Shown: piece by piece, positions 1-64,000 of the stretch
Layout: each line of letters begins with the position of its first letter
How positions within the stretch are numbered: position 1 is the stretch's first letter
Source of the DNA: a virus
Lineage: Duplodnaviria > Caudoviricetes
Virus record (IMG/VR): IMGVR_UViG_3300042691_041259
Span: 32,001-96,000 of that record
Reading direction: 5' to 3' (one strand)
Length of the DNA: 64,000 bases
The notes under the pieces: model-generated
What the model saw: only the letters and a program-made list of their open reading frames with translations
Told to the model about the DNA's origin: nothing
Databases searched by the model: none
Program-made: the position numbers and the translations under genes

Positions 1-3000
1 AAAGCTGCTGGAATTGTTTAACCGCTTCTGCTACGTTTGCTTGAGTAGCCTCATATAAAGGCTGCCCGTTTTGATCATAGCCAATAAGTTTTGGAATACT
101 TTGAAGAGAAGCAAACGAACCAATTCCTTGAGCTACTGATGATAACACTGCACCAATTTGTCCCGCGGCTGAAATGCCTCGTTCAAATGGAGTAGCTCCT
201 AAATTTACTCCAGTAATTAGAGAAAGTAGCGATGGAATGGATGAATTTTTCTCTGCTATTCTTAAGAACGGATCAATAATAGAGCTGTCGCCTTCGCCAA
301 AAAGCATTTTGATATTTTCTAATGCCCTTTCAACATTGGCGGTTTCTGATTTAGAATAGATTGGCTGGCCTTTAGAATCATAGCCTATTACTTTTGGGAT
401 ATTCTGTAAATTAGCAAATGCTCCAATTCCTTGTGCAATACTGGACAATACTTTTCCAATATCGCCAGCCGCAGAAATACCTCGTTGGAATGGGGTTCTG
501 CCAAAGTCATTTCCAATCAAAATGCTTAGTAACGATCCTTGTCCGGCTCCAACCGCAGGATTATTTGCAAGATCTATAAACGGCGCAACTACACTGTATT
601 CACCGGTAACGGATAGCGCTTTGTTAATGTTCTTTAAAGCACTGTCCAGATTAACCTTTTCAGTATCCGAAAACTTAGGATTCCCTTCCTTATCGTAACC
701 GATAAGCTTTGGAATGTTTTCCAAATTAGCCCAAGCGCCTACGCCTTGTGCAACATTAGATAAAACCTTACCAATATCCGCTGCAGCAGAAATACCTCGC
801 TGGAATGGAGTTCTTCCAAAGTCGTTTCCTACCAAAATACTCAGTACCGATCCTTGGCCTGTGCTAAGAACATCGGGATTTTTTCCAAGATCAATAAACG
901 GTTGAATGATTCCTGGCATATATCTTATGATATTATCCAGTGCCTTTTCAACGTCAGCAGTTCGACCTTCATCAAATATCGGATTGCCGTCCTTATCGTA
1001 ACCTTTAAGTCTTGGTATGTTTTGTAAGTTAGCCCATGCACCTACGCCTTGTGCAACAGAAGAAAGCACCCTTCCAATTCCACCAGCAGCAGAAATACCA
1101 AGTTCAAATGGTGTTTTTGCAAGGTCAGTTCCTACCAAGAAAGAGAGAACCGATCCTTTAGAGGTTGATGTAAGATTTGCACGATTTGATAGATCAATAA
1201 ACGGATCAACCAATGAAGGCAAATACTCCTTGATATTTTCCAACGCTGTTTGCGCATCCACAGTTCGACCTTCATCAAATATCGGATTGCCATCTTTATC
1301 ATAACCTTTAATGGCTGGTATTTGGCTAAGGTTTGCCCATGCACCAACCCCTTGTGCTATGCTACTAAGAACTGGTCCAATCATTAAGGCGGTTGCCATT
1401 GCAAAAAACAATGTGGATCCAGTTACTGCACCGGTTGCTAGCGCTTTAACAGATCCAAAGAATCCGCCACTTGTATTTTCCGCTCCTATAAAGTTAAGGA
1501 AAGCGTCTTTAATTCCGCCTAACAAAGTATTAAGTTGGCCACCTACGTCTGATCCCGGTGGAACATTTTCCATAAATGTTTTCACACCCATTCCAATGCT
1601 GGTCAAGGCAAGTCCGGCAGTAGCCATAGCAACTGCTCCTAAAATAATTAGAGGAGAGGCCAAACCGGCCAGTGCAAAGATGCTTCCAAAACCAATAAGA
1701 TAACCAAGAGATCCTCCCATGATGGCAAGGCCACTAATAAACGAATTAGCAGTAATGGACAATCCTTTTTCCTTCTCGGTAACGCCTGAGTATTTTTGAA
1801 TTACCCCCAAGTACTTGTCAAGTCCCATTCCAAATACAGCAAGTCCTAAACCTACTGCCATGTAAGCAAGAGCACCGAGTGCTATGAAGACGGGTATTCC
1901 AAATTCAATTTGGCCGGCAAGAGCAAAGATGGTTCCATAAAGTATTAGTGACATTGCGCCAACTGCAATAAGTCCTAATCCAACAAGCATTGAGCCAACG
2001 GTTTCCCAAGGGCTTCCTTTAAGTTGTGTACCGCCCATAACACCTTGGCCACCAACTCCCATAACCTTTGCAATTCCTGAAAGATAAACGGTAAGACCTA
2101 AACCAAATACCGCAAGACCTAATCCAATTGCAGCGGCTGCTATAGCGCCGCCAATAATCTCAGTCTTAAACATACCAAGAATAAAGAAGGTGGCAGCCGA
2201 AACCGCAATAACTGACAAGGCAATAAGTCCGCCTTTTACAAGATCTCCACCCGATGCTATATCAGCAGCTTTTTTCAGCGAGAATACTAGAGCAAGTACT
2301 CCTAATCCTAGCGATGCCATGCCTAAAGCCATCCACATTGCAGCTTGTGAACCTTTTTTGATAGTGTTATCAAAGGCTCCTAACAGTGCAAACGCTGCTC
2401 CAAATGCTACCAATGATCCTACTATCTTAAGTAGGTCAGGCATTTTTACAAATGAAAAGACAAATGACGCTCCAAAGACGGCAAGCGTAAAGATGGCTAA
2501 TCCCATAGCCATATTTTTTACTACGCCTGTTCCTTTTTTGATCGGGTTTTCCATGACTCCTACTAGTGCAAATGCACCGGCAACTAGAGCCAGACTGATG
2601 GTTAATTTAAGTATTCCTTCAATCGGAACAATGGTCATTACAAAGGCGGATGCTGCCAGGGCTAGCGTAAATAACGCAAGCCCTTTTGCCATACCTCTAA
2701 TAGTATCAACTCCTTTATCAATTTGAGTTTGCGCTTTACCTATTAAAAAGAATGTCAGGCCGATGGCAGCCATTGTAATAGTAAGCTTTAAGATACCTTC
2801 TAATGGAATAATTGACATAACTGCAGCGGAAGCTGCCAATGCAAGTGTAAATATTGCAAGGCCTTTAGCCATTCCTCTGATTGATTCAGTTCCTTTGTCT
2901 ACGTCTTCTTTACGTTTACCAAGGAAGCTAAAGAACGCTCCCATTGCAAATGCCAAGATTGCAAGTTTTGCAATTCCAGCGAAGTCAACAAAATTCATCG

Positions 3001-4777
3001 CTATACCTGCAACTATTGCTGCAAGTGAGAAAAGCGCTAAACCTTTGGCCATTGCCTGAGTGTTTTCAGCACCTTTCTTAACGTCATCAGCAAACTGCGT
3101 TGATCCCAAAAACTTAAAGAAAACGCTAAACGCCAACAGAGTGCCAGCCATCATAGCAAGACCTGATACGCTAACAAATTTATCAAATGCAACGGATGCT
3201 GCTACTGCAGCAAGCGTAAATAATGCTATGGCTTTACCCATGCCCATTACATTTTGATGGCCTTTTTCTACGCTAGTTCCAAATTCACCCGAGCCAAGAT
3301 AACCCATTACCTTTCCCATTAGGAATACGCCTGCGGATAAAGCCAAGATTCCGGGTATTCCGAATGCTACCATTGCAGTGCCAGAAACTATAACCGATAA
3401 GGTAAACCAGGCAATTGCTTTGCCCATACCCTTTAAATTTGCGTTTCCTTTTTCTACCGCCTCACCAGTAGTAGCGCCTCCTAAGTTTTCATAAACTTTT
3501 GTAAGAGCCGATATTGAAAGAGCTATAGTTGCAACGCCTAAAAGAATAAGTGGAGCTAGCGGCGCAATAAGAGCAAACCCAAGAGTGCTTTTTGCTAGTC
3601 CTGCAATTTGTTTGAAATTCTCATTTCCATCCTTAATCTGCTTTTCTGTTTTTGGATTGGCTAATGAGTCATAGATCTTCATAAAGGTTACAACTGCAAG
3701 AGCGGTAAACGCTGCACCTATTACTGCTAATGGACCAAGTGGCGCCAGTAACGAAAGGTACAGCATGCCTTTTGCAATCTTTCCAATTTCTATAAAGTTG
3801 GAATTACCTTGCTTTATGTTTTCTGTAGTTTCTTTTGAACCCAGAACCGTGTATATCTTATTAAACGCTGTAACTGTTAGGTATATGCCAGCCACAGAAA
3901 TTGCCATAATTGGAATGAGCGGCGCTATGAGGGTAAGCCCAATAAGATTTTTAATTAACTTCTTAGTAGAAACTCCTAAGCCTTCCGCTACTGCTAATCG
4001 GTTCTTTTGTTCTTCTTCATCACCTAATTTTTGATAAATTGCATCAAGGCTACTAATGGAAAAGGCAATTACTCCAAAAGATAACAAAAGAAGTGGAGCA
4101 ACAGGAACAAGCAATAGCGTAAGCAGCAAGCCGCCTACTAAAGATGCAAGCCCGCCTCCTAAAGTTTTAAAAGATTCTCCAATCTGTCCGGCCTTTGCAA
4201 AAAACCCTGAGTTTGGAGATGTGCTACCACCGGCAGCTCCACCAGCAAGCTTTTTCTCAATCCTCTGTAGAGTTGCTGCTGATTGCATCATACTCTGCTC
4301 AATTGACTTAATGTTTGCGGATAAGTCTCCTAAATTAACAGACTTGGTGCGAATATCTTCCTGCTTTTTCTCAAGTTCCTCACGCTTTTTCTGGTCCTCT
4401 TCCAGAAACTTTAAAATGTCTTTGAGAACAATTACAGATTCGGCATTTCTAGCAGGTTCTTCTCTTTCTCTTTGAGGTTTTGAAGACTCTGTAAATTTAT
4501 CTAAAATAGCTTTTTGTATGGATACTTGATTTGCAGAGATTTTTGTCATCTCTTTCATTGCATCAAGTTTTTCCTTTGAAATCGCGTTTAAATTTTGAAG
4601 CTCTTTTTGCATTTCTGCAAAACCGGCAGTTTTTGAGTTTTCTCCAGTTTGCTCCTTTTCAGCAACGGCCTCTTTTTCTTTAAGCGACTCTGTTCTTTCG
4701 GATTCGATCATCCGAGAAAGAATTGCTTTCTGTACCGATAAAATTTCTCCTAATAGAGCGGTGTCCCGTGCTGCCAT
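1..4777 (-). CDS. Tape measure protein (partial, 3' end beyond left edge of window)
   Basis: Not in ORF track because it has no stop in the window. ATG at 4777 (MAARDTALLGEI...); frame checked open at sampled points down to the left edge (...IPKLIGYDQNGQPLYEATQANVAEAVKQFQQL). >1590 aa, long Ala/Gly/Ile/Leu amphipathic helices plus ~101-aa repeats; lies downstream of sheath, tube and chaperone-like genes. The many + strand ORFs over this region are its antisense shadows. Confidence 0.8.
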   Translation of the reverse strand, partial: MAARDTALLGEILSVQKAILSRMIESERTESLKEKEAVAEKEQTGENSKTAGFAEMQKELQNLNAISKEKLDAMKEMTKISANQVSIQKAILDKFTESSKPQREREEPARNAESVIVLKDILKFLEEDQKKREELEKKQEDIRTKSVNLGDLSANIKSIEQSMMQSAATLQRIEKKLAGGAAGGSTSPNSGFFAKAGQIGESFKTLGGGLASLVGGLLLTLLLVPVAPLLLLSFGVIAFSISSLDAIYQKLGDEEEQKNRLAVAEGLGVSTKKLIKNLIGLTLIAPLIPIMAISVAGIYLTVTAFNKIYTVLGSKETTENIKQGNSNFIEIGKIAKGMLYLSLLAPLGPLAVIGAAFTALAVVTFMKIYDSLANPKTEKQIKDGNENFKQIAGLAKSTLGFALIAPLAPLILLGVATIALSISALTKVYENLGGATTGEAVEKGNANLKGMGKAIAWFTLSVIVSGTAMVAFGIPGILALSAGVFLMGKVMGYLGSGEFGTSVEKGHQNVMGMGKAIALFTLAAVAASVAFDKFVSVSGLAMMAGTLLAFSVFFKFLGSTQFADDVKKGAENTQAMAKGLALFSLAAIVAGIAMNFVDFAGIAKLAILAFAMGAFFSFLGKRKEDVDKGTESIRGMAKGLAIFTLALAASAAVMSIIPLEGILKLTITMAAIGLTFFLIGKAQTQIDKGVDTIRGMAKGLALFTLALAASAFVMTIVPIEGILKLTISLALVAGAFALVGVMENPIKKGTGVVKNMAMGLAIFTLAVFGASFVFSFVKMPDLLKIVGSLVAFGAAFALLGAFDNTIKKGSQAAMWMALGMASLGLGVLALVFSLKKAADIASGGDLVKGGLIALSVIAVSAATFFILGMFKTEIIGGAIAAAAIGLGLAVFGLGLTVYLSGIAKVMGVGGQGVMGGTQLKGSPWETVGSMLVGLGLIAVGAMSLILYGTIFALAGQIEFGIPVFIALGALAYMAVGLGLAVFGMGLDKYLGVIQKYSGVTEKEKGLSITANSFISGLAIMGGSLGYLIGFGSIFALAGLASPLIILGAVAMATAGLALTSIGMGVKTFMENVPPGSDVGGQLNTLLGGIKDAFLNFIGAENTSGGFFGSVKALATGAVTGSTLFFAMATALMIGPVLSSIAQGVGAWANLSQIPAIKGYDKDGNPIFDEGRTVDAQTALENIKEYLPSLVDPFIDLSNRANLTSTSKGSVLSFLVGTDLAKTPFELGISAAGGIGRVLSSVAQGVGAWANLQNIPRLKGYDKDGNPIFDEGRTADVEKALDNIIRYMPGIIQPFIDLGKNPDVLSTGQGSVLSILVGNDFGRTPFQRGISAAADIGKVLSNVAQGVGAWANLENIPKLIGYDKEGNPKFSDTEKVNLDSALKNINKALSVTGEYSVVAPFIDLANNPAVGAGQGSLLSILIGNDFGRTPFQRGISAAGDIGKVLSSIAQGIGAFANLQNIPKVIGYDSKGQPIYSKSETANVERALENIKMLFGEGDSSIIDPFLRIAEKNSSIPSLLSLITGVNLGATPFERGISAAGQIGAVLSSVAQGIGSFASLQSIPKLIGYDQNGQPLYEATQANVAEAVKQFQQL
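60..1400 (-). repeat. Five ~101-105 aa tandem protein repeats in the tape measure gene
   Basis: Motif GxxLSxxAQGxGA(W/F)AxLxxIPxxxGYDxxGxP recurs; anchor points at about 1335, 1032, 729, 414 and 111 give spacings of 303, 303, 315 and 303 nt. Confidence 0.85.
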
Positions 4778-4798
4778 CCAGACTAATTATACTTTTTC

Positions 4799-4806
4799 TA
4801 TATATC
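4799..4806 (-). promoter_or_regulatory. Putative late promoter GATATATA upstream of tape measure gene
   Basis: Same 8-mer sits 20-40 nt upstream of several virion genes; analogous to the T4 late promoter TATAAATA. Confidence 0.6.
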
Positions 4807-4815
4807 AATAGAAAC

Positions 4816-4850
4816 AAAAAAAGAACCTGGCATAAACCAGGTTCTTTTTT
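4816..4850. terminator. Rho-independent terminator (symmetric)
   Basis: AAAAAAAGAACCTGG-cataaa-CCAGGTTCTTTTTT directly after the stop at 4849. Confidence 0.85.
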
Positions 4851-5187
4851 AAAATTTCATATTACCAAAGTTTGGCATTTTACCGCCAGATGAGAGCCCC
4901 TTAAACATGCTTTGCTGCTGATTCATCATGCTGCTCATGTTCGGCATACTGCCTTGGTTTTCTTCTTCTTTCTTCCTTCGTGTATTTTCTTCTTCTACTT
5001 TTTCTTTATGAATTTCAAGTAGGACTTCCGCCCTCCAAAAATCCATTCTGTCTAATTCACTTGGCTGAAGCCTGAGAGTCTTTAGTAAGACGTACTCAAC
5101 CTCACACCAATTCATCAAGGATATCTGGAATAAGGAAAATAGATTTGACCCCTCCGCGAAAGTTGAGAGGCACTGAGTCCTCCGCAC
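4849..5187 (-). CDS. T4 gp51-like baseplate/tail assembly protein (start uncertain; first ATG at 5115; may be made as a frameshift extension of the upstream gene)
   Basis: FQISLMNWCEVEYVLLKTLRLQPSELDRMDFWRAEVLLEIHKEKVEEEN resembles the gp51 pattern (SLxNYY..F.LM.....SL.ELE.M..W.R..Y..LL.....EEN); lies between gp26-like gene and tape measure. Confidence 0.55.
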   Translation of the reverse strand: MRRTQCLSTFAEGSNLFSLFQISLMNWCEVEYVLLKTLRLQPSELDRMDFWRAEVLLEIHKEKVEEENTRRKKEEENQGSMPNMSSMMNQQQSMFKGLSSGGKMPNFGNMKF

Positions 5188-6049
5188 CCCGCTCGTTTAC
5201 ATAACGTACTTCAGGATTGATAGAACTTGCCAGCATTGAAGTGATCTTTTCCATCAAAGAGATTTTTTGAATTGACCATGTAAGAGATTCTTGCAAAGTG
5301 GATTCATATTCTCTTTCAGTTAATCCTTTCCACTCGGGAAACAGGAACGGCGCATACTTTAAAAAAGCTTTGTCAAACTGTTGTTGTCTTTGAGCTTTAT
5401 TCTTTGCGTAATTCTTAATAAAAGTCATTACGCCAAGACTTGGGAAGTGAAGTTCAAATTTTTCGCCGTTCTTCATTTGGAAGATAAATGATCTGCTGTC
5501 CGGATTATAGTACTTCATCAGTGTTTCATCCGGGTTAAAGTAGTTAAGAACATCTTTTGTAATCTCAATTTTGTCCTCGGTGCCATCTTCATTTTGGAAA
5601 GTTGTATAGAGACGGTTTTCTCCATTCTTAAACGTGAAATCACGAATTGCAAAAAGAATGTAAAAACGGTCAATCTCTTTCAAATCTTTGAAATTGGCTG
5701 GACGGCCTGCCATACGAATACGGCAGCATCGCTCAATTACAAAGTTAAGCATGTCATCAATACCTAACGCATCATTTTCATCAATAGTAGACCAATGACG
5801 GATTTCTGCAACAGAAGCTGCGCGAATTGCAACCTCAGATCCTATTGGGTAAAATAGTCCTTGAGATGGCAGGTTCTCAAGCGGTAGGTTTTTCCAGCCG
5901 ATGTCTCCTGACAGTGGTGATTCTTCAGGCTGGGCAAACTTTTGAGCTTTACCTAGCGAAGTTAATTTTGCAACTGGCTCTGAACCTTCAGCCTGTTCCA
6001 CTAATTTACGTGCTTCCTCTTCGAAAGCATTATTTGTTTCTTCAGTCAT
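5102..6049 (-). CDS. T4 gp26-like baseplate hub / tail assembly chaperone
   Basis: LPSQGLFYP...IRAASVAE resembles the gp26-family N-terminal LPS.G..Y...IR motif; position between tube and tape measure. Confidence 0.6.
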   Translation of the reverse strand: MTEETNNAFEEEARKLVEQAEGSEPVAKLTSLGKAQKFAQPEESPLSGDIGWKNLPLENLPSQGLFYPIGSEVAIRAASVAEIRHWSTIDENDALGIDDMLNFVIERCCRIRMAGRPANFKDLKEIDRFYILFAIRDFTFKNGENRLYTTFQNEDGTEDKIEITKDVLNYFNPDETLMKYYNPDSRSFIFQMKNGEKFELHFPSLGVMTFIKNYAKNKAQRQQQFDKAFLKYAPFLFPEWKGLTEREYESTLQESLTWSIQKISLMEKITSMLASSINPEVRYVNERGAEDSVPLNFRGGVKSIFLIPDILDELV

Positions 6050-6070
6050 GCTTTTTATATTTTTGTTTTC

Positions 6071-6096
6071 TTATATAACCGGGTTTAAAAAAGTTT
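6071..6096 (-). promoter_or_regulatory. Bipartite promoter AAACT-N13-TTATATAA
   Basis: Variant of AAAC(T/C)-N13-GAATATAA motif found before several replication genes. Confidence 0.45.
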
Positions 6097-6106
6097 TGAT
6101 TTTTGC

Positions 6107-6135
6107 AAAAAAAAGGTCTCCGAAGAGACCTTTTT
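6107..6135 (-). terminator. Rho-independent terminator after tail tube gene
   Basis: Stem AAAAGGTCTC/GAGACCTTTT with TTCG loop on the minus strand followed by a T8 run. Confidence 0.9.
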
Positions 6136-6154
6136 ATATGTTTTGACTTTCTGA

Positions 6155-6718
6155 TTAGAGAATAGTTTCTTCCCAGTAGTCTGCGCGAAGTTGGAATCCA
6201 GTGATACGGAAGATTTCGTTATCATTGAAGTCCGCGTTTGCTGGCATTGGTAATGCCACCATTGGGAACACCTGAGCGAAACGAACCTGACGGTAGATGT
6301 CACCTGCTTTGTTAAAGAAGTTGACGATCATTGGTCCACCCATGTAGTCTCTTTTCAGACCCATGCGGCCAGTCAGTGGATCGTAGATCAGATCACACCA
6401 TTTACGGAGTGCTTTGTAAACGTATGCCGAGTTGTTATCGTCAAGGTTGATTTCAAAGTCGAGCGTAAGATCGACTGAGGTATCACCTGCGATAGAACCA
6501 CCAGCGAATGAACGTCTTGCAGATTTATATTTCTGCTCAACCAATGCTGGCATCTTATTGATAGCGATTCCATCTACTTTTAACACTTGCTCCATTACCA
6601 AGTCCCAACCACCTACTGCGGGAGGGGGAGTAAGGAGTACCTCGAACTGGGCAATGTAGAGAGGCTCATACTTTGCCATAGAGGCTTTCGAATTTCTAAA
6701 ATGCGGTAGTCCTGCCAT
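6155..6718 (-). CDS. gp19: Tail tube protein (T4 gp19-like)
   Basis: 187 aa directly downstream of sheath; YEP....QFEV, LRKWCDLIYDP.TG, and VFP...ADYWEE features typical of gp19-like tubes. Confidence 0.85.
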   Translation of the reverse strand: MAGLPHFRNSKASMAKYEPLYIAQFEVLLTPPPAVGGWDLVMEQVLKVDGIAINKMPALVEQKYKSARRSFAGGSIAGDTSVDLTLDFEINLDDNNSAYVYKALRKWCDLIYDPLTGRMGLKRDYMGGPMIVNFFNKAGDIYRQVRFAQVFPMVALPMPANADFNDNEIFRITGFQLRADYWEETIL

Positions 6719-6759
6719 TGCTTTATTTTTTTATTTTTCTTTCTTTTGAATTATTTTGA

Positions 6760-9700
6760 TTAGCCAGCTACGAATCCACCTGAAGAAATTGTTCCAGTCT
6801 TCAAGATAGTGATTCTGTTGATGAATTTCTGCAGACCGCGTGATGGCTCGATTCCAACGTCGATGATACCGAAGTTTTGGTCGATCACAGCAGCGCTGTT
6901 GTTAGTTTCATCCATGATTACCTGGTAATCATAAATTCCTCCTGCATTTCTTACAGTGTCGAGGTAGTTTTCTACAATTGTACGAATCTCAAGACGGGTT
7001 GATGCGTCGTTAAATTCGAAGAGGTATTGAGCAAGTACGTCCTCAATAGCTTCAGATACAGTGATCAGAAGATCTCTAACGTGAAGGTTATTGAAAGCGG
7101 ACAGTGTTGTTTGATAAGCTGTCTGGTTAGCGAAGATCATTGGTCCAATTCCTTTCACAGTTACGATTGGGTTGATACCAAATGGCTCGAGGTATTCACG
7201 ATCCTGAAGCAAGTACTCAAACTCGAGACCTGCAAACTTTGGATTTGAGATAACCCCGCGACGTGGACCAGCAACGATTGAGTAAGGAAGACCTTGAATG
7301 AACTTTCTTACAAAGTTGTTAGATACGTCAGCCGCTGGTGGAATGCTCTTATTGGTGTTATCTTCACGAATAATGATATTCGGAGAGAATACGCCAATGA
7401 ACTTAGCACCATTTTCTTCATCAGGCAGAGAGAATCTAAAGCTTGGTCCAAGGCTAAGGTTACCACCTTCCGCGATATACGATGTATTCAAGGTTGGTCT
7501 TGGGTTACCCGCAGCTGGATCTGGAAGTTCGGTGAACCTTGGATCAGTGCTAGCAATGAACTGCTTGATTGATGGAGCGTTAAGAATTGCCATACATTTT
7601 TGACGATCTCTTGCAAGTCTTGCCAAGATAGATTTCGGTCCCATCTGTGGAGCGATACCACCATTAAAGGTATCAATCACATAACGGAAGGAAATAATAT
7701 CGCGGCTAGCGAGTGTCTTCGCAATGTTGGTATTCTCAAGTACACCATAGATTTTGTCAATCTGTGCGTCAGTGTTGTTTGGCAAATGGTAGTCGTTAAG
7801 GACGTAACCATTCAACAAAGTAAACTGCAGACGATCACAGAAAGTTTGGATCGGAGTGTACTTAGTAATAGTGTTTGTGGTAAAGTCAACCGCAGGTACA
7901 TCAAGTACAGTGTATTCGTATGTTACCACACCAGTTGAAGGATTTACCTTCTTGATTTTGTCAGTAATACGAGTCAATCTTGGAGTAGCCGAGTTATCTA
8001 CAATCAGATCGCCAACTGTAAGGTTAACAGAATCTGCTGCAGAAACCTGGAATTTCTTACCGCCAGATGAAAGGGTACCAATGATTGTAATGTTAGAACT
8101 GATGTTCTTTCCGGTTGCAGAGTAGAACGCCAAGTAGTTTTCCTCGGGAATTGCGTTATCAAACACGGTTCCATCAATGTAAGTTTCATCAAGAACTGCG
8201 TATGTAGCACTAGCACGTGTTACCAAATCGGTAGCGGTGTACTGTGTTACACGACAGCCGCTGAGACCGTACGCAATTTGCGAGTATACGTCCACAGAAC
8301 CTGTAGCCGCACCTTTGCTCCATCTTTTGGTAATACCAAGGTAGTTGAATTCCGAAGCACCGGTATCGTACTTTACGCTATCTCCATTAACAACCAAGTT
8401 TTGGTTAACGTTAATGTTCAGCTTAGAACCAGGATACGCTTCAACGTATTTCAAATCAAAAAGACCTGCGCCTTCTACATATTCGCCAGTAGCGTCGGAC
8501 TCCATGGTAAATGAAATACCGGATTGAACCAATTTTACCACAAAAGTATCTGCGCCCGCGCCAAGGTCACCGGTTCCAAGAGCCACTGTATTTGCGCCAA
8601 GTCCAGATACGAAAGCAACTTGTGCAACTCGAGCACCTGCCGCACTTCCAGTGTAAGTGATGTTTGTTATGTAAAACGGACCAGCACCGATAAGAACATT
8701 AGCCGATACAAAAGGTGTAATTGAGCCATTTTGATACAGTTCAACTTCTACTGAAGAGTAAATTTCACCAGTGCTATTGTCTGAAGGTACGCCAGCTGCA
8801 ACAAAAGTATTACCAATTCCGTCAAATGATTCCACGGTAGTGGTAGGATTGATTGCAAAAGTCAAGCTGTCTCCAAAGTCAACGCTGTCAAGAGTCAGAC
8901 CCAGGTTAGGAACCAGGCTATTTGCATTTACATCAGGAATTGCGGCAGGAACGTTTAAAAGATCTCCTTTAAAGAGAGTTACTTTGATATCGGTAGCCTG
9001 TACTACAGATTCAAAATCTGCAATGTCTAGACCGAGTGTTCCCCACTTATTGAAGTAATAAGGAGCGGCGTCATAGATGCCAGAAACTCCAGAGTCTTCA
9101 ACCGTGATAATGCCGCCGGCGTAAGAGGCTACTTGATAGTACTTTGCAAAGCCGGGAAACTGTACCAGGATAAAGTCTACATTTACGCCTGCAACAGGAG
9201 CGGCAGGTGTTAGCGTAGTGTCAGCTTCATCCTTAAATGTTCCTACTTCAATTTCGTTAGCTGTGCCAGGAATCAAAGTAGCTGTGGTAGTACCAATGAT
9301 GTTATCAAAGTAACCAACTTTCTTGTGAAGCGGTGAGCTCAATTGAATTTGCAATTCTGTGCCAGTGTCAATTACATTGTCAACTTTCACATAGTCATCA
9401 GGGCTTTCAGTAGCAAACGTGTTTACACCGTAAGTCTTGAATATAGTGTTATTTGAAATGTTATCTACCAAAAACTGGTATTGCGAAGGCAAGAACACTG
9501 CATCAGCTGGTTCAGGCTTAGGGATAACCAAAACGTTGTTAAAGTTACCGCTTCTGCCTCCAAATGGCTGTGATTTAACGTAGATCTGAACTGTTGAAGT
9601 TAACAGACCAGCACCTGCGCCATCATAGATAGTTACGCCATTATCTGGAGAATTTGCTGGATCCAAATCATCAGTTCCAACATATTCAAGAACATTTTTG

Positions 9701-10710
9701 ATTGGCGTGTTGTATGAAAGGAAGTCAATTACATCATCAGAAGTTCCAATCAGTTTATTACCGATTGTATCAATCTTGTGAATGCTGTTTAAGTAGTCTT
9801 CAATCTTTGTATTATTTACAGCAATGAAAACACCGGTAAGACCGATAGCAGCATTTACCAAGTTCTCAATGTATTGGTTAGTTCCTGCGTTGTCTACGAA
9901 GTCTGGGATGATACAACCAGTAAATGATCCTACCATTGTTACTCCGTCCAAAGAAAGGAACGCGTCCAATTTATCAGTACGAATACCGCGAAGGTCAAAG
10001 TACTTTGAGAATGTTGGGTCCTGAGTTAAAACTCCCAAGTTTGTCCAGTCGCCTTCAACGATAATCAAATCGAGGAAGAAGTCAGACAAGTAGTCATTTT
10101 CACCCATGTAGTCAGGAACATTACCAAGACCATAATAGTCTTTTGCTGGAATGTTGTACTGCGTAGCATTAACCGACTTGCGAACGATAATTGAAAGAGG
10201 AGCTTGTGAAAGGTTTACTACAGTGAACAGATAGTCTTTGTTGAGTGGAGTTGCATCCTGAGTTGCAATCACGTACTCTGTGTCTGGGAACCAGAAGCGC
10301 TCTTTGTTGTAGAACGATGTTACCAAAGCTCTGGTAACAGGTCCATTGCTTTCGTCGGAAGCAAGTGCAAAGCTGCGATAGTTAGTTGTGTCTCCGCCTT
10401 CGCTGATAGGTGTGCTCTTCAGCGGCATGAGATTCAGTGCAAAAATTGGACCTACTGATAAGCAGATTTCCATTGCACGGTGGAAGAAAGATCCACGCTT
10501 TTCTAGGTATGCATCAATTAAACCGAAGGTTCTGCGGCATGTGTTAACATCCCTTAAAAACACCGGTGCATTGATAGGACCTATTCGGGAGAATCCAACC
10601 ACCAAACGGATAGTTTGGGTAGTTACTACAATTCTCTCCGAGGAGTCGAATTCTACAGTGTAGACTCCTGACGCCTTAAATTTGTTTAGGTCAAGACTGA
10701 TTTTAGCCAT
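6760..10710 (-). CDS. gp18: Tail sheath protein (T4 gp18-like), unusually long
   Basis: N-term SGVYTVEFD.S...VGFSR.GPINAPV; C-term IPPAADV...AGPRRG...GINPI....G.MIF...T...SAF..LHVRDLL...FEFND..TR...V..YL..V....GIYDY.V.MDE.NN...VID...GIIDV.IEP are conserved sheath motifs. Confidence 0.95.
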   Translation of the reverse strand: MAKISLDLNKFKASGVYTVEFDSSERIVVTTQTIRLVVGFSRIGPINAPVFLRDVNTCRRTFGLIDAYLEKRGSFFHRAMEICLSVGPIFALNLMPLKSTPISEGGDTTNYRSFALASDESNGPVTRALVTSFYNKERFWFPDTEYVIATQDATPLNKDYLFTVVNLSQAPLSIIVRKSVNATQYNIPAKDYYGLGNVPDYMGENDYLSDFFLDLIIVEGDWTNLGVLTQDPTFSKYFDLRGIRTDKLDAFLSLDGVTMVGSFTGCIIPDFVDNAGTNQYIENLVNAAIGLTGVFIAVNNTKIEDYLNSIHKIDTIGNKLIGTSDDVIDFLSYNTPIKNVLEYVGTDDLDPANSPDNGVTIYDGAGAGLLTSTVQIYVKSQPFGGRSGNFNNVLVIPKPEPADAVFLPSQYQFLVDNISNNTIFKTYGVNTFATESPDDYVKVDNVIDTGTELQIQLSSPLHKKVGYFDNIIGTTTATLIPGTANEIEVGTFKDEADTTLTPAAPVAGVNVDFILVQFPGFAKYYQVASYAGGIITVEDSGVSGIYDAAPYYFNKWGTLGLDIADFESVVQATDIKVTLFKGDLLNVPAAIPDVNANSLVPNLGLTLDSVDFGDSLTFAINPTTTVESFDGIGNTFVAAGVPSDNSTGEIYSSVEVELYQNGSITPFVSANVLIGAGPFYITNITYTGSAAGARVAQVAFVSGLGANTVALGTGDLGAGADTFVVKLVQSGISFTMESDATGEYVEGAGLFDLKYVEAYPGSKLNINVNQNLVVNGDSVKYDTGASEFNYLGITKRWSKGAATGSVDVYSQIAYGLSGCRVTQYTATDLVTRASATYAVLDETYIDGTVFDNAIPEENYLAFYSATGKNISSNITIIGTLSSGGKKFQVSAADSVNLTVGDLIVDNSATPRLTRITDKIKKVNPSTGVVTYEYTVLDVPAVDFTTNTITKYTPIQTFCDRLQFTLLNGYVLNDYHLPNNTDAQIDKIYGVLENTNIAKTLASRDIISFRYVIDTFNGGIAPQMGPKSILARLARDRQKCMAILNAPSIKQFIASTDPRFTELPDPAAGNPRPTLNTSYIAEGGNLSLGPSFRFSLPDEENGAKFIGVFSPNIIIREDNTNKSIPPAADVSNNFVRKFIQGLPYSIVAGPRRGVISNPKFAGLEFEYLLQDREYLEPFGINPIVTVKGIGPMIFANQTAYQTTLSAFNNLHVRDLLITVSEAIEDVLAQYLFEFNDASTRLEIRTIVENYLDTVRNAGGIYDYQVIMDETNNSAAVIDQNFGIIDVGIEPSRGLQKFINRITILKTGTISSGGFVAG

Positions 10711-10747
10711 TCTTACTACTCTTTATTTTATATTGGTTCGGTTGATC

Positions 10748-10755
10748 TATATATC
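10748..10755 (-). promoter_or_regulatory. Putative late promoter GATATATA upstream of sheath
   Basis: Exact 8-mer 38 nt before the sheath ATG. Confidence 0.6.
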
Positions 10756-10767
10756 AAGGTGCCTTTA

Positions 10768-12633
10768 CTAAAAACCACCAAATCCACCGCCAACTGACTT
10801 AGTACCGCGTTTTATCTGTAGCTTCTGCTGTGCCTTTATCTGCTCAGCCATATCGCGAACGCTATCGGCCACGCTTGAATCCAAGTCTTTGAGTAGTTGA
10901 AAACCGTCAGGCATTTCGTCAGCCCCGCCGCCTGCCTCAATGGTTTTATCAATTTCCCGCTTAACTGTTTCGTCAATTCCATCATATATGTCTTCTACCA
11001 TATCATAAAAGTCGGTAGTATCAAAAAGACTTACCGTATTCACACATGACATTGCAACATCATCATTACCTATTTGCGAAGAGTAACTGCCAGTAGAATT
11101 GATACCAAAAGATGCAAGTTCTACTACTGTGCGCTCTTCGGTGATAAGTATTTTTTTCATAGATACAAGGCCTCGCAGCTCTCTGCAAAAGATTTCTTTA
11201 TTATCCTTTTGCATCTTTACGCCAGGCTTAAGTATTGGAGCATTAATGCTATGCTTTGTATGTAGGAATGTTTCAGGAAAGAAGTTGCGGTTTCGACCAA
11301 CTCGTTCAAATACCAGGTTTCCTTTAAAATTGATTTCCATTACGGTCTTTACGTCCTCGGATTCAAATACCTCAAACATTAAGGTCTCAAGCACTCTTGA
11401 CAAGTCTTCTACTGATACTGTGTTAGAGCGAAAAAGCCCAACTTGCCGCAGTCGAAAGAAGCCAGTTTCATCTCGCCAGTCCCTAACCTTTCTTATCATG
11501 GCTTTTGACTGTGGTTCCATTTTAAATATGTTAATGACACTAAAATCTCTTCCTACGCCATCCCCAATATCTACCGCTAACACAAATTTTTCTCCTTTTT
11601 CAACAGATGCCGGATCAAAATCAGGGTGCCAAGTAACGTCTTTGTAAAACTCAGGATCGCTGAAAAACGCGTCATGTTCTTTGTATACATACTTCTTTGA
11701 AATGCGATTAAGATACTCAAGAACACTTCCTGGAAGGAGCAATCTCGATGATGCCAAGAACTGATTTCCATATTCCTGATTAAAGAGCTCTTCGCTTCCA
11801 AGGTTTGCAATTTCTTGACGTTTCCAGTTGTCATCTCTTCCAGGTACCTGCCACCAGTCCACTCGTATCGGATGGTAGCTGTTCTTTCCTTCCAGCGCTC
11901 CGGTATACAACTCGTAAAAGAGGTTCATACCATTTGGTGTTGAAGATATAATGATTCGCGAGATCTTGGAAGATGATAGCGTTGGATAAATTGATCGATA
12001 GAATTGCGATAAGAAGTTTGGGTGAATATGTGCAAACTCATCCGCGTACAGCAAGTGAATGGTAAAACCGATAGCAGCAGTTTTGGTAGTTGCTTGTGAA
12101 TAGAGTCGACAGCCATTGTCAAACTTCATACCAGTAGCTCCGCTGGTACCAACGCCTGGCTTAATAAAGAATGGTAAGTTTTTAATGATCACTTTCACTT
12201 TGTCCACAATTTCAGTAGTGGTTGCCATTTTGTTAGCCACAATCATTACGTTTCGATCATAGTGAAAACACAAATACCAGGCAATAAAGATGGATGATGT
12301 AACAGTTTTACCAATCTGTCGAGAAGCGAGCATGATGACAAAACGATTGTCCTGAAAGTCTTCCAACATATCCTCTTGATAAGGACGCAGAGTAATCTGC
12401 TGAACCCCTTCATCCGTCATGGAGTAGCAGAATTTATTGGCAAAATACACTACATCATTTGCACACTTTGCCAAATCCTCAAGCTCTTCTTTGGTATATT
12501 CAAATACTATGTTGGCAGCCTTTAGTTCTGGGTTACCTTCATAAAAAGCCGAATTGTCTGTTGGTAGACCGTTCTCAAGTTTTCTTATTTCTTCATTGAT
12601 CCTTTTAGTCGACCATACCTTCCCCTTCGCCAT
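10768..12633 (-). CDS. gp17: Terminase large subunit (T4 gp17-like)
   Basis: Walker A ASRQIGKT, Walker B LLYADEFAH, motif III IISSTPNG, RNase H-like nuclease VDIGDGVGRDFS and DDVAMS. Start taken at MAKGKVW (12633). Confidence 0.95.
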   Translation of the reverse strand: MAKGKVWSTKRINEEIRKLENGLPTDNSAFYEGNPELKAANIVFEYTKEELEDLAKCANDVVYFANKFCYSMTDEGVQQITLRPYQEDMLEDFQDNRFVIMLASRQIGKTVTSSIFIAWYLCFHYDRNVMIVANKMATTTEIVDKVKVIIKNLPFFIKPGVGTSGATGMKFDNGCRLYSQATTKTAAIGFTIHLLYADEFAHIHPNFLSQFYRSIYPTLSSSKISRIIISSTPNGMNLFYELYTGALEGKNSYHPIRVDWWQVPGRDDNWKRQEIANLGSEELFNQEYGNQFLASSRLLLPGSVLEYLNRISKKYVYKEHDAFFSDPEFYKDVTWHPDFDPASVEKGEKFVLAVDIGDGVGRDFSVINIFKMEPQSKAMIRKVRDWRDETGFFRLRQVGLFRSNTVSVEDLSRVLETLMFEVFESEDVKTVMEINFKGNLVFERVGRNRNFFPETFLHTKHSINAPILKPGVKMQKDNKEIFCRELRGLVSMKKILITEERTVVELASFGINSTGSYSSQIGNDDVAMSCVNTVSLFDTTDFYDMVEDIYDGIDETVKREIDKTIEAGGGADEMPDGFQLLKDLDSSVADSVRDMAEQIKAQQKLQIKRGTKSVGGGFGGF

Positions 12634-13276
12634 AAGTGTCATCCATATTTTCAAGTTTTCCAGTAGCCCGCTTTTCTGGGACTACTTGTCGAATAGATTC
12701 AATCAGACCGCGAGTACCACGAGTTTGCATTGGATTTGCTCCCGACACTTCTTCATGATCCGTGTCAGTAGTTTCTGCTGCTCTGAGTTGATAATCGTTC
12801 TTTAAGTTTTTATAGTTGTTTTCCATAATGATCATAAACTGTGCAAGATGCTTTACAATTTCCATTTTGGATCTCTGTAAAGAAGATAGCACTTCAAAAG
12901 TTCTCGGATGCAGATTGCCGTTATCAATCTCTTCCAGAAGTTTAATGATGGCATGCTCAGCAGTTCTCATCTGAAATAGTAGATTGGAAATTGTTATGTG
13001 ATCGACCGCAGTCTTTTGTTTCACATAAGGAATTGTTTCAATAATCTTTTCGTCTAAGTAAAAATTGGCTACTGAACTGACTATTTCTTCAGCAGAATCT
13101 TCGCATTCAATTTTTACATTATGGTAGTCAAGAGAAGAAATTGGTCGGCTTGGAAGAATATCGCTTGCCTGAGCCGTTAAAGACTGAATAGCTTGTGTGT
13201 CCTCCGAAATGAGCTTCTCCAACTCTTCTCGTAATAACATCTGTTCTTTTTTCTCGGGATCAATTTTTCTAGGCAT
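12605..13276 (-). CDS. gp16: Terminase small subunit (T4 gp16-like)
   Basis: HPRTFEVLSSL resembles the gp16 HPRAYEV motif; helical, directly upstream of and overlapping the large subunit. Confidence 0.65.
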   Translation of the reverse strand: MPRKIDPEKKEQMLLREELEKLISEDTQAIQSLTAQASDILPSRPISSLDYHNVKIECEDSAEEIVSSVANFYLDEKIIETIPYVKQKTAVDHITISNLLFQMRTAEHAIIKLLEEIDNGNLHPRTFEVLSSLQRSKMEIVKHLAQFMIIMENNYKNLKNDYQLRAAETTDTDHEEVSGANPMQTRGTRGLIESIRQVVPEKRATGKLENMDDTYGEGEGMVD

Positions 13277-13277
13277 A

Positions 13278-15344
13278 TTACTTTGTTTTTGCAATCCATG
13301 GAAGTCTTAGGCGCGGTAAAGCGTTGTCGATTACGATTGCGAGTTGCGAATCCTCCACTATGTTTTGATTTAGCAGAGTCATTTGTTTTTCTGTGTCGTT
13401 TTCAATAGAATCAAATAACCTAATGTTTGTCATTACAAGAGGTGTTCCTAATAATCGATAGCTTCTCCATTTGTCGTCGGTTACTGTGTAATCGGCGGCC
13501 GGGACTTGAATGGCTGATGCATATATATTTTCTAAATCGGTAGTGTTGATTGGTGTTGGATCGTTGTCAATCCATTTCCGCGTCCACACATTCAGTGATA
13601 CTTGTCCAAATTCATTTGATATGTTAAGGAATATTGCGTACCATTGGTTTACTGCTAAATTTTGTGGCAGAATAAAGTATTTTTTTGTTTCATTCAAATA
13701 GAGCTTTATGTAGCGGCCTGCTATAAGTGAAAGGTGCCAACCCTTATTAACATCCGGATCAAACCCATAGAACAAACACTTTTCATATGTAAGTTCAGAT
13801 GTAAATGTTCCTACAGTTTGCCAACCAGAGTACTGTGCCTGGAGGAAGGTATAAATTTCAATTGGTATCAATACACGATGAACATATGTTGAAACAGTGG
13901 AATCCCAAGATCCATAGAAAGAAATTCCATTTGGCCTTGTGAATTTTATCAAATCATCTCCAGAAAACTTTCGAATAGCATTTATTGTAAACTGTACCAA
14001 TGCATGAGTTGCAGTAATGCTAACAACTGTAAACGGACCTTGTACCGGATCTCTTGGTATAACATATCCTGGATCAACATCTTTAAACCATGCAAGAAAC
14101 GCGCGGTTTTCCGTAATGCCAAAATCTACATTCGATTTGTAAAGAACTGCGGTTCGTGAAGCCGCGCCGCCACTAAAATAGTTAGGAATATACGTATTTG
14201 CAACATATGTATTAGAGGTTGGATCTACGTTTGTGGCTTGCCCACCAATAGTAGTTCTTAAGTCGTATTGCGAATTTGATACAAGAGTGTAGTAATTAAG
14301 GAACCTCTCCTCGGTAATAATCAAATCATCATTAATGTATGCTCGGATTGGATCGTAATCCTTTGATCCAATTTTAGGATCGTATTGCTGTGGCTTAGTC
14401 TTTTCTAATGCGTCAGCTAACAATTCTTCACCAAAAAGCTCCTCGGTGTTTCGAGAAATTGATTCCAAAAAGTCTTTATGATCTTGTGTTTCTGAACGGT
14501 TTGATTTTGGAGCGTATTTCATTAAAGCAACTTTCCAATAAACCGGCTTCTGCATAAAGTCACGAAATAGGTAAGAACTCTGAACTTCATAAATCCTATT
14601 AGTAAGAGGAAAGTATATGATGTCTCTTTTTTGTGGAGCAGACCCTACGCCAAAAATGTCTTCAAAATAGGCTTTATCAATGTGGACTTCAAATGGCATT
14701 TCAAAGTCCAATCCCATTGGACCAAAATTGATTTTGTTATCCGGAAACTCGTTGTTTGGAACTAGTACTTTAATACAGCACGGATCATCCACATCATAAA
14801 GAGTCCATTCTTTTAAAGTGACGTCTCTTCCATTTAGCAATGGAGTGGCCTTTGCGTATTCTACACTGTGGCCAAAGAGTTGATTGATAGTAAAACTTAA
14901 GCTCTTATAGAGAGAAACTGCCGGGTTAACTTGGTATGGTCTAAAGCTAAAGTTTTCAATCTTTGTAAGAGATGTAATGTTGCCACATTGGCAAGCTGAT
15001 GCAACTGGAACAAATCCCAAAAACTTATCTTGCGCAATAGGATCCTGTTCATATTTTACTGCAATGGAGTTTACCATCACTGGGCCTCCTGAAAGCAGAG
15101 TTATTCGAAAGTCAATCCAGAGCTCATTGTTTGGATCAAGAAGAATGTCCTGTAAATTTTCATCAGTAAGTTCAATCCAAGCAGTCTTAATTTGATTAGT
15201 CTTTGACCAACGAAATTCAAGCTTTACTGTACCGGCGCCGGAAGAATCATAAGTGTACCCGGTCAGCTTTGTGACATAATTGATAGATTGGTTGTAAGAG
15301 ATCTTTGCAAAATCACCTATCTGACTGAGAGTAGCTAATATCAT
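13278..15344 (-). CDS. Neck/head-closure protein (T4 gp14-like core) with extra N- and C-terminal domains
   Basis: Core NEFPD..INFGPMGLDFE..FEVHIDK..FE..FG....PQKRDIIYFPL.NR.YEV...F.Q....W...L.KY resembles gp14; 688 aa is far longer than gp14. Confidence 0.6.
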   Translation of the reverse strand: MILATLSQIGDFAKISYNQSINYVTKLTGYTYDSSGAGTVKLEFRWSKTNQIKTAWIELTDENLQDILLDPNNELWIDFRITLLSGGPVMVNSIAVKYEQDPIAQDKFLGFVPVASACQCGNITSLTKIENFSFRPYQVNPAVSLYKSLSFTINQLFGHSVEYAKATPLLNGRDVTLKEWTLYDVDDPCCIKVLVPNNEFPDNKINFGPMGLDFEMPFEVHIDKAYFEDIFGVGSAPQKRDIIYFPLTNRIYEVQSSYLFRDFMQKPVYWKVALMKYAPKSNRSETQDHKDFLESISRNTEELFGEELLADALEKTKPQQYDPKIGSKDYDPIRAYINDDLIITEERFLNYYTLVSNSQYDLRTTIGGQATNVDPTSNTYVANTYIPNYFSGGAASRTAVLYKSNVDFGITENRAFLAWFKDVDPGYVIPRDPVQGPFTVVSITATHALVQFTINAIRKFSGDDLIKFTRPNGISFYGSWDSTVSTYVHRVLIPIEIYTFLQAQYSGWQTVGTFTSELTYEKCLFYGFDPDVNKGWHLSLIAGRYIKLYLNETKKYFILPQNLAVNQWYAIFLNISNEFGQVSLNVWTRKWIDNDPTPINTTDLENIYASAIQVPAADYTVTDDKWRSYRLLGTPLVMTNIRLFDSIENDTEKQMTLLNQNIVEDSQLAIVIDNALPRLRLPWIAKTK

Positions 15345-15380
15345 CCGTTCTTTTCTTTTTGTGCTTTTATAGCATATAGC

Positions 15381-15388
15381 TATATATC
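15381..15388 (-). promoter_or_regulatory. Putative late promoter GATATATA upstream of neck gene
   Basis: Exact 8-mer 37 nt before the ATG at 15344. Confidence 0.6.
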
Positions 15389-15408
15389 AACCAAGAAAAG
15401 CTAGATGT

Positions 15409-15822
15409 TTAGTTCTTTTCAATAAGCTTTTGCAGCTGTGCGAGTTCTTGAATAAACGGTTCGCCAAACATTTTCATGGCCTCTTCTACATCGCGACGAG
15501 AACACATATTCTTTTGACAGTAATACCGAATGGTCGTGTCATTGACTGGCTGTGCAGCGGCTTTCTTTTCCTTTTCTTTCTTGGTCTTTACAAACATCCA
15601 GGAAGGAGTGCGGCTAAACATTTTGCCAACCGTGTCAGCCCAATATGTAACCGCATTCCCTGGATGTATTTTGGTATGGTTAAGAAACTGCGCCTGCACT
15701 GGATATTTGATAGCCATGAAACGATTCACCATAAAGTTATGTCTTCCACGTTCATGCAAAGAAGTCTTATTAAACTCGTCTCGCTTGGAGAACATTGAAT
15801 TAAGAAGGTCGAATAGTTCCAT
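15409..15822 (-). CDS. Possible clamp loader small subunit (T4 gp62-like)
   Basis: MELFDLLNSM...FMVNRFM....AQFLN...W..K pattern resembles gp62 (LFD.LNSI...F.INR.LS....ANEMN). Confidence 0.5.
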   Translation of the reverse strand: MELFDLLNSMFSKRDEFNKTSLHERGRHNFMVNRFMAIKYPVQAQFLNHTKIHPGNAVTYWADTVGKMFSRTPSWMFVKTKKEKEKKAAAQPVNDTTIRYYCQKNMCSRRDVEEAMKMFGEPFIQELAQLQKLIEKN

Positions 15823-15831
15823 AGTTATATT

Positions 15832-16044
15832 TTATTCAGTGTCTTTTGAAAGTTTCTTTACATCGGAAAATTTTGCCACCCATAGGTAAAAAACAAAAAG
15901 TCCAATCCACCAATCAAAATCTACCAAGTCTCTGATAGGTGTTTTTGTAAATAGTGAATAGCCCAGGACCAAGAATCCTGCTAACATAATTGCGATCTGA
16001 ATAACTATAATAGCCCAGATCAATGCTGCTTTTAATTTGCTCAT
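15832..16044 (-). CDS. Small membrane protein (2 hydrophobic segments)
   Basis: 70 aa, two hydrophobic stretches, packs into operon. Confidence 0.6.
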   Translation of the reverse strand: MSKLKAALIWAIIVIQIAIMLAGFLVLGYSLFTKTPIRDLVDFDWWIGLFVFYLWVAKFSDVKKLSKDTE

Positions 16045-16050
16045 AAGAAT

Positions 16051-16401
16051 CTATTTTTGATTGTAAATGTTTCTAAGTTCTAATACTTCTTCAGCGGTTT
16101 CGTATTCTTCAATGCTGGCAAAGTATTCCTCGCACTCTTCCAGGTTTCCCAAGATATCCTCGTCATGTATACTGATGATTGCAATAAGACTATTCATTTC
16201 ATCCAGAATAGGTGAGTCTTCGTGTATTTCTGCTACCACCACTTCTTCCAAGTCTGGTTCTTCAATAAGTTCTCGACAAGCAAGCATTGTGCATCTTAAA
16301 ACGGTATCTCTATTTGAGTCCATCCATTCTACTATATGTTCATCGATAGTTTCGGTGAGACTGATATAGATTTTTAACGGTATGCTTAGTTCGTTTTTCA
16401 T
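16051..16401 (-). CDS. Hypothetical acidic protein with UVR-like C-terminal hairpin
   Basis: C-term YFASIEEYETAEEVLELR; 4-nt overlap with upstream gene. Confidence 0.6.
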   Translation of the reverse strand: MKNELSIPLKIYISLTETIDEHIVEWMDSNRDTVLRCTMLACRELIEEPDLEEVVVAEIHEDSPILDEMNSLIAIISIHDEDILGNLEECEEYFASIEEYETAEEVLELRNIYNQK

Positions 16402-17510
16402 TTGCCTCCTAATGCTTTAAATATATCTGCTTCAAATGTTTTTCCAGCGCTAATGAATTTTGATCCATCAAGTAGAGCATGCATATCATATGTTCGCGCA
16501 GATAGCGTCTTACGAGTAAGAAGCGATTGCAGATGCGGTTTAAATTCTTCCTGAATTGAAGCAGGAATTACGCGTTCATCCAGAAATACAAGCTGCGTAT
16601 TCCTTTCCAGGTTATGCTTGATCAAGTCGGGTGCAGGATTCTGCTTTACCACTGCGTTGATTGCATTGGCAATTTCTGCAGAACGGCTTGGAAGATCCAT
16701 GATATCTGTTAGCGGTTTAACGCTGGTAAGTATTTCCCAGATTCTAGCGCATTTGGCTGGAGTAATGCGGAATGTTTTGCCATCCTTTTGCCAAGTATAG
16801 ATTGGTGGAACTGCGTCGCCAGCATCTCCCATGATTACCTTTTCAAATACAATATAGAAAGGATCCACTTCCTCAATCTCAATAGAATTTAGTGCATCCT
16901 GTATAAGATCTTTGCCACGGTTCATATAGGTATCCGCATTAAAGATATCCACGCTATCAGCAGTAATCCACTTCTTGAAACCGTTAGGAGCGGTGATTTT
17001 GCGAGTCTTAGTATTTGGGTTATAGACTACGGAGAAGTTGCCGGATTCTTTCATAATTACCGTTTGGGTAAGGTCCCGGTCGCCTGTGATTACTACCACA
17101 TCCATTCCATTTTCCACGAGTGCTTTAGACCACAGAGCCATAAGATCATCGCCTTCCGCCTTTTCCTGACGGGAAACTACGAAACCACGTGACATGAGGA
17201 TCCGTGAGAACTCATTCATTACATTATAGAAGTTATCCCAATTGACTTTGCTCTCGTCCTTTTCGCGATGACCTTTGTAAGAGCCATCCTGAATTTCAAT
17301 GTCCTTTCTCCAGGAGCGAGAATCAATAGTAAAGATCACATGATCCGGATTTCCAAACTGTCGAATTGCATATGACATATCGGTAGCAATCTTACGTATG
17401 AACATTGCTTGATCCTTCTCGTCTTCCAACAGTTTGTCGCTGCTTCCATAAGATGAAAAAACGAATAGGGATTTGTAAAAGAGATAGTTTCCGTCGAAGA
17501 TTAGTACCAT
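16398..17510 (-). CDS. rnh: 5'-3' exonuclease / T4 RNase H-like (FEN/PIN family)
   Basis: LIFDGNYL, D..SWRK..YKGHR, AEGDDLM, ITGDRDLTQ, helix-hairpin GDAGDAVP. Confidence 0.9.
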   Translation of the reverse strand: MVLIFDGNYLFYKSLFVFSSYGSSDKLLEDEKDQAMFIRKIATDMSYAIRQFGNPDHVIFTIDSRSWRKDIEIQDGSYKGHREKDESKVNWDNFYNVMNEFSRILMSRGFVVSRQEKAEGDDLMALWSKALVENGMDVVVITGDRDLTQTVIMKESGNFSVVYNPNTKTRKITAPNGFKKWITADSVDIFNADTYMNRGKDLIQDALNSIEIEEVDPFYIVFEKVIMGDAGDAVPPIYTWQKDGKTFRITPAKCARIWEILTSVKPLTDIMDLPSRSAEIANAINAVVKQNPAPDLIKHNLERNTQLVFLDERVIPASIQEEFKPHLQSLLTRKTLSARTYDMHALLDGSKFISAGKTFEADIFKALGGK

Positions 17511-17526
17511 ATATTATTTTGTTTTG

Positions 17527-17542
17527 ATAAAAATAACCAAAA
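17527..17542 (-). promoter_or_regulatory. Shared upstream motif TTTTGGTTATTTTTAT
   Basis: Identical 16-mer also at 49672-49687 upstream of DNA ligase; near copy at 19952-19968. Confidence 0.4.
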
Positions 17543-17570
17543 GAATTCAAATCTGAAAACATTTGGTCAT

Positions 17571-17831
17571 TTAGTTGTTAACATTCTGTGGATTCCATTT
17601 TTTAACGGCTTCATCCACGCTTTTCTCTAGGTGTTCCCGTAATTTAGGTACGCCTTCGGTAGTTGGTAGGCAGCCTTTGAAAACTACTTGGCGGCTAAGG
17701 CTACCATCATTTGCTACATAATACATGTAGACTCGTGTGCCTACCTTAATGATTTCAAATTTCTTGGGATGCAAAAAGCTATACTTCTGTAGCATATACG
17801 CTTTAAGATCCTCAGTTCTCTTGATTGTCAT
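17571..17831 (-). CDS. Hypothetical protein
   Basis: ORF in operon; start taken at MTIKRTEDLK (17831) to minimise overlap. Confidence 0.55.
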   Translation of the reverse strand: MTIKRTEDLKAYMLQKYSFLHPKKFEIIKVGTRVYMYYVANDGSLSRQVVFKGCLPTTEGVPKLREHLEKSVDEAVKKWNPQNVNN

Positions 17832-18198
17832 CGACTTTTTGGAATTTTTTAGAATTACGAATGTTTGCCAGGAAATGCTTTCCTTGAGATTCTGCATCGC
17901 AAAACTCTTTGTAATCATTGAAACTTACTTCCTCGTACATGTACTCTTGGTGATTGTTAAATTCTACAGTCAGCACCTCCTTATCATAGTTGTAGGTGGT
18001 AGAATGTATTAAGGAAGAATCCCATTCACGCTTTTCAAGGGTTCCTTTTGTGGTAAGTTCTCCTACCACTTCGTTGTAGGCTTTTTCTGCTTTGTTTTTT
18101 TGTTCCATCATTAAATGTTTGTATTTGTCCATTCTTTCTAATACTTCTTTATGTATGCCACGATTGTGTGCATCAAAGAGAATTTTTTCTATGCTCAT
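17812..18198 (-). CDS. KTSC domain protein
   Basis: SSLIHSTTYN....LTVEFNN..EY.Y..V....Y.EF..AES.GKHF..NIR matches the KTSC pattern. Confidence 0.85.
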   Translation of the reverse strand: MSIEKILFDAHNRGIHKEVLERMDKYKHLMMEQKNKAEKAYNEVVGELTTKGTLEKREWDSSLIHSTTYNYDKEVLTVEFNNHQEYMYEEVSFNDYKEFCDAESQGKHFLANIRNSKKFQKVDDNQEN

Positions 18199-19145
18199 GA
18201 ATTAAAGATCATTTGACAGTTGAATACCGCGGAAAGCATGGTTACGCACGGATCAATTACATGAACTCTTTGCGCTTGGTGGTTTGCCACGGTAATGAGT
18301 ATTTGCGGAATTTTTGCAATCTTGGTAGGGTGGTTATCACGTATGTATTCCGGAAGTTCCGTACCTAGCGCAGAAAGAACCTCATCCACTTTGCTGCTGT
18401 AGTTGGTCATCAAAAACTTGTAATTTTCGTATGCATCAGCCGACTTGGTAACTAGTTCAAATACATCGCGAAACGAGTAGTTAAGTTTCTTTACGTCCTC
18501 TGCCTCAATCTGTGTTACGCCTTGTACCACAAAAGTTTGGATCTTATTAACGATGGAACGCATATCCGGAAAGTTGCGTTTTACAAATTCACCTAAGGCT
18601 TCCTTGCTGATAGTAATACCCGACTTTTGAAAGATTGCGTAAGCACGTTTTGCAAATTCCACCATTACTTCTTTTTCTTCCTCTTTGGAAATGGTATCAA
18701 AGTTAATGCAAGTGAAACGCGATTGTACTGGATCCGGAACTTTGTTGATGTAGTTACAGGTTCCAATGAAACGGGCAGTGCTTGCAAACTTTTCAATGGT
18801 AGCACGAAGGGCTTTATAGAATTGGTCAGAAGCGCCATCCATCTCATCAAGCAAAACTACTTTGAACTGCTCGGCTCCATCAAGAAGACTAATGGTAGAA
18901 CACCAATTAGTAATCTTTTCGCGAATTACGTCCACTGAACTTTCATCAGATACGTTAATGTATAAGGTCGGGTACTGCTTAGAAAGTACCTTTGCCAGGG
19001 TAGTTTTGCCTAATCCCGGAGGACCATAGAATAAGTAGTTCTGATGAAGGGTTCCATCGCCAATAGCCTTACGGATTCGCGAAGGTAAAATTGTTTGGTC
19101 CAAACTTTGCGGACGGTACTTCTCGGTAAAAAGTTCTTGAATCAT
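18195..19145 (-). CDS. gp44: Clamp loader large subunit (T4 gp44 / RFC-like)
   Basis: FTEKYRPQSL, Walker A GPPGLGKT, Walker B VLLDEMD, SRF, FPDMR. Confidence 0.95.
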   Translation of the reverse strand: MIQELFTEKYRPQSLDQTILPSRIRKAIGDGTLHQNYLFYGPPGLGKTTLAKVLSKQYPTLYINVSDESSVDVIREKITNWCSTISLLDGAEQFKVVLLDEMDGASDQFYKALRATIEKFASTARFIGTCNYINKVPDPVQSRFTCINFDTISKEEEKEVMVEFAKRAYAIFQKSGITISKEALGEFVKRNFPDMRSIVNKIQTFVVQGVTQIEAEDVKKLNYSFRDVFELVTKSADAYENYKFLMTNYSSKVDEVLSALGTELPEYIRDNHPTKIAKIPQILITVANHQAQRVHVIDPCVTMLSAVFNCQMIFNS

Positions 19146-19166
19146 TCGTGATTTGATTTATGATAT

Positions 19167-19192
19167 TTATATTCAATGAGTATACTTAGTTT
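19167..19192 (-). promoter_or_regulatory. Bipartite promoter AAACT-N13-GAATATAA upstream of clamp loader
   Basis: Exact motif and 13-nt spacer; repeated before clamp, topoisomerase and dUTPase genes. Confidence 0.6.
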
Positions 19193-19734
19193 TCTTCAAA
19201 AAACTCGGGGTGATCTTTCTTTTCTTGAGCGAGACCTTTTTTGTAGAATTCGTCTTCAATGCGGTCGGCCATGTCTTGGAGTCTCTTATCAGCATGAATG
19301 CTGATGCGCAAGTCGTACCAATTCCATTTGGTTTTCCAGTCTATGAAACGGTAGCCTTTGGTAAGTTCTCTGTGAAGATTGTGTAGCTTTCGATTACGAA
19401 CTCGCACAATTGATTTATCATTGCCAAAGACTTCTAGAAAGCGCAGGAACCACCTTGGGCACCAAGCCGGTTTTGCTTTTTTGTCCATTTCCAAAATCAG
19501 CGGGCGAATCACCTCAGAGCACTGCCCGTTGTCGGACGTGTATATGTTGCCAAGGTAACTGTACTTCTCGTTGAAGTTTTTTGGAAAAAAGATTTCGCGA
19601 AGGTCAGCCCACTGGATATCACGAGTGTGAATGATTCCTTTTTTGCGACCTTTCCAAAAAAGCAGGCTTTGTGCAAAATTGGTGGCCCTCTCTTTAAACG
19701 GCCGAGGCGTTGGTGTAAATTTAGATTTCTTCAT
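19186..19734 (-). CDS. Hypothetical protein
   Basis: 182-aa ORF in operon context. Confidence 0.65.
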   Translation of the reverse strand: MKKSKFTPTPRPFKERATNFAQSLLFWKGRKKGIIHTRDIQWADLREIFFPKNFNEKYSYLGNIYTSDNGQCSEVIRPLILEMDKKAKPAWCPRWFLRFLEVFGNDKSIVRVRNRKLHNLHRELTKGYRFIDWKTKWNWYDLRISIHADKRLQDMADRIEDEFYKKGLAQEKKDHPEFFEEN

Positions 19735-19966
19735 TGATAGGAGAGTTTACGTCTTGCCAAAGACGGTTTAAGAATTCTTTTGGAACCTCGGGTCCGATCT
19801 CACCGGAAGAGGTAAGCATCATTAGTCTTCTGACGAAGCGAATGCGAGCAGCAGCCAGTTCCGGGTTGTGATTGATTTCGATCAGCGCATCAGAAAGATG
19901 CGAATTGATTACCATGCTGATTTTGACTTCCATTTGTTTTAATTTGATAGTATAAAAATAATACAA
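19721..19966 (-). CDS. Hypothetical protein (likely start 19933, MEVKIS)
   Basis: Short ORF overlapping downstream gene; upstream AT-rich motif. Confidence 0.55.
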   Translation of the reverse strand: MYYFYTIKLKQMEVKISMVINSHLSDALIEINHNPELAAARIRFVRRLMMLTSSGEIGPEVPKEFLNRLWQDVNSPINEEI

Positions 19967-20012
19967 AAAGGTGGAAGAAAAAAATCTAGAGGCTGATAGT
20001 TATTAACAAAAA

Positions 20013-20705
20013 TTACACCACGCTACCAGTACCCATGTAGGTCCAGCTTGTGCCAGCAAGGTTACCTCTCCAAACTTTACTGGTTGTAGAAGCTGATTGC
20101 GCTACGGATGGGGAATCAAAAGGACCAGCACTATTTTGAAAATTGGTTTTTGCTCGAGTTTCAATCCATTGATACAGGTTGTCCCTGTAAAAGTTTAATA
20201 ACCATGTTGAAGGTAGAGTCTCACCAGACGGGCCGCTGTACGCATAGCCAGAAACTTGAATAATTTTTACAAAACTTTTGTTTCCGCTGCTACCGGTTTG
20301 GTAGTATATGTTATGCACATCTCCATCATCATTGGTCACCGGGCTGCCAATGGCAGAAGGCTTAAAAAATAGATCTCCTGGATTAGAGGTATAGTATTTT
20401 ACTACACCAGTTGCAGATCCTGGTGCTGATGGACCTGCTATAGAAAAATACACACCAGGGTTTGCTGGGTCTGTAAAATATATGAAACTGTTGGTTCCAA
20501 CATACAAATTTGTGGAAGATATATTTTCAATTGAAAAAGAAACTGGAAGCACTATAGCAGTAGTAGTAGAGTTGAATTCAGCGAAAGGAGTATCATAACT
20601 ACCGCTATATGTAGTGTATCCTGCATAAGAAGGCCAACCAAGCGTGGAAGCGCTAAAGTTCCACCCATCAGAGGAATTCATAAAAGATACTGGGTATACT
20701 ATCAT
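20013..20705 (-). CDS. Fibre-associated Ser/Thr/Gly/Tyr-rich beta protein (possible tip/adhesin)
   Basis: Starts 6 nt after the fibre stop; composition and position typical of fibre partner proteins. Confidence 0.5.
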   Translation of the reverse strand: MIVYPVSFMNSSDGWNFSASTLGWPSYAGYTTYSGSYDTPFAEFNSTTTAIVLPVSFSIENISSTNLYVGTNSFIYFTDPANPGVYFSIAGPSAPGSATGVVKYYTSNPGDLFFKPSAIGSPVTNDDGDVHNIYYQTGSSGNKSFVKIIQVSGYAYSGPSGETLPSTWLLNFYRDNLYQWIETRAKTNFQNSAGPFDSPSVAQSASTTSKVWRGNLAGTSWTYMGTGSVV

Positions 20706-20710
20706 ACAGC

Positions 20711-23700
20711 TTAATAATTTTGAACGTATGATCCATAGTAAGATGTTCCATCGTACACAAAGGTATAGATGTCAGTCTTATTGACAGTAGGTGTCATGGT
20801 AGGTGTTACGCCACCTGCCCAAATCACTGTTCCTGGCCATGTTACTGTGAAAGAAGAACTTGCGTTCTGCTTTATTATGAATATGTAGGTTCCGCCTGCA
20901 TTTGGATTTGTAAACGCAAATGTGGTTGAAGCGTTCAGCGTATATGATTGAACGTTTCCACTATCAAAGTCAACAGTGGTAGAGGCTGTAGTGTTTCCGT
21001 TGGCATCAATTACTACGTATGCTTGTCCTGTGACTGCCGCCTTTCCGGTAAGAGAAAGAACGTTTCCGTCAAATGTAAGGTTAGTTTCTGCATTAAGAAC
21101 TCCGGATGTTCCTGTTGCGGATAAGACTCTGTTATCCGCATCATTATTAACAGTTACCAAACCGCTGGTTCCAGAGCTTCCGCTTGAGCCAGATGTTCCA
21201 CTAGAGCCAGATGTTCCGTCAATTCCACTGGTCCCACTTGAGCCAGAGGTTCCGTCAATTCCACTGGTCCCACTTGAGCCAGATGTGCCTGATCCACTAG
21301 TGCCACTTGTTCCGCTTGAGCCAGAGGTTCCAGAGCTTCCGCTTGTGCCAGAGGTTCCTGAGCTTCCACTAGTTCCATTTATTCCAGAAGTTCCGCTTGA
21401 GCCAGAGGTTCCTGAACTACCGCTTGTTCCACGGGTTCCGCTTGAGCCGCTTGAGCCAGATGTTCCGCTTGAGCCAGATGTTCCGCGTGTTCCGCTAGTA
21501 CCGCTCGAGCCAGATGTTCCACTTGAACCATTTAATCCAGGAGTCCCTGGATCTCCTGGATTTCCAGAAACTCCGCTTGTCCCGCTTGAGCCAGAGGTTC
21601 CAGCCTGTCCCGTAGTTCCCGATGTTCCACTTGAGCCAGAGGTTCCGCTTGAGCCAGAGGTTCCGCTTGAGCCAGAGGTTCCTCGAGTACCGCTAGTTCC
21701 ACTTGATCCCGATGTTCCCGAAGATCCTGTTGTTCCACTAGTTCCTGAGCTTCCACGAGTTCCACTGGTTCCTGAACTTCCACTAGTTCCGGAAAAACCA
21801 GAAGTTCCCGAGCTACCGCTTGAGCCAGAAGTTCCGCTTGAGCCAGAGGTTCCTGAGCTTCCATTAGTACCGGATGTTCCCGAAGATCCTGTTGTTCCAC
21901 TAGTTCCCGAGCTACCGCTGGTCCCGCTTGAGCCACTGGTTCCTGAACTACCGCTTGTTCCGCTAGACCCGCTAGTACCATCTATGCCACTGGTTCCGCT
22001 AGTACCATCTATGCCACTGGTTCCACTAGAGCCGGATGTTCCAGAAGTTCCGCTTGAGCCAGAGGTTCCGCTTGAGCCAGAGGTTCCGCTTGAGCCAGAG
22101 GTTCCTGAACTTCCACTAGTTCCATTTATTCCAGAAGTTCCACTTGAACCAGATGTTCCTGAGCTTCCGCTCGAGCCCGATGTTCCGCTTGAGCCTCTAG
22201 TTCCAGAAGTTCCGCTTGAGCCAGATGTTCCGCTAGAACCAGATGTTCCAGAACTTCCACTAGTTCCATTTATTCCAGAAGTTCCACTTGAACCAGATGT
22301 TCCAGAACTTCCACTAGTTCCATTTATTCCAGAAGTTCCACTTGAACCAGATGTTCCGTCAATTCCGCTGGTTCCGCTGGAACCAGAGGTTCCATGTGTA
22401 CCAATACCGCTAGTGCCGCTTGATCCAGAGGTTCCGCTGCTTCCACTAGAACCTGAGGTTCCCGAGCTTCCGCTGGTTCCACGCGTTCCACTAGTTCCCG
22501 AACTTCCGCTAGTACCGCTACTTCCACTGGAACCGGAGGTTCCGCTTGAACCTCGGGTTCCCGAGGTGCCAGAACTACCACTAGTTCCGTGTGTACCAAT
22601 ACCACTAGTTCCGCTAGAGCCAGATGTTCCGCTAGAGCCAGATGTTCCGCGTGTTCCACTAGATCCAGAAGTACCACTAGTGCCACTTGATCCAGAGCTT
22701 CCGCTGGTTCCGCTTGATCCTCTTGTTCCTGATGTACCGCTGCTTCCGTTGGTTCCGCTTGAGCCAGAAGTACCGCTTGAGCCAGAAGTGCCGTGAGTTC
22801 CAATTCCGCTAGTTCCGCTTGAACCGCTCGAGCCAGAGGTTCCGCTCGTACTGCTACTTCCACTGGTACCGCTAGTTCCATCAATACCTGAAGTACCCGA
22901 TGTACCATCAATACCGCTAGTTCCGCTGGAACCTGAAGTTCCGTGAGTTCCAATTCCGCTTGTACCGCTGCTTCCGCTTGTTCCGCTTAAGCCAGATGTT
23001 CCTGAGCTTCCGCTTGTTCCGCTTGAGCCAGATGTTCCTGAGCTTCCACTAGTTCCACGTGTTCCACTAGTTCCTGAGCTTCCGCTAGTTCCCGAGCTTC
23101 CACGTGTACCGCTAGTTCCCGAACTTCCACTAGTTCCATGAGTACCGATACCACTAGTTCCACTAGATCCAGATGTTCCTCTAGTTCCGGAAGATCCACT
23201 AGTTCCTGAGCTTCCACTAGTTCCACGTGTTCCACTAGTTCCTGAGCTTCCGCTAGTTCCCGAGCTTCCACGTGTACCGCTAGTTCCCGAGCTCCCACTA
23301 GTTCCGCTTGAACCAGCTGTTCCGCTTGAGCCAGAAGTTCCGGAGCTTCCACTAGTACCGGATGAACCTGAAGTTCCGCTTGATCCAGACGTTCCTGAGC
23401 TTCCGCTGGTTCCATCAATACCGCTGGTTCCTGAAGACCCATCAATACCGGATGTTCCCGAGCTTCCGCTGGTTCCTTCGGTTCCGCTAGTTCCCGAGGA
23501 ACCGCTTGTTCCATCAGTTCCGCTTGTTCCATCAGTTCCCGAGGAACCGCTTGTTCCATCAGTTCCGCTTGTTCCATCAGTTCCACTAGTACCGTTAATT
23601 CCTGAGGTTCCGGAAGTTCCGTCAATTCCTGAGGTTCCACTGGTTCCGTCAATTCCTGATGTTCCGCTTGAACCGGAGGTTCCTTCAGTACCACTAGTTC

Positions 23701-25111
23701 CTGAAGATCCGCTTGTGCCATCTGTTCCTGAAGAACCACTAGTGCCATCTGTTCCTGAAGAACCACTAGTACCATCTATGCCGCTGGTTCCGGAAGTTCC
23801 ATCAATTCCTGAGGTTCCGCTGGTTCCATCAATTCCACTGGTTCCTGAAGACCCACTTGTTCCTTCAGTACCGCTAGTTCCGCTAGTTCCATCAGTTCCG
23901 CTGGTTCCGCTAGTTCCATCAGTTCCGCTGGTTCCATCAATACCTGAAGTTCCGCTAGTTCCGTCAATTCCTGAGGTTCCACTGGTTCCGTCAATCCCTG
24001 AGGTTCCGCTAGTTCCATCAATCCCTGAGGTTCCGCTAGTTCCATCAATACCGCTGGTTCCACTTGATCCGCTAGTTCCATCGGTTCCGGAGGTACCGTC
24101 AATACCGCTAGTTCCCGAAGTTCCATCTATTCCGCTGGTTCCCGAAGTTCCATCTATTCCGCTGGTTCCGGAGGTACCGTCAATACCGCTAGTTCCAGAG
24201 GTGCCATCAATACCGCTAGTTCCCGAAGTTCCATCTATTCCACTGGTTCCACTGGTGCCATCAGTTCCCGAACTACCGCTTGTTCCACTGGTGCCATCAG
24301 TTCCTGAACTGCCACTAGTACCATCGGTTCCAGAAGTTCCATCTATACCACTTGTTCCGCTAGTTCCGTCTATGCCACTAGTTCCAGAAGTCCCATCTAT
24401 CCCAGAGGTTCCCGAGCTTCCACTAGTGCCGCCGCCTGCCGCTCCAAATAAATTTACTTCCCAACTTGTATGACTGCCAATACCAGAAGATGATGTAACA
24501 TCCACGGAAAGGCTTCCTGTAAGCGGATTATATGTTGTTACAGATCCTTGCATATAAGATGAAGGAGTACCTGTAAGAGCAATTATGACAGACTGTGAAG
24601 TTGAATATGCTAATCCCGGATCAACTGTTAGAGAAATGATCCCGGTTCCTATAGTTAAAGGACTGGTTGAATTTGTTTTATATTTGTCTCCGCTTAAACC
24701 CGAGCTTCCGCTGGTTCCATCAATACCTGAAGTTCCACTAGAACCTGAAGTTCCACTGGTACCTTCAGTACCTGAAGTTCCACTAGAGCCACTGGTACCA
24801 GAAGATCCTGAACTACCCGAAGTTCCGGAGGTGCCATCAATTCCGCTTGTTCCGCTGGTTCCGTCTATACCTGAAGTTCCTGAAGAGCCTGAAGTTCCAT
24901 CAGTTCCCGATGTGCCTGAAGATCCTGAAGAGCCCGATGTCCCTGAGTTTCCTGAAGATCCTGAAGTTCCGCTGCTACCACTGCTTCCTGCGGTTCCAGA
25001 AGTACCTGCTTGTGCCAGCGCTTGAAGATAAAGAAGGTTATCATCCATCTCGCGGATGGTAAGCTTACTTCCTTTTGCGTTGGGACCGTATTCTCTTGTG
25101 ATTAATGGCAT
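20711..25111 (-). CDS. Long fibre protein with G-X-Y (collagen-like) repeat stalk
   Basis: N-term KGSKLTIREMDDNLLYL fibre-anchor-like motif; about 1190 aa of Gly-X-Y triplets; C-term beta domain (VDFDSGNVQSYTL...GGTYIFIIKQ...TWP..VIW.GG.TPT...D.YTFVYDG..YYG) common in phage fibres. Confidence 0.85.
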   Translation of the reverse strand: MPLITREYGPNAKGSKLTIREMDDNLLYLQALAQAGTSGTAGSSGSSGTSGSSGNSGTSGSSGSSGTSGTDGTSGSSGTSGIDGTSGTSGIDGTSGTSGSSGSSGTSGSSGTSGTEGTSGTSGSSGTSGIDGTSGSSGLSGDKYKTNSTSPLTIGTGIISLTVDPGLAYSTSQSVIIALTGTPSSYMQGSVTTYNPLTGSLSVDVTSSSGIGSHTSWEVNLFGAAGGGTSGSSGTSGIDGTSGTSGIDGTSGTSGIDGTSGTDGTSGSSGTDGTSGTSGSSGTDGTSGTSGIDGTSGTSGIDGTSGTSGIDGTSGTSGIDGTSGTSGIDGTSGTSGIDGTSGTDGTSGSSGTSGIDGTSGTSGIDGTSGTSGIDGTSGTSGIDGTSGTSGIDGTSGTDGTSGTSGTDGTSGTSGTEGTSGSSGTSGIDGTSGTSGIDGTSGTSGIDGTSGSSGTDGTSGSSGTDGTSGSSGTSGTEGTSGSSGTSGIDGTSGTSGIDGTSGTSGINGTSGTDGTSGTDGTSGSSGTDGTSGTDGTSGSSGTSGTEGTSGSSGTSGIDGSSGTSGIDGTSGSSGTSGSSGTSGSSGTSGSSGTSGSSGTAGSSGTSGSSGTSGTRGSSGTSGSSGTSGTRGTSGSSGTSGSSGTRGTSGSSGTSGIGTHGTSGSSGTSGTRGSSGTSGSSGTSGTRGTSGSSGTSGSSGTSGSSGTSGLSGTSGSSGTSGIGTHGTSGSSGTSGIDGTSGTSGIDGTSGTSGSSSTSGTSGSSGSSGTSGIGTHGTSGSSGTSGSSGTNGSSGTSGTRGSSGTSGSSGSSGTSGTSGSSGTRGTSGSSGTSGSSGTSGIGTHGTSGSSGTSGTRGSSGTSGSSGSSGTSGSSGTSGTRGTSGSSGTSGSSGSSGTSGSSGTSGIGTHGTSGSSGTSGIDGTSGSSGTSGINGTSGSSGTSGSSGTSGINGTSGSSGTSGSSGTSGSSGTSGTRGSSGTSGSSGSSGTSGSSGTSGINGTSGSSGTSGSSGTSGSSGTSGSSGTSGTSGSSGTSGIDGTSGTSGIDGTSGSSGTSGSSGTSGSSGTSGSSGTSGTTGSSGTSGTNGSSGTSGSSGTSGSSGSSGTSGFSGTSGSSGTSGTRGSSGTSGTTGSSGTSGSSGTSGTRGTSGSSGTSGSSGTSGSSGTSGTTGQAGTSGSSGTSGVSGNPGDPGTPGLNGSSGTSGSSGTSGTRGTSGSSGTSGSSGSSGTRGTSGSSGTSGSSGTSGINGTSGSSGTSGTSGSSGTSGSSGTSGTSGSGTSGSSGTSGIDGTSGSSGTSGIDGTSGSSGTSGSSGSSGTSGLVTVNNDADNRVLSATGTSGVLNAETNLTFDGNVLSLTGKAAVTGQAYVVIDANGNTTASTTVDFDSGNVQSYTLNASTTFAFTNPNAGGTYIFIIKQNASSSFTVTWPGTVIWAGGVTPTMTPTVNKTDIYTFVYDGTSYYGSYVQNY
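21161..25006 (-). repeat. Gly-X-Y triplet array (GTS/GSS/GID/GTD/GTE/GTR/GTH/GIN)
   Basis: Two blocks (about 25006-24690 and 24428-21161) separated by an ~85-aa non-repetitive domain; 9-nt periodicity with synonymous codon variation. Confidence 0.95.
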
Positions 25112-25120
25112 TTGTAGTCC

Positions 25121-25594
25121 TTATTTTCGAGCGTATATATCATTAAAGGTATCAGTTTTTTCTATCACGGACCACGTCATATCGGAAAGAAGTTTTACTG
25201 ATGCAATAAAAATAATATCTTGGCGGTTCCACGCCAAAGGCTCAATCATAGAAAGAAATGTTGTTCCGTTTTCTCTAGTATATAAGTAGTATGTGTGTCC
25301 ACATTCAGGTTTAAACCGCAGTTCTGCCTGGTAGATTATGATAGAAATAAGTGCTCTTTCTTCCAGCTCCATGTACTGCTTTTTAAGCAGTTCTACTTGT
25401 TGGAGTATTTGAGCCTTTTGTGCTTCCACTTGCTCACTCATAGCAGTCATAGACTTGCTAAGTATTGCACCCATTTCATTAGGTCTAAAAGAAGGAGCCC
25501 CTATGGTGTGGCCATAGGGGAGCAGTCCTGGAAATATCGGTAATTGATTTTCGTCTTTTTGAGTAGGATCCATTTCAAAAGAATTAGATTCCAC
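25121..25594 (-). CDS. DUF2452-like protein (Bacteroidota-type)
   Basis: IIYQAELRFKP..G..YYLY.R.NG..FLS.I.P..W...F..S..L.SD..W resembles DUF2452 as recalled; not searched. Confidence 0.7.
   Translation of the reverse strand: MESNSFEMDPTQKDENQLPIFPGLLPYGHTIGAPSFRPNEMGAILSKSMTAMSEQVEAQKAQILQQVELLKKQYMELEERALISIIIYQAELRFKPECGHTYYLYTRENGTTFLSMIEPLAWNRQDIIFIASVKLLSDMTWSVIEKTDTFNDIYARK
25134..25141 (-). promoter_or_regulatory. Putative late promoter GATATATA upstream of fibre gene
   Basis: Exact 8-mer 23 nt before ATG at 25111, embedded in the end of the upstream gene. Confidence 0.55.
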
Positions 25595-27188
25595 CCATGC
25601 CTGAAGCTTGTTGAGCCGCTTTCAAAATAGCGTCATTTTTGATTTGAGCTTCTTCTTTGTACGCTTCGTTACGATCCATTTCCAATTTGGTAAGTCCTAA
25701 GTATTTTTCAATCAAGAATCTTGGATCAAAGTATGGAACTTGCTGCATCATACCTGAAGGATCCGGCACATTCTCAGTAATTCCCATCATGGTTTGAATT
25801 ACGCTAGATCTCTTATCCATTACTTCCATTTCTTTCATTTCCTCAAACATATTGTCTGTACGGAATTTCAGAGCTAGGGCAGACTTAAATAATTCGTCCT
25901 CGGCCAGATCTGGATGATTAAGACCGATTTGTATGAATACCGGTTTGATAAGAATTTCTTGGAACATTGAACGTAAACGATTGATAAAGCGTGCAAACCT
26001 TATTTCGTCTCGAGCCATTCCGTCAGAACTAATGCTGAATGATCCGCCATCTTGAGTTCGGTCAAACCGCGAAAACGGAATTTTTGAGTCAACCTTCAAC
26101 TTATCTTCAAAGTATTTCAATGCGTCAGTATCACTTAGATCATAGCCGTCTCCACCGATAGTTTCAATCTCAGGCTGTTCGCCATTCTTGGATGGAAAGA
26201 GATAGTTTTTATAGAACTGCATTGCAGGCTTTCCGTTTACCGTCATCTCGCCAGAATCATAGTTAAGAGATACGTCTTCCTTATAGATGGCCATCATTTC
26301 TGCCAAGCTTTCTTTAGCCTTTTGAGGCGACTTGGTTCCGATAGGTACTACCATCTTTAATCGGAAACTTGAGTTCATAATGTTCCAAATAACACGGCTG
26401 TTCTCCATAATACGGAGAAGATTAAAGCTTCTTACCAATCTTTCTGTATACGATACGCGACCTGTGAAGTTACCTTTGGCATATGATATGTAAATGATCT
26501 GTGAATCGAGGAGGACTCGTTTCATAGCAGGAATGTCTTCGTACTGTACCCAGATCTTACGGTATACGTTGTCCCCAGATTTTTCCACGCCTGGACGAAG
26601 TGAAGTGGCATCAAGTTCTTTAAAACCAATAACGTTCTTTCCTTCAGGATCATAAATAATTTCAAATGCAAGGAATCCATCAATCAGCAATTGTCTGAAA
26701 TAACCCCAAGCATCGTGACCTTCATTAAAGTGAAAGTGAGCATAAATCTTTCTAAAGGCAGTTCCAATCTCATCCACAATTTCTTTGGAAGTATCAGGAT
26801 CCAGAATGCCTTTTAACAAAGAGGTGTCCACTTCCGCAAAATAGTTTGAATCATCAAATACAATTGCTTCATCAGCCACTGTATCAAGAATGAATTCAAT
26901 TTCAGGGTTCATTGAAAATTTTCTCAAATAGTCCCGACGAGACTTATAGTCTTTGTCAAAGAACGCAATGAATTTTTTCTGACCAACATCGGTCAGTGCT
27001 AGCGAGTAGAGAAACTCTTCAGGTAGATACCCTTGAAGTCCAAACTCAGCCTCGGTTACACCGACTGCTCTTGATTGCTTTACTACCATATCCTCGTACT
27101 TCATTCCGAGAGCTGATAGAGTTTTTAAGCTTTTTGATATTTGGCCAAATATAGGATTGACTCCTACTCTGTCAATAAAACCTGCCAT
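25584..27188 (-). CDS. gp20: Portal protein (T4 gp20-like)
   Basis: PEIEFILD.VADEAIV, F...G....RQ..IDG, N.LRIMENS.VIW.I, KA.E.L, G..P.IET.GG, D.L.YF..KL...KIP.SRF, RDE.RF..FI.RLR..F. Confidence 0.9.
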   Translation of the reverse strand: MAGFIDRVGVNPIFGQISKSLKTLSALGMKYEDMVVKQSRAVGVTEAEFGLQGYLPEEFLYSLALTDVGQKKFIAFFDKDYKSRRDYLRKFSMNPEIEFILDTVADEAIVFDDSNYFAEVDTSLLKGILDPDTSKEIVDEIGTAFRKIYAHFHFNEGHDAWGYFRQLLIDGFLAFEIIYDPEGKNVIGFKELDATSLRPGVEKSGDNVYRKIWVQYEDIPAMKRVLLDSQIIYISYAKGNFTGRVSYTERLVRSFNLLRIMENSRVIWNIMNSSFRLKMVVPIGTKSPQKAKESLAEMMAIYKEDVSLNYDSGEMTVNGKPAMQFYKNYLFPSKNGEQPEIETIGGDGYDLSDTDALKYFEDKLKVDSKIPFSRFDRTQDGGSFSISSDGMARDEIRFARFINRLRSMFQEILIKPVFIQIGLNHPDLAEDELFKSALALKFRTDNMFEEMKEMEVMDKRSSVIQTMMGITENVPDPSGMMQQVPYFDPRFLIEKYLGLTKLEMDRNEAYKEEAQIKNDAILKAAQQASGMGGI

Positions 27189-27207
27189 GCTTTTTTTGTT
27201 TTGTTAT

Positions 27208-27936
27208 TTATCCTCTTCTATTGTTATACTTTCTCTTGTCTTCTGGTCTTAACAGCGGAGGCTGCTTTCGTATTAGATTTCTCCGCTCTAATAAGTACTC
27301 TTTATGTATCTCGCCAAGAGACTTTCCTACAATATCTTTTGTCTGTATGAAAGGGATCCATTCCCAATCATCATATTCCACAATAACATTTTGGCTCATA
27401 TTTTGGCCAACTATGTAATTGCGCATCGCAAACTGATAACCAATTTGTCCTACTTTATTAAAGATCTTAAAGGTCTGTACTATGTCTTGCAATACTATTA
27501 AGGCTCTTTTAATAAAGGTAACCTGGTCAGTTTCGCTGGTTTTTTTATACGCCTGATCCAGATCGCCTTTTACCGAATTGTAATAGTATTCTAAAGTATT
27601 TACTCTGGCTATTTCCGGTAAAAAGTTTAAATTGATGCCTGTCACAATTCGATTTCCAGTGCTTTCAGCCATCCACTCTCCACAGCAAAGTATGATAGGA
27701 CGCTTATCATAGTAGTCCAAAATTTCTTTGTATACCGGATCATATCGAAAGGTGTAAATCTTTCCAGGTATGAATTGTCTTAAAGACTTTCCTTTAAGAC
27801 GTTCTGTTGAATCAAGGAATCCCTTGTCAACAAAAGGATCTTTAAAGTACTTGTTAAAAAAGTATGGATAAGCTTCCTTTTTCATTTGAGGACGCTCTTT
27901 CATATTTTTTTGATACGCCTTTGCTGGACTAATCAT
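27208..27936 (-). CDS. gp2: DNA end-protector protein (T4 gp2-like)
   Basis: GKIYTFRYDP..K..L.YYD..P.I ... G.NL..LP...R motif. Confidence 0.75.
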   Translation of the reverse strand: MISPAKAYQKNMKERPQMKKEAYPYFFNKYFKDPFVDKGFLDSTERLKGKSLRQFIPGKIYTFRYDPVYKEILDYYDKRPIILCCGEWMAESTGNRIVTGINLNFLPEIARVNTLEYYYNSVKGDLDQAYKKTSETDQVTFIKRALIVLQDIVQTFKIFNKVGQIGYQFAMRNYIVGQNMSQNVIVEYDDWEWIPFIQTKDIVGKSLGEIHKEYLLERRNLIRKQPPLLRPEDKRKYNNRRG

Positions 27937-28439
27937 TAGGAATTAACTCTTTTGAACAGAAACTCCTCAGTAACAATGATGAAGTTCTTATTATTAAGCC
28001 GGGCAAACTCTTGCGCTGCTTTAAATTTTGCCCGGTTTACCAACCAATCTGCTGCCATTTTATTGTATTCCTTTAGTCTCTTTATAGTAGTCAGACCTTC
28101 TTTCATTGAAGGCTGCTTTAAAGATTTTGAAGGTTTGATTTCTACCAGGTATTCAACTGGGCCATCCGGCTTTTGCAACTTCATATAAAAGTCTACAAAA
28201 TAACTGTGTTCCCTATTGTCCAAAGGACTAATGTATGGGATCGGAACTGGCTCAGAAGACCAAGAAATAACTTCAGGGGTTGAGTCGCAATATTTGCAAA
28301 AACGATACTCCCAAGAAGAACGATAAATGATTTTTGATGGATCACCTATATACTTCTCAGGAATGTTAGGCACAAAATAACCCTGCCGAAAACGGCTTCT
28401 CTTATGAGGTGGATTTGTTTTGTTGGTTTTTGCTCTCAC
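27936..28439 (-). CDS. gp4: Head completion nuclease (T4 gp4-like, TnsA-type PD-(D/E)xK)
   Basis: GYF.P..P.KY.GD...IIYRSSWE..F..YCD....V..WSSE...IPY..P.D...H.Y.VDF...LVEIKP...N.AK..AA. Confidence 0.92.
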   Translation of the reverse strand: MRAKTNKTNPPHKRSRFRQGYFVPNIPEKYIGDPSKIIYRSSWEYRFCKYCDSTPEVISWSSEPVPIPYISPLDNREHSYFVDFYMKLQKPDGPVEYLVEIKPSKSLKQPSMKEGLTTIKRLKEYNKMAADWLVNRAKFKAAQEFARLNNKNFIIVTEEFLFKRVNS

Positions 28440-28873
28440 AGTGTAAACACATTATCGTGACTGAGCGATACTTTTTCTCCAGCAGACAGCGGATGCAATT
28501 TACGCCATCCTTTTGCAAAGCCGTTTTTGATCATTTGCGTAAAATATGCAAAAGGATCTTTTGATTTTTCTGGATTGTAACTTCTCCAGTAACGTACCAC
28601 GTCCATCATTGCAAAAGCAATACAGTCTTTTCGATCTTCTTCATCACGATATCTCAATTTTTTAGAAGCTTCGCGAGCCATAGTCTGAAACATCTCAATT
28701 GCTCGAGGAGTCAGCGCATCTTTTTCGCGAGACCTTAAAACTTCTTCTCGAAGTTCTTTGGGATCAACGTAATAGTTTGATGGATTCTTTTTTACGCGGC
28801 CGGTGTTGCTGCGTTGGATGTCTCCCTTTCCTTCTCCAGGGAGTTCTTGTAGGTTGTTAGTTCCGTTATGCAT
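28436..28873 (-). CDS. gp55: Late-transcription sigma factor (T4 gp55-like)
   Basis: YV..KEL.EEV...A.EMF...A......Y.D.EDR.D.IA.A....VRYW..YNPEKS.DPFAYFTQ.I.N.F. Confidence 0.85.
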   Translation of the reverse strand: MHNGTNNLQELPGEGKGDIQRSNTGRVKKNPSNYYVDPKELREEVLRSREKDALTPRAIEMFQTMAREASKKLRYRDEEDRKDCIAFAMMDVVRYWRSYNPEKSKDPFAYFTQMIKNGFAKGWRKLHPLSAGEKVSLSHDNVFTL

Positions 28874-29421
28874 GAGTCTATTGCTTCTGATGAGAATGAA
28901 GTTCCTTCATCAACGGTTATTTTAAGTTCTTGAAGTTGCGCAATAGCGTTTTCGACTTGAACCAACACGTTGTCCATTTTACCGGTTACTTCATCTGGTT
29001 TGTTTTCATCTGTTTTCGGATTGTTTTTTATATCCGTTTCAGAATTGTATACACCAGCTTCAAAAAGTTTTACGTCGGACTTCTTAACGCTTGCCAACTT
29101 CTTATTAGGCAATATGATATCCACATTTTCGTTGTCGGCTTTTGATGTGTAGTCAAGAGCTTTAATCTGGACTTCGGTTCCAGCTGGAACCCCTTGTACC
29201 GCAACGCTAAGTTTTGCTTTTACGTACCCCTCTTGTTTTTCCTCTTTAATAGCAACGGTCCCGCCATCCCCTTGTGAATTGATTTCAACAGGATTGCCGG
29301 ACTTTGCTCGATGCTTTTTGTCTAGGGGCTGAAGGAGTTTAGCCTCTACTTTAGAGGTATCTCCTTTATCATCGACTACAGTAATGATTCCACCAGCGGA
29401 GTCAACCGCGGTAATGTTCAC
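28792..29421 (-). CDS. Hypothetical protein; probable -1 frameshift extension of upstream ORF
   Basis: Begins at GTG overlapping A_AAA_AAG_TGA of upstream ORF; contains SH3-like segments. Confidence 0.7.
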   Translation of the reverse strand: MNITAVDSAGGIITVVDDKGDTSKVEAKLLQPLDKKHRAKSGNPVEINSQGDGGTVAIKEEKQEGYVKAKLSVAVQGVPAGTEVQIKALDYTSKADNENVDIILPNKKLASVKKSDVKLFEAGVYNSETDIKNNPKTDENKPDEVTGKMDNVLVQVENAIAQLQELKITVDEGTSFSSEAIDSCITELTTYKNSLEKERETSNAATPAA

Positions 29422-29427
29422 TTTTTT
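29392..29427 (-). promoter_or_regulatory. Candidate -1 programmed ribosomal frameshift signal (A_AAA_AAG + 8-nt spacer + hairpin)
   Basis: Minus strand GGA AAA AAA AAG TGA ACATT ACCGCGG-TTGACT-CCGC(T)GGT. Confidence 0.65.
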
Positions 29428-30992
29428 TTTCCTAGCGTAGCGGTGTCGCCTACATTAAAACCAAGGCCTTCAGATACTGTGGTGGCTGCGGTTTCAGCGT
29501 TGGCAAGCTTAGCGTATTCAGACTTAAGAAAATTGATCTCTTCATCAATTGCAGAGATGAGATCTTTTACCTCAGCCTCTTCGCTCATTCCGTCAGGAAG
29601 ATTTTCAAGCTTTGAACGTTGCTCAGTAAGATGAGCTATTGACTGTACAAATTCTTCTTTAAGTGTAGACATCTTTTTCAATTCCTTTTCCTCCTCATTT
29701 AAGAGTTCGGCAAATGTAGAAGAAATGTCAGTCTTCATGAATTCCATTACAAGATTCTTGGTTTGAGTAGCATTGCAATCTGTGTAGAATACGCTTTCAT
29801 TCATCAATTTGTTTGACTTGTTGATGAAGATATTTTCTCCCAAGAAGAATAGTGTCATTGATTTGCCAGCGTCAGACTTTGATGTGATAGTCTTGGCAAA
29901 ATCCATTTCAAAAATATTGTTCCAGTTTTCAGAGATAGCAAAAATAGCATTAATGTTTTTGCTTTCAGTCATTCTGAATACTCCAGCATTAAGATATACT
30001 TTATGAATGTCTTCTTTATTTACAACCTTTCCATTGATCTTTACTTGAGACTCGCTGATTTCAATCACTTTGTCTCCTGAGTATAACTTAATCAAGCCTT
30101 CAGCCACAATTACGTTATCCCAGGTAAGAATATCAGCTACTGCTTTGAAAGATTCTGGAAGAGCTGTTATCTCATCGCTTGATGCAATGGCAATAGAATT
30201 ACCTTCTTTTTTGTATACTTGTGAACCTGCAAGGAAAAACTCGCTGGATTCTGCTATGAAAACTGGTGAATATACTCGGTTGATATTGCAGCTAGTATCG
30301 CTTGCTGCTATATGGAAAGCTCTTTCAGATTCAGAAAGAAACTTATGCAGATTTTTTACATTTGGATCAAATAAAAACTGTGAAGCCTTTTCCATGAGCT
30401 TTACTCTTGAAGAAGAATTGCGATTGTTCAAATACTCATCTAATTGAGCAGACATTGCTGGCATTAAATAGTTTGAAGTAGAACGCTTAATGTTTTCTAC
30501 AATTTTGTAGATTGTAATTTCTTCACGGAATTTCTCAGAATTCTCTGTCAATGATTTCAAACATTCATTAACAGTAGGATCCCAGTTAAATGGTGTGAGG
30601 GAAGCGATAACGCTTTCAATAATCATCCATTCTGGTTGTGCAGTCACAGCTTTAAGCTTTTCAAACATATATGAGAAAGCTGGATGCTTTGAGATCTCAG
30701 ACTCGCCAATAACAGCAAATGTCTTCTTTACTCCGAGATTGTTTAAGTTTTCGATTCTCTTTTCGATAACGTTCATTGAAATGAACTGCTTTGCAGACTC
30801 ATCCTCAATTTTTGACAGACCTTCAATAAGTGTGTTCAAAATATCTGCCTCAAGAACTGAGTTTTCTTCTGCAGAAATAGCATAGGCGTTATTGCTGTCG
30901 ATTCGACGGATAGCCTCGTTGCATGCATTAAGTACTGCGGTTGACGTTGTTTTGGTCTGCAGTGTTTCAATTCTATTTCTTAGTGTAGACAT
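29418..30992 (-). CDS. Hypothetical 524-aa helical protein, probably virion/late
   Basis: Long ORF, preceded by GATATATA motif, coiled-coil C-terminus, in head gene cluster. Confidence 0.8.
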   Translation of the reverse strand: MSTLRNRIETLQTKTTSTAVLNACNEAIRRIDSNNAYAISAEENSVLEADILNTLIEGLSKIEDESAKQFISMNVIEKRIENLNNLGVKKTFAVIGESEISKHPAFSYMFEKLKAVTAQPEWMIIESVIASLTPFNWDPTVNECLKSLTENSEKFREEITIYKIVENIKRSTSNYLMPAMSAQLDEYLNNRNSSSRVKLMEKASQFLFDPNVKNLHKFLSESERAFHIAASDTSCNINRVYSPVFIAESSEFFLAGSQVYKKEGNSIAIASSDEITALPESFKAVADILTWDNVIVAEGLIKLYSGDKVIEISESQVKINGKVVNKEDIHKVYLNAGVFRMTESKNINAIFAISENWNNIFEMDFAKTITSKSDAGKSMTLFFLGENIFINKSNKLMNESVFYTDCNATQTKNLVMEFMKTDISSTFAELLNEEEKELKKMSTLKEEFVQSIAHLTEQRSKLENLPDGMSEEAEVKDLISAIDEEINFLKSEYAKLANAETAATTVSEGLGFNVGDTATLGKKK

Positions 30993-31023
30993 GTGCCTTA
31001 TTTTGTTTTTATTTTCTTCTAAC

Positions 31024-31031
31024 TATATATC
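31024..31031 (-). promoter_or_regulatory. Putative late promoter GATATATA
   Basis: Exact 8-mer 32 nt before ATG at 30992. Confidence 0.55.
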
Positions 31032-31057
31032 TCTCCCTTTTAGCAATCTATGAAACA

Positions 31058-32590
31058 TTACTTGACAGTTATGTGACCATCGATAAGCCCGCCTTGTATT
31101 AAAGTCAAAGGCGAGGATAAGTTAGCGTTGTTTGTTATTTGTATTTCGTTAGTTGCTTCCATTATTTGCTCAACAGTACTACCGATAGGAATACCAGCTC
31201 CTACAACAGGCATACCTATATAGATACCAAGAGCGTCAAGGTTGCCCGCTATTGATATGTTTGGTATAAGATTTGTGAGCATATTTGACCCGTTAGTGGT
31301 CTGTGCCTGAAATTCTATAGGCTTTCTTAAAATTTGCGAGACGCTTTCATTATTTGCGTCCTCTATCAAAAGCTCAAATTTGTTTACCGGAGTAGGATCA
31401 AAATCTGCGCCAACCGCATATACGGTAGATCCTATTATCGTGCCAGCAACTACGTTTGGCGATATTGTTGGCGCTATAGTTGCATGAGACGTATCATTAA
31501 CTATAATGCTATCCGTTCCCAGGTATGTATAACCTCCATTAAGAACTATGATATTTTCTACGTTTCCAAGAGCATTGATGATTGCTCTTAACGAAGCGCC
31601 CTGTCCAGATTGCGTGCTTACAAAAGCTTTTGTTGTTTCTGGTTTGGTTTCCGCTCCACTTGTGTTAAAGAATGGGATGTTCCATGTATAAGACCCAGAG
31701 TTTTTTAGATTTTTGACAATTGGAATCCAATCTGGATTGCCCACTCTTCTATAGTATATGTTAACTCTGGTAATAGGGCCTGTGTTTGTCCATGAAATAA
31801 TCGATTGGCCGGAAGAAAAGTAAATTTCACCATGGCTTGGCGAAGTGATTTCAAATCTTGGAAGATTGTATTTTTCATCAGATTTCCACTCAATGTTTGG
31901 TCCGCCTGGGTAATTCATACGGTTTCCGCCAAATCTTTCCGTAGTTGGATCGGTAACTGGGAAGTATGTTTCCAATTGCAATGGAACGTTGAAAGCAATT
32001 TCTGTTTCTGACTGATACGTGAATTCGAAAGTCTTTTCTATTCCTTGGTCTTCTGGGAATCCTACTTGGCATGGAACACGGAAACCTCTAAACTCTACTG
32101 AAAATACTTGTGTTTTGTAAAAAGTCTCTAGCACCGATTGCTGTATCTTAAAAGCATCAAGAGAAGTATCCGCTACAATCTTTACATCAAAGTTCATTGA
32201 TAGCGGTATTGGATTGATGAATGCGTTATATGTAATAACATCATTGCCAATCTGCTTTACATAATTGCCTCGTACAAATCGGTTAGCCATCATATTGGTG
32301 TTGATGGTACTGGAACTGAGAGTAACTATTCCACGAGGTATTGGATCAACATTTCCATCCACCATCTGAGGAGTCATACATTCATTCCACTGAAGAAAAT
32401 AGTCCTGTAAAAACCTCTCATCTCCACCAAAGTTATAGTAGAAAGGAACTGTCACCGATTTGATATCGGTATCCGAATAGATGTTTTCATACTGAACTTT
32501 ACTATTCAGAAGATTGACTAAACCAACAATCACAGCTCGCGCATGTACATTGTCCGTATTGTACTTATGTAGGTAGTTGGAAGTTGGCAA
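31058..32590 (-). CDS. Tail terminator / sheath stabiliser (T4 gp15-like) with C-terminal Ig-like extensions
   Basis: N-term VPFYY..G.ERFL...PRG...L.......R ... P.P..MNF.V.I......D..KI...LE.F resembles gp15; C-term ITSP..GE...G...ISW..G....VNIYY...W..I...N.GSY.W.IP Ig-like segment. Confidence 0.65.
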   Translation of the reverse strand: MPTSNYLHKYNTDNVHARAVIVGLVNLLNSKVQYENIYSDTDIKSVTVPFYYNFGGDERFLQDYFLQWNECMTPQMVDGNVDPIPRGIVTLSSSTINTNMMANRFVRGNYVKQIGNDVITYNAFINPIPLSMNFDVKIVADTSLDAFKIQQSVLETFYKTQVFSVEFRGFRVPCQVGFPEDQGIEKTFEFTYQSETEIAFNVPLQLETYFPVTDPTTERFGGNRMNYPGGPNIEWKSDEKYNLPRFEITSPSHGEIYFSSGQSIISWTNTGPITRVNIYYRRVGNPDWIPIVKNLKNSGSYTWNIPFFNTSGAETKPETTKAFVSTQSGQGASLRAIINALGNVENIIVLNGGYTYLGTDSIIVNDTSHATIAPTISPNVVAGTIIGSTVYAVGADFDPTPVNKFELLIEDANNESVSQILRKPIEFQAQTTNGSNMLTNLIPNISIAGNLDALGIYIGMPVVGAGIPIGSTVEQIMEATNEIQITNNANLSSPLTLIQGGLIDGHITVK

Positions 32591-32606
32591 AACTTAGTGC
32601 TTTTTC

Positions 32607-32614
32607 TATATATC
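32607..32614 (-). promoter_or_regulatory. Putative late promoter GATATATA upstream of gp15-like gene
   Basis: Exact 8-mer just after the gp46 stop. Confidence 0.55.
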
Positions 32615-34291
32615 TTAGCTAACCGGTTCAATACTTAGTTCAGAGAACCCGTTCTTCTTTTCAATTTCCACTCGGTAGTTAAATAGCTCAGTAGGTAAGC
32701 TACTATGGTTGATTACAAATGTATGCAGACCTAGTTCTCGAGAAGTATTTGATAGCACTCCTAAAATATGCCAGATTCCATCGGAATCAATAGATGAAAA
32801 GATTTCGTCTAGGAAAATGAGGTTCAGTCCATGAAACTTAATTTTCATAATTTTGATCAAGGCAATAAGGACCGCAAAGTCAACCTTCTTTCGCTCGCCC
32901 GTGCTTAATTGGTCTACGGAAACATCGTATCCCATGTGCATAATTTTTACGCCAAAGTCTTCTCCAAATGTAACTCGATAGTCTACGTTAAGATCCTTTA
33001 GAACTTTACGGACTTCCTGGTTGAGAACCGGTACGATCCTTTTAATGGCTGACAGCTTTACTCCTCGGTCTCCAAAGACTTCCTCAATTATTTTATAGAA
33101 ATGAGCCTTCTTTTCTTCCTCATCCTTTTTCTTGATAGCTTCTTCTCGCTTACGACCAGAATCCTCAATGATATTTTTAAGGGAGCTGGTTTGTTCATCT
33201 TTTATCAGCTCGTCAGAAAGAGAACCAAGATCTTTTTGTAAAGCCAAAATTTTGGCTCGAGCTGTAGTCTTCTTATTATTAAGATCCGTTTTGATTTCAG
33301 AAATCTTTTTGCCACTTTCGTCAAGCTTCTTTTGAGATTCCCGTATGTCACCAAGTTCTTTTTCAATTTCCACCGACTCTTCCGCAATCTGTTCTAAAAG
33401 ATTTTTGTGGTAGTCAGTATGCAAGTCACTTCCGCAAGTAGGACAGCAGTCATTGTTATACAAGGTTTCTTTCTCTTTCCGGGTCCTCAGTTCATACTGT
33501 TTTTCGGTAAGTTGCTTTCCAATCTCTCTAAGAGAAGCCTTTAAGGTTCCTTCGCGTTCTTCTACCTCAGTCAGCCTAATATCGGCTTCCTTAATATACG
33601 CCTGCACTTTTTGAATGCTTTCAATCAATTGAGTTTTCTTTTCCTCATCGGCAGACTTTAACTTTTCAAAAAGTATCTGCAGCTCATCAGAAGAAGTTTC
33701 AATGGATCTTTCCAAAACCGAAATCTCGGTTTCAACATTGGTGATACTTTCGCGAATTGTTTTGATGTGTTCCTTTACATGCCACCTCATAATTCCAAGC
33801 ATTTCTAGTCCAAAAAGCTTGTCAATAATTAGACGCTTATCGTACGGAGACATTCCCAAGAACGACTTAAAGTCGTTAATTGAGAGCGAAACTATATTGT
33901 TAAAAATGTAGTATGGCATTCCCAGGATCTCTTCCTCAAGAAACTCTTGCACATTTCTCTTCCCTGCCTGGTCATATTCCTTTCCATTGATAGAAACTCG
34001 GAAAAAGTTAGGGGCAAGTCCGCGTTCAATAGAAACTTCAACGCCTGCCATTTTTTCCACTACAATTTTCACATACATATTTCCATTGAAGCGGTTAGGA
34101 ATATCCCGGTTCTTCTTATTATCCAGCTTTCCATAAAGGCCGTACTTGATAACATCGGATATGGTGGATTTGCCAGCGCCATTATGGCCAGTCACTACAT
34201 AAAAGGCTCCTTGGTTTGGATCAAATTGGATTTTTTGTAGTCGGTTCCCGTATGAGCCGAAGTTCTTAAAAGCAATTTCTTTTATTTTCAT
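32615..34291 (-). CDS. gp46: Recombination nuclease ATPase subunit (T4 gp46 / Rad50-SbcC)
   Basis: Walker A GHNGAGKST, zinc hook CPTC, signature LSTGE, Walker B LIFLDEIFSSID. Confidence 0.95.
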   Translation of the reverse strand: MKIKEIAFKNFGSYGNRLQKIQFDPNQGAFYVVTGHNGAGKSTISDVIKYGLYGKLDNKKNRDIPNRFNGNMYVKIVVEKMAGVEVSIERGLAPNFFRVSINGKEYDQAGKRNVQEFLEEEILGMPYYIFNNIVSLSINDFKSFLGMSPYDKRLIIDKLFGLEMLGIMRWHVKEHIKTIRESITNVETEISVLERSIETSSDELQILFEKLKSADEEKKTQLIESIQKVQAYIKEADIRLTEVEEREGTLKASLREIGKQLTEKQYELRTRKEKETLYNNDCCPTCGSDLHTDYHKNLLEQIAEESVEIEKELGDIRESQKKLDESGKKISEIKTDLNNKKTTARAKILALQKDLGSLSDELIKDEQTSSLKNIIEDSGRKREEAIKKKDEEEKKAHFYKIIEEVFGDRGVKLSAIKRIVPVLNQEVRKVLKDLNVDYRVTFGEDFGVKIMHMGYDVSVDQLSTGERKKVDFAVLIALIKIMKIKFHGLNLIFLDEIFSSIDSDGIWHILGVLSNTSRELGLHTFVINHSSLPTELFNYRVEIEKKNGFSELSIEPVS

Positions 34292-35373
34292 TCGGTGGTT
34301 CCTTTACTTAGATTTTGAAGTGTTTTGTTGTAAAACTGTGTGGAAGCTTTAAACAACTTTTCTTTTAGAGCATCATTGTATGGCAGAGTTTGGATATGCA
34401 TTTCAATCATTCTCAAGAGATTGATTTCCTCAGTCTCTACCGGCAAGTCTTCATCGTTCTCAGATTCAACCGTGGTTATTACATAGTTAAGTTTACGGTA
34501 ACCGGTAAAAGCCTCGGTAAACATGGAAAACGGAAACCATGAAGCCCAGGTTGCATCCACCATTACATCCACATAGTTATTAAAGAACATTTTCTGCAAG
34601 TCTTCTATTGACTGATCCATGAGCCAAGCCAATTTGTATTTTACAAACTTAGGTGAATGTTCATTAACAAACTGTTGTTCTTCCAGCGTTTCCAAGTCCA
34701 ACAGCCAAACGCTTTTAGTATTTCCGTTATCGCTTCGGGTGAGCTGATATGGAGATCCAAGCATTCGAACATTTTTAAAAGACTGTGCCCAGTGAATGTG
34801 GCCTGAATAAACCTTTTGAAAGTTTTTGAAAGTATCAACATCGTTTCCTTCTTCTACCTTTTGAGTCTTATTGAAGGTGAATCCTCGGATATCCGTGTGA
34901 CAGAATACCAGATCAGCATAGTTCTCTGGGTTATTAAGGACTTCAGATTCTGCTTCATGTCCATCACGCCATGGCATCATTAAAGCAGTGCGCTTTCCGA
35001 ACCGAACCTTTGCAGGCTCTTCAAATACATGTATGTTTGGATTGTTTTTGAAGATCCTTAATGAATTGATTTCATTAGAACTCTTCATAAAGATATCGTG
35101 ATTGCCTATAATCATATAGGTAGGCAATATTGATGCTACGTCTTCAAAAATTGCAATGCCTTTGTTCATTACATATAGGTTAATTGACTGACGAGAGTCA
35201 AATACATCCCCACAATGAACTAATACATCTCCGGGCTGATAGTGTTCTTTCAGTATTGGAATAAAAAAGTCTCGAAAATAAGACTCAATATTGTCCATCC
35301 ACTCTCGAGAATTTGATCTCACACCCAAGTGAGTATCGCTAATCAGCCATATACGTTTTGCATCAATAGTCAT
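34288..35373 (-). CDS. gp47: Recombination nuclease subunit (T4 gp47 / Mre11-SbcD)
   Basis: ISDTHLG, GDVFD, IGNHD, FCHTD, SGHIH phosphoesterase motifs; start at MTIDAK. Confidence 0.95.
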   Translation of the reverse strand: MTIDAKRIWLISDTHLGVRSNSREWMDNIESYFRDFFIPILKEHYQPGDVLVHCGDVFDSRQSINLYVMNKGIAIFEDVASILPTYMIIGNHDIFMKSSNEINSLRIFKNNPNIHVFEEPAKVRFGKRTALMMPWRDGHEAESEVLNNPENYADLVFCHTDIRGFTFNKTQKVEEGNDVDTFKNFQKVYSGHIHWAQSFKNVRMLGSPYQLTRSDNGNTKSVWLLDLETLEEQQFVNEHSPKFVKYKLAWLMDQSIEDLQKMFFNNYVDVMVDATWASWFPFSMFTEAFTGYRKLNYVITTVESENDEDLPVETEEINLLRMIEMHIQTLPYNDALKEKLFKASTQFYNKTLQNLSKGTTE

Positions 35374-35374
35374 A

Positions 35375-35797
35375 TTAGAAAAGTCTGTGTATTTTTTTCT
35401 TTTTGAAAATGCCGTACTCCTCATCCATCTCTTTCAATAAGACTTCTTTATGTTTAACGCTCATTTCTCGGTAAAGAACTTCGTAACCCATTTCCATAAA
35501 GTCGGCTACTGCGATAAACTTTTCCATTAAGCGCATGTCGCGAGTTTTATCCAGTTCAATCTCAAAGTAGTAAAAGATTTTGCAGGAGTCTCCTTTTGGA
35601 ATTTTTCGGTTGGCAACGTATGATTGATAAAACGGAGCAGTTTTGAAAATTTCCAGTAACAATTGCTGCACTTCCATTGAAGTGTACTCATCCATTACAT
35701 CAAAGCTGTCCGGAGTATCAATCCTCATTTTAGGAAACGGCTCATACTCGATTTCTCCTGTATTGTACCGGTTGTTAAAGATTTTGTCTTCTTTCAT
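35375..35797 (-). CDS. Hypothetical protein
   Basis: 140-aa ORF tightly packed between helicase and gp47. Confidence 0.75.
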   Translation of the reverse strand: MKEDKIFNNRYNTGEIEYEPFPKMRIDTPDSFDVMDEYTSMEVQQLLLEIFKTAPFYQSYVANRKIPKGDSCKIFYYFEIELDKTRDMRLMEKFIAVADFMEMGYEVLYREMSVKHKEVLLKEMDEEYGIFKKKKIHRLF

Positions 35798-35798
35798 G

Positions 35799-37100
35799 TT
35801 ACTCAGTTATTATTTCAGTTGTTGCATCTTCGGTGATGCGCATATAATCGTAATCGATTAAGAATTTCTTTCGGCTATTCTTGTAGCCATCATCACGGTT
35901 TGCCAGAAGCTTTAATGTATATTCCCGGTTTGCGTGCATGATCTCGTCTTGAATGATACCAAACATGGCATCCACCGTATGACCTAATGCAGAAGACTCG
36001 CTAATGTTGGTAATGGAAAGATCCGTTGAGCCAAAGCCTGAGCGGTTTACCTGTGTTGCGGTTACAATTGCCCAGTCGTTTCTCATTGCCATTGCCCTGA
36101 GATCTTCCGCAATCTGCTTGATCTTCATGTACATATTCTCGGAATTTGGATTTCGCCAGTTCTTCAAGATATTTACATAGTCGAGTACAATCAATTTAAA
36201 CTTGATGCCTTTAGTTTCCTCCATTTTCTTTAAGTACTTTTCCACATCGGGAACGCCAGCAGAGGATGTTGGAAATTCTTTTACCCAAAGTTTACCAGGA
36301 ACTTTAAGACTATCATAACCCACATTACCAAGTTTCTTCTTCATGGAAACTTCATCTCTGGACTTATCATTATAGTCACGCATAGAAATTCCCAAAAGGT
36401 TTGCACCTAAACGTTTGATAAGTTTTCGGTCCCGCATCTCAAGAGAGATTACCGCAGTGTTATGACCTTCCCGAACACTATTGGCCGCAAGATTAGCAAG
36501 CCAGATTGACTTACCGATTTTCATTTCACCAATAAAACAGAATAGTGCTTTAGAATAAAAGCCACCACCAAGAACTAAATCAAGATAGCCATACCCGGTG
36601 GTAAATGTATCCTTTGTTGGCTGTAAGTGAGAATCAGGATTAAAGAAGTCAAGACCTTCGTCAAATCCAAACTCGATAGAGTTTCTTTCGTTAACGATTT
36701 CCTTTACCTTTGATACGATTTCCTTAATGTTTTCTGCCGTTACCTTAGTGGTTTTTAAGTAACTGATTACATCAAAGATAGAAGTGTCCAGGTTCTTATA
36801 CTCAATCCAGGATTCCGTGGTTTCCTTCAGCCATTCTTCCTCGTATTCTGTCAGGTTTACATCAAACAGCGATACTAGATTGGTTTCGGATAGAGTTTCC
36901 TCTAGGCCTTGCATTTTGGCAAGTTCCAATATCTGATGACGAGTCGGAGCGTCGTGATACTTTGTGCAGAATTCCCTGCTCAGTTCATATACCTTTTTGA
37001 TTAAGCCGGATTCAAAAAAGCGTGGATCAACCACGCCTTGAAGTTCACGATTTTGTAAAAGATAATGAAAGAAGATTTTTTCTAGGTGTACGGATGTCAT
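35799..37100 (-). CDS. gp41: Replicative helicase (T4 gp41 / DnaB family)
   Basis: Walker A GEMKIGKS, VISLEM, IVLDYV, ATQVNRSG, SES, NRD; start at MTSVHLEK. Confidence 0.95.
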   Translation of the reverse strand: MTSVHLEKIFFHYLLQNRELQGVVDPRFFESGLIKKVYELSREFCTKYHDAPTRHQILELAKMQGLEETLSETNLVSLFDVNLTEYEEEWLKETTESWIEYKNLDTSIFDVISYLKTTKVTAENIKEIVSKVKEIVNERNSIEFGFDEGLDFFNPDSHLQPTKDTFTTGYGYLDLVLGGGFYSKALFCFIGEMKIGKSIWLANLAANSVREGHNTAVISLEMRDRKLIKRLGANLLGISMRDYNDKSRDEVSMKKKLGNVGYDSLKVPGKLWVKEFPTSSAGVPDVEKYLKKMEETKGIKFKLIVLDYVNILKNWRNPNSENMYMKIKQIAEDLRAMAMRNDWAIVTATQVNRSGFGSTDLSITNISESSALGHTVDAMFGIIQDEIMHANREYTLKLLANRDDGYKNSRKKFLIDYDYMRITEDATTEIITE

Positions 37101-37141
37101 ATAACAATTATATTCACATTTAGGATAAGGTTTCAGATGTA

Positions 37142-37426
37142 CTATATCCAAGGATGCTTGGCCACTCGGTAAGCTCCTTCAGTAAATTCTAGCCAGCCTT
37201 CTTTCTGAAGCTTTGGCAAGGAATCTGCCAAATCCTCTTCTTCCAGGCGGGTAGTGACTTCTCTTAAAATGTCTTTTGCAATAAACGGCTCGGTAAGCTT
37301 TTCTCGTTCGCTAAGCACCGTTACAATTTCATACAAAAGATCAATGGTCGATGGGTACCCATCGACCATTTTGTATACCTCAAGCGCGTATTTTGCCTGA
37401 AGCTTGTTTCTATCAATTCTCATCAT
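37142..37426 (-). CDS. Hypothetical protein (possible winged helix)
   Basis: 94-aa ORF between uvsX and helicase. Confidence 0.65.
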   Translation of the reverse strand: MMRIDRNKLQAKYALEVYKMVDGYPSTIDLLYEIVTVLSEREKLTEPFIAKDILREVTTRLEEEDLADSLPKLQKEGWLEFTEGAYRVAKHPWI

Positions 37427-38642
37427 CTTGTATCAGATCACTAATTTCTTCGTTCTCGATATCTCCAAGCGATGCTATATTTGGCAGCTTAAACATATTT
37501 TGAATGAACGTTTCATCAAGTTGTTTTAACAGCTCCTTAGTAAATACTTTTGCTGTGAAGAGTTCTTGTGGCTTAATTACATCGAATAGGTGAGCAACCG
37601 CAATAGTTCTTGAAGTTTCTTTTGCTTCCAAGTAAAACTTATCCTCAGTGCCATCCTCATTCTTGCGAATAATCTCAGTAGCTTTTACTTCGGCATGCTT
37701 TGGATTGTCTTCTTTGTAATACTTCAGGAAGTCCTTTTCCGCAAGCAGCTTTCCTCTTTGGATTCCACAGTTTTCCCAGCTTAAAAATTGCTCCAGTCCA
37801 ACATAAGGATTCATACCTTTGTAGAAGCTGATGTGAAACTTGATAGGTAATGGACGAGCAAAACGGTTTTTTGCAGGCTTTGAAGTTACAATGATACCAG
37901 TCTTATTGGTTCCATCTTCTTTCAGTCCAGCCTTTGAAAGCTGTAAGATTACTGATGCATTATAGATTGCACCGCCTCCACCTGAAATTGTTTGCCCTGG
38001 AACATATGAACCGATAGTTGCATACGTGTGGTTAGTGAATACAAATGGAATTTTTAATTCTGCCAGGTCAGCTGTGATAACACGGAAGAGAGAACGCAAT
38101 TCCTGCTGCTTGGTCATATCTCGTTTGTCCGAACCGCTGATAGCATCGGAACGCTCTTTTGTAGTTGCCAGGTTACCCAAAGAGTCTAGTACCAACATAA
38201 TTTTTGGAAGCGCCTTTCCACCTTCTTTTGCTTTTTTCAATTGGTCGCATAGGTGAGCAACAAACTGTCGAACTTCAAGTGGAGTACTTACAGGTTGGTA
38301 GCGAAACTTTTCTGGATCCACGCCAAAATTTTGAATTATGTCCTGGTCCACCGCTGCTTCAGAATCGCAGTAAATGATATTGTAATCCATCTCCTGTGCT
38401 TCACGACAGATGTTTAACGCCAAGAAAGTTTTGCCAGTTCCAGACTCGCCAGCCAAGCAGATTGAACGGCTATTTGGAATACCACCAAAAAGAGATCCAC
38501 TCAGCTGAGCATTGAGTAGATAGTTTCCTGTGCTAATCCATTCATCAATTCGTGAGTATGAATTATTTGAAATTACCGATCCTTTAGAGTTGATTTTGGT
38601 CAGTTGTTCGTCGAGTTCGTTGAATGAGAATTCTTTTGCCAT
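37413..38642 (-). CDS. uvsX: RecA-like recombinase (T4 UvsX)
   Basis: ISTG...LN..LSG...GGIP, Walker A AGESGTGKT, DSE, LDSLGNL, NHTY, SGGGG..Y.AS. Confidence 0.95.
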   Translation of the reverse strand: MAKEFSFNELDEQLTKINSKGSVISNNSYSRIDEWISTGNYLLNAQLSGSLFGGIPNSRSICLAGESGTGKTFLALNICREAQEMDYNIIYCDSEAAVDQDIIQNFGVDPEKFRYQPVSTPLEVRQFVAHLCDQLKKAKEGGKALPKIMLVLDSLGNLATTKERSDAISGSDKRDMTKQQELRSLFRVITADLAELKIPFVFTNHTYATIGSYVPGQTISGGGGAIYNASVILQLSKAGLKEDGTNKTGIIVTSKPAKNRFARPLPIKFHISFYKGMNPYVGLEQFLSWENCGIQRGKLLAEKDFLKYYKEDNPKHAEVKATEIIRKNEDGTEDKFYLEAKETSRTIAVAHLFDVIKPQELFTAKVFTKELLKQLDETFIQNMFKLPNIASLGDIENEEISDLIQDDEN

Positions 38643-38646
38643 TATT

Positions 38647-38811
38647 TTACTTTATTTTTTTGACTTCCATCAAAATTAGTTCTAGATCAGTTATTACTGA
38701 GTACAATGGGTTTGATGGCTTGTTTTCGTATTCAATTTTTGCTAAGCTAATAGCGGCTGCAATGTTTCTTTCAATTGCATCAAAATTGGTTTCTTCTTTT
38801 TTCTTTGCCAT
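38647..38811 (-). CDS. Small hypothetical protein (54 aa, below ORF-track cut-off)
   Basis: MAKKKEETNFDAIERNIAAAISLAKIEYENK...MEVKKIK* exactly fills the gap between pol and uvsX. Confidence 0.7.
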   Translation of the reverse strand: MAKKKEETNFDAIERNIAAAISLAKIEYENKPSNPLYSVITDLELILMEVKKIK

Positions 38812-38812
38812 A

Positions 38813-39997
38813 TTAGAAGAGCTGTGTTCTTACAATAATTTCAGGTGAGATTGGTGGAAGACCGATTGCTGAAATGAAACGGTTCAGTGGTTCAATCAAT
38901 CCTTTGGAAAACTGTGTGTCGTAATCAACCGGAGGAGCAAGCTCAGCCGGGAAGTTTCCGGGAAGGAACGCAAATACGTTTTCCTCACCGCGTTCTGCTT
39001 TTGCATAATAATACCGCACCTTATCGCCTGAGCGAATGAGCTGGTATTTGCCTTTCCACTTAGAAGTATTCAACAAATAATTATGGTAACCAGCCGCTCG
39101 AACGTGGATTGGACAACCTGAATTGATTACCAATTTCTTTCGATCTTCGGATATTCCTTTTTCATAGTCGCCAACGGCTGAAGAGAACGAAACGTTCTCA
39201 ATGTTTTCCATAATGAATGTTTGCTTTTCCTTCTTTAAGATTTCCGCAAAAGCTTTCAAATTAAGTTTGTTCTTTTCCCGGAAAATGTATTCCAGCATAG
39301 TCTTCATTCGAAGACGAATGAATGAAGGAGTAGACGACTGCGCAATTTCAACGCCTTTTGCTTTAATTTTCTTTTGAGGTTCATAGAAAACTCCAGGATC
39401 TTTCCAACGAATGTCCAATACATACTTTTTCTTACGAAGGAAGATTGCAGAATATGAGATTGTTTCCATCTCAAGATCTTGTATGTTCTCAGTTCCCCAT
39501 AATTCGGCATATCTATCAAATGCTTTTTTAAGGTAGTCCTTTAGTCGATGATTATAGACGCCAAGAACAAAATTAGTTGGATCCTCACCAGCCCAGTCCG
39601 AGCCAAACAGAGGTTCCTGAAAAGAAACGTAAGCCGAATCGGTGTCGCCATAGATTGTGACTTCGCCTTTTACAATTTCGGCTTTCGTAATACCAAGCTT
39701 TTTGTGGAGCTCAGTATCACGATGCCAAAATTCTTGGAAATACCTGTTAATGGTTTTAGATACAAACTTAATAATGTCTTGACCTTGCAGCGTAATGGCT
39801 TCCGCAACTCTTACATTATAGCCTACAAAGTAAGGCGATGCCGTTGCACCATAGATTGAGTTGATGAAGATTTTTATTGCCTGCTCCTCGTTAGTTTTTT
39901 CATTCATTACAAGGCTCAGTCGAGCAATTTCAGCCTGGATTTCTTCTCGCGAAGAAGCCGCTGGATCAATTTTACAATGTTTGTATTCTATCGTCAT
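38813..39997 (-). CDS. Family B DNA polymerase, C-terminal subunit (gp43B-like)
   Basis: Motif B KIFINSIYG, motif C IYGDTDS, KKKY, KAKGVE; lacks exonuclease and motif A. Confidence 0.92.
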   Translation of the reverse strand: MTIEYKHCKIDPAASSREEIQAEIARLSLVMNEKTNEEQAIKIFINSIYGATASPYFVGYNVRVAEAITLQGQDIIKFVSKTINRYFQEFWHRDTELHKKLGITKAEIVKGEVTIYGDTDSAYVSFQEPLFGSDWAGEDPTNFVLGVYNHRLKDYLKKAFDRYAELWGTENIQDLEMETISYSAIFLRKKKYVLDIRWKDPGVFYEPQKKIKAKGVEIAQSSTPSFIRLRMKTMLEYIFREKNKLNLKAFAEILKKEKQTFIMENIENVSFSSAVGDYEKGISEDRKKLVINSGCPIHVRAAGYHNYLLNTSKWKGKYQLIRSGDKVRYYYAKAERGEENVFAFLPGNFPAELAPPVDYDTQFSKGLIEPLNRFISAIGLPPISPEIIVRTQLF

Positions 39998-40572
39998 ACT
40001 TTTTTGGCGTGTGTATTACCGTTCATCAATTCTTCTTTTTGTTTTCTAAGGCGTTCCGCCTTTGGATTTTCACGCCAAAATCTTCTAAGTGATTCAGAAC
40101 GTTTTCTTTTGGTGTCTTCACTTTGCTGATGAGATCTGAGAGTTTCAGAGATTTTTGAATTTGTTTCTGGAGTTCTCTTCCATTTTCCATATTTGCCTTT
40201 ACCGCTTTTAGAAAGCGCAGCTTTATGAGATTCCGAAAGAGGCCGGTATTCCCGCTTTTTATCGTGTTTTATTCCAAAAGTTCCATATCCACCACCTAGT
40301 TTTAGATTCATGCACATTGGATCATCTAATACTTCTTGAGTTACTAATTGAGATTCACGCAATTTTAATTTTTCACGGTCATCGCAAAATTCAAGTATTT
40401 CAATTGAAAAATTTTCTCGGCCATGCTTTTTAATAGCTTTTGCTAGTAATGTGCCACTTCCGATATATCCATCATTCAGATTAGACGTGGAATGCATTCC
40501 AATGTAAAACTTTCCGTTTACCTTATTTGTAGTTTTATACACGTAATGATAGGTGTGCGGTTTTCTTGGCAT
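39994..40572 (-). mobile_element. Free-standing GIY-YIG homing endonuclease (Seg-like) with NUMOD3-like tail
   Basis: HYVYKTTNKVNGKFYIGMH.T....DGY.GSG..L..AIKKHG..NF..EILE...E; C-term SE..K..LS / TK.K.SE repeats. Confidence 0.92.
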
Positions 40573-40612
40573 TTGATAGTATAGTTATTTTGACTATATA
40601 TCAAATGCCAAG
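40565..40612 (-). promoter_or_regulatory. Translation-blocking hairpin with embedded late promoter
   Basis: Perfect 14-bp inverted repeat (40565-40578 / 40599-40612) plus 6 bp after one bulge; covers ATG (40570-40572); GATATATA at 40595-40602. Confidence 0.8.
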
Positions 40613-40625
40613 GAACAAAAAGAGT

Positions 40626-41375
40626 CTACTCCGCTTTTCCGATGATTGTTTTTGTTTCTGTTTCGATTGATGAGAAAACGATACGGTCTCCTGAGAGGTA
40701 TGCAATTGCATCCTCACGATCCAAGAAGCCGAACTGGTTTTTGTAGATCGAAATTGAAACATCATCAGTAGGCTGATCAATATGCATCAGGGAAAGATCA
40801 TAACTGCGACCGGTAACTTTTACCTGGCCTTTGTTTACATCCAGTGTAAGCAACTTGTGGTCGCTATCAATTGTTGAGATGGATGAAATACGCTTCTGAT
40901 GTTCTTTGGTAAGAACAAAGTTGATAGGAGCAGACTCCGTGTTTGAGATACGGTCCATCATTTCGTCAGTGATGTGTGTAAACAAACGAAGACTTGCGCA
41001 TTGGAAGTTGATTTTCAAGCTTGGGCTTGAGAGAACCACCTCAGTACCAATCATGCCATCAGCAGTGTTTTCATACTTCAGGATAAATTCCACATCGGTG
41101 TCAGAAAAATGCTTGAATGCGTCAGTCAATTTGTCAACGCTGAAAATACCAAAAAGAACATTCTGTCCTGTGGCATTAGCAGATTCCATATCAAAAATCT
41201 GACTCATGTCAATTTTTGAAGATTTTACTACGCTACGTTCCGGCGTGTGGGTTTTGGCTTTAAGATAGCCGTTTTCAATTTCGAGAAGCAGTGTGCTCTC
41301 GATTGATGAGAATCGCTTAAGAAAGTTTGTGAACTCAGAAGCTGACTTTACTTTAAATGTGATTTGTTCTGCCAT
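40626..41375 (-). CDS. gp45: Sliding clamp (T4 gp45-like)
   Basis: 249 aa; FLK.FSSI...L.....L.....S.V....I...F......FGIF....L pattern; replication neighbourhood with gp44 present. Confidence 0.65.
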   Translation of the reverse strand: MAEQITFKVKSASEFTNFLKRFSSIESTLLLEIENGYLKAKTHTPERSVVKSSKIDMSQIFDMESANATGQNVLFGIFSVDKLTDAFKHFSDTDVEFILKYENTADGMIGTEVVLSSPSLKINFQCASLRLFTHITDEMMDRISNTESAPINFVLTKEHQKRISSISTIDSDHKLLTLDVNKGQVKVTGRSYDLSLMHIDQPTDDVSISIYKNQFGFLDREDAIAYLSGDRIVFSSIETETKTIIGKAE

Positions 41376-41393
41376 TTTACTTTTTGTTTGATT

Positions 41394-41419
41394 TTATATT
41401 CAGAAGTTAAACTTAGTTT
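41394..41419 (-). promoter_or_regulatory. Bipartite promoter AAACT-N13-GAATATAA upstream of clamp
   Basis: Exact motif, 13-nt spacer. Confidence 0.6.
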
Positions 41420-42069
41420 TAGATGATGTCATCAACCAGGCCATTCTTACGACAGATAGCTGAATTCCACCAGATGTCATGTTTCAAAATCTCATCCAAT
41501 TTCTCGGCCTTGATTTTAGTGCGTTCTAAATACCATTCTTTCATGGTCTTCATAATCTCCTCGTTGCTTTTGTAACTGTCTTGCAACTCAGTAAATTTAC
41601 CCCATGAAGAATCGCTCAGCTCATGAATGAGCATATAAGCGTTTTTGCGCATCAGCCTACGAGTTCCTGAAGTAGAAATAACAGTGGCAGCAGAAGCCGC
41701 ACAGCCTTCCACAATAGTGACTACGGGAACGGTGGTCTTGATCCTCTCAATGGTATCTGCGATTGCAAACGCCGAAAAGAGTTCTCCACCATAAGAATTG
41801 ATGTGCAACCAGATAGGTGGCGGTGAATTCACTTCATACATACTGTTGAAGACTCCAGCCAGGTTTTGCATAGAAGCCTGGTGCAGCTTTTGATTCAACA
41901 GCAAAGCAGACTCGGGAGTTACCGGTGCATAGAAGTAAATGTGATCTCCGTGAGTAGAGATAAGTGGATTACTTTCGTAGTAGTCCTCGTTACGCTTCGA
42001 GCGTGGATGTTTGAGATTCTGCATCTCGTTGTTCATTGGATCCATAATGTTCATTGTAAAACTTGTCAA
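41419..42069 (-). CDS. clpP: ClpP-like protease (true start possibly 42024)
   Basis: LHINSYGG...A.AI.D.I...V.T...G.AASAAT.I...G..R.M..NA..LIHE..G. Confidence 0.85.
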   Translation of the reverse strand: MTSFTMNIMDPMNNEMQNLKHPRSKRNEDYYESNPLISTHGDHIYFYAPVTPESALLLNQKLHQASMQNLAGVFNSMYEVNSPPPIWLHINSYGGELFSAFAIADTIERIKTTVPVVTIVEGCAASAATVISTSGTRRLMRKNAYMLIHELSDSSWGKFTELQDSYKSNEEIMKTMKEWYLERTKIKAEKLDEILKHDIWWNSAICRKNGLVDDII

Positions 42070-42382
42070 CTGCTACTTCCAGGTCTACATACAAAGGAAA
42101 GTTTTGTACCATATCTTCAATTTTCATGGTTCTGAATTTTTCATCAGTTCCATAAATGGCAACACCTTCGCCTCTTGCGTAGTACTGAACAGCAATAAAT
42201 TTTCTGTCATTTACTGAAATGTGCCAGGCAACATTTCGCGTTGTTGATTTAGGAATTTTAACAAGCTTCCAGGGCTTGGACTTTCGATCAAAGGTAGGGT
42301 TGAGATTGATCTCACGCATTACCTTTACATGAACGTCTGTTAGGTTGCCCGAAGGCGTTTCTCTAGATGTTGTAATTCGCAT
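41990..42382 (-). CDS. Hypothetical protein
   Basis: Starts immediately after gp52 stop. Confidence 0.6.
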   Translation of the reverse strand: MRITTSRETPSGNLTDVHVKVMREINLNPTFDRKSKPWKLVKIPKSTTRNVAWHISVNDRKFIAVQYYARGEGVAIYGTDEKFRTMKIEDMVQNFPLYVDLEVAVDKFYNEHYGSNEQRDAESQTSTLEA

Positions 42383-43780
42383 TTATTCTTCGTTTGATGT
42401 TTCCGTTTCTTCAGTCTCAAGGTCTCCGTCCCAGAGTTCAATTCCGTCAATTTCGCCTTCATCCTCAAATAGGTTTGTGGCGGCAGCCTTACTCATAGTA
42501 CCGCGTTTTACGGCAGTGTCCTCCATTTTTGCAAGTTCAGTAGTTGCTACTGCAAGTTCTTTTGCCTGGTCGGAAACTTGTTTCTCGAGTTTTGCAATTT
42601 CCTTGCGAGTCCGTTCAAGCTCTTGTGAGTTAAGGGATTTCAGATAGATAGATTCCAATCGACGCTTTACTCTTGAATTGGAAGTAACCTTTTCCAAGAA
42701 CTTGTCAACCTCGGTTTCTCCACGTTGCTTTTCAAGCATATATACCAGGTACTTCTCTTTACAGCGTTGAAATTCCAACTCATCATTGGCTTCCAGCATA
42801 AAGTGTTCAGCACGTTTTACTCGCAACTGAGCAATACGGTACTTAAAATCTGTGATGTAGTCTTCAATTCGGTCGTACTCGAGAACTAATCCGTCTTTTA
42901 CAAATACTGGTGTTTCTGTTACTAGCATTTTTGTGCCTTTCATAATTGCGTCAGAAAAAGCATTCCAGCCTTCAAGGTCACCAGAATATCGAAGGAGAAT
43001 ATCCACATTTGTAGAGGAATTGTTAGTTACCTTTACTCCAGGATGGTAGTTCATTATTGAATCCAGCTTCTTTAGGAACGAACCGTACTTCATTAAAGGA
43101 GGAAGCTCGGTAACTCGCATCCATCGTTCAGCATCATTCTTTTCAACTACGCCTTCAATCAGCCATGATTTATTAAGACCTTGATAACGTGTGATTTTTC
43201 CGTTAAAGCCTTTAAACACTGGCTTAACCTCAGTGATTTTTCCATCCAAGAACTTCTGTACATCAGAAAGACTTCTTGGCAATACTGTGGTTTTGTAACC
43301 TACGGCAATACCGATGATAGTGGTTGTTAGACCAATTGGCAAGTCAACCCAGAGAGGATCCCATCCAGTCTCGTCATTTCGAGTATTAAGGAATACGTTC
43401 TTTCGAATTGTTTCCGAAATGCCCGGAGCAATTTTTACAGAGGTATAACGAGCAGCTGAAGGTTCTTGTTGAACTGGTGTTCCAAAGAATCCATCACCTA
43501 GTAGCAGCTGTTCCGAGCAACCAAACGGACGAGCCAGTTTATTAACCGCTCCCGTAAGTGATTTGTCACCGTGGTGATATCCATCAGAAATGCAGGATCC
43601 TACTACCGAAATTGTTTTATTGAAATTGGAAGGAGCGTTAACCAGAATGAATCTCTGAACATTAGTCAAACCATCATAAAAAGATGGAATGCCTCGGTTT
43701 TCCAATACGTACAATGCGTAATTTCGAAAGTTTGTGTTAATCTGCTTTGAAATGGGTAAGTTGTAGATTTTTTTCGCCAT
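42383..43780 (-). CDS. gp52: Type II topoisomerase, GyrA/ParC-like subunit (T4 gp52)
   Basis: RGIP..YDGL..VQR, YHHGD, G.FG.....SAARYT (catalytic Tyr), GIAVGY. Confidence 0.95.
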   Translation of the reverse strand: MAKKIYNLPISKQINTNFRNYALYVLENRGIPSFYDGLTNVQRFILVNAPSNFNKTISVVGSCISDGYHHGDKSLTGAVNKLARPFGCSEQLLLGDGFFGTPVQQEPSAARYTSVKIAPGISETIRKNVFLNTRNDETGWDPLWVDLPIGLTTTIIGIAVGYKTTVLPRSLSDVQKFLDGKITEVKPVFKGFNGKITRYQGLNKSWLIEGVVEKNDAERWMRVTELPPLMKYGSFLKKLDSIMNYHPGVKVTNNSSTNVDILLRYSGDLEGWNAFSDAIMKGTKMLVTETPVFVKDGLVLEYDRIEDYITDFKYRIAQLRVKRAEHFMLEANDELEFQRCKEKYLVYMLEKQRGETEVDKFLEKVTSNSRVKRRLESIYLKSLNSQELERTRKEIAKLEKQVSDQAKELAVATTELAKMEDTAVKRGTMSKAAATNLFEDEGEIDGIELWDGDLETEETETSNEE

Positions 43781-43801
43781 TTTATTTTATAGCATTTATG
43801 T

Positions 43802-43828
43802 TTATATTCAAATAAAGGATAAAAGTTT
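43802..43828 (-). promoter_or_regulatory. Bipartite promoter AAACT-N14-GAATATAA upstream of gp52
   Basis: Motif with 14-nt spacer. Confidence 0.55.
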
Positions 43829-43842
43829 CAAAAGCTATTAAC

Positions 43843-43875
43843 AAAAGAAAAGTCTCTACTTGCGTAGAGACTTTT
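43843..43875 (-). terminator. Rho-independent terminator after beta-barrel gene
   Basis: AAAAGTCTCTAC / GTAGAGACTTTT stem, GCAA loop on minus strand, T tail. Confidence 0.85.
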
Positions 43876-43896
43876 CCAATAGTGTTTGTTTTCAGT

Positions 43897-44535
43897 TTAG
43901 AAGTAGAGAGACAAGAAGATCGATCCGTCCAGGTTATCAACTCCAAGATTCAATGAAGTAGCTTTGTCAACCTTTCCGTAAGAAAGACCCCAGCCATATT
44001 CAGCACCGAGAGAAACTTTAGGTGCTACAAAATACTGTGCACCCAAGAAACCGCGAACGTTTACGTCAAAAGCATTTGGGGCTTTCGTTTCTACAGAGCT
44101 TATAGTAGTTTTTCCATTTGAAAAGCCAACTCCAGCTTCAGCTCCATAAAAGCCTTGCAAACGGCCATGACCACGGAAGTTCTGTACGCCTGCACCAAGA
44201 GCAATGCTTGTACCGGTAGTCTTTACTGAATCAGCTGATGTATTTGTATAACCAATTCCAACTTTTACACGGTAAGCCTTGGTATCAGTCTTCATATAGC
44301 TACCAGTAATGGTGTTGACGTTTTGGTACGCCATGTTTACGCTATTTTCGCTGTGACCGATAAAGTTTCCAAAGTAGTTCAAAACAGGGGTTGCATCAAA
44401 ACCAAGCGAACAGTCGCCGGCTTGTGGAAGAATAGCCTTGCCAGTCTTGTTACAACATGCAGCTGGCGTTTCCACCTGTGCATTAGCAATAGTGAGCCCA
44501 AATACAAGGGCAATCGTCAAAAACAGATTTTTCAT
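43897..44535 (-). CDS. Outer-membrane beta-barrel protein (OmpA/porin-like, about 8 strands)
   Basis: Signal peptide MKNLFLTIALVFGLTIANA|Q, alternating hydrophobic beta strands (YRVKVGIGY, FYGAEAGVGF, FLGAQYFV, VSLGAEYGWGLSY), C-terminal ..IFLSLYF BAM-type signal. Confidence 0.85.
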   Translation of the reverse strand: MKNLFLTIALVFGLTIANAQVETPAACCNKTGKAILPQAGDCSLGFDATPVLNYFGNFIGHSENSVNMAYQNVNTITGSYMKTDTKAYRVKVGIGYTNTSADSVKTTGTSIALGAGVQNFRGHGRLQGFYGAEAGVGFSNGKTTISSVETKAPNAFDVNVRGFLGAQYFVAPKVSLGAEYGWGLSYGKVDKATSLNLGVDNLDGSIFLSLYF

Positions 44536-44572
44536 TTGATTGATTTGTTTGTTTATGTTTATTTAGCAGTAG

Positions 44573-44598
44573 ATATATTCACAAAATGTAAAAAGTTT
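44573..44598 (-). promoter_or_regulatory. Bipartite promoter AAACT-N13-GAATATAT upstream of beta-barrel gene
   Basis: One mismatch to motif, 13-nt spacer. Confidence 0.5.
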
Positions 44599-44601
44599 CA
44601 C

Positions 44602-44629
44602 AAAAAAAGAGGCTATTGTTAATAGCCTC
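44602..44629 (-). terminator. Rho-independent terminator
   Basis: GAGGCTATT / AATAGCCTC stem followed by T7 on minus strand. Confidence 0.8.
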
Positions 44630-44635
44630 CATTTG

Positions 44636-44893
44636 TTAAAGATTCTTTAAAATCTCTGCCGTACTTTTTATTGTGTCCTCCACTTCCGTTCGTTTAGAAT
44701 CATCCATGACTACGGTGATTACTACCCGATCTTTAGACTTACCGTCGGGCTGATTGTCAAGTACCTCAGCTCCAAGAGGTTTAAGGTCGTTCAACAAATT
44801 GAACGTGTTAAAGTCTTTACCGACTTTCAGCAAATAGCGGTACTGCTTTTTGCCTTCATAAAGAAACTCTACGTAATTTGATACGTGTCTCAT
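44636..44893 (-). CDS. Small protein with capsid-targeting-like N-terminus
   Basis: Begins MRHVSNYVEFLYE; remainder a small alpha/beta (ACT-like) domain. Confidence 0.7.
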   Translation of the reverse strand: MRHVSNYVEFLYEGKKQYRYLLKVGKDFNTFNLLNDLKPLGAEVLDNQPDGKSKDRVVITVVMDDSKRTEVEDTIKSTAEILKNL

Positions 44894-45249
44894 TTAAGAG
44901 TCAATAAGTATTTGAGTTTGTCAAGCGCTGCTTTGATCTCATCGCAAATGTTCTTTAATTCGCTATCGCCATCTGCAATAAACGCGTTAGAGAAGAAGTC
45001 CAGCAAGCCATCAATAAAGGGTTCAACTTTAATGTTGTCAATATCGGCAACCGCAATCTGCTTCATGCCACCAAACTTGGGACGGCCATACTTACCGCTA
45101 TATGCTTCAATCAAGCTGTCAAACAGCTCATCCAATGTATCGTAAGTCATGCCAAAAGCATTATGCTCTGCGTAGCTTTCTGTTTGCCAGTGTAATACTC
45201 GCAACTGTGCCTGGATTTGTAGCACGTTATTTAAGAGTTCTTTTTCCAT
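44890..45249 (-). CDS. Ferritin/Dps-like four-helix protein (DUF5856-like)
   Basis: LRVLHWQT.SYAEH.AF...YD.L....D...EAY.GKYG. Confidence 0.75.
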   Translation of the reverse strand: MEKELLNNVLQIQAQLRVLHWQTESYAEHNAFGMTYDTLDELFDSLIEAYSGKYGRPKFGGMKQIAVADIDNIKVEPFIDGLLDFFSNAFIADGDSELKNICDEIKAALDKLKYLLTLK

Positions 45250-45305
45250 TTATCTTTTTTGGTTTTTACGCTTCTTGTATAATCATTGCATCAATGATAT
45301 GACCT

Positions 45306-45623
45306 TTATTTGTTTACCCAAGCACCTTCTTCTCCGTATGTGTATACGGCAACTTCGGAATTGTGCTTAACCGCAATAAGTTCCATTTTGTCCCAGTCTG
45401 AATCCTTCTTCAACTCATCAGCTACACCGGATTGATCGTATTTCTTTAACTTCTTGTCAAAGTCTTTTCCAACCGCAGTGTCAACCACCTGCCATGCATT
45501 GTCATCTCCGTATACAAAGGCAGTATTGCCAGGTTTTACTTGGTCAAACGACTTTGGATTGTATTTAACAGCTTCGCTCATAGAATCGCTGATGAAGCTT
45601 TCATATGTTTTAATATGTTTCAT
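45306..45623 (-). CDS. Small protein with capsid-targeting-like N-terminus
   Basis: Begins MKHIKTYESFISD. Confidence 0.8.
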   Translation of the reverse strand: MKHIKTYESFISDSMSEAVKYNPKSFDQVKPGNTAFVYGDDNAWQVVDTAVGKDFDKKLKKYDQSGVADELKKDSDWDKMELIAVKHNSEVAVYTYGEEGAWVNK

Positions 45624-45649
45624 TCCTTTGATTATTTTATTTGTAGAAG

Positions 45650-45877
45650 TTAGTCTTTGTATTCAGCTCTTTCCTCGGCCTTTGCAGCATCAATGATATC
45701 GATGATGCAATCTGCTAATCTATCTGCATGTTTATAGTCTAAGATTGCTCCAGTTGCTTGTAGCTCCTTTTCCAAAGCTTCCACAGCTACTTTAACTTCA
45801 CCTTCCAAACTTGGTCTGATAGCTTTTGTTATTGCTCCTTCATTTAAGAAGTTCTCAAATGTGCGTACGTGCTTCAT
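45650..45877 (-). CDS. Small protein with capsid-targeting-like N-terminus
   Basis: Begins MKHVRTFENFLNE. Confidence 0.8.
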   Translation of the reverse strand: MKHVRTFENFLNEGAITKAIRPSLEGEVKVAVEALEKELQATGAILDYKHADRLADCIIDIIDAAKAEERAEYKD

Positions 45878-45898
45878 TCTTTGATTTTTTTTACCTAC

Positions 45899-45906
45899 TA
45901 TATATC
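45899..45906 (-). promoter_or_regulatory. Putative late promoter GATATATA upstream of tagged-protein cluster
   Basis: Exact 8-mer 22 nt before ATG at 45877. Confidence 0.55.
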
Positions 45907-45911
45907 TTAGG

Positions 45912-47729
45912 CTATAGAGCGCCTTCTAACCACTTCTTACGTTTGTTAGAATTTAAACCGAAAGCAATATCAATGTACTTACCCGAGGTACGGTCATTTT
46001 TGATCTTGAACATGGCTCGCTCGGCCATGACAACTTCCCAGTCCTGAATGCTTAATGAACCCAGACCCTTAAGGTAGCGGACGTTGCTCATCTTATTACC
46101 AGCCTTTTCATAATTACCAAAATCTTCCAATGAGTAAAAGTATTGCCTTTTGCTATTAACATCTATTGATGCAAGCGGCGTAATAAGAATATTGAGTTTT
46201 CCACTTTCAATTACATCAGGGAACCATTTATAGAAGAGGTTGATTACCAAGGAGGCAATGTGACCAATACCATCCGGGTCCCAGTCAGTTGCAATGGCAA
46301 CGTTTGCAAAGGTACAGCCTTTACCATTTCCAGGTTCCAGATTAAGGATGTTCATCAAGTCAATAATCTCCGCGTTGGTTCCCAAGTCCCTAACGGTGCG
46401 GGCATTCTTAATCTTACCTTTAAGTGAGTAGACTCCGTCAGTTCGAGGATCACGCTTTTGCAGAATGGATCCCATTGCCGAAGAGCCTTCCACAATAAAC
46501 AGGGTTCCTTTAGACTGAGAAGGCGGGAAGTACTTGTCGCTTACCTTTTTGTTGGCAGCTTTTTTCTTGGCCTTCAGATTATTAAGGTCTTGCTTTAGGT
46601 TTCGTTCGTCAATTTTCTTTCGAATAATCTGAAAGATTTCCGATCCAAGAAGTTGACGCTTAAGCTTTCCATAAAACTTCTTTTCCAACAGTGGTTGAAT
46701 TTCCCAGCGGCCACCTGCGTACTTGGTCTTATTTTGGTCGCCAAATTTGACAAGCTTAGGCGGAAGATTAAGAACAAACATGGTTCCATAAAATGCGTGT
46801 GCATCATTATAGTCAAACATCTCGTTTACCCAGTCATACATAATACGTTGGTGAATGCCTGAGCAGTTGGCGCCATTGATAAATGATACCGAAGTACCAT
46901 TGGCATAGCCTTCCCAGAGGAAGAAAGTTCCAACGTCGGTATGAACCTCAAGGAAGAGCTCGGGTAGAAATGGCAGGTCCAGGTTGAGTTCTTTTCCATC
47001 AAACACAAACTCAAGCTTCATGTTCTGAAGCTGTTGGTCGCGCTTGAGCAAGAACTGTCGAAACGCAAACATGGTATGAAGATACTCTTGATCCCATGTG
47101 CATCCTTTGAACGTGTCTTTTCGAGGCGTGTATGTAATAGTAGTACCAGTCTGTGCTTTGCCTACTGGTGAACATGTTTCCTCGCTCTTTTCAAAGCGAT
47201 TCCACTTGATGCAATAGTCCACTTCGCTATTGACTGTGTGAACCTCAAAAGAGTCAGATAGCATATTTACCAGAGCTGCACCAACACCATTGGTGCCTAT
47301 AAGACTTTCGGAAGAGTTTTCATTGTAAAAGTTGGATCCAGCACGTAGCATTGAGAGAGCCGTTTCCACATTACTCAAACCAGTTTTGCTGTTAGCCTTT
47401 TCAGCATTGACAAACCCGCCTCCGGTATCAACCACTTTTACTTGATTGGTCTTGGAATTGATTTCTACTCGGATCTTTGGCATTACGCCTTTCATGCGCT
47501 TGGCTTCATCAAATGCGTTATCAACAATTTCATTAAGCATCTTATAGAAGCCTACTGAAATTACTTTAGGTTTAGCAACGATTCGGCCGTTCTTACCGCC
47601 TTCATCAACTTCAATGATCTGCACTTTTTCGTCAGAGCGTTCAACCGAACCAATATACATGGTAGGTCGATGTAGTACGTGCTCAAAGTCCGAGAGAGCT
47701 ACGATTTCTTTACTGTTGTTTTTTGCCAT
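45912..47729 (-). CDS. gp39: Type II topoisomerase, GyrB/ParE-like subunit (T4 gp39+gp60 fused)
   Basis: EHVL.RP.MYIGS, EIVDNA.DE, D.GGG, G.NG.GA..VN; TOPRIM IVEG.SA, LKGKI.N, TD.D.DG.HI, RYLKGLGS. Confidence 0.95.
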   Translation of the reverse strand: MAKNNSKEIVALSDFEHVLHRPTMYIGSVERSDEKVQIIEVDEGGKNGRIVAKPKVISVGFYKMLNEIVDNAFDEAKRMKGVMPKIRVEINSKTNQVKVVDTGGGFVNAEKANSKTGLSNVETALSMLRAGSNFYNENSSESLIGTNGVGAALVNMLSDSFEVHTVNSEVDYCIKWNRFEKSEETCSPVGKAQTGTTITYTPRKDTFKGCTWDQEYLHTMFAFRQFLLKRDQQLQNMKLEFVFDGKELNLDLPFLPELFLEVHTDVGTFFLWEGYANGTSVSFINGANCSGIHQRIMYDWVNEMFDYNDAHAFYGTMFVLNLPPKLVKFGDQNKTKYAGGRWEIQPLLEKKFYGKLKRQLLGSEIFQIIRKKIDERNLKQDLNNLKAKKKAANKKVSDKYFPPSQSKGTLFIVEGSSAMGSILQKRDPRTDGVYSLKGKIKNARTVRDLGTNAEIIDLMNILNLEPGNGKGCTFANVAIATDWDPDGIGHIASLVINLFYKWFPDVIESGKLNILITPLASIDVNSKRQYFYSLEDFGNYEKAGNKMSNVRYLKGLGSLSIQDWEVVMAERAMFKIKNDRTSGKYIDIAFGLNSNKRKKWLEGAL

Positions 47730-47768
47730 TAGTTTATCTTAGAGTACATTTATTTTTGTGTACATTAT

Positions 47769-47794
47769 TTATATTAACCCAAGTAATAAAGTTT
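47769..47794 (-). promoter_or_regulatory. Bipartite promoter AAACT-N13-TAATATAA upstream of gp39
   Basis: One mismatch to motif, 13-nt spacer. Confidence 0.5.
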
Positions 47795-47820
47795 TTCTAT
47801 GGTCACCTCTATACACTAGA

Positions 47821-49653
47821 TTAGCCTTCATTGATGACGGAATAAGATATAATCCGGATGCCTTTTTTACGGGCTTCTGCCATTTTGCTGCTAGTAGAAT
47901 TAAGATCATCGGTAAAAAGAACCTTTGCATCTTTTAAACCTGTATGGTGATAGCCTTTTGCTTTAGCAGATTCAATGAATTCTTGTTTGGTTTTAAAGCC
48001 AGCGCCTTTTGGTGAACCTGTCATTTCAAAAGAAATGCTTTCCTTTGAGATTGCTTCGGGCAGAACTACCTTAATGTATTTACTGATTTCCGCCACAGCA
48101 TTTTCATATGCTATACGTTTTGGTTGACCTGGTTCATAGCCGTTAACCACAGCTTTTTCCAAACCATGGAATGAATAATCAACTCCTGAAATGTAGTTGC
48201 CAATCTGTGTAGCAGTAGTTCTTCCCATATTACGAGAAGCCAAGATCATTAAGATTTCTTTTGGAGTAATTTCCTTGATACGGGCAAGCTGTTCAAGCAT
48301 ATTAGCCAGGATTTTTCCGTCCTTGAAACCTTTAGAGATTAAGATCTCCTTATTGAATTTGTTAGGATTCAACAATTCCAAACCGCTGCGGTAACCTACC
48401 GAAAATAGTTGTTTAATCATTGAACCGCCAACCCCGTCAAGATCCAGCCATGCTACGCCTTGGTAAAATTTATGCCATTCCAAAAGATAGCAGGATTCAT
48501 TTTCACACATTAGATGAACTCCGGTTTTAACCAATTCCGAACCACATTTACAGTGAGACGGATGCTCAAATTCTGTAACATTTCCAGGACTGATTACTCG
48601 AAGAATCTGAGGAATGATATCGCCAGATTTTGCAATAGCCACCTGTGCTCCTGGGTAAGCACCCATGTTTTTCAGATACGTGTAATTAAACAGTGCAGCT
48701 CGTGAAACGGTAGAACCATCCAGATCCACCGGTTCCATCACAGCAACTGGAGTAACCGCGCCGGTTTTACCATATTGCCAAGAAATAGATTTGATGGTAG
48801 TAACCGCCTCTTTAGGAGGAAACTTAATAGCCACTGCCCAGTTGGGATCATGGCTATTTTCACCCCAGACTGGTCGAAGGCCTTCCGGCGCCTTAATCAC
48901 AAAACCATCCAATTGGTATTCGGAAGTTTTGCGGTAATCTACCATGTCTTTGTAAGCGGCCTCAAAATTACTAGCACCGCCATAAAAGATATGAGCGGTA
49001 TGTTTGAATCCAGGAACCCGAGGTGTAACATAGATTATTTCGCCATCTTTATGTTGACGAACTTCCAGTGGTATGAAGTCAAGATCCTGAATAACTTCAG
49101 TAGGATTCTCGTCCCGGTTCAGGACGCCTGCCACATAGTTACGAGGATTCTTAAAAGAAGCGTACTTGGAATTAAAAGTAGCTATACGTATAACTACCTC
49201 GCCTCGAACTTCTACAGTTCCGCTAAGGTCAATTGTTTCTGGTAGATTGTGTTTTACCTTGTCAGTAATATCCCGACCTTTATTACCATTACCACGGGTG
49301 AGAACCTGTGAAAGACTTCCATCTACGTAAATTGCATTTGCAGCGTTTCCATCGTATTTTGGAGTGTATTCAAAAGAGTTAGATCCAAATTTATTCATCC
49401 ATGCTACCGCGGATTCAGTAGGAGGGTTTCCATCAAGAGAAGCTTGATACTTTGCCAGAGACAGCATTGGCGATGGATGAGAATACTTGGCTTTACGATC
49501 ATCGGCACCTACGATATACGGAACATCAGAACCAAGAGAAAGCAAGTCTGCTTCCAAACGGTCAAATTCATCATCAGTAAGAATAGGGGTTCCACTATAA
49601 TAGGCTTCCTTAGCAGCCATGTATTGTTGTTCTAAATCGAAACGGTTACTCAT
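47821..49653 (-). CDS. ligA: NAD-dependent DNA ligase
   Basis: YY.G.P..TD.EFD.L, H.SPMLSL.K, adenylation motif KYDG, TRGNG..G.DIT, EVRGE, NPRN..AG, DG.VIK, W..A.KF, G.TG.VTP, zinc finger C.CGS...C.N..C. Confidence 0.95.
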   Translation of the reverse strand: MSNRFDLEQQYMAAKEAYYSGTPILTDDEFDRLEADLLSLGSDVPYIVGADDRKAKYSHPSPMLSLAKYQASLDGNPPTESAVAWMNKFGSNSFEYTPKYDGNAANAIYVDGSLSQVLTRGNGNKGRDITDKVKHNLPETIDLSGTVEVRGEVVIRIATFNSKYASFKNPRNYVAGVLNRDENPTEVIQDLDFIPLEVRQHKDGEIIYVTPRVPGFKHTAHIFYGGASNFEAAYKDMVDYRKTSEYQLDGFVIKAPEGLRPVWGENSHDPNWAVAIKFPPKEAVTTIKSISWQYGKTGAVTPVAVMEPVDLDGSTVSRAALFNYTYLKNMGAYPGAQVAIAKSGDIIPQILRVISPGNVTEFEHPSHCKCGSELVKTGVHLMCENESCYLLEWHKFYQGVAWLDLDGVGGSMIKQLFSVGYRSGLELLNPNKFNKEILISKGFKDGKILANMLEQLARIKEITPKEILMILASRNMGRTTATQIGNYISGVDYSFHGLEKAVVNGYEPGQPKRIAYENAVAEISKYIKVVLPEAISKESISFEMTGSPKGAGFKTKQEFIESAKAKGYHHTGLKDAKVLFTDDLNSTSSKMAEARKKGIRIISYSVINEG

Positions 49654-49683
49654 TTGGTTTTTATTGACAGTATAAAAATAACC

Positions 49684-49715
49684 AAAAAAGCCGAAAGAAA
49701 AAAATCTTTCGGCTT
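49684..49715 (-). terminator. Rho-independent terminator
   Basis: AAGCCGAAAGA / TCTTTCGGCTT stem followed by T run on minus strand. Confidence 0.8.
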
Positions 49716-49741
49716 AAAGTTATTAACAATTTTACTGCTTA

Positions 49742-49939
49742 TTAGAATCCTTTTGTGGCAATACCTTTTTCAATGGCTTCCAATGCTTTTGCTTCTGAGA
49801 GCATTGCATTCATTTTATTGCCATATGAGTTTAAGCCTTTTGCCATGTAACCACCGCGTGAAGTTTTTACGATAGTACATTCTGTGAACGGTACGTTCTT
49901 TTCCTTACGTTTCAAATCGTAAGCTGTCAAATTTTCCAT
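49742..49939 (-). CDS. Small hypothetical protein
   Basis: Start MENLTAYDL (49939), preceded by GATATATA at 49966-49973. Confidence 0.7.
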   Translation of the reverse strand: MENLTAYDLKRKEKNVPFTECTIVKTSRGGYMAKGLNSYGNKMNAMLSEAKALEAIEKGIATKGF

Positions 49940-49971
49940 GATGTTTTTTTGTAGTTTAGTTTGGCTATATA

Positions 49972-50658
49972 TCAAAAGCATCTATCTTCCAACTGCTGAA
50001 GTATCGCACACTTTTCGTATTGCTCGGCTTGCAGGTACATACCTTTGATAAGGTCCAACACTCGTTTAAGGTTTTCCTTTTTGGTGCGGACTGTTACCAG
50101 GCTCTCATCCAAGAGTACTCCGTTCTGAAATTGTATTGGAGAGGCTGTAATGTAGTTGTATACCTTTTCCAAGAATTCGGCGGTGCCTTCATCAATTACC
50201 ACTTCTCCAATTGGAGGCTCATAAGTGTATTCCTCTTTTGGCGTAAAGTTGAACTGTGAATTAAAGAACTCTATTGGATTGACTGTCCAATCTGGGTTTT
50301 CCTCTTTTAATTTCTTTAAGGCCAAGGCATTTTGCAGAGAAAGCAGCATACCGCTATCCACCATGTCTGATGTAACAAATTGATCTTCGTATTCCATCAG
50401 ATCCCAGTCTCTTGGAAGCTGTTGCGGAGGTACCACCACAATTTCTCCGTACAAGGCCACTTCAAAAAAGAACGAAGCAAGCTCGTTGTATTGAGAATCA
50501 TTTATGGCTTTTTCTTTCTGCATTACCCAAACTGGTCCCACTTTAAAAGGTTCCACCCAACCTCCTACAAGGTCATTGAGCTCGTCAATAGTGAAGGTCG
50601 TTCCGTTTTCTGGACGGAACGACCTTACGATCTTTTCAGTTGTTAGTATAATTGCCAT
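49972..50658 (-). CDS. Hypothetical protein (DUF3846-like N-terminus, UVR-like C-terminus)
   Basis: P.NG..FT..EL..LVGG.VE; C-term EQYEKCAILQ. Start at MAIILTT. Confidence 0.65.
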   Translation of the reverse strand: MAIILTTEKIVRSFRPENGTTFTIDELNDLVGGWVEPFKVGPVWVMQKEKAINDSQYNELASFFFEVALYGEIVVVPPQQLPRDWDLMEYEDQFVTSDMVDSGMLLSLQNALALKKLKEENPDWTVNPIEFFNSQFNFTPKEEYTYEPPIGEVVIDEGTAEFLEKVYNYITASPIQFQNGVLLDESLVTVRTKKENLKRVLDLIKGMYLQAEQYEKCAILQQLEDRCF

Positions 50659-50660
50659 TG

Positions 50661-52517
50661 TTATACGATTTCGCAGGCCCCACCAGCGCATGCAGCTTCT
50701 CCTTTCAGATCGGTTGCATCTTCAATTTCGATTACTTTAGTGAGGTCTACATTATGTAAATTTTGGTACAGCTCATTAAATTGTTCTTCGGTGATATTTT
50801 CAAACGGAGCCTGAACATAGGTACCACCGTCATACGGAAGTACTGATAGTCCATTGTAGTATTTGCGGTTCTTCCACATCCATTCGCCAACAGTTGCCCA
50901 CTCGTCTTCTTTGATAGAAACTGTAGCAGATACGTTATGACTATTGTAACCACTTTTGTGACCGGGCTTAATCCATTCGCTGCTGAATTTCTTTACACGG
51001 TTGAGAAGATCCAAAGCAGACTCAGTACGAAGGATAGCACCTTTAGGAGCTCTTTGTGGAATTTCAATTACCGCTGTAGTATGAGGAGAGAAGAACTCGT
51101 CCTTTACCAGTTCTGGATGATTTTCAGCCAGGTAGTTGTAAATTGCCTCGTTCTTTCCTACGCGTACTCGGCGGATGTAGAAGTCGTTATGCCAAGCGTG
51201 AATACCAGATGATGAACCTACAACAAGAGAAGTAGTTCCGCTAGGCTTAACAGTGGTGGTACGAGCTGCAGGATTGATTCCAATAACAGCAGCCACTCTT
51301 TCATTCTCAGCACGAACCGCTTTTGAAGCAGCTGTGAGATCGTAATTAAGGACTGCGCCCGAACCAATGCCGGTCATGCCAACACCTACCAGTGCATCTT
51401 TCTCAGTAGTACGCTTCCAAACTGGACGGAGGTAGTGAAAGTCTGTGTAGCCAGCTTGGAGCGTTCCAATAAACGCTGCAGCTTTAGCACGTTCTACCAA
51501 GTCTTCTTGGCTTTCCACATCGCTAACATTCATTTCTGTAAGATTGCAAAACTGGAAAGGACGCAGAGCAATTTCACAGCATGGATTGGTTCCCCAATCT
51601 TTGTCGTTTGAGAAGTATAAACCAGGTTCACCTGATCCCGATGCTTCAATTTTCTTCCAAATATCTTGAAACTCTTCCTCGGTGATACGATTACGAATGA
51701 TTACTGCGCTATTGTTTGAGCGACCGCGCTGTGGGTTAAGTTCCCACCAGTTGCCAAACTTGCAAGTAAGCATTTCATCGTCATCAAAAGAGAACAGAGA
51801 AATCAAGGCAGCACGACGGATACCACCGGCAAGTACCGCATCAGCAATATGGCAAACAATATCGTGAACCTCAATAGGAGAAAGCTTGTCGCCATTTTCC
51901 TTACGGTCCAGGATAAGTTCCAAATTACTTAGGCAGCGCTTAAGTGGCTCAGGTCCAGGAGCCTTACCACCGGATGTTACAAGACGAGCACCCTTTGGAC
52001 GAACATCGCTAAAATCAAAGACTGGCTTATAGCCTCCATGAAAATACGACTTCATCAAAAACTTCACGGCATCAGCCCATCCTTCAATACTGTCGCCTAC
52101 AAGGAAACGGCGGTTTTTCTTGGGTTTGATGATTTCAGGAAGTTTTTCTACGTGATGGGATTGAACAGAATAGCCAACACCTGTTCCTCCTAATAATAGG
52201 AACATCACTTCGCCAAACGCTCTCCAGTCGTCAACTGGAAGGTAGGCACAATTAAAAATACGGTTCGGTGAAATTTCGATAGGTTTTCCACCAAATTGCA
52301 TACTTCTCATAGAAGGCAGAACCTTCTTGGTCTTTACAAAATTCTCGTAAACGTTTTCAATTTCGTCGGATAAGGCAGGGTACTTCTTCTTATGCATTTC
52401 TTTGTTGCGGTCAGAAATTTCTTCCCATGTTTCTCTGCGTTGTTTGTCCTCTTGGTACTTCGAGTACTTCATAAAGACTGTGATATCACTGAGGATATCA
52501 ATGGATTTGTCCTTCAT
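50661..52517 (-). CDS. nrdJ: Class II (adenosylcobalamin) ribonucleotide reductase, monomeric RTPR type
   Basis: PSMR...FNC, GTGVG.S, GG.RR.A.I, EPG, TNPCCEI, CNL.E, TT.KPSGT.S, C-terminal ACAGGACE; no beta subunit nearby. Confidence 0.92.
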   Translation of the reverse strand: MKDKSIDILSDITVFMKYSKYQEDKQRRETWEEISDRNKEMHKKKYPALSDEIENVYENFVKTKKVLPSMRSMQFGGKPIEISPNRIFNCAYLPVDDWRAFGEVMFLLLGGTGVGYSVQSHHVEKLPEIIKPKKNRRFLVGDSIEGWADAVKFLMKSYFHGGYKPVFDFSDVRPKGARLVTSGGKAPGPEPLKRCLSNLELILDRKENGDKLSPIEVHDIVCHIADAVLAGGIRRAALISLFSFDDDEMLTCKFGNWWELNPQRGRSNNSAVIIRNRITEEEFQDIWKKIEASGSGEPGLYFSNDKDWGTNPCCEIALRPFQFCNLTEMNVSDVESQEDLVERAKAAAFIGTLQAGYTDFHYLRPVWKRTTEKDALVGVGMTGIGSGAVLNYDLTAASKAVRAENERVAAVIGINPAARTTTVKPSGTTSLVVGSSSGIHAWHNDFYIRRVRVGKNEAIYNYLAENHPELVKDEFFSPHTTAVIEIPQRAPKGAILRTESALDLLNRVKKFSSEWIKPGHKSGYNSHNVSATVSIKEDEWATVGEWMWKNRKYYNGLSVLPYDGGTYVQAPFENITEEQFNELYQNLHNVDLTKVIEIEDATDLKGEAACAGGACEIV

Positions 52518-52566
52518 TGTTGTTGGCTATTGTAATTTTTTTGATTGTTGAGGGTCCTTGAGGGGT

Positions 52567-53946
52567 TCAAACTATATATTTTTTCAATTCCTCAATCTCC
52601 TGTTCTATTTCCTGAGCGGTCTTCTTGGCCGCCTTTCTTTTTCCATAGTATTCAACCAGGATACTTTTGAATACCGATTCTTCATCTCGCGTAAAGATTG
52701 CGCCTGACGCTGTTTTAATGTACTTTTCCAGATCCACTTCTTCGCCAGGTGCCACGTTCTTTACGTAACTTTCCGGAGAGATATTCCACTGCCTCATTAC
52801 CGTCGGGTACAGAGAAGCGAAGTCAAAGGAGGTAACCCACTGATAGAGTCCGGTCTTGGGCTCGTGCACAAAAGCACCTTCATAAGCCTCGCGCTTTTTC
52901 TTGGAAGTATCCGCCTTTGGAAATACTCGATTTCTTCGGCAGTTTTCTCGAGCCATTGCAGCTTCCGCCATCCAGATTGGAGAATACGCTCGAGTGGCTT
53001 CCACCTTGGAAATGTTTCCTAGTTTGAGGAACGCCATCATGGTGTTCAGCTTACGGTCAATCATCTGTACAAGCTTGGCATCCACCGCATTATAGAAAAC
53101 GTATTGGTCAAAGTCAGATTCGTAAAGCTCTTGAAGAGTACCCGAGTACTTTACCTTTTGTACGCCTAATGCAGCTTTGGCTACCCAGTCCAGTGTATTG
53201 TTTTCTTTTACATCAATACTTCTATCCCACTTCTTATATACATCCAAATAATCCACTACCAATCGGTGCTGTGGAAGTTCATCTTGTCCTACAAGCTTTC
53301 GAGAAGGAGAAGCGGCAGAAGGATCAATATTGAGACGTTTGCAGCGGTTAATCAAATAAGTCCAGTCAAAACCTATGAAGTTCCAACCAGTGATTACCGG
53401 CATTTTTTGAATTGCCTTGTAAAAGAATGTGTATAACATATCATACTCAGACTTAAAGTACAAGTAACTAAAGTCAACTTCCTCTTTCAGATATTCATTA
53501 ATGCGCTTTCCAATTGACTCAATCTCCTCGGCTTTGAGAACTTTGGTTCCCATTACAATGATCTTGTTTTCTCGGCAAAAAGCCACTGTGGTTACAGGAA
53601 ACTTGGCAGTCTCTGGCTTAGGCCACTCATCGGTAACTTCTACCTCGATATCCACAAAGAACTTCTTGGGTATGTTGAACTCGTAAATGTCACGAGTCTC
53701 TTCTTCGGGAAGAGACCATAAGTATTCTTCCAACCTCCACTTACTCAAGAATTTTGCTCTTCTTTTTTTCACAGCCTTCCCATCCCAGCTCTTAACGCCC
53801 GGTTCAGCCTGACGATCTCGCTCATCGCAGTATTCCCATTCATACATTTCTGATGACGGAATGAGAAACTTTTTAATGGCAATGTCGCCGTCCTTGTCAA
53901 AAAAGGATATTTGAAGAGTTGAATCTCTTTGTTCGATATCTATCAT
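52567..53946 (-). CDS. Family B DNA polymerase, N-terminal subunit (3'-5' exonuclease + motif A; gp43A-like)
   Basis: ExoI FVDIEV, ExoII GWN..GFD..YL, ExoIII YN..DA.LV, YEGAFV.EP, motif A FDFASLYP..M; ends in finger helix ...GKRKAAKK. Confidence 0.92.
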   Translation of the reverse strand: MIDIEQRDSTLQISFFDKDGDIAIKKFLIPSSEMYEWEYCDERDRQAEPGVKSWDGKAVKKRRAKFLSKWRLEEYLWSLPEEETRDIYEFNIPKKFFVDIEVEVTDEWPKPETAKFPVTTVAFCRENKIIVMGTKVLKAEEIESIGKRINEYLKEEVDFSYLYFKSEYDMLYTFFYKAIQKMPVITGWNFIGFDWTYLINRCKRLNIDPSAASPSRKLVGQDELPQHRLVVDYLDVYKKWDRSIDVKENNTLDWVAKAALGVQKVKYSGTLQELYESDFDQYVFYNAVDAKLVQMIDRKLNTMMAFLKLGNISKVEATRAYSPIWMAEAAMARENCRRNRVFPKADTSKKKREAYEGAFVHEPKTGLYQWVTSFDFASLYPTVMRQWNISPESYVKNVAPGEEVDLEKYIKTASGAIFTRDEESVFKSILVEYYGKRKAAKKTAQEIEQEIEELKKYIV

Positions 53947-54434
53947 GCATTTCCAGTTGAGCCAAACCCGCCTGCGCCACGGTCTGTTGTTTCTGTATAG
54001 AGTTCTTCCATCGGAACTTCCAATGTGCTTGCGTAATTGATAGGAATAAGCAAGAATTGAACCAGCTTTTCTCCCGGTGTAATTGTTACCGTTCCTGTAT
54101 CATTTACGTAGTTTCCATCTGTAAAGTATTCCTTGTTTTCATTGGTATTGATCATATTGATATGAACCTCACCTTGGTAGTCTTCATCAACTACGCATGC
54201 GCCTACAATCAATCCAGTTTTAGAGGCCACGCCGCTCTTATTGAAAGCAATTAGGGCATGCCCTGCTGGTATGTTGACCTTAATCCCACTTGGAATCAAG
54301 ATCCGATCTCCTGGTAAGACTACTCGAGGCTGCCCATTGTTCCAGTCGTTAGGAACAAAAAAGTCCACTCCCGCGGACTGAGCAGTTCCTCGAGACGGAG
54401 ATTTCACGTCTCGAAGTTTGCTGTACTTAATCAT
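53943..54434 (-). CDS. dut: dUTPase (trimeric)
   Basis: SAGVDF, IPSG, NKSG, GACVVDEDYQGE, EKLVQ, RGAGGFGSTG; start taken at MIKYSK (54434). Confidence 0.95.
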   Translation of the reverse strand: MIKYSKLRDVKSPSRGTAQSAGVDFFVPNDWNNGQPRVVLPGDRILIPSGIKVNIPAGHALIAFNKSGVASKTGLIVGACVVDEDYQGEVHINMINTNENKEYFTDGNYVNDTGTVTITPGEKLVQFLLIPINYASTLEVPMEELYTETTDRGAGGFGSTGNA

Positions 54435-54457
54435 GTATATGTTTTTTGAATTTGATT

Positions 54458-54483
54458 TTATATTCACGGCCGTTACCAGGTTT
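54458..54483 (-). promoter_or_regulatory. Bipartite promoter AAACC-N13-GAATATAA upstream of dut/polA-subunit operon
   Basis: Motif with 13-nt spacer 24 nt before ATG. Confidence 0.6.
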
Positions 54484-54582
54484 TCCAAATTGTATAATAT
54501 GTTTATCAAAACTTTTTGCCAAAGGTGTATAAAATAGTTATCAGAACGGTTAGGAGTAAGACTATCTAGCTAGGCACTGAGC

Positions 54583-54615
54583 TATGTCAATTAGACACTT
54601 CATTATGTCAATTAG
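54583..54615. repeat. 12-bp direct repeat TATGTCAATTAG x2, 21-bp period
   Basis: 54583-54594 and 54604-54615 in the divergent dut/hsp20 intergenic region. Confidence 0.7.
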
Positions 54616-54676
54616 TCATAAAAAGAGCACTGGCACACTTTTGATAGATTATTAGGAAAAAACAAAATATAAAACT

Positions 54677-55036
54677 ATGCACAGAGCAACATCAATCTTT
54701 AATGCCGTTGATGACATGTTTGAGTTCGTCAACCACAATTCATCAACCTACTCAAAGACCGACCTTCGTCAAGACGAGAACGGTTACGCCATCGATATTC
54801 TCCTTCCTGGGTTCTCCAAAGAAGAAGTGACAGTGCGCACTGAAGGTAAAAACCTTATTGTAGAGGCAAGCACTGAGAGAAAGCTACCTAAGTTTCTCAA
54901 CAGCAGCATGAAGAAGACGTTCCAGGTAGATAACTTGGATTCTGAATCTGTCACTGCAAAACTTGAAAATGGCGTACTAACTATTGAATTCTCTACCGAG
55001 GCGAAGAAAAATGCTCGGAGCATCAGTATTCTGTAA
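54677..55036 (+). CDS. Small heat shock protein (Hsp20/alpha-crystallin)
   Basis: D..Q.E.GY.I...LPG..KE.V.V...L.V.A ... F...... V.AKLENGVL.I; A-rich leader; only credible + strand gene. Confidence 0.92.
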   Translation: MHRATSIFNAVDDMFEFVNHNSSTYSKTDLRQDENGYAIDILLPGFSKEEVTVRTEGKNLIVEASTERKLPKFLNSSMKKTFQVDNLDSESVTAKLENGVLTIEFSTEAKKNARSISIL

Positions 55037-55052
55037 GAGACTGGTGTAAAAG

Positions 55053-55079
55053 AAAAAAGCGGTCTAATGGCCGCTTTTT
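55053..55079. terminator. Bidirectional terminator between convergent hsp20 and minus-strand cluster
   Basis: AAAAAAGCGG / CCGCTTTTT stem with A and T tracts on both sides. Confidence 0.85.
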
Positions 55080-55314
55080 ATTTGTCTTTCTTTCCAAAAA
55101 GCTCATGATACTTCTTGGTGTGTTTAGATGTCTTTAATTGCTTCTTACCTTTAGTATCTCCAGGAAGCTCTTTGTAAGCATTAGGATCATCGTCATCAGC
55201 GGCAGCTTGATCCGCCATCTGATCTTTCTTCTTATCTGCAGTGCTTTTGCTAATTCCTTTGTAGTAAGGATGCTCTTCAGCTAAGAAGCTTTCGTATGTC
55301 TTTACGTGTTTCAT
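55078..55314 (-). CDS. Small protein with capsid-targeting-like N-terminus
   Basis: Begins MKHVKTYESFLAE. Confidence 0.8.
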   Translation of the reverse strand: MKHVKTYESFLAEEHPYYKGISKSTADKKKDQMADQAAADDDDPNAYKELPGDTKGKKQLKTSKHTKKYHELFGKKDK

Positions 55315-55316
55315 CT

Positions 55317-55577
55317 TTATTTATGGAGCTTTTCAAAATAGTCTATTAGGCCTTCAATAGCCTTTTCCTTGGTCTTGAATATGTCGTCGGCCTCGGTCAT
55401 GCCTGTTCCCGACTTATTTTCTCGGTGCCAAGTCCATCCACCCAGATGAGTATCTTTGTATATCTCAACTTTATGACCTTTGTAAGTTCCTTCGTAATAA
55501 CCAGTAGTAATCTTACGAAGTTTTAGATCAGAAGCGGATTCATTAACAAAACTTTCAAATGTGCGGACGTGTTTCAT
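55317..55577 (-). CDS. Small protein with capsid-targeting-like N-terminus
   Basis: Begins MKHVRTFESFVNE. Confidence 0.8.
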   Translation of the reverse strand: MKHVRTFESFVNESASDLKLRKITTGYYEGTYKGHKVEIYKDTHLGGWTWHRENKSGTGMTEADDIFKTKEKAIEGLIDYFEKLHK

Positions 55578-55583
55578 TTCTTA

Positions 55584-55907
55584 CTATCCTTTTACTTCAT
55601 CGGCCAAGTCTTTATCAGCCTTGCCCCATGTACCTTTGCCTTTAGTAAGGAAGCTGTTAACACGAGCATATGCCCACTGTTCTTGCCCAGCTCCTGGACG
55701 GTGCCCACTCTTCCATGCAGCCATACCACGACGAAAAACCGCGCGAATGATTCCAATAGGAACGCCAGTCTCTTCAGCTTTTTTCTTTAGACCAGTTTCT
55801 ACAGCATCGTTGTCAATAGGACTACGGTCTGTGGATTTCTGTTCGCTGTCATCAGCTTCCCAGATCTTTTCCCACTCAAAACTTTCAAATGCGCTTATAT
55901 GTTTCAT
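55584..55907 (-). CDS. Small protein with capsid-targeting-like N-terminus and conserved phage domain
   Basis: Begins MKHISAFESFEWE; L.KKA..TG.P...VF.RG.AAW.SGHRPG....QWA.ARVNSF...G motif. Confidence 0.8.
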   Translation of the reverse strand: MKHISAFESFEWEKIWEADDSEQKSTDRSPIDNDAVETGLKKKAEETGVPIGIIRAVFRRGMAAWKSGHRPGAGQEQWAYARVNSFLTKGKGTWGKADKDLADEVKG

Positions 55908-55912
55908 ACCTT

Positions 55913-56251
55913 TTACTTTTTTACGTAAATCGCTCCAATGATACCGCCTTTTCCGAAAACTTTGGCCTTGATTACTTTTTTATCTGGTGATAATCTAGCC
56001 TCACCCTGATATGATTGCGATCTCCAAATAACTTCCCATTTTTCCGTATCAGACGCATACTTCTTTATCATTTTGTCATATTCGCCCTTTGGAGCTTTAT
56101 CGTCAAACATGATGTATGCATCGTAGTCTTTACCCAGGACCTTATCAACGACATTTTTTCTCATTTCGTCATCGGTAAAATTGGAGTTGCCGCCAAGAAA
56201 CGCGTAATGCGATTCGGCAATAAAACTTTCAAAATTGTGTACGTGTTTCAT
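55913..56251 (-). CDS. Small protein with capsid-targeting-like N-terminus
   Basis: Real start MKHVHNFESFIAE at 56251 (ORF track extends into the upstream gene). Confidence 0.8.
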   Translation of the reverse strand: MKHVHNFESFIAESHYAFLGGNSNFTDDEMRKNVVDKVLGKDYDAYIMFDDKAPKGEYDKMIKKYASDTEKWEVIWRSQSYQGEARLSPDKKVIKAKVFGKGGIIGAIYVKK

Positions 56252-56451
56252 TCTTCTACTTGTTTTTCTACCAGCTCCATTTCTGGACTGAGTTCTGTTA
56301 GTCGATGATTGGTGGTGGCTCCTCGGTAGTCTTTTACTTTGGCGTACACCACGTTGTTTTCCGTAACCCAAAAGCCTACAACCTTTCCAGTCTTTCCTCC
56401 GACTTTTACTGTTGCGTTTTTGAGTTCTCGAGCATCTCTCATTTTTTCCAA
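56248..56451 (-). CDS. Small hypothetical (KOW/SH3-like) protein
   Basis: 67 aa, V.VGGKTGKVVG; 4-nt overlap with downstream gene. Confidence 0.65.
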   Translation of the reverse strand: MEKMRDARELKNATVKVGGKTGKVVGFWVTENNVVYAKVKDYRGATTNHRLTELSPEMELVEKQVEE

Positions 56452-56456
56452 TCTTT

Positions 56457-57059
56457 TTAGGATAGGTAGCCTGAGATAAATTTAGAGTCTTCTACCAAGG
56501 AATCAAAAGTGTTTTCTACGTTCTCATCAATATCACTGATATTGTAACATACAATGAAACCAATGAGTTTCTTCTTAATGCAAAAAATTGGAACTGTTAC
56601 AAATTGCTGAATTCCAAGTCGATCCATTTCCTGGCGGTCTTTCATTTCAAGGTCTTCACTTAGTGTTGAGAAGCATTCCTTTTTAAGCATTGTAGAAATC
56701 CAGCGTGGGTATTCTGATGCCAAAATGTTCTGATGATCCCGTTTAGTCTTTTCATAGCCAGGCGCCACAGACTCATAGGTCATAGAGAATTTTTTCATGC
56801 TTCTTCCTTGAAAATACTTTCCACCGTTGTGGAACTGGAAAATTGAGGCCCGGTCAAATTGGTGTTTTTCTCTCAGTCCGTCCAGCCATTCTTGAACCTG
56901 AATCATTTCTTCAATGTCAGACTCCTCAATGTTTTCCTCTTTTTCTTTTGCATTTTTCGCTTTCCTATTGTCATAGTTATTCTTTACCATAACCGTGATT
57001 AGTGCAGCAACTATTGATCCTGCAGCTGTAATGACAGCCTTTAATAATTCCGTGTCCAT
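56457..57059 (-). CDS. Possible T4 gpT-like holin (single N-terminal TM + GAF-like domain)
   Basis: TM helix AVITAAGSIVAALITVMV, then DRASIFQFHNG...S..YE...PI......GFI GAF-like pattern. Confidence 0.5.
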   Translation of the reverse strand: MDTELLKAVITAAGSIVAALITVMVKNNYDNRKAKNAKEKEENIEESDIEEMIQVQEWLDGLREKHQFDRASIFQFHNGGKYFQGRSMKKFSMTYESVAPGYEKTKRDHQNILASEYPRWISTMLKKECFSTLSEDLEMKDRQEMDRLGIQQFVTVPIFCIKKKLIGFIVCYNISDIDENVENTFDSLVEDSKFISGYLS

Positions 57060-57062
57060 CTG

Positions 57063-57200
57063 TTACCTCCCCTGGCCTACGTAAGCCTTTTTGTAATTTT
57101 TTGAGTTTTTGTTTTTACTATCTTTCTTTGAGTGCCTTCCGAGTTTCTTCTTTACTTTTTCTGTGAAATTTTTGCCTGGTTCATTTTTTGATTTTGCCAT
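57063..57200 (-). CDS. 45-aa highly basic peptide (below ORF-track cut-off)
   Basis: MAKSKNEPGKISQKKVKKKLGRHSKKDSKNKNSKNYKKAYVGQGR*; fills gap between two genes exactly. Confidence 0.7.
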   Translation of the reverse strand: MAKSKNEPGKNFTEKVKKKLGRHSKKDSKNKNSKNYKKAYVGQGR

Positions 57201-57219
57201 CTCTCATCAAATGCTTTTT

Positions 57220-57906
57220 TTACTTGGGCGGAGCAAGATCCAACTCTTTCATCATATCAACTAGTTCGTTGTATCCGATTTCGCGAAAGTCTTTTTCCAA
57301 CCGCTTTCTATCTGTGTGAGGTGATCCTGAGACTACCTCAGATATTTTCTTTTTCAACTTGTCATCTCCGGTGTCAAATGCGGAAAGAATTCTTTGCACA
57401 TTTACATCACCTAAAGCCATTTCTTCAATATAGGCTTCATAAAGTTTAACGTGTTTCATCTTTTTCTTCTTTTTCTTTTTTGTTCCGGCACCGAAAGTAT
57501 CTCCGCTTCCAACTTTACCAGAAGCGGCAGGTGTAACGTTTCCCATACCTGGTGTATTTGCTACGCTTGCAGCTGGCGCGCCAAAATCTTCTTCAACCTT
57601 TTTTGACTTTTTACCAGTCACAAAATCCATAAAAGCTTGGACCAGCGGATCTGTTTGATCACGCTTCATTGCCATTGCTTGACCAGCCATCATCTGTGGT
57701 TGAGTATCCCACCAGTAGTAGTATTCTTCCACATGGTTAGGTAGCCCTTCATGTTTTGTAGAAGCAAAGTCCTTCAGCTGTTTTAATGTCATGGAATCCG
57801 CAAGGTCTTTTACCTCATCACTTGCGTCTTTTGGATCCATCTCATCTTTTTTCAAGGCGTATGCCATGGCCATCAATTTTTGCTGGGCTTTGGATGTTGC
57901 TGGCAT
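57220..57906 (-). CDS. DUF3008-like N-terminus fused to an internal capsid-targeting-like motif
   Basis: MPATSKAQQKLM...MT.KQL.DFASTKH.GLP; internal KKKKKKK-MKHVKLYEAYIEE (Met at 57459). Confidence 0.75.
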   Translation of the reverse strand: MPATSKAQQKLMAMAYALKKDEMDPKDASDEVKDLADSMTLKQLKDFASTKHEGLPNHVEEYYYWWDTQPQMMAGQAMAMKRDQTDPLVQAFMDFVTGKKSKKVEEDFGAPAASVANTPGMGNVTPAASGKVGSGDTFGAGTKKKKKKKMKHVKLYEAYIEEMALGDVNVQRILSAFDTGDDKLKKKISEVVSGSPHTDRKRLEKDFREIGYNELVDMMKELDLAPPK

Positions 57907-57907
57907 A

Positions 57908-58090
57908 TTATTTGCCTCCTAATGTTATGATTGATTGACGAGCATCCTCAATTGCTTGTAAGGTCTGCTTCATATTCTTGTCATCTGCAATTGATGAAGC
58001 CTCATCAAAGCACTTTAAGATTTCTTGAAGCTGCGGAGTTAGCGCCTCTTCAATTGACATTTTTTCTTTGAATTCTCCAAAAGACCTCAT
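57908..58090 (-). CDS. Small protein with T4-CTS-like N-terminus
   Basis: Begins MRSFGEFKE. Confidence 0.65.
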   Translation of the reverse strand: MRSFGEFKEKMSIEEALTPQLQEILKCFDEASSIADDKNMKQTLQAIEDARQSIITLGGK

Positions 58091-58422
58091 TTCTGTGACG
58101 TTAATTTTTCGTGGATTCTCTTGCCTTCTGCAGACAGAGTATAGTACTTGATTCCTTCTTCCTCTTTCAGTTTGAAATACTTGGAATTAGCTTTCAGCCA
58201 ACCAGTATTAGTCTTTCTACCAGTTTCTTCATTCATCATCTTCAGGAACTGTGACATTTCTTCTTCACTCACCTTTCCTTTTTCGTTAACAAGTGAAAGG
58301 ATTCTTTCTCTGACTGGCGCATAGTTGGAAACCACCTTTTGGGGGTGCGACTCCGTGTATTTTCTTTTTACAACTACTATCGCTTCGTTAAGGAATTCGT
58401 TATATGATTTTACATGACTCAT
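58087..58422 (-). CDS. Protein with capsid-targeting-like N-terminus and winged-helix-like body
   Basis: Begins MSHVKSYNEFLNE; C-term YYTLSAEGKRI resembles a wHTH wing; GATAAATA at 58444-58451. Confidence 0.75.
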   Translation of the reverse strand: MSHVKSYNEFLNEAIVVVKRKYTESHPQKVVSNYAPVRERILSLVNEKGKVSEEEMSQFLKMMNEETGRKTNTGWLKANSKYFKLKEEEGIKYYTLSAEGKRIHEKLTSQK

Positions 58423-58453
58423 CAGTCTTTCTGTATTTTTCTATATTTATCTC

Positions 58454-60133
58454 TTATAGGTATGCTTTCTGCTGCCAAGATGATTGCATTTGTGGCCAAA
58501 AGCTGTGAGTACACTGTGGGAATACTCCTTTGAACGCTTTGTAATCTTCTCTTTCAATACAGTCCCTAATTGCATTTGCTTCTTGCGACTGGATCTGAAA
58601 GATACTGTTTTCATATTTCTTTCCAGAAATGGTATTATGTGTATCTGCTTCTTTAACCAACGCATTAGTAGATCTTCCTACATATATGTCTCCAATCTGG
58701 CGGCCGCCTCCAGCCTTTAGCAGCTTCTTTAAACTGGGATCTTTCATAGATTCATAACAGTCAAACAAGTGTGGGTATTCTTTCACAAGTTGCTTCCCAA
58801 CAATATCTCCTTGTTCTGGATCCATTCCCCAGAGGCAATTACGGCCAGCTGCTGAATCATGGATAAGCACAAAAGATTTTCCACTAAATTTAAGTATCCT
58901 CTCGCACTCTGCCAGAACCTTGTTTGTAATTTCTCCCATGTTCATAAATAGCAGATTGCATTCATGCACCACCTCAGGTTTTTCATCCTCACTAGTAGTC
59001 ATAAAAGGCATTGCAAAATAAGATTGCATCATGCCTACGGCTCTCATTGCTTGGTCTTCCGAAAACCCAGTCTCTTCTCTGAAGTCAACTTCTTTTTCTT
59101 CCTTTTCAAGAATGGTGTTAAACTCAGGAAACCCAGAGTCCTCGGCATTTCTAACCGATTCTTCCAGAGTATAGATCTTCTGATTAAAGTTTTCCACAAA
59201 TGATTCTGTGAGCAGCCCGCCTGGCTTTTTAGGTTTTCTTAGGTTTACCAAGAAGATGCCTAGCAAATACTCGTAATCTTTATGAGATTCTAGTATTGAG
59301 AGAGTCTTGGGATTGCGTACCCATCTGCGATTAAACTTGCCGGACTTCTCTAGAAAGCTGGGTTTTTTAATTCCCATTTCCAAGAACTCAGATCCTTTTT
59401 CTTCAACGAAACGGTTGAAAGCTTCAGATACCAATTCAATATACCTTTCGTCAGGCCTTTCCGATCTAAATACAAAGCGATCAAAATCAAGTCTTTGGAT
59501 GTGTTCGTACATCTGAAGCATGAGGAGGTCAAATACCTGGCTCTTTTGTTCTCGTACTTCTCTTTCGCAAAGCGGTGCAATTTTGGCAATTCCGTCATCT
59601 CCTTTAAGAATGAATGTTTTTTGTGGCGCGCTTTCAAAAATAGGTTGTTGACCATTTTTCAATGAAGTCATAAGGGATTCAATTACCGAACCGTCAATAA
59701 GGCCTTCCAACTCTTCACCTGATTTTACATGCAAAAGGTTAGCCCATTTTGCTATAATATGATTTTCATTGATCTGCTTTATCACTTTCCCGTATTGTCT
59801 TACTGTAATATCTGTAAGAGTCAGCCCTCTTTCTGGAACCCAGCTAAAGCCAAACCTATGGCTTTTAGGCAGATTTAGAACTATGGCTTCGGGAAGCTTT
59901 TCAACTTTTGAAATTGCACTTTCATATAGATCACTGACAGTTCTGTCAATTCTATTAAGTGGCTTTTCGGAATTCTTTCCATAAAAACGGAGCTTTCCGT
60001 TCTTTGAAAGTTCAAAGGAGAAGCGATACGCTTCCGCCTTTTCAGTTACGCGCAGACCGGACGATAGAAAGTTTCTTGTCCATTCTTCTCCACGCTTTGC
60101 ATAGATTTCTTGTAAAGTGTTAATACCTGCCAT
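58454..60133 (-). CDS. Multidomain protein: degenerate ligase-like N-terminus and degenerate cytidyltransferase-like C-terminus
   Basis: VTEKAEAYRFSF resembles TEKxDG ligase motif I; C-term IRDCIEREDYKAFKGVFP resembles cytidyltransferase-family tail; no HIGH motif. Confidence 0.5.
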   Translation of the reverse strand: MAGINTLQEIYAKRGEEWTRNFLSSGLRVTEKAEAYRFSFELSKNGKLRFYGKNSEKPLNRIDRTVSDLYESAISKVEKLPEAIVLNLPKSHRFGFSWVPERGLTLTDITVRQYGKVIKQINENHIIAKWANLLHVKSGEELEGLIDGSVIESLMTSLKNGQQPIFESAPQKTFILKGDDGIAKIAPLCEREVREQKSQVFDLLMLQMYEHIQRLDFDRFVFRSERPDERYIELVSEAFNRFVEEKGSEFLEMGIKKPSFLEKSGKFNRRWVRNPKTLSILESHKDYEYLLGIFLVNLRKPKKPGGLLTESFVENFNQKIYTLEESVRNAEDSGFPEFNTILEKEEKEVDFREETGFSEDQAMRAVGMMQSYFAMPFMTTSEDEKPEVVHECNLLFMNMGEITNKVLAECERILKFSGKSFVLIHDSAAGRNCLWGMDPEQGDIVGKQLVKEYPHLFDCYESMKDPSLKKLLKAGGGRQIGDIYVGRSTNALVKEADTHNTISGKKYENSIFQIQSQEANAIRDCIEREDYKAFKGVFPQCTHSFWPQMQSSWQQKAYL

Positions 60134-60191
60134 CTGTTTTTCGGCTTTGAGGTTTTTGTTTTTTCAACCCACATTATGAATTGTATACTAT

Positions 60192-61079
60192 TTATCCAAT
60201 TCCTTCGGGCAGCGGAAGCCCGGAATCATCAAGCTTTTTCTTATAGTCGCTCATGATATCATTTAAGCTTCCAGGATACTTAAAGTCTCCGGAAGTGAGC
60301 AACGAATAAAGTTTTTCATACGTATCAATATCAGAAGGCTTATGTCCACCATTAAATAGCAAGTCTACCACGCCTTGCGGCTCTCGAGTGATGAGTTTGT
60401 CATATTCGCTTAGAAGCTTCGCGGTCTTTACTAGTCCTTTCTTGCCTTCAAAGCTTTTTCTTACTTCCACAATGCCTTGATTTAACCTAACCACGTAGGC
60501 TTTGTACTCGGCAGTTTCTCCTTTGTCGGTTGTCTTTGTGGCCTCGAAAAAAGACTTGCCAATTGCTGCCATAAGCAAAAGGTTTCGGTATGCTCCTTTG
60601 TATTTAGACTCCGCAATTCGAAAGTCGGGTGAGTGGTAGATAAAAGTGCTCCATTCCAGGTCAGTGGAAAGCATGAGGTCAACTTGCCCAACACCATTTT
60701 TATAGTCTCCACCGATTGGAGCTCCAATACTTACTTGATTGAATCCTACTGCAAGTTTGGTGCTCATACCCATATCTTTTAATTTGTCATTCAAAGCAAA
60801 CAGAACTTTCTCGAGAGACACTCCTAAATGTCCAGCAATCTTGTCAGCCGAAACCGCCAAGTCAATGTCTCCGCTGGTTTGATCCGCCAATTTTTTGCCG
60901 GCACTTCCAAGAATTGCTGCATCATCTTTTATACCAGTTAGACCAATCTGTGGAAACACATTTTTTTCTACCCATGCTATGGTAGATTCTATTTGATCCT
61001 GTTTAAAAGGCACGGCATTCTCAATGGAGTTTCCGCTTTCAAATATGAACTGTTCAAATAGCTTAACGTATCTTTTCAT
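60192..61079 (-). CDS. Pol-beta superfamily nucleotidyltransferase with capsid-targeting-like N-terminus
   Basis: Start MKRYVKLFEQFIFE (TAATG coupling at 61079); ILGSAGKK....SGDIDLAV and QVDLM (hGS..DhD..D triad). Confidence 0.85.
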   Translation of the reverse strand: MKRYVKLFEQFIFESGNSIENAVPFKQDQIESTIAWVEKNVFPQIGLTGIKDDAAILGSAGKKLADQTSGDIDLAVSADKIAGHLGVSLEKVLFALNDKLKDMGMSTKLAVGFNQVSIGAPIGGDYKNGVGQVDLMLSTDLEWSTFIYHSPDFRIAESKYKGAYRNLLLMAAIGKSFFEATKTTDKGETAEYKAYVVRLNQGIVEVRKSFEGKKGLVKTAKLLSEYDKLITREPQGVVDLLFNGGHKPSDIDTYEKLYSLLTSGDFKYPGSLNDIMSDYKKKLDDSGLPLPEGIG

Positions 61080-61600
61080 TATTCCCAGTCTTTTCTCTTT
61101 GATGCTTCTGAAGCAGTTAGCCATTTTCCATCAACTACATCATAGTAGATTGAATCGTTTGGCTCGCCTGGAAAGATTAGCGAACAGCCATTGCTGCCAC
61201 CGCCAGCGTGCTTATAGCTATAGTTAAGAGTTGCCCAGATATATGGTGCAAACTCAAAGTTTTCACCAGACGCCTTGTTAATCTGTGGGAATCCGCCGCC
61301 AGAAAAAGTATTGATATAGACTTCAGCAAAACCATATTGCATAACACCTAGATCTTTACCGGTTAGTGGTTTGCTGTCGAAAGAAATACGCTTGCCGTGT
61401 GCTTTAGCAGTTAGCGCATTGTATTTAATTCCTTGGCGGCTTAGCAAATCGTTAAGAGCCGGACCGGCGTTCTTAAGAATATCAGCCATTAGGGTTGCTT
61501 CATCCTTGAATTTAGGATTGCTGGTGTAAAGAGTGTTGTCTTCGTTGAGGACATCAGCATTTTCGTTCAAATAGTTATCAAAAGACTTAATGTGTTTCAT
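61079..61600 (-). CDS. Protein with capsid-targeting-like N-terminus
   Basis: Begins MKHIKSFDNYLNE. Confidence 0.8.
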   Translation of the reverse strand: MKHIKSFDNYLNENADVLNEDNTLYTSNPKFKDEATLMADILKNAGPALNDLLSRQGIKYNALTAKAHGKRISFDSKPLTGKDLGVMQYGFAEVYINTFSGGGFPQINKASGENFEFAPYIWATLNYSYKHAGGGSNGCSLIFPGEPNDSIYYDVVDGKWLTASEASKRKDWE

Positions 61601-61859
61601 TATATTTTGTTATTTTGGCTTCTAAATCCGTGGTGCCACGTATCACACGATGCATTACACCTTTTGGAATATAGATCGGTTTATTTATCCACGTAGGAAG
61701 TTGATTATCGAACTGAAATTGCCAGTCGTTTTCGTTTAGAGGTTCAACTATGCGGTCTTCGTCATCCCAATGCCACTTAAGTTCCATCTCGTCCAGATCC
61801 GCTGAAAAAGTCCGTATTACTACGGACTCACTAATTTTCTTTTCGGAATATGGCTTCAT
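61587..61859 (-). CDS. Small cupin-fold protein
   Basis: WHWD.EDR.VE...W.FQ.D......IYIPKG..HRVI.G (cupin motifs 1 and 2). Confidence 0.75.
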   Translation of the reverse strand: MKPYSEKKISESVVIRTFSADLDEMELKWHWDDEDRIVEPLNENDWQFQFDNQLPTWINKPIYIPKGVMHRVIRGTTDLEAKITKYNETH

Positions 61860-62089
61860 TCTGTCACTTCAAATACCGCTTCGCCTACCTTTACAGTTTT
61901 ACCTAATAGATCATCAATAAAGTAGATGTTTCCATAATTGTCCTCAAATCGCATATCATCAGTAAATTCATCTGATGCTTTTAACACTTGTAAAATTTCT
62001 GCAGGGCTCTCAGACACCTGTTCTTTTCCGCTGTTATCTAGAACATCAGCAAAGAGCACAATTTCTATAAGACTATTTTCAGTAAACAT
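61856..62089 (-). CDS. Small acidic hypothetical protein
   Basis: 77 aa, overlaps both neighbours. Confidence 0.6.
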   Translation of the reverse strand: MFTENSLIEIVLFADVLDNSGKEQVSESPAEILQVLKASDEFTDDMRFEDNYGNIYFIDDLLGKTVKVGEAVFEVTE

Positions 62090-62300
62090 TAGGTATAGGT
62101 TTTTTCCTTTTGGTAAGTTCCGCTTTTACTTCTTCAAGATCTTTACTGAGAAGCTCGGCTTCTTTCTTTTTTCCACGCGATTCTGCAGCCTTCTTTTCAT
62201 TGGAAAGCTCTATAACTTGAGCAGCCAATTCATTGTTAGAGTACGCACTCCAAGAATCTGTTTCATTTAAAAAGTTTTCAAATGTTTTTACGTGTTTCAT
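62079..62300 (-). CDS. Small coiled-coil protein with capsid-targeting-like N-terminus
   Basis: Start MKHVKTFENFLNE at 62300. Confidence 0.8.
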   Translation of the reverse strand: MKHVKTFENFLNETDSWSAYSNNELAAQVIELSNEKKAAESRGKKKEAELLSKDLEEVKAELTKRKKPIPNVY

Positions 62301-62319
62301 ATTGCTTATATTCATATTT

Positions 62320-62859
62320 TTACCAAGGTTCTTCTGAGCTTAAACCAAGTTGTTTTCCAAATAGTGAAGGAGCATAGCACGCCCAAAAACCTGCGGTGGT
62401 TGGATCCATCTTCTTTTTCAGATCGCACTGTTGGCGGGACCAAAAGCTTGCTGAAGCTTTAGGATCATCGTTTTTAATACTGAGACCGCTAGTATCGCCC
62501 CATGTGATCTTTACTGCAATGATATTTCCATCATCATCTTTCTTTCCACTATTATGATAGACTGTAAACTTTTTATCTCCTCCGCGGAAAGGGGTGTCGA
62601 GTTCTACGTCGATCATTTTTCCATCAGAAGTTTTAAACTTGGCCTTGGTTCCCACTTCTAAATTAGAGGCCATCCAAGCAGCCTTGTCCGAGAGAATCAC
62701 ATTATCCTCGTCCCAATACTTCTTGGTTTCTTCAAAAAGCTCTTTATAGGCTTGGCTGCCTAGACGGTAAATTGAGTTGGTAATGTCCAACCCGTTTTCC
62801 ATGTGGTAGCGAAATCCCTCAGAAACCTGAAAGTCTTCAAATGTCTTTACGTATTTCAT
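62320..62859 (-). CDS. Protein with capsid-targeting-like N-terminus and conserved phage C-terminal domain
   Basis: Begins MKYVKTFEDF; KF.VY......KITWGD......DP.A..SF..R..C...D...AGFWAC. Confidence 0.8.
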   Translation of the reverse strand: MKYVKTFEDFQVSEGFRYHMENGLDITNSIYRLGSQAYKELFEETKKYWDEDNVILSDKAAWMASNLEVGTKAKFKTSDGKMIDVELDTPFRGGDKKFTVYHNSGKKDDDGNIIAVKITWGDTSGLSIKNDDPKASASFWSRQQCDLKKKMDPTTAGFWACYAPSLFGKQLGLSSEEPW

Positions 62860-62860
62860 G

Positions 62861-63238
62861 CTAGTATATGATTTTAACAGGTACTTCTTTGACCCCTATT
62901 TCTTGTAGAGCTAGCATGCGGTGTGAACCATCGTGAAACGATGGCGCAAGGCCTTTATCGTACTGAAACTTATCAGCAAACCACATAGTTGGTGCTGGAA
63001 TATCTTTGGCATTTCCTCGGAATTCTTTAACATAATTAGCAACTTTGGTTTTATTAACTTCAAATCTATGATGTTGGACTCTCTTTAAGAAGTCAATAGG
63101 ACTCATGTTAACAATAATCTGTATAAACTCACTACTATGCTTCTTTAAATCATCATCCCAATCTTCACGACCAGTAGTATCCGTGTTAAATGATATAGTC
63201 TCATTTAGGAAGTCTTCAAATGTCTTTACGTATTTCAT
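62861..63238 (-). CDS. ParB/Srx-like domain protein with capsid-targeting-like N-terminus
   Basis: Begins MKYVKTFEDFLNE; P.......DG.HR..AL...G...VPV.I (HDGSHRMLALQEIGVKEVPVKI). Confidence 0.75.
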   Translation of the reverse strand: MKYVKTFEDFLNETISFNTDTTGREDWDDDLKKHSSEFIQIIVNMSPIDFLKRVQHHRFEVNKTKVANYVKEFRGNAKDIPAPTMWFADKFQYDKGLAPSFHDGSHRMLALQEIGVKEVPVKIIY

Positions 63239-63243
63239 AAGTG

Positions 63244-64000
63244 TTATCTTCCTTGAAATTTGTTGATGTTTTGGTTAATTACAACTCCTCTAAATATATC
63301 TATAGATCTATCTATTACCGGCTCAGCCATCCATTTTTCAGGGTTAATAATAGTTTCCAAGTACGGAACTAGCGCATTAGAAATTTCTCGTGATGCAGCA
63401 TTCCACAAGTATGTAGGAGTATGATCTACTGAGTAATATGAAATGCCTCTTTCAAGTTCAATAATTGGACTTTCAAATGTGGTAGGTTCTGCAAAGTAGA
63501 ACCCCATGCCTTTATCACAGCTGATGTCTATGATTGCTACGTTATTTCTAAGGAGCGCAAGTTCATTGGGAGTTTTTACATACATTAGTGGAGAATTTAC
63601 ATTCTGCAGTATGCCATTGAATATGATATCCGCGTCGGCAAGATCACTACTTAGGTCATCGGTAGAAATGCACTTATACCATACGTCCGGATTTTTATCA
63701 GCTACCAAGTGTGAAGGCCTTTGAGTGTACACCGTGATATTATTGAATCCGCGACCCTGCAATGCATAGATTGCGCCTCGACTTACAGACCCATAGCCTA
63801 AAACTACTACTTTCTTTCTTGGACCGTAATGACCGTCCATTCCTTTAAGTTCTAAGAAATGCAAAACTCCGGCATACCCCGCAAGTTCATTGTTCCTATA
63901 GAATATGTGTAACTTTCCGTGCTTATTTGTTAGATTCATTTCTTCCCAAGCAAGCAGTGTTAGCTTCTTTTCAATTGCCAAATCAGCAATATCTTTCTGC
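63244..64000 (-). CDS. N5-(carboxyethyl)ornithine synthase-like / AlaDh-PNT family NAD(P)H oxidoreductase (5' end beyond right edge)
   Basis: Frame stays open to window end (..QKDIADLAIEKKLTLLAWEEM); FYRNNELAGYAGVLH, Rossmann VVLGYGSVSRGA, ADIIFN..LQ....P, IDISCD.G.GF.FA.PTT, Y.VDH.PTYLW.AAS.EIS. Confidence 0.75.
   Translation of the reverse strand, partial: QKDIADLAIEKKLTLLAWEEMNLTNKHGKLHIFYRNNELAGYAGVLHFLELKGMDGHYGPRKKVVVLGYGSVSRGAIYALQGRGFNNITVYTQRPSHLVADKNPDVWYKCISTDDLSSDLADADIIFNGILQNVNSPLMYVKTPNELALLRNNVAIIDISCDKGMGFYFAEPTTFESPIIELERGISYYSVDHTPTYLWNAASREISNALVPYLETIINPEKWMAEPVIDRSIDIFRGVVINQNINKFQGR

Follow-up and report, generated by a model that had tools for sequence, protein, structure and literature searches.

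In an uncultured freshwater phage of the T4-like kind, two consecutive open reading frames (ORF A and ORF B) meet at a junction that, as the comparison with its homologues strongly supports, is a programmed -1 recoding site. It represents conserved recoding in a new phage gene family and uses a canonical signal; the kind of recoding is itself a known one. The DNA that we analysed, a 64-kb stretch referred to as the window throughout, is part of a 202.5-kb virus record, and the features of the junction are compiled in Table 1. That the 524-aa ORF ends in an A9-G run followed by TGA, with the next ORF in the -1 frame, had been described in a preceding sequence-only reading of this DNA, and we confirmed it at these positions; the size of the fused product, given there as about 730 aa, was computed as 733 aa (524 + 209). 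The GTG of ORF B overlaps the stop codon of ORF A. As to the build of the two parts, ORF A begins with a helical N domain, followed by a beta-rich middle and a helical hairpin, and closes with 16 disordered residues, the last three of which are KKK. ORF B continues with the rest of an SH3-like domain, a linker with the conserved motif QxDG..V.[IVL][KR]E, a second small beta barrel, the conserved motif GVYNSETD..NPKT.EN.PD and a C-terminal helix.

Table 1. Features of the ORF A/ORF B junction in the window and in the AlphaFold2 model of the in-frame relative P0085
Feature	Position	Strand	Remark
ORF A	29418..30992	(-)	zero-frame product, 524 aa
ORF A 3' end	29432-29418	(-)	GGA AAA AAA AAG TGA
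GGA codon	29432-29430	(-)	
Slip site, nine A + G	29421..29430	(-)	zero-frame codons (GG)A AAA AAA AAG
Heptamer A_AAA_AAG	29427-29421	(-)	in phase with the zero frame
AAG codon	29423-29421	(-)	
Zero-frame stop TGA	29418..29420	(-)	directly after the slip site, ends the short product
ORF B	28792..29421	(-)	-1 frame extension, 209 codons
Junction SH3-like beta barrel (predicted)	29317..29471	(-)	strand 1 in frame 0; strands 2-5 in frame -1
Hairpin ACCGCGG/TTGACT/CCGC(T)GGT	29392..29412	(-)	8 nt past the slip-site G; 6-7 bp stem, 6-nt loop
GATATATA motif	31024..31031	(-)	33 nt upstream of the ORF A start; promoter-like
P0085 strand 1 (EAEL)	model residues 87-90		zero frame
P0085 turn S-K-K-K	model residues 91-94		slip site
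P0085 strand 2	model residues 93-100		spans the slip site
P0085 strand 3	model residues 106-110		-1 frame
P0085 strand 4	model residues 116-120		-1 frame
P0085 strand 5	model residues 124-126		-1 frame

Given the composition of the window, A8G words are unsurprising: two were found where about six would be expected, long A runs being depleted, and the second copy belongs to an intergenic terminator. No coding A8 run other than the one at the junction exists in the window. The case for recoding consequently rests on conservation and not on the occurrence of the motif. From 62 loci that we retrieved out of viral and metagenome contigs, 36 distinct junctions were analysed; they cover 35-89% protein identity to ORF A. 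As the sequence-only reading had expected, A_AAA_AAG and the -1 offset are kept in 35 of these 36 junctions: a run of A8-A10 is followed by a G that occupies codon position 3, the codons AAA AAA AAG are invariant and in phase, and a zero-frame stop codon (TGA, TAA or TAG) follows 0-2 codons past the AAG. In the same 35 junctions the -1 ORF is open for 155-218 codons, apart from L037 and L041, whose contigs end 40-49 codons into it. Upstream, the -1 frame is closed 1-15 codons ahead of the run in the homologues, which pins the window in which a shift can occur to the A run itself. The 33 close database homologues of ORF A are all between 514 and 534 aa in length.

At the nucleotide level, A8G is the sole invariant block of columns in the alignment of the junction. 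The first two Lys codons of the site are AAA and the third is AAG in 35/35 cases, whereas elsewhere in the ORFs AAA accounts for 72% of the Lys codons, and KK pairs elsewhere in the gene favour AAG AAA, thereby avoiding long runs. The codon ahead of KKK specifies varying residues (L, E, G, S); its final base is nevertheless an A in 34 of the 35 junctions, as compared with the 27-79% expected from codon usage. The run comprises at least nine A residues in 34/35 of the -1-type junctions. It is followed by G in every one of the 35, while the in-frame relatives described below carry T, M, S, D, E, K or I at the matching residue. Judged from codon usage and alignment columns, the slip site is thus conserved past what the encoded residues demand. 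Deviating arrangements exist as well. In L054, the run is A8 and B lies in the +1 frame; the sister lineage L068 reads TCA AAA AAA AGT TAA (A8 in another phase, A_AAA_AAA), and the sister lineage L069 reads TCA AAA AAA AAC TAA (A9 followed by C, A_AAA_AAC), with the site positioned ahead of the whole barrel.

The junction region holds up, by structure prediction and profile comparison, as one SH3-like beta domain that is cut by the stop codon, and the proposal to this effect in the sequence-only reading is thereby borne out. When ORF A was modelled alone with AlphaFold2 (pLDDT 81.8), residues 509-524 stayed below 50 and were disordered. For P0085, a close in-frame relative derived from contig L066, we supplied an alignment of in-frame relatives together with separate A and B rows and obtained a model with a pLDDT of 84. 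Here, residues 87-126 are predicted to form a barrel of five short strands (pLDDT about 90-97), in which the KKK of the slip site provides the turn from strand 1 to strand 2. The Pfam family PF23044 (SH3-C_UBE2O) matches a further copy of the same domain, present as a repeat in the relative P0041, with 27.4 bits (cut-off 21), and this repeat corresponds to positions 88-135 of a fused-family profile built from 100 residues of A plus B. This profile in turn matches dozens of in-frame relatives continuously across the slip position, for instance from position 3 to 303 in P0060 and from position 4 to 302 in P0090. As the frameshift cuts through a folded domain, the short isoform would end in an orphan strand. 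Searches with the ORF A model returned nothing from the PDB at E <= 0.001 (Foldseek), the helical hairpin only (VIA-align), and uncharacterised phage proteins only, including those of the Tenacibaculum phages PTm1 and pT24 (BFVD); likewise, a fold search with the model of the fused relative yielded helical hairpins only.

A profile search with the A family recovered 409 related clusters, the close ones of which end at KKK. Dozens of distant clusters are single ORFs of 600-1700 aa that display the A-plus-B architecture in one frame. Since these distant relatives encode both parts in one frame, A and B descend from a single protein, with the frameshift as the derived state. In the Lak phages, the family member is a single ORF of 1219 aa, and LR756500.1 encodes a 631-aa protein in which the A core and the helical hairpin are joined in frame to B's second barrel. 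The C-terminal domain of the LR756500.1 protein was also considered as a counterpart of the junction domain and rejected, as it matches B's second barrel; a comparison of the junction domain with this second barrel by hhalign was not significant. The in-frame relatives (Lak, LR756500.1, P0041, P0058, P0060, P0090) share with the frameshifted family the core fold region, the helical hairpin, one or several SH3-like barrels, the QxDG..[KR]E motif and the C-terminal helix. They differ from it in being made without a frameshift, often with repeated barrels and long acidic linkers. Part of the gene neighbourhood is shared by two of them: a gp15-like gene lies upstream in both the Lak phages and LR756500.1, and in the latter a gp55-like gene directly follows the fusion.

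In the window, the gene order in the direction of transcription is Rad50-like, gp15-like (tail sheath stabiliser), A, B, gp55 (late sigma factor), gp4 (head completion), gp2 (DNA end protector) and gp20 (portal); the name of the putative Rad50-like ORF derives from its sequence and size. The locus thus lies outside the tail-chaperone context, as the sequence-only reading had stated, and its "head cluster" is a loose term for neighbours that comprise neck, head-completion and portal genes in addition to the late sigma factor. Tail assembly chaperones of the G/GT type are encoded by a small gene pair between the tail tube and tape measure genes, and the 524-aa ORF A does not conform to this arrangement. 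The motif GATATATA upstream of ORF A occurs nine times in the window, every copy being on the gene strand, as compared with 1.46 expected, and is presumed to be a late promoter motif. Based on synteny and this late-type motif, the A/B product may function late, in morphogenesis or as part of the virion, close to the neck or portal; SH3-like modules would be present in its long isoform. For both A and B, scans against Pfam and PHROG produced nothing above threshold, a search of the ESM Atlas gave no usable match, a profile search of the PTm1 portal neighbourhood revealed no family member, and our literature searches turned up no account of either the gene or the site. The genome encodes a single tRNA (Arg). 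It shows no Shine-Dalgarno enrichment and has A-rich leaders, and relatives occur in Prevotella (Lak) phages; in combination, these traits suggest a host from the Bacteroidota.

The hairpin that the sequence-only reading had placed 8 nt downstream of the slip site is indeed present, with a folding energy of -10.9 kcal/mol (z -2.46) that was equalled by 2 of 200 shuffles; its conservation, however, is confined to the near clade of the window. It is kept in L001, L002, L003 and L008, and these hairpins, that of the window included, have energies of -10 to -13 kcal/mol and spacers of 8-9 nt. Two pairs covary from wobble to wobble, and 85.7% of the cells are paired versus 78% in shuffles, a value that 7 of 500 shuffles reach. 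The hairpin is broken in L037 and L038 and absent across the distant clade, and RNAalifold found zero consensus structure for either the whole family or the distant clade alone.

Two readings in which no recoding takes place have to be weighed against these findings. According to one of them, A and B would be independent genes, coupled through a GTG start that overlaps the TGA (GTGA coupling), with the A-rich run acting as a Shine-Dalgarno-free leader. The leaders of this genome are of just this kind, and a GTG sits exactly at the stop in the window, in L001-L003 and in L037. Most homologues, however, have GCA, GTA, GGT or GCC at this place, and the GTG of the window is incidental, arising simply because TGA follows AAG. 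For 13-183 codons the -1 ORF of most homologues is devoid of ATG, GTG or TTG and therefore incapable of starting independently; that of L021 possesses zero start codons throughout. Yet, the first approximately 45 residues of ORF B are well conserved, and in a 30-sequence alignment conservation sets in directly at the slip site. These first residues would form strands 2-5 of a barrel whose strand 1 resides in A, and both parts are fused in the in-frame relatives. Hence, the homologues are not the independent genes with their own starts and without a slippery site that the sequence-only reading had put forward as the contrary outcome, and a start-less but conserved N-terminal region removes the coupled independent gene from serious contention; we consider it extremely improbable. 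The other reading locates the matter in the DNA: the true genome would carry A10, or alternate to it, either by sequencing error or by heritable switching of the run length. Homopolymers mutate readily, and with its A10 contig L066 reads in frame across the junction, while L054 has A8. However, the non-fused -1 state is present in 35 of 36 independent assemblies, with three kinds of stop codon at varying positions, all 33 database homologues have the short length, and a DNA contig from an independent public run shows an identical A9 with zero differences. L066 possesses one extra A at a second, separate run as well, where it breaks the frame of B and points to an artefact; no A9 or A10 sibling contig of L066 turned up in our search, and its extra A residues may stem from a homopolymer artefact or from an RNA-derived sequence. 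An explanation at the level of the DNA is therefore very unlikely. The public runs supplied assembled contigs only, and the RNA contigs of three of them span 29468-29754 and 29003-29181, with the run at 29421-29430 outside both.

Collectively, these findings lend themselves to a model in which ORF A and ORF B would be parts of a single late gene with two modes of decoding. In the standard mode, decoding would end at the TGA and yield the 524-aa protein, the last 16 residues of which would represent the orphan first strand of the SH3-like barrel. A fraction of the decoding events would step back by one base within A AAA AAA AAG; the G of the slip site would then be re-read as the start of GTG, and 209 further codons would be translated. 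The resulting product of about 733 aa would complete the barrel and add the second barrel, the conserved motif and the C-terminal helix. Both products would presumably be used, and formed in a fixed ratio. We hold with moderate confidence that the main step is ribosomal: the Lys-tRNAs in the P and A sites would slip back in tandem by one base on A_AAA_AAG, assisted in the near clade by the hairpin and the adjacent stop codon. A_AAA_AAG is the most shift-prone heptamer in bacteria (PMC5009743). Its in-phase position in 35/35 junctions, the invariant G behind the run and the covarying near-clade hairpin all speak for the ribosome, whereas a run that is longer than a heptamer needs speaks against it. 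A separate tRNA-Lys(CUU) is present in many Bacteroidota and would make AAG less prone to shifting.

The length of the run would be readily accommodated if RNA polymerase slipped on A9 and added one A; the ensuing A10 mRNAs would then direct the synthesis of the 733-aa fusion by ordinary translation. Bacterial RNA polymerase slips efficiently on runs of nine A or T (PMC5009743), and with the retention of at least nine A residues, the preference for a final A in the codon ahead of KKK irrespective of its residue, and the lack of a conserved downstream structure outside the near clade, this is a possible, albeit less probable, source of the shift. The sites of L068 and L069 are unlike A_AAA_AAG, and both are poor ribosomal sites in E. 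coli; in L054, the deletion of one A from the transcript would still restore the fusion, and the extra A at each of two runs in L066 would be in keeping with slippage if this contig is RNA- or cDNA-derived. Contrary to what polymerase slippage alone would lead one to expect, every site of the main family has a G behind the run even though the in-frame relatives are unconstrained at the corresponding residue, the heptamer is always in phase, and the near-clade hairpin covaries at the classical ribosomal spacing. We know of no role for a downstream hairpin in polymerase slippage. Polymerase slippage could also act alongside ribosomal slippage. A farther-reaching and rather doubtful extension of the transcriptional reading starts from the observation that the main clade slips inside the barrel, L069 before it, and L068 in another phase. 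A-run recoding might accordingly have evolved more than once at the border between the core and the SH3 tail, the long A run being read by the gp55-directed late polymerase. For a protein associated with the neck or head, programmed transcriptional slippage would then fix how much of the "hooked" form is made relative to the "bare" one, and a head protease of the T4 type might cleave the extension at its conserved [IVL]-[KR]-E and L-x-E motifs.

Ribosomal slippage as the favoured reading and its transcriptional competitor both have practical consequences for the annotation of uncultured freshwater jumbo phages, as gene callers split the locus into a hypothetical protein of 524 aa and a fragment that lacks a start or is given a wrong one, and miss the predicted 733-aa product in hundreds of contigs. 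The in-frame relatives, the three configurations of the A run and the clades with and without the hairpin provide a natural comparison set with which the ribosomal and the polymerase mechanism could be told apart in hosts without Shine-Dalgarno usage. With a frameshift through a folded domain, moreover, binding to whatever partner the SH3-like module has would presumably be an all-or-none difference between the two isoforms.

Among known recoding systems, dnaX of E. coli and the IS3-family elements (IS911, IS150) resemble the present site most directly: they use A_AAA_AAG for a -1 shift, have the zero-frame stop close behind and produce proteins with a shared N-terminal part. For sites of this X_XXY_YYZ type, a stimulatory RNA structure is looked for 5-9 nt behind the heptamer; the near clade has its hairpin 8 nt downstream, and most of the family lacks it. 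They differ in that we found no upstream Shine-Dalgarno-like stimulator at the present site, in a genome that makes no use of Shine-Dalgarno sequences, and in the length of the run, which is A9-A10 instead of A6. The frameshift product is longer and would complete a domain, as in the IS3 elements and unlike the gamma product of dnaX. Transcriptional slippage in dnaX of Thermus thermophilus shares with our site a nine-base A/T run, nearby stops in the alternative frames and the formation of a short and a long product; there, however, the long form is encoded in the zero frame, whereas here it needs the slip. The class to which the Thermus site belongs, together with spa13 and mxiE of Shigella, is characterised by runs of about nine or more bases; the A9 of the window, known from DNA, has this length.

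With respect to the type of gene concerned, 10A/10B of phages T7 and T3, the major head protein of Lactobacillus phage A2, the Listeria phages A118, A500 and PSA, and gpG/gpGT of lambda likewise involve late genes with two isoforms. There, a minority form is C-terminally extended by extra small beta domains, much as we envisage for the long product. The gene studied here encodes no major capsid protein and no tail-assembly chaperone and thereby falls outside the capsid and tail-chaperone paradigms, and its slip site cuts through a domain and does not lie at a domain border.

The junction between ORF A, which encodes the 524-aa zero-frame product, and its -1 extension ORF B, which completes the SH3-like barrel begun in A, lies at an A9G run whose length deviates at two homologous loci. 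At L066, the junction run is A10 (681-690), leaving the frame open across the junction and yielding the database protein P0085 of a close relative (1.3-kb JGI contig). A second run at this locus (1188-1196) is A9, while an in-frame B would need A8 there; the presence of one A too many at each of the two runs suggests either an artefact at homopolymers or a sequence that derives from RNA or cDNA. One homologue, L054, has just A8 at the junction (5112-5202; CTA AAA AAA AGC), so that B lies in the +1 frame; possible explanations are a misassembly, a dead allele, or a variant rescuable by polymerase slippage only.

Two further lineages of the family possess -1 sites of their own in A-runs (L068:1640-1700 and L069:2080-2130). 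One of these is A8 in a different phase, with B shortened; the other is an A9 run with C as the next base, upstream of the entire SH3-like domain. Repeated origin or migration of A-run -1 sites within the protein family is suggested. On its 5' side, a G+C-rich hairpin with T's after it (6107-6140) is flanked by the sole other A8G of the window; this element is sited between convergent genes and looks like a two-way intrinsic terminator.

The architecture of the proteins also varies. In some homologues (L004:4001-6355 and P0035), A reaches about 784 aa through duplication of its N-terminal helical region (about 250 residues), and this longer form still terminates at the same A9G site. The in-frame relatives P0041, P0058, P0086, P0105 and L063 carry repeated SH3-like barrels, up to several, set apart by very long poly-Asp/Glu linkers, with lengths up to 1700 aa. 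Downstream, the gp55-like late sigma ORF would share 82 nt (window 28792-28873) with the 3' end of B if its sole ATG is used. A 702-aa open frame contains a weak, below-cut-off match to PF11649, the T4 neck protein family (14580-14726, minus strand; E 0.002), and may be a gp13/gp14-like gene.

Across the whole genome, Shine-Dalgarno enrichment was not found upstream of 131 long ORFs (8% versus 10% background), A makes up 50-65% of leader positions -16 to -6, and a single tRNA gene, Arg-TCT, is present; these features fit a Bacteroidota-type host.

Copies of GATATATA in the window; placement is given for those checked
Position	Strand	Placement
4799	minus	
10748	minus	
15381	minus	
25134	minus	immediately upstream of gene start
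31024	minus	immediately upstream of gene start
32607	minus	immediately upstream of gene start
40595	minus	
45899	minus	
49966	minus	

The motif GATATATA occurs nine times in the window against 1.5 copies expected, always on the gene strand. It is probably the late-promoter core of this phage, and can be likened to TATAAATA of T4.

Follow-up and report, generated by a model that had tools for sequence, protein, structure and literature searches.

A short N-terminal tag on about 30 proteins of an uncultured T4-type giant phage as a candidate capsid-targeting propeptide

The closest described system is the capsid-targeting sequence (CTS) of bacteriophage T4. Both ipII and ipIII begin with MKTYQEFIAE in the T4 record, related propeptides are present on IPI and Alt, and gp21 cuts at L/I-x-E. 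Mutational mapping of the T4 CTS assigned targeting to residues 4 and 7 (Tyr4 and Phe7) and processing to residues 8 and 10 (Ile8 and Glu10); with Asp at position 10, cleavage was blocked and targeting was kept (PMC9026906). The internal-protein loci of T-even phages are summarized as polymorphic, with diverse genes that share the CTS only and differ among related phages (Repoila et al. 1994, as cited in PMC3012670 and PMC9026906). For the giant phages phiKZ, 201phi2-1 and SPN3US, the accounts drawn on here describe many head-internal ejection or inner-body proteins that are cleaved by the prohead protease and delivered to the host (PMC5694885, PMC7411985, PMC10052503).

A comparable tag was found in the window, the whole 64,000-nucleotide stretch of DNA that was analyzed, which belongs to a viral contig of 202,505 bp (202.5 kb; CheckV completeness 66%). 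The contig is assigned to an uncultured T4-type giant phage whose host probably belongs to the phylum Bacteroidota. Its closest relative, G002, has an AAI of 68.6% over 97 proteins. We give a probability of about two in three (0.66) to the reading that the tag is a propeptide of the T4 CTS type, which would load many proteins into the prohead and then be removed by the prohead protease. The tag thus probably marks the proteins that are packed into the head of this phage and injected along with the DNA.

Sequence and distribution of the tag

The preliminary description of this DNA had listed 15 tagged N-termini. All of them begin where it placed them, on the minus strand, although two (58090 and 62859) are weaker variants. 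The consensus is M-K-H-V-K-T-[FY]-E-x-F-[LIV]-x-E, accompanied by shorter and longer dialects such as MKSFKEFLNE, MNYTKSFETFVAE, MRKEYVKTFESFIFE and MKTFQTFK..INE. The tags are 10-17 residues long; most have 13, with an extra K-H-V after the Met. In a six-frame regex scan of the whole contig, the core tag gave 16 matches, all in real ORFs and all at ORF starts except the internal copy at 57459, and none in other frames. Once dialects were counted, the contig had about 30 tagged genes. The tagged block extends beyond the end of the window, up to genome coordinate 102610. In 17 ORFs the pattern aromatic-x-x-aromatic-[LIVM]-x-[ED] started at one of the first 10 residues, compared with the 0.9 that its internal frequency would give (Poisson 2e-16).

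In the collected tags, F or Y stands at -6 and F, W or Y at -3 relative to the final Glu; these aromatic columns are partly fixed by the search pattern, and the strict regex finds them independently. Most collected tags have L, I or V at -2 and Glu at 0, and a few end in Asp. In 27 of 53, the final Glu is followed by Gly, Ser or Ala. The four most conserved positions are the four residues mapped as functional in the T4 CTS, and the cleavage site of T4 gp23, FGSFLTE then A, fits the tag heptad. Past the tag the bodies are unrelated, as previously described: BLASTP among 31 tag-stripped bodies returned one marginal pair (E 0.009).

The tag codons vary synonymously (same-codon fraction 0.61 versus 0.50 expected) and no DNA conservation was seen upstream of the tagged genes; selection therefore acts on the peptide. 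Alternatively, the tag could be kept at the level of DNA or translation, as an A-rich start context or a gene-shuffling recombination cassette, with no role for the peptide. The first codons are indeed A-rich (AAA, CAC, GTA, AAA, ACA), the same codons are used slightly more often than expected, and the shared 39 nt could support recombination of the kind proposed for T-even internal-protein loci (Repoila 1994, as cited in PMC3012670). This explanation is nevertheless highly improbable, because synonymous codons vary freely, upstream DNA is unconserved, internal copies are conserved even where they lack a Met, and the tag is conserved as a peptide among relatives at 60% identity.

Organization of the tagged genes

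The genes, tags, hairpins and late-type motifs located below lie on the minus strand. Tagged operon 1 is headed by the promoter-like motif GATATATAG (45898-45906), a late-type candidate whose first base precedes the start at 45877 by 29 nt. The first gene (45650-45877, 75 aa, MKHVRTFENFLNE then G) has no Pfam or PHROG match and no counterpart in G002. It is followed by a 105-aa tagged gene in which Asp replaces the final Glu (45306-45623, MKHIKTYESFISD then S), an untagged DUF5856 gene (44890-45249; Pfam PF19174, 59.9 bits) and an 85-aa tagged gene (44636-44893, MRHVSNYVEFLYE then G), whose G002 orthologue (54% identity) retains the tag as MKHVSNYFDYMYE. An intrinsic-terminator-like hairpin (44608-44630), with a 10-pair stem and then TTTTTT, closes the operon.

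In the long tagged block, the gene at 62861-63238 (125 aa, MKYVKTFEDFLNE then T) fits the ParB-like body named in the preliminary description. This holds as a lead from the Atlas feature search, where the body matched the ParB_N cluster (0.94; 179 features in common), and a DGSHR motif is present, but no Pfam match was obtained at E 0.01. The neighboring 179-aa gene (62320-62859, MKYVKTFEDFQVSE then G) carries a variant site, with Q at the L/I position and V-S-E one residue later; its G002 orthologue (84% identity) has the identical variant. The motif TGAATATAA (62306-62314) lies near the start of a 73-aa tagged gene (62079-62300, MKHVKTFENFLNE then T). Farther along, GATAAATATAG (58441-58451), a variant of the late-type motif, has its first base 29 nt before the start codon of a 111-aa tagged gene (58087-58422, MSHVKSYNEFLNE then A). 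The next gene (57908-58090, 60 aa) begins with a weak long-form tag, MRSFGEFKEKMSIEE then A (MRSFGEFKE..SIEE, start 58090), the weakest of the set; its G002 orthologue starts MKTFGEYRE.

The internal position of the tag at 57459, which had also been noted before, was confirmed. The ORF at 57220-57906 encodes a 228-aa fusion of a DUF3008 domain (Pfam PF11450, residues 3-59), a poly-Lys linker, the internal tag MKHVKLYEAYIEE (57421-57459) and a 79-aa body. The G002 orthologue retains the internal motif as KKKVKVFEEYIEE, Met-less, so the tag at 57459 is not merely a second start codon. Four further tagged genes of the block are 55913-56251 (112 aa, MKHVHNFESFIAE then S), 55584-55907 (107 aa), 55317-55577 (86 aa, MKHVRTFESFVNE then S) and 55078-55314 (78 aa, MKHVKTYESFLAE then E). 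The last has the tag nearest to the KTYQEFIAE of T4 among the 13-residue forms. The 107-aa protein has a DUF5824 body (Pfam PF19141, 59.3 bits), a domain that in PHROG 3041 makes up the C-terminal end of a long profile for a cytidyltransferase, and the body therefore also exists elsewhere without this N-terminal tag. A hairpin resembling an intrinsic terminator (55054-55079; 9-pair stem and T run), directly after the stop of 55078-55314, closes the block.

The GAT(A)ATA late-type motifs of the preliminary description correspond to GATATATAG and GATAAATATAG at the two positions given above. GATATATAG is also found 24-45 nt ahead of the genes for the tail sheath, the neck (Hc2-like) and the tail fiber, and 15 of its 18 copies on the gene-sense strand are intergenic, though intergenic DNA makes up 4.7% of the contig. 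Tagged operons start with GATATATAG and replication genes bear the different motif TGAATATAA; predicted hairpin terminators close the tagged units. The promoter-like motif, the one line of evidence on timing, suggests that the tagged operons may be expressed with virion genes. Most tagged genes are located between replication genes, which counts against a CTS-type role. This placement would fit a tag that works outside the capsid, as a docking helix for a phage or host machine, a regulated-proteolysis signal or a target for modification by a single enzyme, with the likeness to the T4 CTS arising by convergence. We regard such a role as unlikely. It leaves unexplained the match of all four residues mapped in T4, the virion-type promoter motif and the way three relatives reuse the heptad in their protease-scaffold ORFs (see below), and the contig has no radical-SAM enzyme (PF04055). 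A RiPP-like leader for a radical-SAM maturase was rejected on the same search, as PF04055 had no match on the 66% complete contig and all control genomes matched. No recognizable replication, nucleotide-metabolism or tail protein on the contig bears the tag.

Predicted folds, internal copies and turnover

Structures were predicted for two tagged proteins of the long block. The 295-aa protein (60192-61079, MKRYVKLFEQFIFE then SG) was modeled by AF2 with a mean pLDDT of 79.8 and residues 1-15 below 50. Foldseek matched the model to Pol beta, lambda and mu as well as TUTases (E 1e-4, prob 1.0, TM ~0.39), which supports the nucleotidyltransferase (NTase) body named in the preliminary description and points to a fold of the Pol-beta superfamily. 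Among the matches listed for this family, 116 of 120 relatives are tagged at the start or after a short N-terminal extension and the other 4 have a different start; the tag is conserved down to 60% identity. The 173-aa protein (61079-61600) begins with MKHIKSFDNYLNE, followed by a variable linker and a second L-N-E site (Glu20) that is invariant in the alignment. Its model has a mean pLDDT of 88, with residues 1-21 below 50, and no clear structural relative was found. In both models the tag is predicted to be disordered and to lie outside the folded body.

The many tagged proteins, among them several enzymes (the Pol-beta-type NTase, a HIGH-motif NTase, an ATP-grasp enzyme, a ferritin-like and a PAP2-like protein), have a median pI of 5.8, unlike the few small basic internal proteins of T4. 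The size and the makeup of the set count against the CTS reading.

Additional internal copies were found. The internal FEEFVNE of a 601-aa protein of G000 has as its counterpart in G002 a tag at the N-terminus of a separate gene, and a 183-aa tagged protein has a second site, FESFL[SA]E, conserved in both genomes. Persisting at gene fusions, the internal copies appear to behave as sites rather than start codons. Of the 24 tagged genes in the syntenic block, 11 lack a counterpart in the relative at 69% AAI. The tagged set had been called swappable, and this holds to a moderate degree: untagged neighbors turn over equally fast (Fisher p 0.75), and at least one cargo, the 295-aa NTase, is strongly conserved along with its tag.

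Capsid genes, proposed mechanism and comparison with known systems

A Gp23-family capsid gene (PF07068, 43.9 bits) lies at the cut end of the contig, which stops inside the gene; the C-terminal stretch encoded there is nearly identical to the full-length Gp23 protein of G002. No match to the gp21-type protease (PF03420) was found on the contig, which ends within this capsid gene. In G002, the Gp23 gene (130 bits) adjoins a 631-aa ORF matching Peptidase_S77, the T4 gp21 family (45.7 bits versus a cut-off of 27), and Peptidase_S80 (26.9 bits), and this protease-scaffold gene is the next one beyond the capsid gene. The contig's own protease and scaffold genes would lie beyond its end and the key machinery is seen only in relatives, which counts against the CTS reading. 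So do the predicted N-terminus of the G002 capsid protein, which has L-x-E sites and lacks the full heptad, and the nearest cultured relative, Tenacibaculum phage PTm1, which is without the tag, so that no published virion proteome applies to the tagged set.

In G002 the gp21-type protease is fused to a scaffold in which a 14-residue repeat, closing with Y-x-E-Y-[LI]-A-E, occurs about 10 times in tandem. The protease ORFs of all three tag-bearing relatives with a gp21-family match (G001, G002 and G003; the match is weak, 22 bits, in G001 and G003 and passes the Pfam cut-off in G002 only) contain 10-15 copies of the tag heptad, which mostly belong to tandem 14-residue repeats with the ending Y-[AS]-E-[YH]-[LIV]-A-E. 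The heptad has a frequency of just 0.6-1.1 per 1000 residues in these proteomes. Between roughly one third and two thirds of the heptad matches are N-terminal tags or scaffold repeats, and the remainder are scattered singly.

The identity of the tag heptad with the scaffold repeat heptad also agrees with the explanation that the tag does no more than serve as a substrate site or assembly handle, and that the tagged proteins are auxiliary, scaffold-like components degraded or expelled during maturation rather than delivered as effectors. The T4 core proteins gp67 and gp68 are likewise processed at L/I-x-E (PMC9026906), and many tagged proteins are small and without recognizable function. On the other hand, the NTase fold, the ATP-grasp and ferritin-like proteins and the 173-aa domain (pLDDT 88) are confidently folded, unlike a disposable scaffold, and only a few bodies have a strong internal site besides the tag. 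We judge a disposable, scaffold-like role to be improbable.

Under the preferred reading of a T4-CTS-type propeptide, the tagged proteins would be made together with virion genes, and the tag would dock them to the protease-scaffold core where the gp23-type shell assembles, its two aromatics being the docking determinants by analogy with T4. The activated gp21-type protease would cut after the final Glu of [LIV]-x-E, freeing mature cargo in the head, and would also chop the scaffold at its repeated copies of the heptad. At infection the cargo would exit the head along with the DNA. Docking, cleavage, packaging and ejection are steps that we infer. A more specific and tentative proposal, which we hold to be possible though doubtful, is that the tag is a free-standing copy of the scaffold repeat unit: cargo would co-assemble with the tandem Y-x-E-Y-[LI]-A-E array, and one protease specificity would dissolve the scaffold and release the cargo. 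If true, this would give a concrete answer to how a CTS recognizes the core, which is still open for T4, and a sequence rule predicting the whole injected proteome of Bacteroidota T4-supergroup phages, here about 30 proteins including nucleotidyltransferases and an ATP-grasp enzyme.

The resemblance to the T4 CTS that the preliminary description had pointed out is well supported by the four-residue match, the T4-type capsid gene, the protease and scaffold heptad of the relatives and the promoter-like motif shared with tail and neck genes. Common to both systems are a short N-terminal sequence on unrelated proteins (10-19 residues), two targeting aromatics, L/I and Glu at the processing positions, a small residue after the Glu, and a gp23-type capsid, with a gp21-type protease found in relatives of this phage. 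The MKSFKEFLNE dialect has the exact length of the T4 CTS, whereas most tags here have 13 residues with the added K-H-V. The present system, known from sequence alone, further differs in its roughly 30 cargo genes (3-4 in T4), which include enzymes and acidic proteins, in the fusion of protease and scaffold in relatives, and in the host phylum, probably Bacteroidota. Diverse genes sharing only the tag, in a set that differs between relatives, recall the T-even internal-protein loci as summarized in the citing papers. Those are small loci in close T4 relatives, whereas here a block of ~15 kb and further clusters are involved, some of the cargo shows strong conservation, and untagged neighbors turn over as fast as tagged genes.

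Encapsulins likewise use a short peptide to address unrelated cargo, ferritin-like proteins included, into an HK97-fold shell, as is putatively the case here. Their cargo-loading peptides are usually C-terminal, uncleaved and of different sequence. An encapsulin cargo-loading peptide was ruled out, as the tag sits at the N-terminus and has a protease-type site at its end, and the only HK97/Gp23-type shell gene found on the contig is the phage capsid gene. The ejection proteins of phiKZ-type giant phages, as described in the accounts cited above, resemble the tagged set in their number and in a head-internal location, which would apply here, and the G002 protease matches Peptidase_S80 as well. 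The propeptides of those ejection proteins are long and dissimilar, and we know of no single short N-terminal tag common to them. In the phage described here, by contrast, one short tag would predict the whole set from its sequence.

Distribution of the tag and conservation of the peptide

All 15 N-termini that the preliminary description had linked by a common tag were confirmed at their start positions on the minus strand. A motif scan was run over the whole contig as a six-frame regular-expression search. It returned 16 matches to the core tag, found only in real ORFs and never in other frames, and 15 of these coincided with the start of an ORF, the one exception being internal. The heptad that ends the tag, aromatic-x-x-aromatic-[LIVM]-x-[ED], began no later than residue 10 in 17 ORFs, whereas its internal frequency would predict 0.9 (Poisson 2e-16), and it was likewise enriched at N-termini in two related contigs. 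When the dialects MKSFKEFLNE, MNYTKSFETFVAE, MRKEYVKTFESFIFE, MANYVKLFEQWLVE and the long form MKTFQTFK..INE were included, about 30 of roughly 211 ORFs carried a tag. The three clusters described earlier were retained only in part, as the second and third belong to one block that extends past the window to genome coordinate 102610. The bodies behind the tag had been called unrelated, and BLASTP of 31 tag-stripped proteins yielded only a single marginal pair; the bodies are therefore unrelated.

Such similarity might be kept at the level of DNA or translation only. Identical tag residues used the same codon in 61% of pairs compared with 50% expected from codon usage. Comparison of the DNA upstream of the tagged genes revealed no conservation, and the motif is also conserved internally without Met. 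An explanation at the DNA level is unlikely given the codon fraction, the unconserved upstream DNA and the internal copies; we infer that selection acts on the tag peptide and not on the DNA.

The internal tag (57421-57459) comes after a poly-Lys linker that follows a DUF3008 domain, and its orthologue in G002, the closest tag-bearing relative, keeps the motif as KKKVKVFEEYIEE without Met. In a 601-aa tagged protein encoded on the contig, an internal FEEFVNE falls exactly at the start of a separate G002 gene tagged MKNYKEFITE. In a tagged protein of 183 aa, a second site, FESFL[SA]E, is kept in both genomes despite 54% identity. Because the motif is kept at internal positions, it appears to work inside polypeptides, which would fit a cleavage or docking module and would not fit a start-codon context.

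Tagged proteins and their transcription units

The nucleotidyltransferase body proposed earlier was borne out by structure prediction, which gave a Pol-beta-superfamily fold for the 295-aa protein with residues 1-15 unstructured. This protein has 228 relatives, and in 116 of the 120 listed the tag begins at the start or no more than a few residues after it. The 228 relatives of this one protein suggest a lineage that is frequent in metagenomes. The proposed ParB-like body was kept as a ParB-N-like lead only. The 173-aa protein (61079-61600, minus strand) has a confident predicted fold from residue 22 (pLDDT 88), and in the alignment of its family (A3) the tag is followed by a linker of variable length and a second L-N-E that never varies (Glu20). 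In several relatives the terminal Glu of the tag itself is gone and the second L-N-E is kept. An ADP-ribosyltransferase lead for this body from an Atlas feature search (scores 0.87) was not supported by folding; searched against the PDB with Foldseek, the model matched nothing at E <= 0.001, and its best VIA-align Z was 4.2, to unrelated folds.

Further tagged proteins include a DUF5824 body, a HIGH-motif nucleotidyltransferase, a putative ATP-grasp enzyme (weak Pfam matches below cut-off, PHROG 2599 at E 1e-9) and a protein with a PAP2-like C-terminus (26.7 bits, just below cut-off). A ferritin-like protein (PF00210, 59.5 bits) with the long-form tag MKTFQTFK..INE|A is encoded just past the window end (L002:1387-1959, minus strand). 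Most small tagged proteins had no match in Pfam or PHROGs. None of the contig's recognisable replication, nucleotide-metabolism and tail proteins is tagged. Two untagged minus-strand genes were seen inside the tagged block: 56457-57059 encodes 200 aa with a hydrophobic stretch at the N-terminus plus a GAF domain (25.5 bits), and 58454-60133 encodes 559 aa with no family match and 55% identity in G002.

Three promoter-like motif classes were enriched in intergenic DNA, which makes up 4.7% of the contig. GATATATAG occurs in 18 sense-strand copies, 15 of them intergenic and most lying 24-45 nt before a start codon; members of this class are found at window 45898-45906 and 62306-62314, and further promoter-like motifs at genome 196113 and 177233. 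GATATATAG precedes the tail sheath, neck (Hc2-like) and collagen-like tail fibre genes as well as tagged operons (window 45906; genome 102635 and 174343). The late-type motifs reported for two tagged clusters were thus recovered, as GATATATAG at 45906 and as a GATAAATATAG variant before the gene starting at 58422. TGAATATAA lies upstream of genes for topoisomerase II, the replicative helicase, the clamp loader and dUTPase. The third class, a 20-nt sequence TTTTGTATTATTTTTAT(C/A)CTA, is present in 8-9 copies, all intergenic and mostly 33-43 nt upstream of small genes. Strong hairpin terminators at 44608-44630 and 55054-55079 close tagged units, and no comparable terminator was found within the block up to 102610. 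The motifs support a predicted co-expression of the tagged units with virion genes.

Two neighbouring genes were also noted. The plus-strand gene at 54677-55036, among the few on that strand, encodes 119 aa, by sequence a candidate small heat-shock (alpha-crystallin type) protein, and has a bidirectional terminator in common with the tagged block. Directly downstream of the terminator of the first tagged operon, 43897-44535 (minus strand) encodes a 212-aa protein, beta-barrel-like and Gly/Tyr-rich by eye, with an N-terminus that we take to be a Bacteroidota-style signal peptide.

Related genomes and the protease-scaffold

The linear IMG/VR viral contig of 202,505 bp is 66% complete (CheckV), and the window covers its bases 32001-96000. 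A Gp23-family capsid gene lies at its extreme end and is truncated by that end; no gp21-type protease was found on this 66% complete contig, which ends within the capsid gene. The phages nearest to the contig by DNA polymerase and capsid protein are uncultured huge phages (LR756500), Lak megaphages, Tenacibaculum phages PTm1 and pT24, Sphingomonas phage PAU and Chryseobacterium phages. A full genome of ~300 kb is expected. This size and the inferred Bacteroidota host fit the 'moraphages', a recently named aquatic phage group (PMC12619734). A search of sequenced phages for near-identical DNA found none.

G002 (143 kb) is syntenic with the contig, and the 97 proteins compared between the two average 68.6% identity. 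Of the 24 tagged genes in the syntenic block, 13 have a G002 counterpart and 11 do not, and at least six others are particular to G002; compared with untagged neighbours (10 shared, 6 not), turnover of tagged genes was not faster (Fisher p 0.75). At the position of the 618-aa ORF (50661-52517, minus strand), a candidate ribonucleotide reductase by reading of its translation, G002 (11369-14155) has a pair of unrelated ORFs (593 and 331 aa) between conserved neighbours. The more distant G001 (IMGVR_UViG_3300042261_002385; 436 kb, 95% complete, 33% identity) carries the dialect M-x-x-x-R-Y-x-x-F-[IL]-x-E on ~22 genes dispersed over both strands. IMG/VR classes G001 as a provirus, although it is huge, 95% complete and equipped with T4-type head genes. 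Tenacibaculum phage PTm1 was considered as a cultured comparator with a virion proteome; its capsid protein is 31% identical and a protease-scaffold fusion is annotated, but a tag family of this kind is absent and the scaffold repeat differs. In Lak-C1, none of the 40 ORFs in the first 50 kb, translated with TAG as Gln, was tagged; the Lak megaphage capsid protein is 40% identical, and the Lak-C1 protease gene does not adjoin the capsid gene.

The exact DNA pattern for MKHVKTFE was found at 16 further viral loci, and Peptidase_S77 was matched in three of five tag-bearing contigs tested. G002 contains a full Gp23 capsid gene (130 bits), adjoined by a 631-aa ORF (L031:17092-18987, minus strand) whose N-terminal third matches Peptidase_S77 above the Pfam cut-off. 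The middle of this ORF consists of ~10 tandem 14-residue repeats, each with the end Y-[AS]-E-[YH]-[LIV]-A-E, the same heptad as the tag end. Corresponding ORFs in the more distant G001 (269288-271387, minus strand) and G003 (1205-3562, plus strand) have weak protease matches (22 bits, below cut-off) and 11 and 15 repeats, respectively, with the consensus NLDKNIAYSEYIAE. Across the three genomes, the ORFs with a gp21-type match include a scaffold of 10-15 heptad copies, mostly as tandem 14-residue repeats. The repeat period of two heptads suggests a long helical array; no description of such protease-scaffold ORFs was found in the literature searched.

The heptad occurs at only 0.6-1.1 per 1000 residues in the proteomes of these relatives, and N-terminal tags plus scaffold repeats make up roughly a third to two thirds of its matches. 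Since the heptad is common to scaffold repeats and tags in this lineage, the end of the tag is equivalent in sequence to the repeated scaffold site, and this scaffold is one the prohead protease must dismantle. A complex predicted for the G002 protease-scaffold (631 aa) and a tagged 112-aa G002 protein scored 0.00 with the tool verdict 'no answer', which is neutral either way. The G002 capsid protein has L-x-E sites (e.g., SLNE|G at residue 45). Its N-terminus lacks the full heptad, and no cleavage site is assignable there, the alignment with T4 and PTm1 being unreliable in this region.

Comparison with T4 capsid targeting

In the T4 record, MKTYQEFIAE starts both ipII and ipIII. Propeptides of 10-19 residues direct T4 internal proteins to the core, residues 1-10 of IPIII being enough for targeting; residues 4 and 7 of the capsid targeting sequence (CTS) mainly affect targeting and residues 8 and 10 processing, Asp at position 10 blocks cleavage and keeps targeting, and gp21 cleaves after L/I-x-E (PMC9026906). 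Aligned on the final Glu (0), the tags have F/Y at -6, F/W/Y at -3, L/I/V at -2 and Glu at 0, and in 27 of 53 tags a Gly, Ser or Ala follows. The four mapped CTS positions are the four key tag positions, the CTS has the length of the dialect MKSFKEFLNE, and the T4 gp23 maturation site FGSFLTE|A matches the tag heptad. The tag, linker and second site of the 173-aa family resemble the longer propeptide of IPI type, and the sequences suggest that targeting and cleavage are separable, as in T4's longer propeptides.

A role of the tag outside the capsid is conceivable, but it would account for neither the scaffold heptad nor the agreement with the T4 residues, and a radical-SAM partner was looked for and is absent from the 66% complete contig. 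For a capsid targeting tag, the heptad repeats in the protease-scaffold suggest how a CTS may find the prohead core.

Among the full texts searched, none joined 'capsid targeting sequence' with any of the huge-phage terms used; the phrase is absent from the huge-phage, jumbo-phage and Lak papers found, and neither a jumbo-phage overview nor the moraphage paper (PMC12619734) mentions propeptides or N-terminal tags. New here would be the 13-residue dialect with an unusually large, enzyme-rich cargo set, seen in a Bacteroidota huge-phage lineage; the repetition of the tag heptad in a fused protease-scaffold is a further addition.

If the tag acts as in T4, the host-entering proteins of this uncultured lineage could be read straight from the genome, which is rarely possible without virion proteomics, and the tag could be used as a handle for loading cargo into Bacteroidota phages. 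Alternatively, the tagged proteins may be parts of the core that are discarded and not effectors delivered to the host. Taken as delivered cargo, the set is about ten times that of T4 and includes enzymes, and would therefore supply readily available candidates for host-takeover or counter-defence factors. Among T-even phages, internal proteins vary widely with only the CTS in common, possibly a general capsid-loading route (PMC3012670, PMC9026906). T4 internal proteins are basic, whereas the tagged bodies have a median pI of 5.8, and the tagged ferritin-like protein parallels the ferritin-like cargo of encapsulins.

Follow-up and report, generated by a model that had tools for sequence, protein, structure and literature searches.

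Proteins that a phage injects are the first of its molecules to face the defenses of the host. To our knowledge, few injected enzymes have been described besides T4 Alt, the internal proteins, and the virion RNA polymerases. The T4 internal proteins (IPI, IPII, IPIII) carry a short propeptide, the CTS (MKTYQEFIAE), in which aromatics serve targeting (residues 4 and 7) and an I-x-E serves processing (residues 8 and 10) by gp21 cleavage. This propeptide is common to unrelated cargo proteins and can be transferred to foreign ones.

Viral repair enzymes of the polymerase X type are likewise known. The ASFV virion carries a repair set of Pol X, ligase, and AP endonuclease (PMC12172490), and its Pol X (O174L; PDB 5hr9) consists of palm and C-terminal thumb alone. 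In Phaeocystis globosa virus, PgVPolX joins PolX and an NAD-dependent ligase in one repair enzyme (PMC5537341). Another Pol-beta nucleotidyltransferase, RlaP (PF10127; T4 NrdC.11, Pseudomonas RlaP), is linked to ligases and end-healing enzymes and is common in jumbo phages (PMC7824862); it puts one or two NMPs on damaged RNA 3' ends prior to ligation (preprint 10.64898/2025.12.29.696909).

Here, we analyze a nucleotidyltransferase (NTase) gene located in a 64,000-nt stretch of phage DNA, referred to as the window. We propose, at a probability of about 0.45, that its product is a head-packaged 3'-end-extending enzyme of a nucleic-acid repair kit, with RNA (tRNA) ends as the favored substrate.

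Gene and family

The source phage is large, uncultivated, and T4 related, and its record of 202.5 kb is 66% complete. The features discussed here are collected in Table 1. The longest mechanical ORF start for the NTase lies at 61124, but we take 61079 to be the real start because homologues begin at or adjoining the MK(R)YVKLFEQF leader. At this position the start codon and the stop of the upstream tagged gene share one base, which suggests co-transcription and coupled translation of the tagged-gene block.

Table 1. Features of the NTase gene and its neighbors, with positions in the 64,000-nt window
Feature	Position	Strand	Basis or remark
NTase precursor ORF, 295 aa	60192..61079	-	ORF and translation
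Leader, residues 1-14 (MKRYVKLFEQFIFE), T4 CTS-like propeptide, predicted cleavage after E14	61038..61079	-	Motif, conservation, disorder
Predicted mature enzyme, residues 15-295, from family-wide SGN/GGN motif	60192..61037	-	Alignments A1 and A2; N-terminus statistics
G58-S59...D71-x-D73 (GSAGKK...SGDIDL): GS loop and two metal-binding Asp	60861..60908	-	A1, A2; strands E54-57 and E71-77
Q132-V-D134-L-M: strand with third catalytic Asp	60672..60686	-	A1, A2; strand E130-138
Y160-K-G-A-Y-R-N166, start of first post-palm helix (162-176)	60582..60602	-	A1, A2, model
Upstream tagged 173-aa gene	61079..61600	-	Stop overlaps NTase start (TAATG)
Untagged 559-aa downstream neighbor	58454..60133	-	Ligase-motif-I-like EK-x-[DE]-A N-terminally; HIGH-like C-terminal third
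Tagged 111-aa protein (MSHVKSYNEFLNE...), kept together with the pair of NTase and 559-aa genes	58087..58422	-	In 27/65 related loci

The NTase family comprises 228 homologous clusters at 90% and 1037 representatives at an E value of ≤1e-3; its clusters, more than 1000 in number, are viral or metagenomic. Close relatives were not found in 185,579 species-representative prokaryote genomes when these were searched with two peptide patterns, which are sensitive to close relatives only. No meaningful match to the NTase was obtained in Pfam (E ≤0.1), PHROG, NCBIfam, or the PDB sequences, and a profile of 104 sequences likewise found none among the PDB sequences. The TAL-effector, CWC2, and HtrA rows returned by the sequence searches were discarded as weak chance matches.

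Active site and predicted fold

Conservation was assessed in 35 close homologues (A1) and in 104 diverse ones (A2). Residues G58, S59, G61, K62, K63, D71, D73, Q132, and D134 are invariant in the former and invariant or nearly so in the latter (≥90% for the triad motifs). The signature of the Pol-beta superfamily, hG[GS] followed by D-h-D 9 to 13 residues on, is found as G58-S59 and D71-I-D73, and the third carboxylate, D134, lies on a strand of the same sheet that comes later in the chain (residues 130 to 138). In addition, Y160, K161, G162, A163, R165, and N166 are invariant in A1, with R165 conserved at ≥90% in A2; judging by position, this motif may correspond to the YFTGS/helix-N region in polymerase beta. 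The gene apparently encodes an active enzyme, and catalysis is predicted.

The AF2 model of the NTase (pLDDT 94.7, pTM 0.90) displays the alpha-beta palm fold of Pol-beta enzymes, and every top match in fold searches, which cover residues ~7 to 264, is an enzyme of that fold. The original prediction, made from the letters alone, had called the protein a Pol-beta nucleotidyltransferase with an intact GS...DxD...D triad (LGSAGKK, SGDIDLAV, QVDLM) behind a tag and had left its fold to HHpred or Foldseek searches; the three motifs are present and conserved in both alignments, and model and searches bear out the fold, with family X polymerases on top.

The best structural match is pol beta (3k75; Z 9.7 over 186 aa), together with ASFV Pol X (5hr9; Z 9.5, 161/176 residues, rmsd 3.2) and TdT, pol lambda, and Thermus PolX (Z 9.2 to 9.4). 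Both the family X palm and the C-terminal thumb are recognized in the model, at the fold level only (Z 9.2 to 9.7 over 161 to 189 residues), whereas NTases outside family X match just ~100 core residues (Z ≤8.1). Family X polymerases also ranked on top with a first NTase model and were returned by Foldseek, and a viral PolX cluster that carries the palm and thumb domains of Pfam aligns with the NTase at a TM of 0.52/0.54 over 209 aa. The likeness is moderate (Z below 10, ~12% identity), and neither the DNA_pol_B_palm nor the DNA_pol_B_thumb profile matches the NTase, nor does any other Pfam family at E ≤0.1.

In the model, residues 179 to 231 include five beta strands, and helices follow. Only ~40 residues precede the palm, and the helix-hairpin-helix fingers and the 8-kDa domain are absent, which does not exclude a minimal family X member, since ASFV Pol X also lacks both. 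As modeled, the NTase body would represent a minimal polymerase-X-like palm and thumb without fingers or 8-kDa domain. It differs from ASFV Pol X, to which it shows ~12% identity and no profile-level sequence match, in its additional length of 120 residues, its larger beta-rich insertion, its extra C-terminal helices, and its N-terminal GGN segment, and in being a phage protein with a predicted cleavable leader.

Ligase-like partners and the likely substrate

The NTase gene lies within a recurrent cassette or is fused to parts of it; the cassette also encodes a DUF6267-type KxDG ligase-like protein, a nucleotidyltransferase with a HIGH motif, and a fusion of ligase and HIGH parts. The order is ligase-like gene, HIGH NTase, NTase, and 559-aa protein, contiguous in, e.g., loci L023 and L024. 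Across 65 NTase loci, the ligase-like gene was found in 25 and the HIGH NTase in 20, and the 559-aa gene adjoins the NTase or lies close to it in 29, including all those with ≥49% identity. The C-terminal third of the 559-aa protein is homologous to HIGH nucleotidyltransferases, with a degenerate HxGH motif: positions ~393 to 578 of its profile (A3) match stand-alone HIGH NTases (E 8e-18 to 2e-4) as well as the genome's own 194-aa HIGH NTase (E 1.3e-9). Neither the protein nor the profile matched the PDB sequences, and Pfam gave no match. We had considered that this neighbor might correspond to the DUF6267 plus HIGH part of the fusion protein P0245, an assignment rejected after both BLASTP and hhalign failed to match the two; the 440-aa KxDG protein of the genome showed no similarity to P0245 by BLAST either.

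Fusions tie the same partners to the NTase family. Members fused to DUF6267 were found, and P0132 unites HIGH and NTase with a domain 32% identical (E 1e-76) to the tagged 440-aa KxDG protein of the genome. Larger fusions add CCA-adding enzyme (with RNA-binding domain), AAA_33 kinase, HD, and Nudix domains, a PD-(D/E)XK nuclease is fused to the NTase across a whole cluster, and a 2H phosphoesterase occurs among the neighbors. In the alignment of the KxDG ligase-like proteins, KxDG itself is invariant and a ligase motif-IV-like EG nearly invariant; on our own reading, GE/D-hydrophobic and K-x-V-D-R stretches may resemble ligase motifs III and V. A KxDG protein also adjoins the NTase in the phages Atu_ph07 and Phosso, and the Atu_ph07 neighbor matches RNA_ligase (PF09414) weakly (E 0.002). 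Motifs, this one match, and language-model look-alikes mark the partners as putative ligases.

In the genome itself, searches for DUF6267, RlaP, RNA_ligase, and the CCA-enzyme head domain found none of them, PF10127 matched neither the six frames at E ≤1 nor the NTase protein, and AAA_33 gave just weak P-loop matches. We saw no further RNA-repair genes there and found a single tRNA.

The family resembles PgVPolX in that fusions to KxDG ligase-like domains are frequent. However, these domains are putative and of the DUF6267 type, whereas PgVPolX comes from a eukaryotic giant virus and is a canonical family X enzyme with lyase activity and a LigA-type, NAD-dependent ligase domain. With RlaP, the NTase may share, by analogy, the function that we favor, RNA 3'-end addition before ligation. 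The two differ in that the C-terminal domain of RlaP is all-helical and its partners are RtcB/Rnl operons, whereas the NTase model has a polymerase-X-like, beta-rich thumb and the partners are DUF6267-type KxDG proteins and HIGH NTases. We know of no RlaP that is packaged.

A polymerase-X-like palm and thumb, together with recurrently linked or fused partners of the ligase-like, HIGH-NTase, CCA-adding, kinase, HD, and PD-(D/E)XK kinds, points to polynucleotide 3'-end extension. The view taken in the original prediction, that the substrate cannot be read from the sequence, was therefore too pessimistic; gene context is more in keeping with extension of polynucleotides than with protein AMPylation or cyclic-nucleotide signaling.

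The polynucleotide could also be DNA. A packaged minimal polymerase X, as a counterpart of the ASFV repair set, would fill gaps or recessed ends of the injected genome for a ligase to seal, a reading that we consider unlikely, if the most serious of the alternatives. It agrees with the top structural neighbors, all of them family X DNA polymerases with the thumb included, with known viral PolX-ligase pairings (ASFV, PMC12172490; the PgV fusion, PMC5537341), with the cluster of PD-(D/E)XK nuclease fusions, and with the NTase gene being a neighbor of a T4-like module for DNA replication and repair, which lies within the window and includes an NAD-dependent DNA ligase. However, the larger fusions bear domains of the RNA-repair type (CCA-adding enzyme with its RNA-binding domain, AAA_33 kinase, HD), the 2H phosphoesterase neighbor and the leaning of the Atu_ph07 KxDG protein toward RNA_ligase count in the same direction, the cassette showed neither an AP endonuclease nor a lyase domain, and DNA-binding HhH fingers are absent. 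On this evidence we favor RNA (tRNA) end repair, which we give roughly an even chance, over DNA gap filling, which we hold to be a less probable though real option.

A T4-like leader and virion association of a homologue

The N-terminal peptide of the NTase shares the motif aromatic-x-x-F-[IL]-x-E with the T4 CTS, such that its residues 8 to 14 (FEQFIFE) align with CTS residues 4 to 10 (YQEFIAE). It is disordered in both NTase models and, in close homologues (60 to 91% identity), as conserved as the core. A strict leader pattern (M, 1 to 5 residues, then aromatic-x-x-aromatic-hydrophobic-x-E/D) occurs at 15 ORF starts in the 202.5-kb record, compared with 0.83 on average and at most 3 in shuffled sequence, and so is not due to chance; a looser pattern gives 11 occurrences in the window, all of them on the minus strand. 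The ORFs that bear the leader are otherwise unrelated. Differences from T4 are that the leader is 3 to 4 residues longer at its N terminus (MK[HY]VK-), that the cargo is an enzyme of ~32 kDa where the T4 internal proteins are small and basic, and that at least 15 genes carry the leader here, their cleavage and packaging being predicted from sequence.

Across the family, 194 of 270 members have a short leader ending in hydrophobic-x-E directly before [SG]GN, and leaderless members (22/270) start, with M-GG, exactly where the leader ends. Longer N-terminal extensions are present in a further 28, and the hydrophobic-x-E junction precedes GGN in 6/6 printed examples. The Glu at which cleavage is proposed doubles as the first residue of a conserved EGGN motif and so may be structural rather than a protease site. 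Taken together, these patterns support the view that the N-terminal peptide would behave like a detachable T4-type capsid-targeting leader. The tag noted in the original prediction holds up in this form, as it follows the logic of a T4-type leader, heads at least 15 ORFs, and ends where leaderless homologues begin.

As for the head machinery, the 202.5-kb record contains a gp23 fragment at its end, and a gp21-type prohead protease gene was not found in this 66%-complete record but is present in all five of the related long contigs that carry the NTase (5/5). A family member has also been detected in virions: gp65 of Agrobacterium phage Atu_ph07 (AUZ94877.1), which we assign to the family by profile (E 1.7e-27) and structure (TM 0.71/0.75) and pinned down by its exact mass of 32.16 kDa, is listed in the virion proteome (PMC6102473 Table S5; 10 unique peptides, 36.8% coverage), from a preparation purified by PEG only in which some replication proteins are also listed (PMC6102473). 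Besides family membership, gp65 shares with the NTase the adjoining KxDG ligase-like gene; it differs in belonging to another jumbo-phage lineage, in its ~21% identity, in its annotation as a hypothetical protein, and in its leaderless start (MGGRAF). The leader is therefore not needed for virion association in Atu_ph07.

The NTase might instead be a cytoplasmic, unpackaged enzyme, with the shared peptide acting as a translation-initiation region, a DNA-level recombination cassette, or some other sorting or degradation signal. This would fit with the protease gene not being found in the record, with the virion-associated gp65 needing no leader, and with the canonical T4 late promoter TATAAATA, which shows no enrichment. 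We nevertheless regard it as improbable, more so than action on DNA: the leader fits the T4 CTS where it matters, in the aromatics and the I/L-x-E; it is kept at the protein level over 60 to 91% identity and also on unrelated proteins; leaderless homologues start at its end and internal domain borders bear the same junction; and relatives encode the gp21-type protease, with one homologue present in virions. We infer that this NTase is packaged and injected and that its leader is cleaved.

Proposed mechanism

In the packaged 3'-end-extension reading, the NTase precursor with its 14-residue T4-type leader would be taken into the prohead core, where a gp21-type prohead protease would cut it after Glu14 (F-I-F-E / S-G-N). 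The mature enzyme, starting at GGN/SGN, would stay in the head and enter the cell with the DNA. There it would add nucleotides to the 3'-OH ends of a damaged polynucleotide, and a ligase-like partner, for which the DUF6267-type KxDG protein and the 559-aa neighbor are candidates, would seal the extended ends. The HIGH-motif nucleotidyltransferase would be part of the same module. In this sense, the activity of the enzyme, its substrate, and its joint action with the ligase-like proteins are inferred from architecture and gene context.

An NTase that does not act on polynucleotide ends at all is highly improbable. It might then be a synthase of cyclic oligonucleotides or of the alarmone type, an adenylyltransferase for proteins or small molecules, or a toxin like MenT/AbiEii, directed at signaling or translation in the host; the original prediction had listed CD-NTases, AMPylases, and toxin NTases. 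The matches of its core palm to CD-NTases (Z 5.7 to 6.9), and to the wider set including small alarmone synthetases, OAS, and MenT1 (Z 5.7 to 7.7), span the generic core of ~100 residues alone, whereas family X matches are longer and higher scoring. The partners that recur are domains of the ligase-like and end-healing kinds; neither an effector nor a sensor nor an antitoxin was seen among them, and related loci showed no partners of the CBASS type.

Returning to packaged end repair, a wider version of it, tentative and on balance doubtful, is that the whole pathway is loaded into the head via T4-type leaders. An end-filling NTase, a ligase of the DUF6267 type, and an NMNAT-like nucleotidyltransferase with the HIGH motif would then be matured by the protease and injected together, the last perhaps regenerating the adenylate donor of the ligase, and breaks that the host makes in tRNA or incoming DNA could be repaired before phage genes are expressed.

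Implications

The NTase represents an unannotated family of viral enzymes with more than 1000 clusters, polymerase-X-like, tied to ligase-like partners, and apparently capsid borne. Since a homologue is listed in the Atu_ph07 virion proteome, the packaging claim can be checked directly in a cultivated phage. If the proposal is true, DUF6267 and its partners would gain a testable role, and the family would offer compact end-modifying enzymes along with a natural, generalizable capsid-loading tag. Nucleic-acid repair would join the functions that phages package in advance, and if the pathway as a whole resides in the head, it would amount to an immediate-early, protein-level counter-defense kit, widespread among large aquatic phages related to T4.

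Sequence and family of the nucleotidyltransferase

The original prediction had placed a Pol-beta-type nucleotidyltransferase (NTase) in the window; the 295-residue ORF is present there (see table), and every catalytic motif quoted for it is found. The mechanical ORF reaches farther upstream, as far as an ATG at 61124. By contrast, homologues start at or beside an MK(R)YVKLFEQF peptide, and the ATG located at 61079 shares one base with the stop codon of the tagged gene before it (TAATG). Across 35 homologues of 60 to 91% identity, G58, S59, G61, K62, K63, D71, D73, Q132 and D134 are invariant; in 104 family sequences, with identity down to 25%, G58 is still invariant and the other eight residues are at least 90% conserved. 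No match was found among Pfam, PHROG, NCBIfam and PDB sequences, and the family is unannotated. It comprises 228 clusters at 90% identity, and among the 1.84 billion proteins of the library searched it has 1037 representatives at E ≤ 1e-3. Members are viral wherever the taxon is known, and close relatives were not found in species-representative prokaryote genomes.

Coordinates of the NTase, its partners and other features (window positions unless prefixed; G000:C1, the whole record; L023, a related locus; L073, parallel coordinates for the same genes)
Feature	Coordinates (strand)	Remark
NTase	60192-61079 (-)	295 aa
559-aa neighbor	58454-60133 (-)	leaderless
228-aa ORF	57220-57906 (-)	DUF3008
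GAF-domain protein	56457-57059 (-)	200 aa
ATP-grasp enzyme	G000:C1:96290-97378 (L073:791-1879)	canonical leader
Ferritin-like protein	G000:C1:97387-97959 (L073:1888-2460)	start MKTFQTFK, leader-like
HIGH-motif NTase	G000:C1:97960-98544	194 aa, tagged; PGRFQPFHNGH
KxDG protein	G000:C1:99156-100478	440 aa; less regular, leader-like N-terminus
L023 ligase-like protein	4100-5401 of L023
L023 HIGH-motif NTase	5405-6004 of L023
L023 NTase	6001-6885 of L023
L023 559-aa-type protein	6898-8178 of L023
Family B DNA polymerase	38813-39997 and 52567-53946 (-)	two genes, ~12.5 kb apart
Repeat-rich ORF (putative)	20711-25111	1466 aa

A T4-like leader

Eleven ORFs of the window, every one of them minus-strand, open with MK[HY][VI]K-x-[FY]-[ED]-x-[FY]-[LI]-x-E-like peptides, and over the whole record a strict leader pattern gives 15 matches at ORF starts versus a mean of 0.83 in shuffles. 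The capsid-targeting sequence of T4 is MKTYQEFIAE, in which residues 4 and 7 count for targeting and 8 and 10 for gp21 processing; the core shared by the present leaders, aromatic-x-x-F-[IL]-x-E, fits exactly these four positions. Among close homologues the NTase leader shows the same degree of conservation as the catalytic core, and both structure models leave it disordered. Of 270 family members, 194 carry a short leader with a hydrophobic-x-E end directly before [SG]GN, 22 are leaderless with an M-GG start, and 28 have a longer N-terminal extension; all six inspected examples of the last group keep hydrophobic-x-E before GGN, as does P0062, a family protein with an extra tagged mini-domain. 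This pattern is the one expected of a detachable module that would be removed by a protease, with the caveat that the glutamate also belongs to a conserved EGGN motif.

In some orthologues (P0062 and those of the related loci L021 and L022), an extra domain of ~80 residues lies between the first leader and the NTase, bordered by a second leader-like junction (...SFVVE/SGN) in the manner of a small polyprotein. The 228-aa ORF carries a DUF3008 domain (E 9e-11) at its N-terminus, followed by a run of lysines and, farther in, a copy of the leader (at 57459, MKHVKLYEAYIEE); it represents two separate genes or else one precursor of two modules that contains a protease site internally. Another protein encoded amid the tagged genes has a GAF domain (E 2e-5) and, by prediction, a hydrophobic segment at its N-terminus. 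Just past the window end, the canonical leader is seen on an ATP-grasp enzyme and a leader-like start on the adjoining ferritin-like protein, so the presumed cargo may include metabolic and not only nucleic-acid enzymes.

Structural comparison

The AlphaFold2 model of the NTase (pLDDT 94.7, pTM 0.90; 104-sequence alignment) ranks family X DNA polymerases first in a structural search against representatives: the Pol beta palm-thumb (Z 9.7, 186 residues aligned), African swine fever virus (ASFV) Pol X (Z 9.5, 161 of 176 residues, rmsd 3.2), and TdT, pol lambda, Thermus PolX and Leishmania pol beta (Z 9.2 to 9.4, 163 to 189 residues). TUTases, MenT, alarmone synthetases, CD-NTases, and CCA and poly(A) enzymes follow at Z ≤ 8.1, aligned over about 100 residues of the core only. 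The ranking is unchanged with the first, poorer model, Foldseek is concordant, and a viral PolX cluster with palm and thumb Pfam domains reaches TM 0.52/0.54 over 209 residues. On this ranking the modeled NTase is best described as a minimal polymerase X-like palm and thumb, to which the model adds a GGN segment at the N-terminus, an enlarged beta insertion and further helices at the C-terminus. The likeness is moderate and purely structural, and sequence profiles do not place the NTase in family X.

A homologue among virion proteins

The best BFVD structural match (TM 0.71/0.75) is a protein of Agrobacterium phage Atu_ph07, located as AUZ94877.1 and confirmed as a family member (profile E 1.7e-27). 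By its position relative to gp70 and its exact predicted mass (32.16 kDa), it is gp65 in the published numbering; of eight consecutive genes in the mass check, seven have predicted masses identical to those in Table S5, where gp66 is unlisted. The protein gp65 is listed in the virion, with 10 unique peptides that cover 36.8% of its sequence (PMC6102473 Table S5), in a PEG-purified preparation for which low-coverage replication proteins are listed too (PMC6102473). It differs from the NTase in having no leader. Nearly all genes around it (gp53-gp69; MF403008.1, about 40-54.5 kb) are represented in the virion proteome, including ten ~30 kDa proteins (gp55-gp62, gp64). Several gp53-gp69 proteins start with M-R-x-x-Q-L-[LI]-E-like peptides, possibly a targeting leader of Atu_ph07's own.

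Cassette and fusions

At related loci the NTase sits in a cassette, exemplified by L023. Within 6 kb of it, a ligase-like gene is found at 25 of 65 loci, a HIGH-motif NTase at 20 and a 559-aa-type gene at 29. The cassette is split in the studied genome, with only the NTase and the 559-aa gene inside the window. A natural fusion, P0132, joins HIGH and NTase parts to a domain that shares 32% identity (E 1e-76) with the 440-aa KxDG protein; further fusions are to DUF6267, to PD-(D/E)XK and to HIGH NTase, and proteins of 1500 to 1800 aa combine the NTase with a CCA-adding enzyme with an RNA-binding domain, an AAA_33 kinase, HD and Nudix. A 2H phosphoesterase gene adjoins a leaderless fused homologue. 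In Atu_ph07 and Phosso the homologue likewise comes after a KxDG protein, which in Atu_ph07 has a weak RNA_ligase match.

Throughout the DUF6267/440-aa family KxDG is invariant and a ligase motif IV-like EG nearly so, while by our reading GE/D-hydrophobic and K-x-V-D-R stretches resemble motifs III and V; we infer a putative ligase at the level of motifs. The 559-aa neighbor, leaderless despite its place in the tagged block, looks like a fusion of a ligase motif I-like N-terminal part (EK-x-D/E-A; family consensus EKFDAYRFSF) and a C-terminal third homologous to HIGH NTases that has lost HxGH.

Genome context

The record (202.5 kb, IMG/VR; estimated completeness 66%) carries in the window a T4-type replication set of split family B polymerase, UvsX, gp41-like helicase, gp46-like nuclease, topoisomerase II subunits, NAD-dependent ligase and ribonucleotide reductase, with a UvsW-like helicase just past its end. 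The Atu_ph07 polymerase is likewise reported split (gp276/gp277). The gp23-type capsid gene is a fragment at the extreme contig end, and a gp21-type prohead protease was not found in this 66%-complete record; from T4 gene order, its gene presumably lies past the contig end. All five long related contigs bearing an NTase homologue encode one. Among the related contigs L068-L071, the closer relatives have the protease domain within ORFs of 629 to 693 aa, and the more distant phage, of 360 kb, has it as a protein of 217 aa; a fusion of the protease with a scaffold or core protein is possible in this lineage. At 20001-24000, GC reaches 0.50 versus about 0.40 elsewhere, within a 1466-aa ORF opposed by long overlapping ORFs on the other strand; its product may be a structural protein rich in repeats and biased in composition.

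Predicted role

RlaP, an RNA ligase-associating NTase that extends the 3' ends of damaged RNA by one or two nucleotides (preprint 10.64898/2025.12.29.696909), is ruled out as an identity by profile and by C-terminal domain. In structure and in biology alike, the nearest analogue is ASFV Pol X, a minimal polymerase that is carried in the virion alongside a ligase (PMC12172490); packaging of the NTase itself is a prediction. PolX-ligase fusions act as a single repair enzyme (PMC5537341). By these analogies we read the NTase as the predicted 3'-end-extending member of a ligase-centered repair module whose parts would be loaded into the head. The company of CCA enzyme, kinase, HD and 2H tilts our reading of the substrate toward RNA; DNA is still a serious alternative in view of the fold and of the fusions to PD-(D/E)XK.
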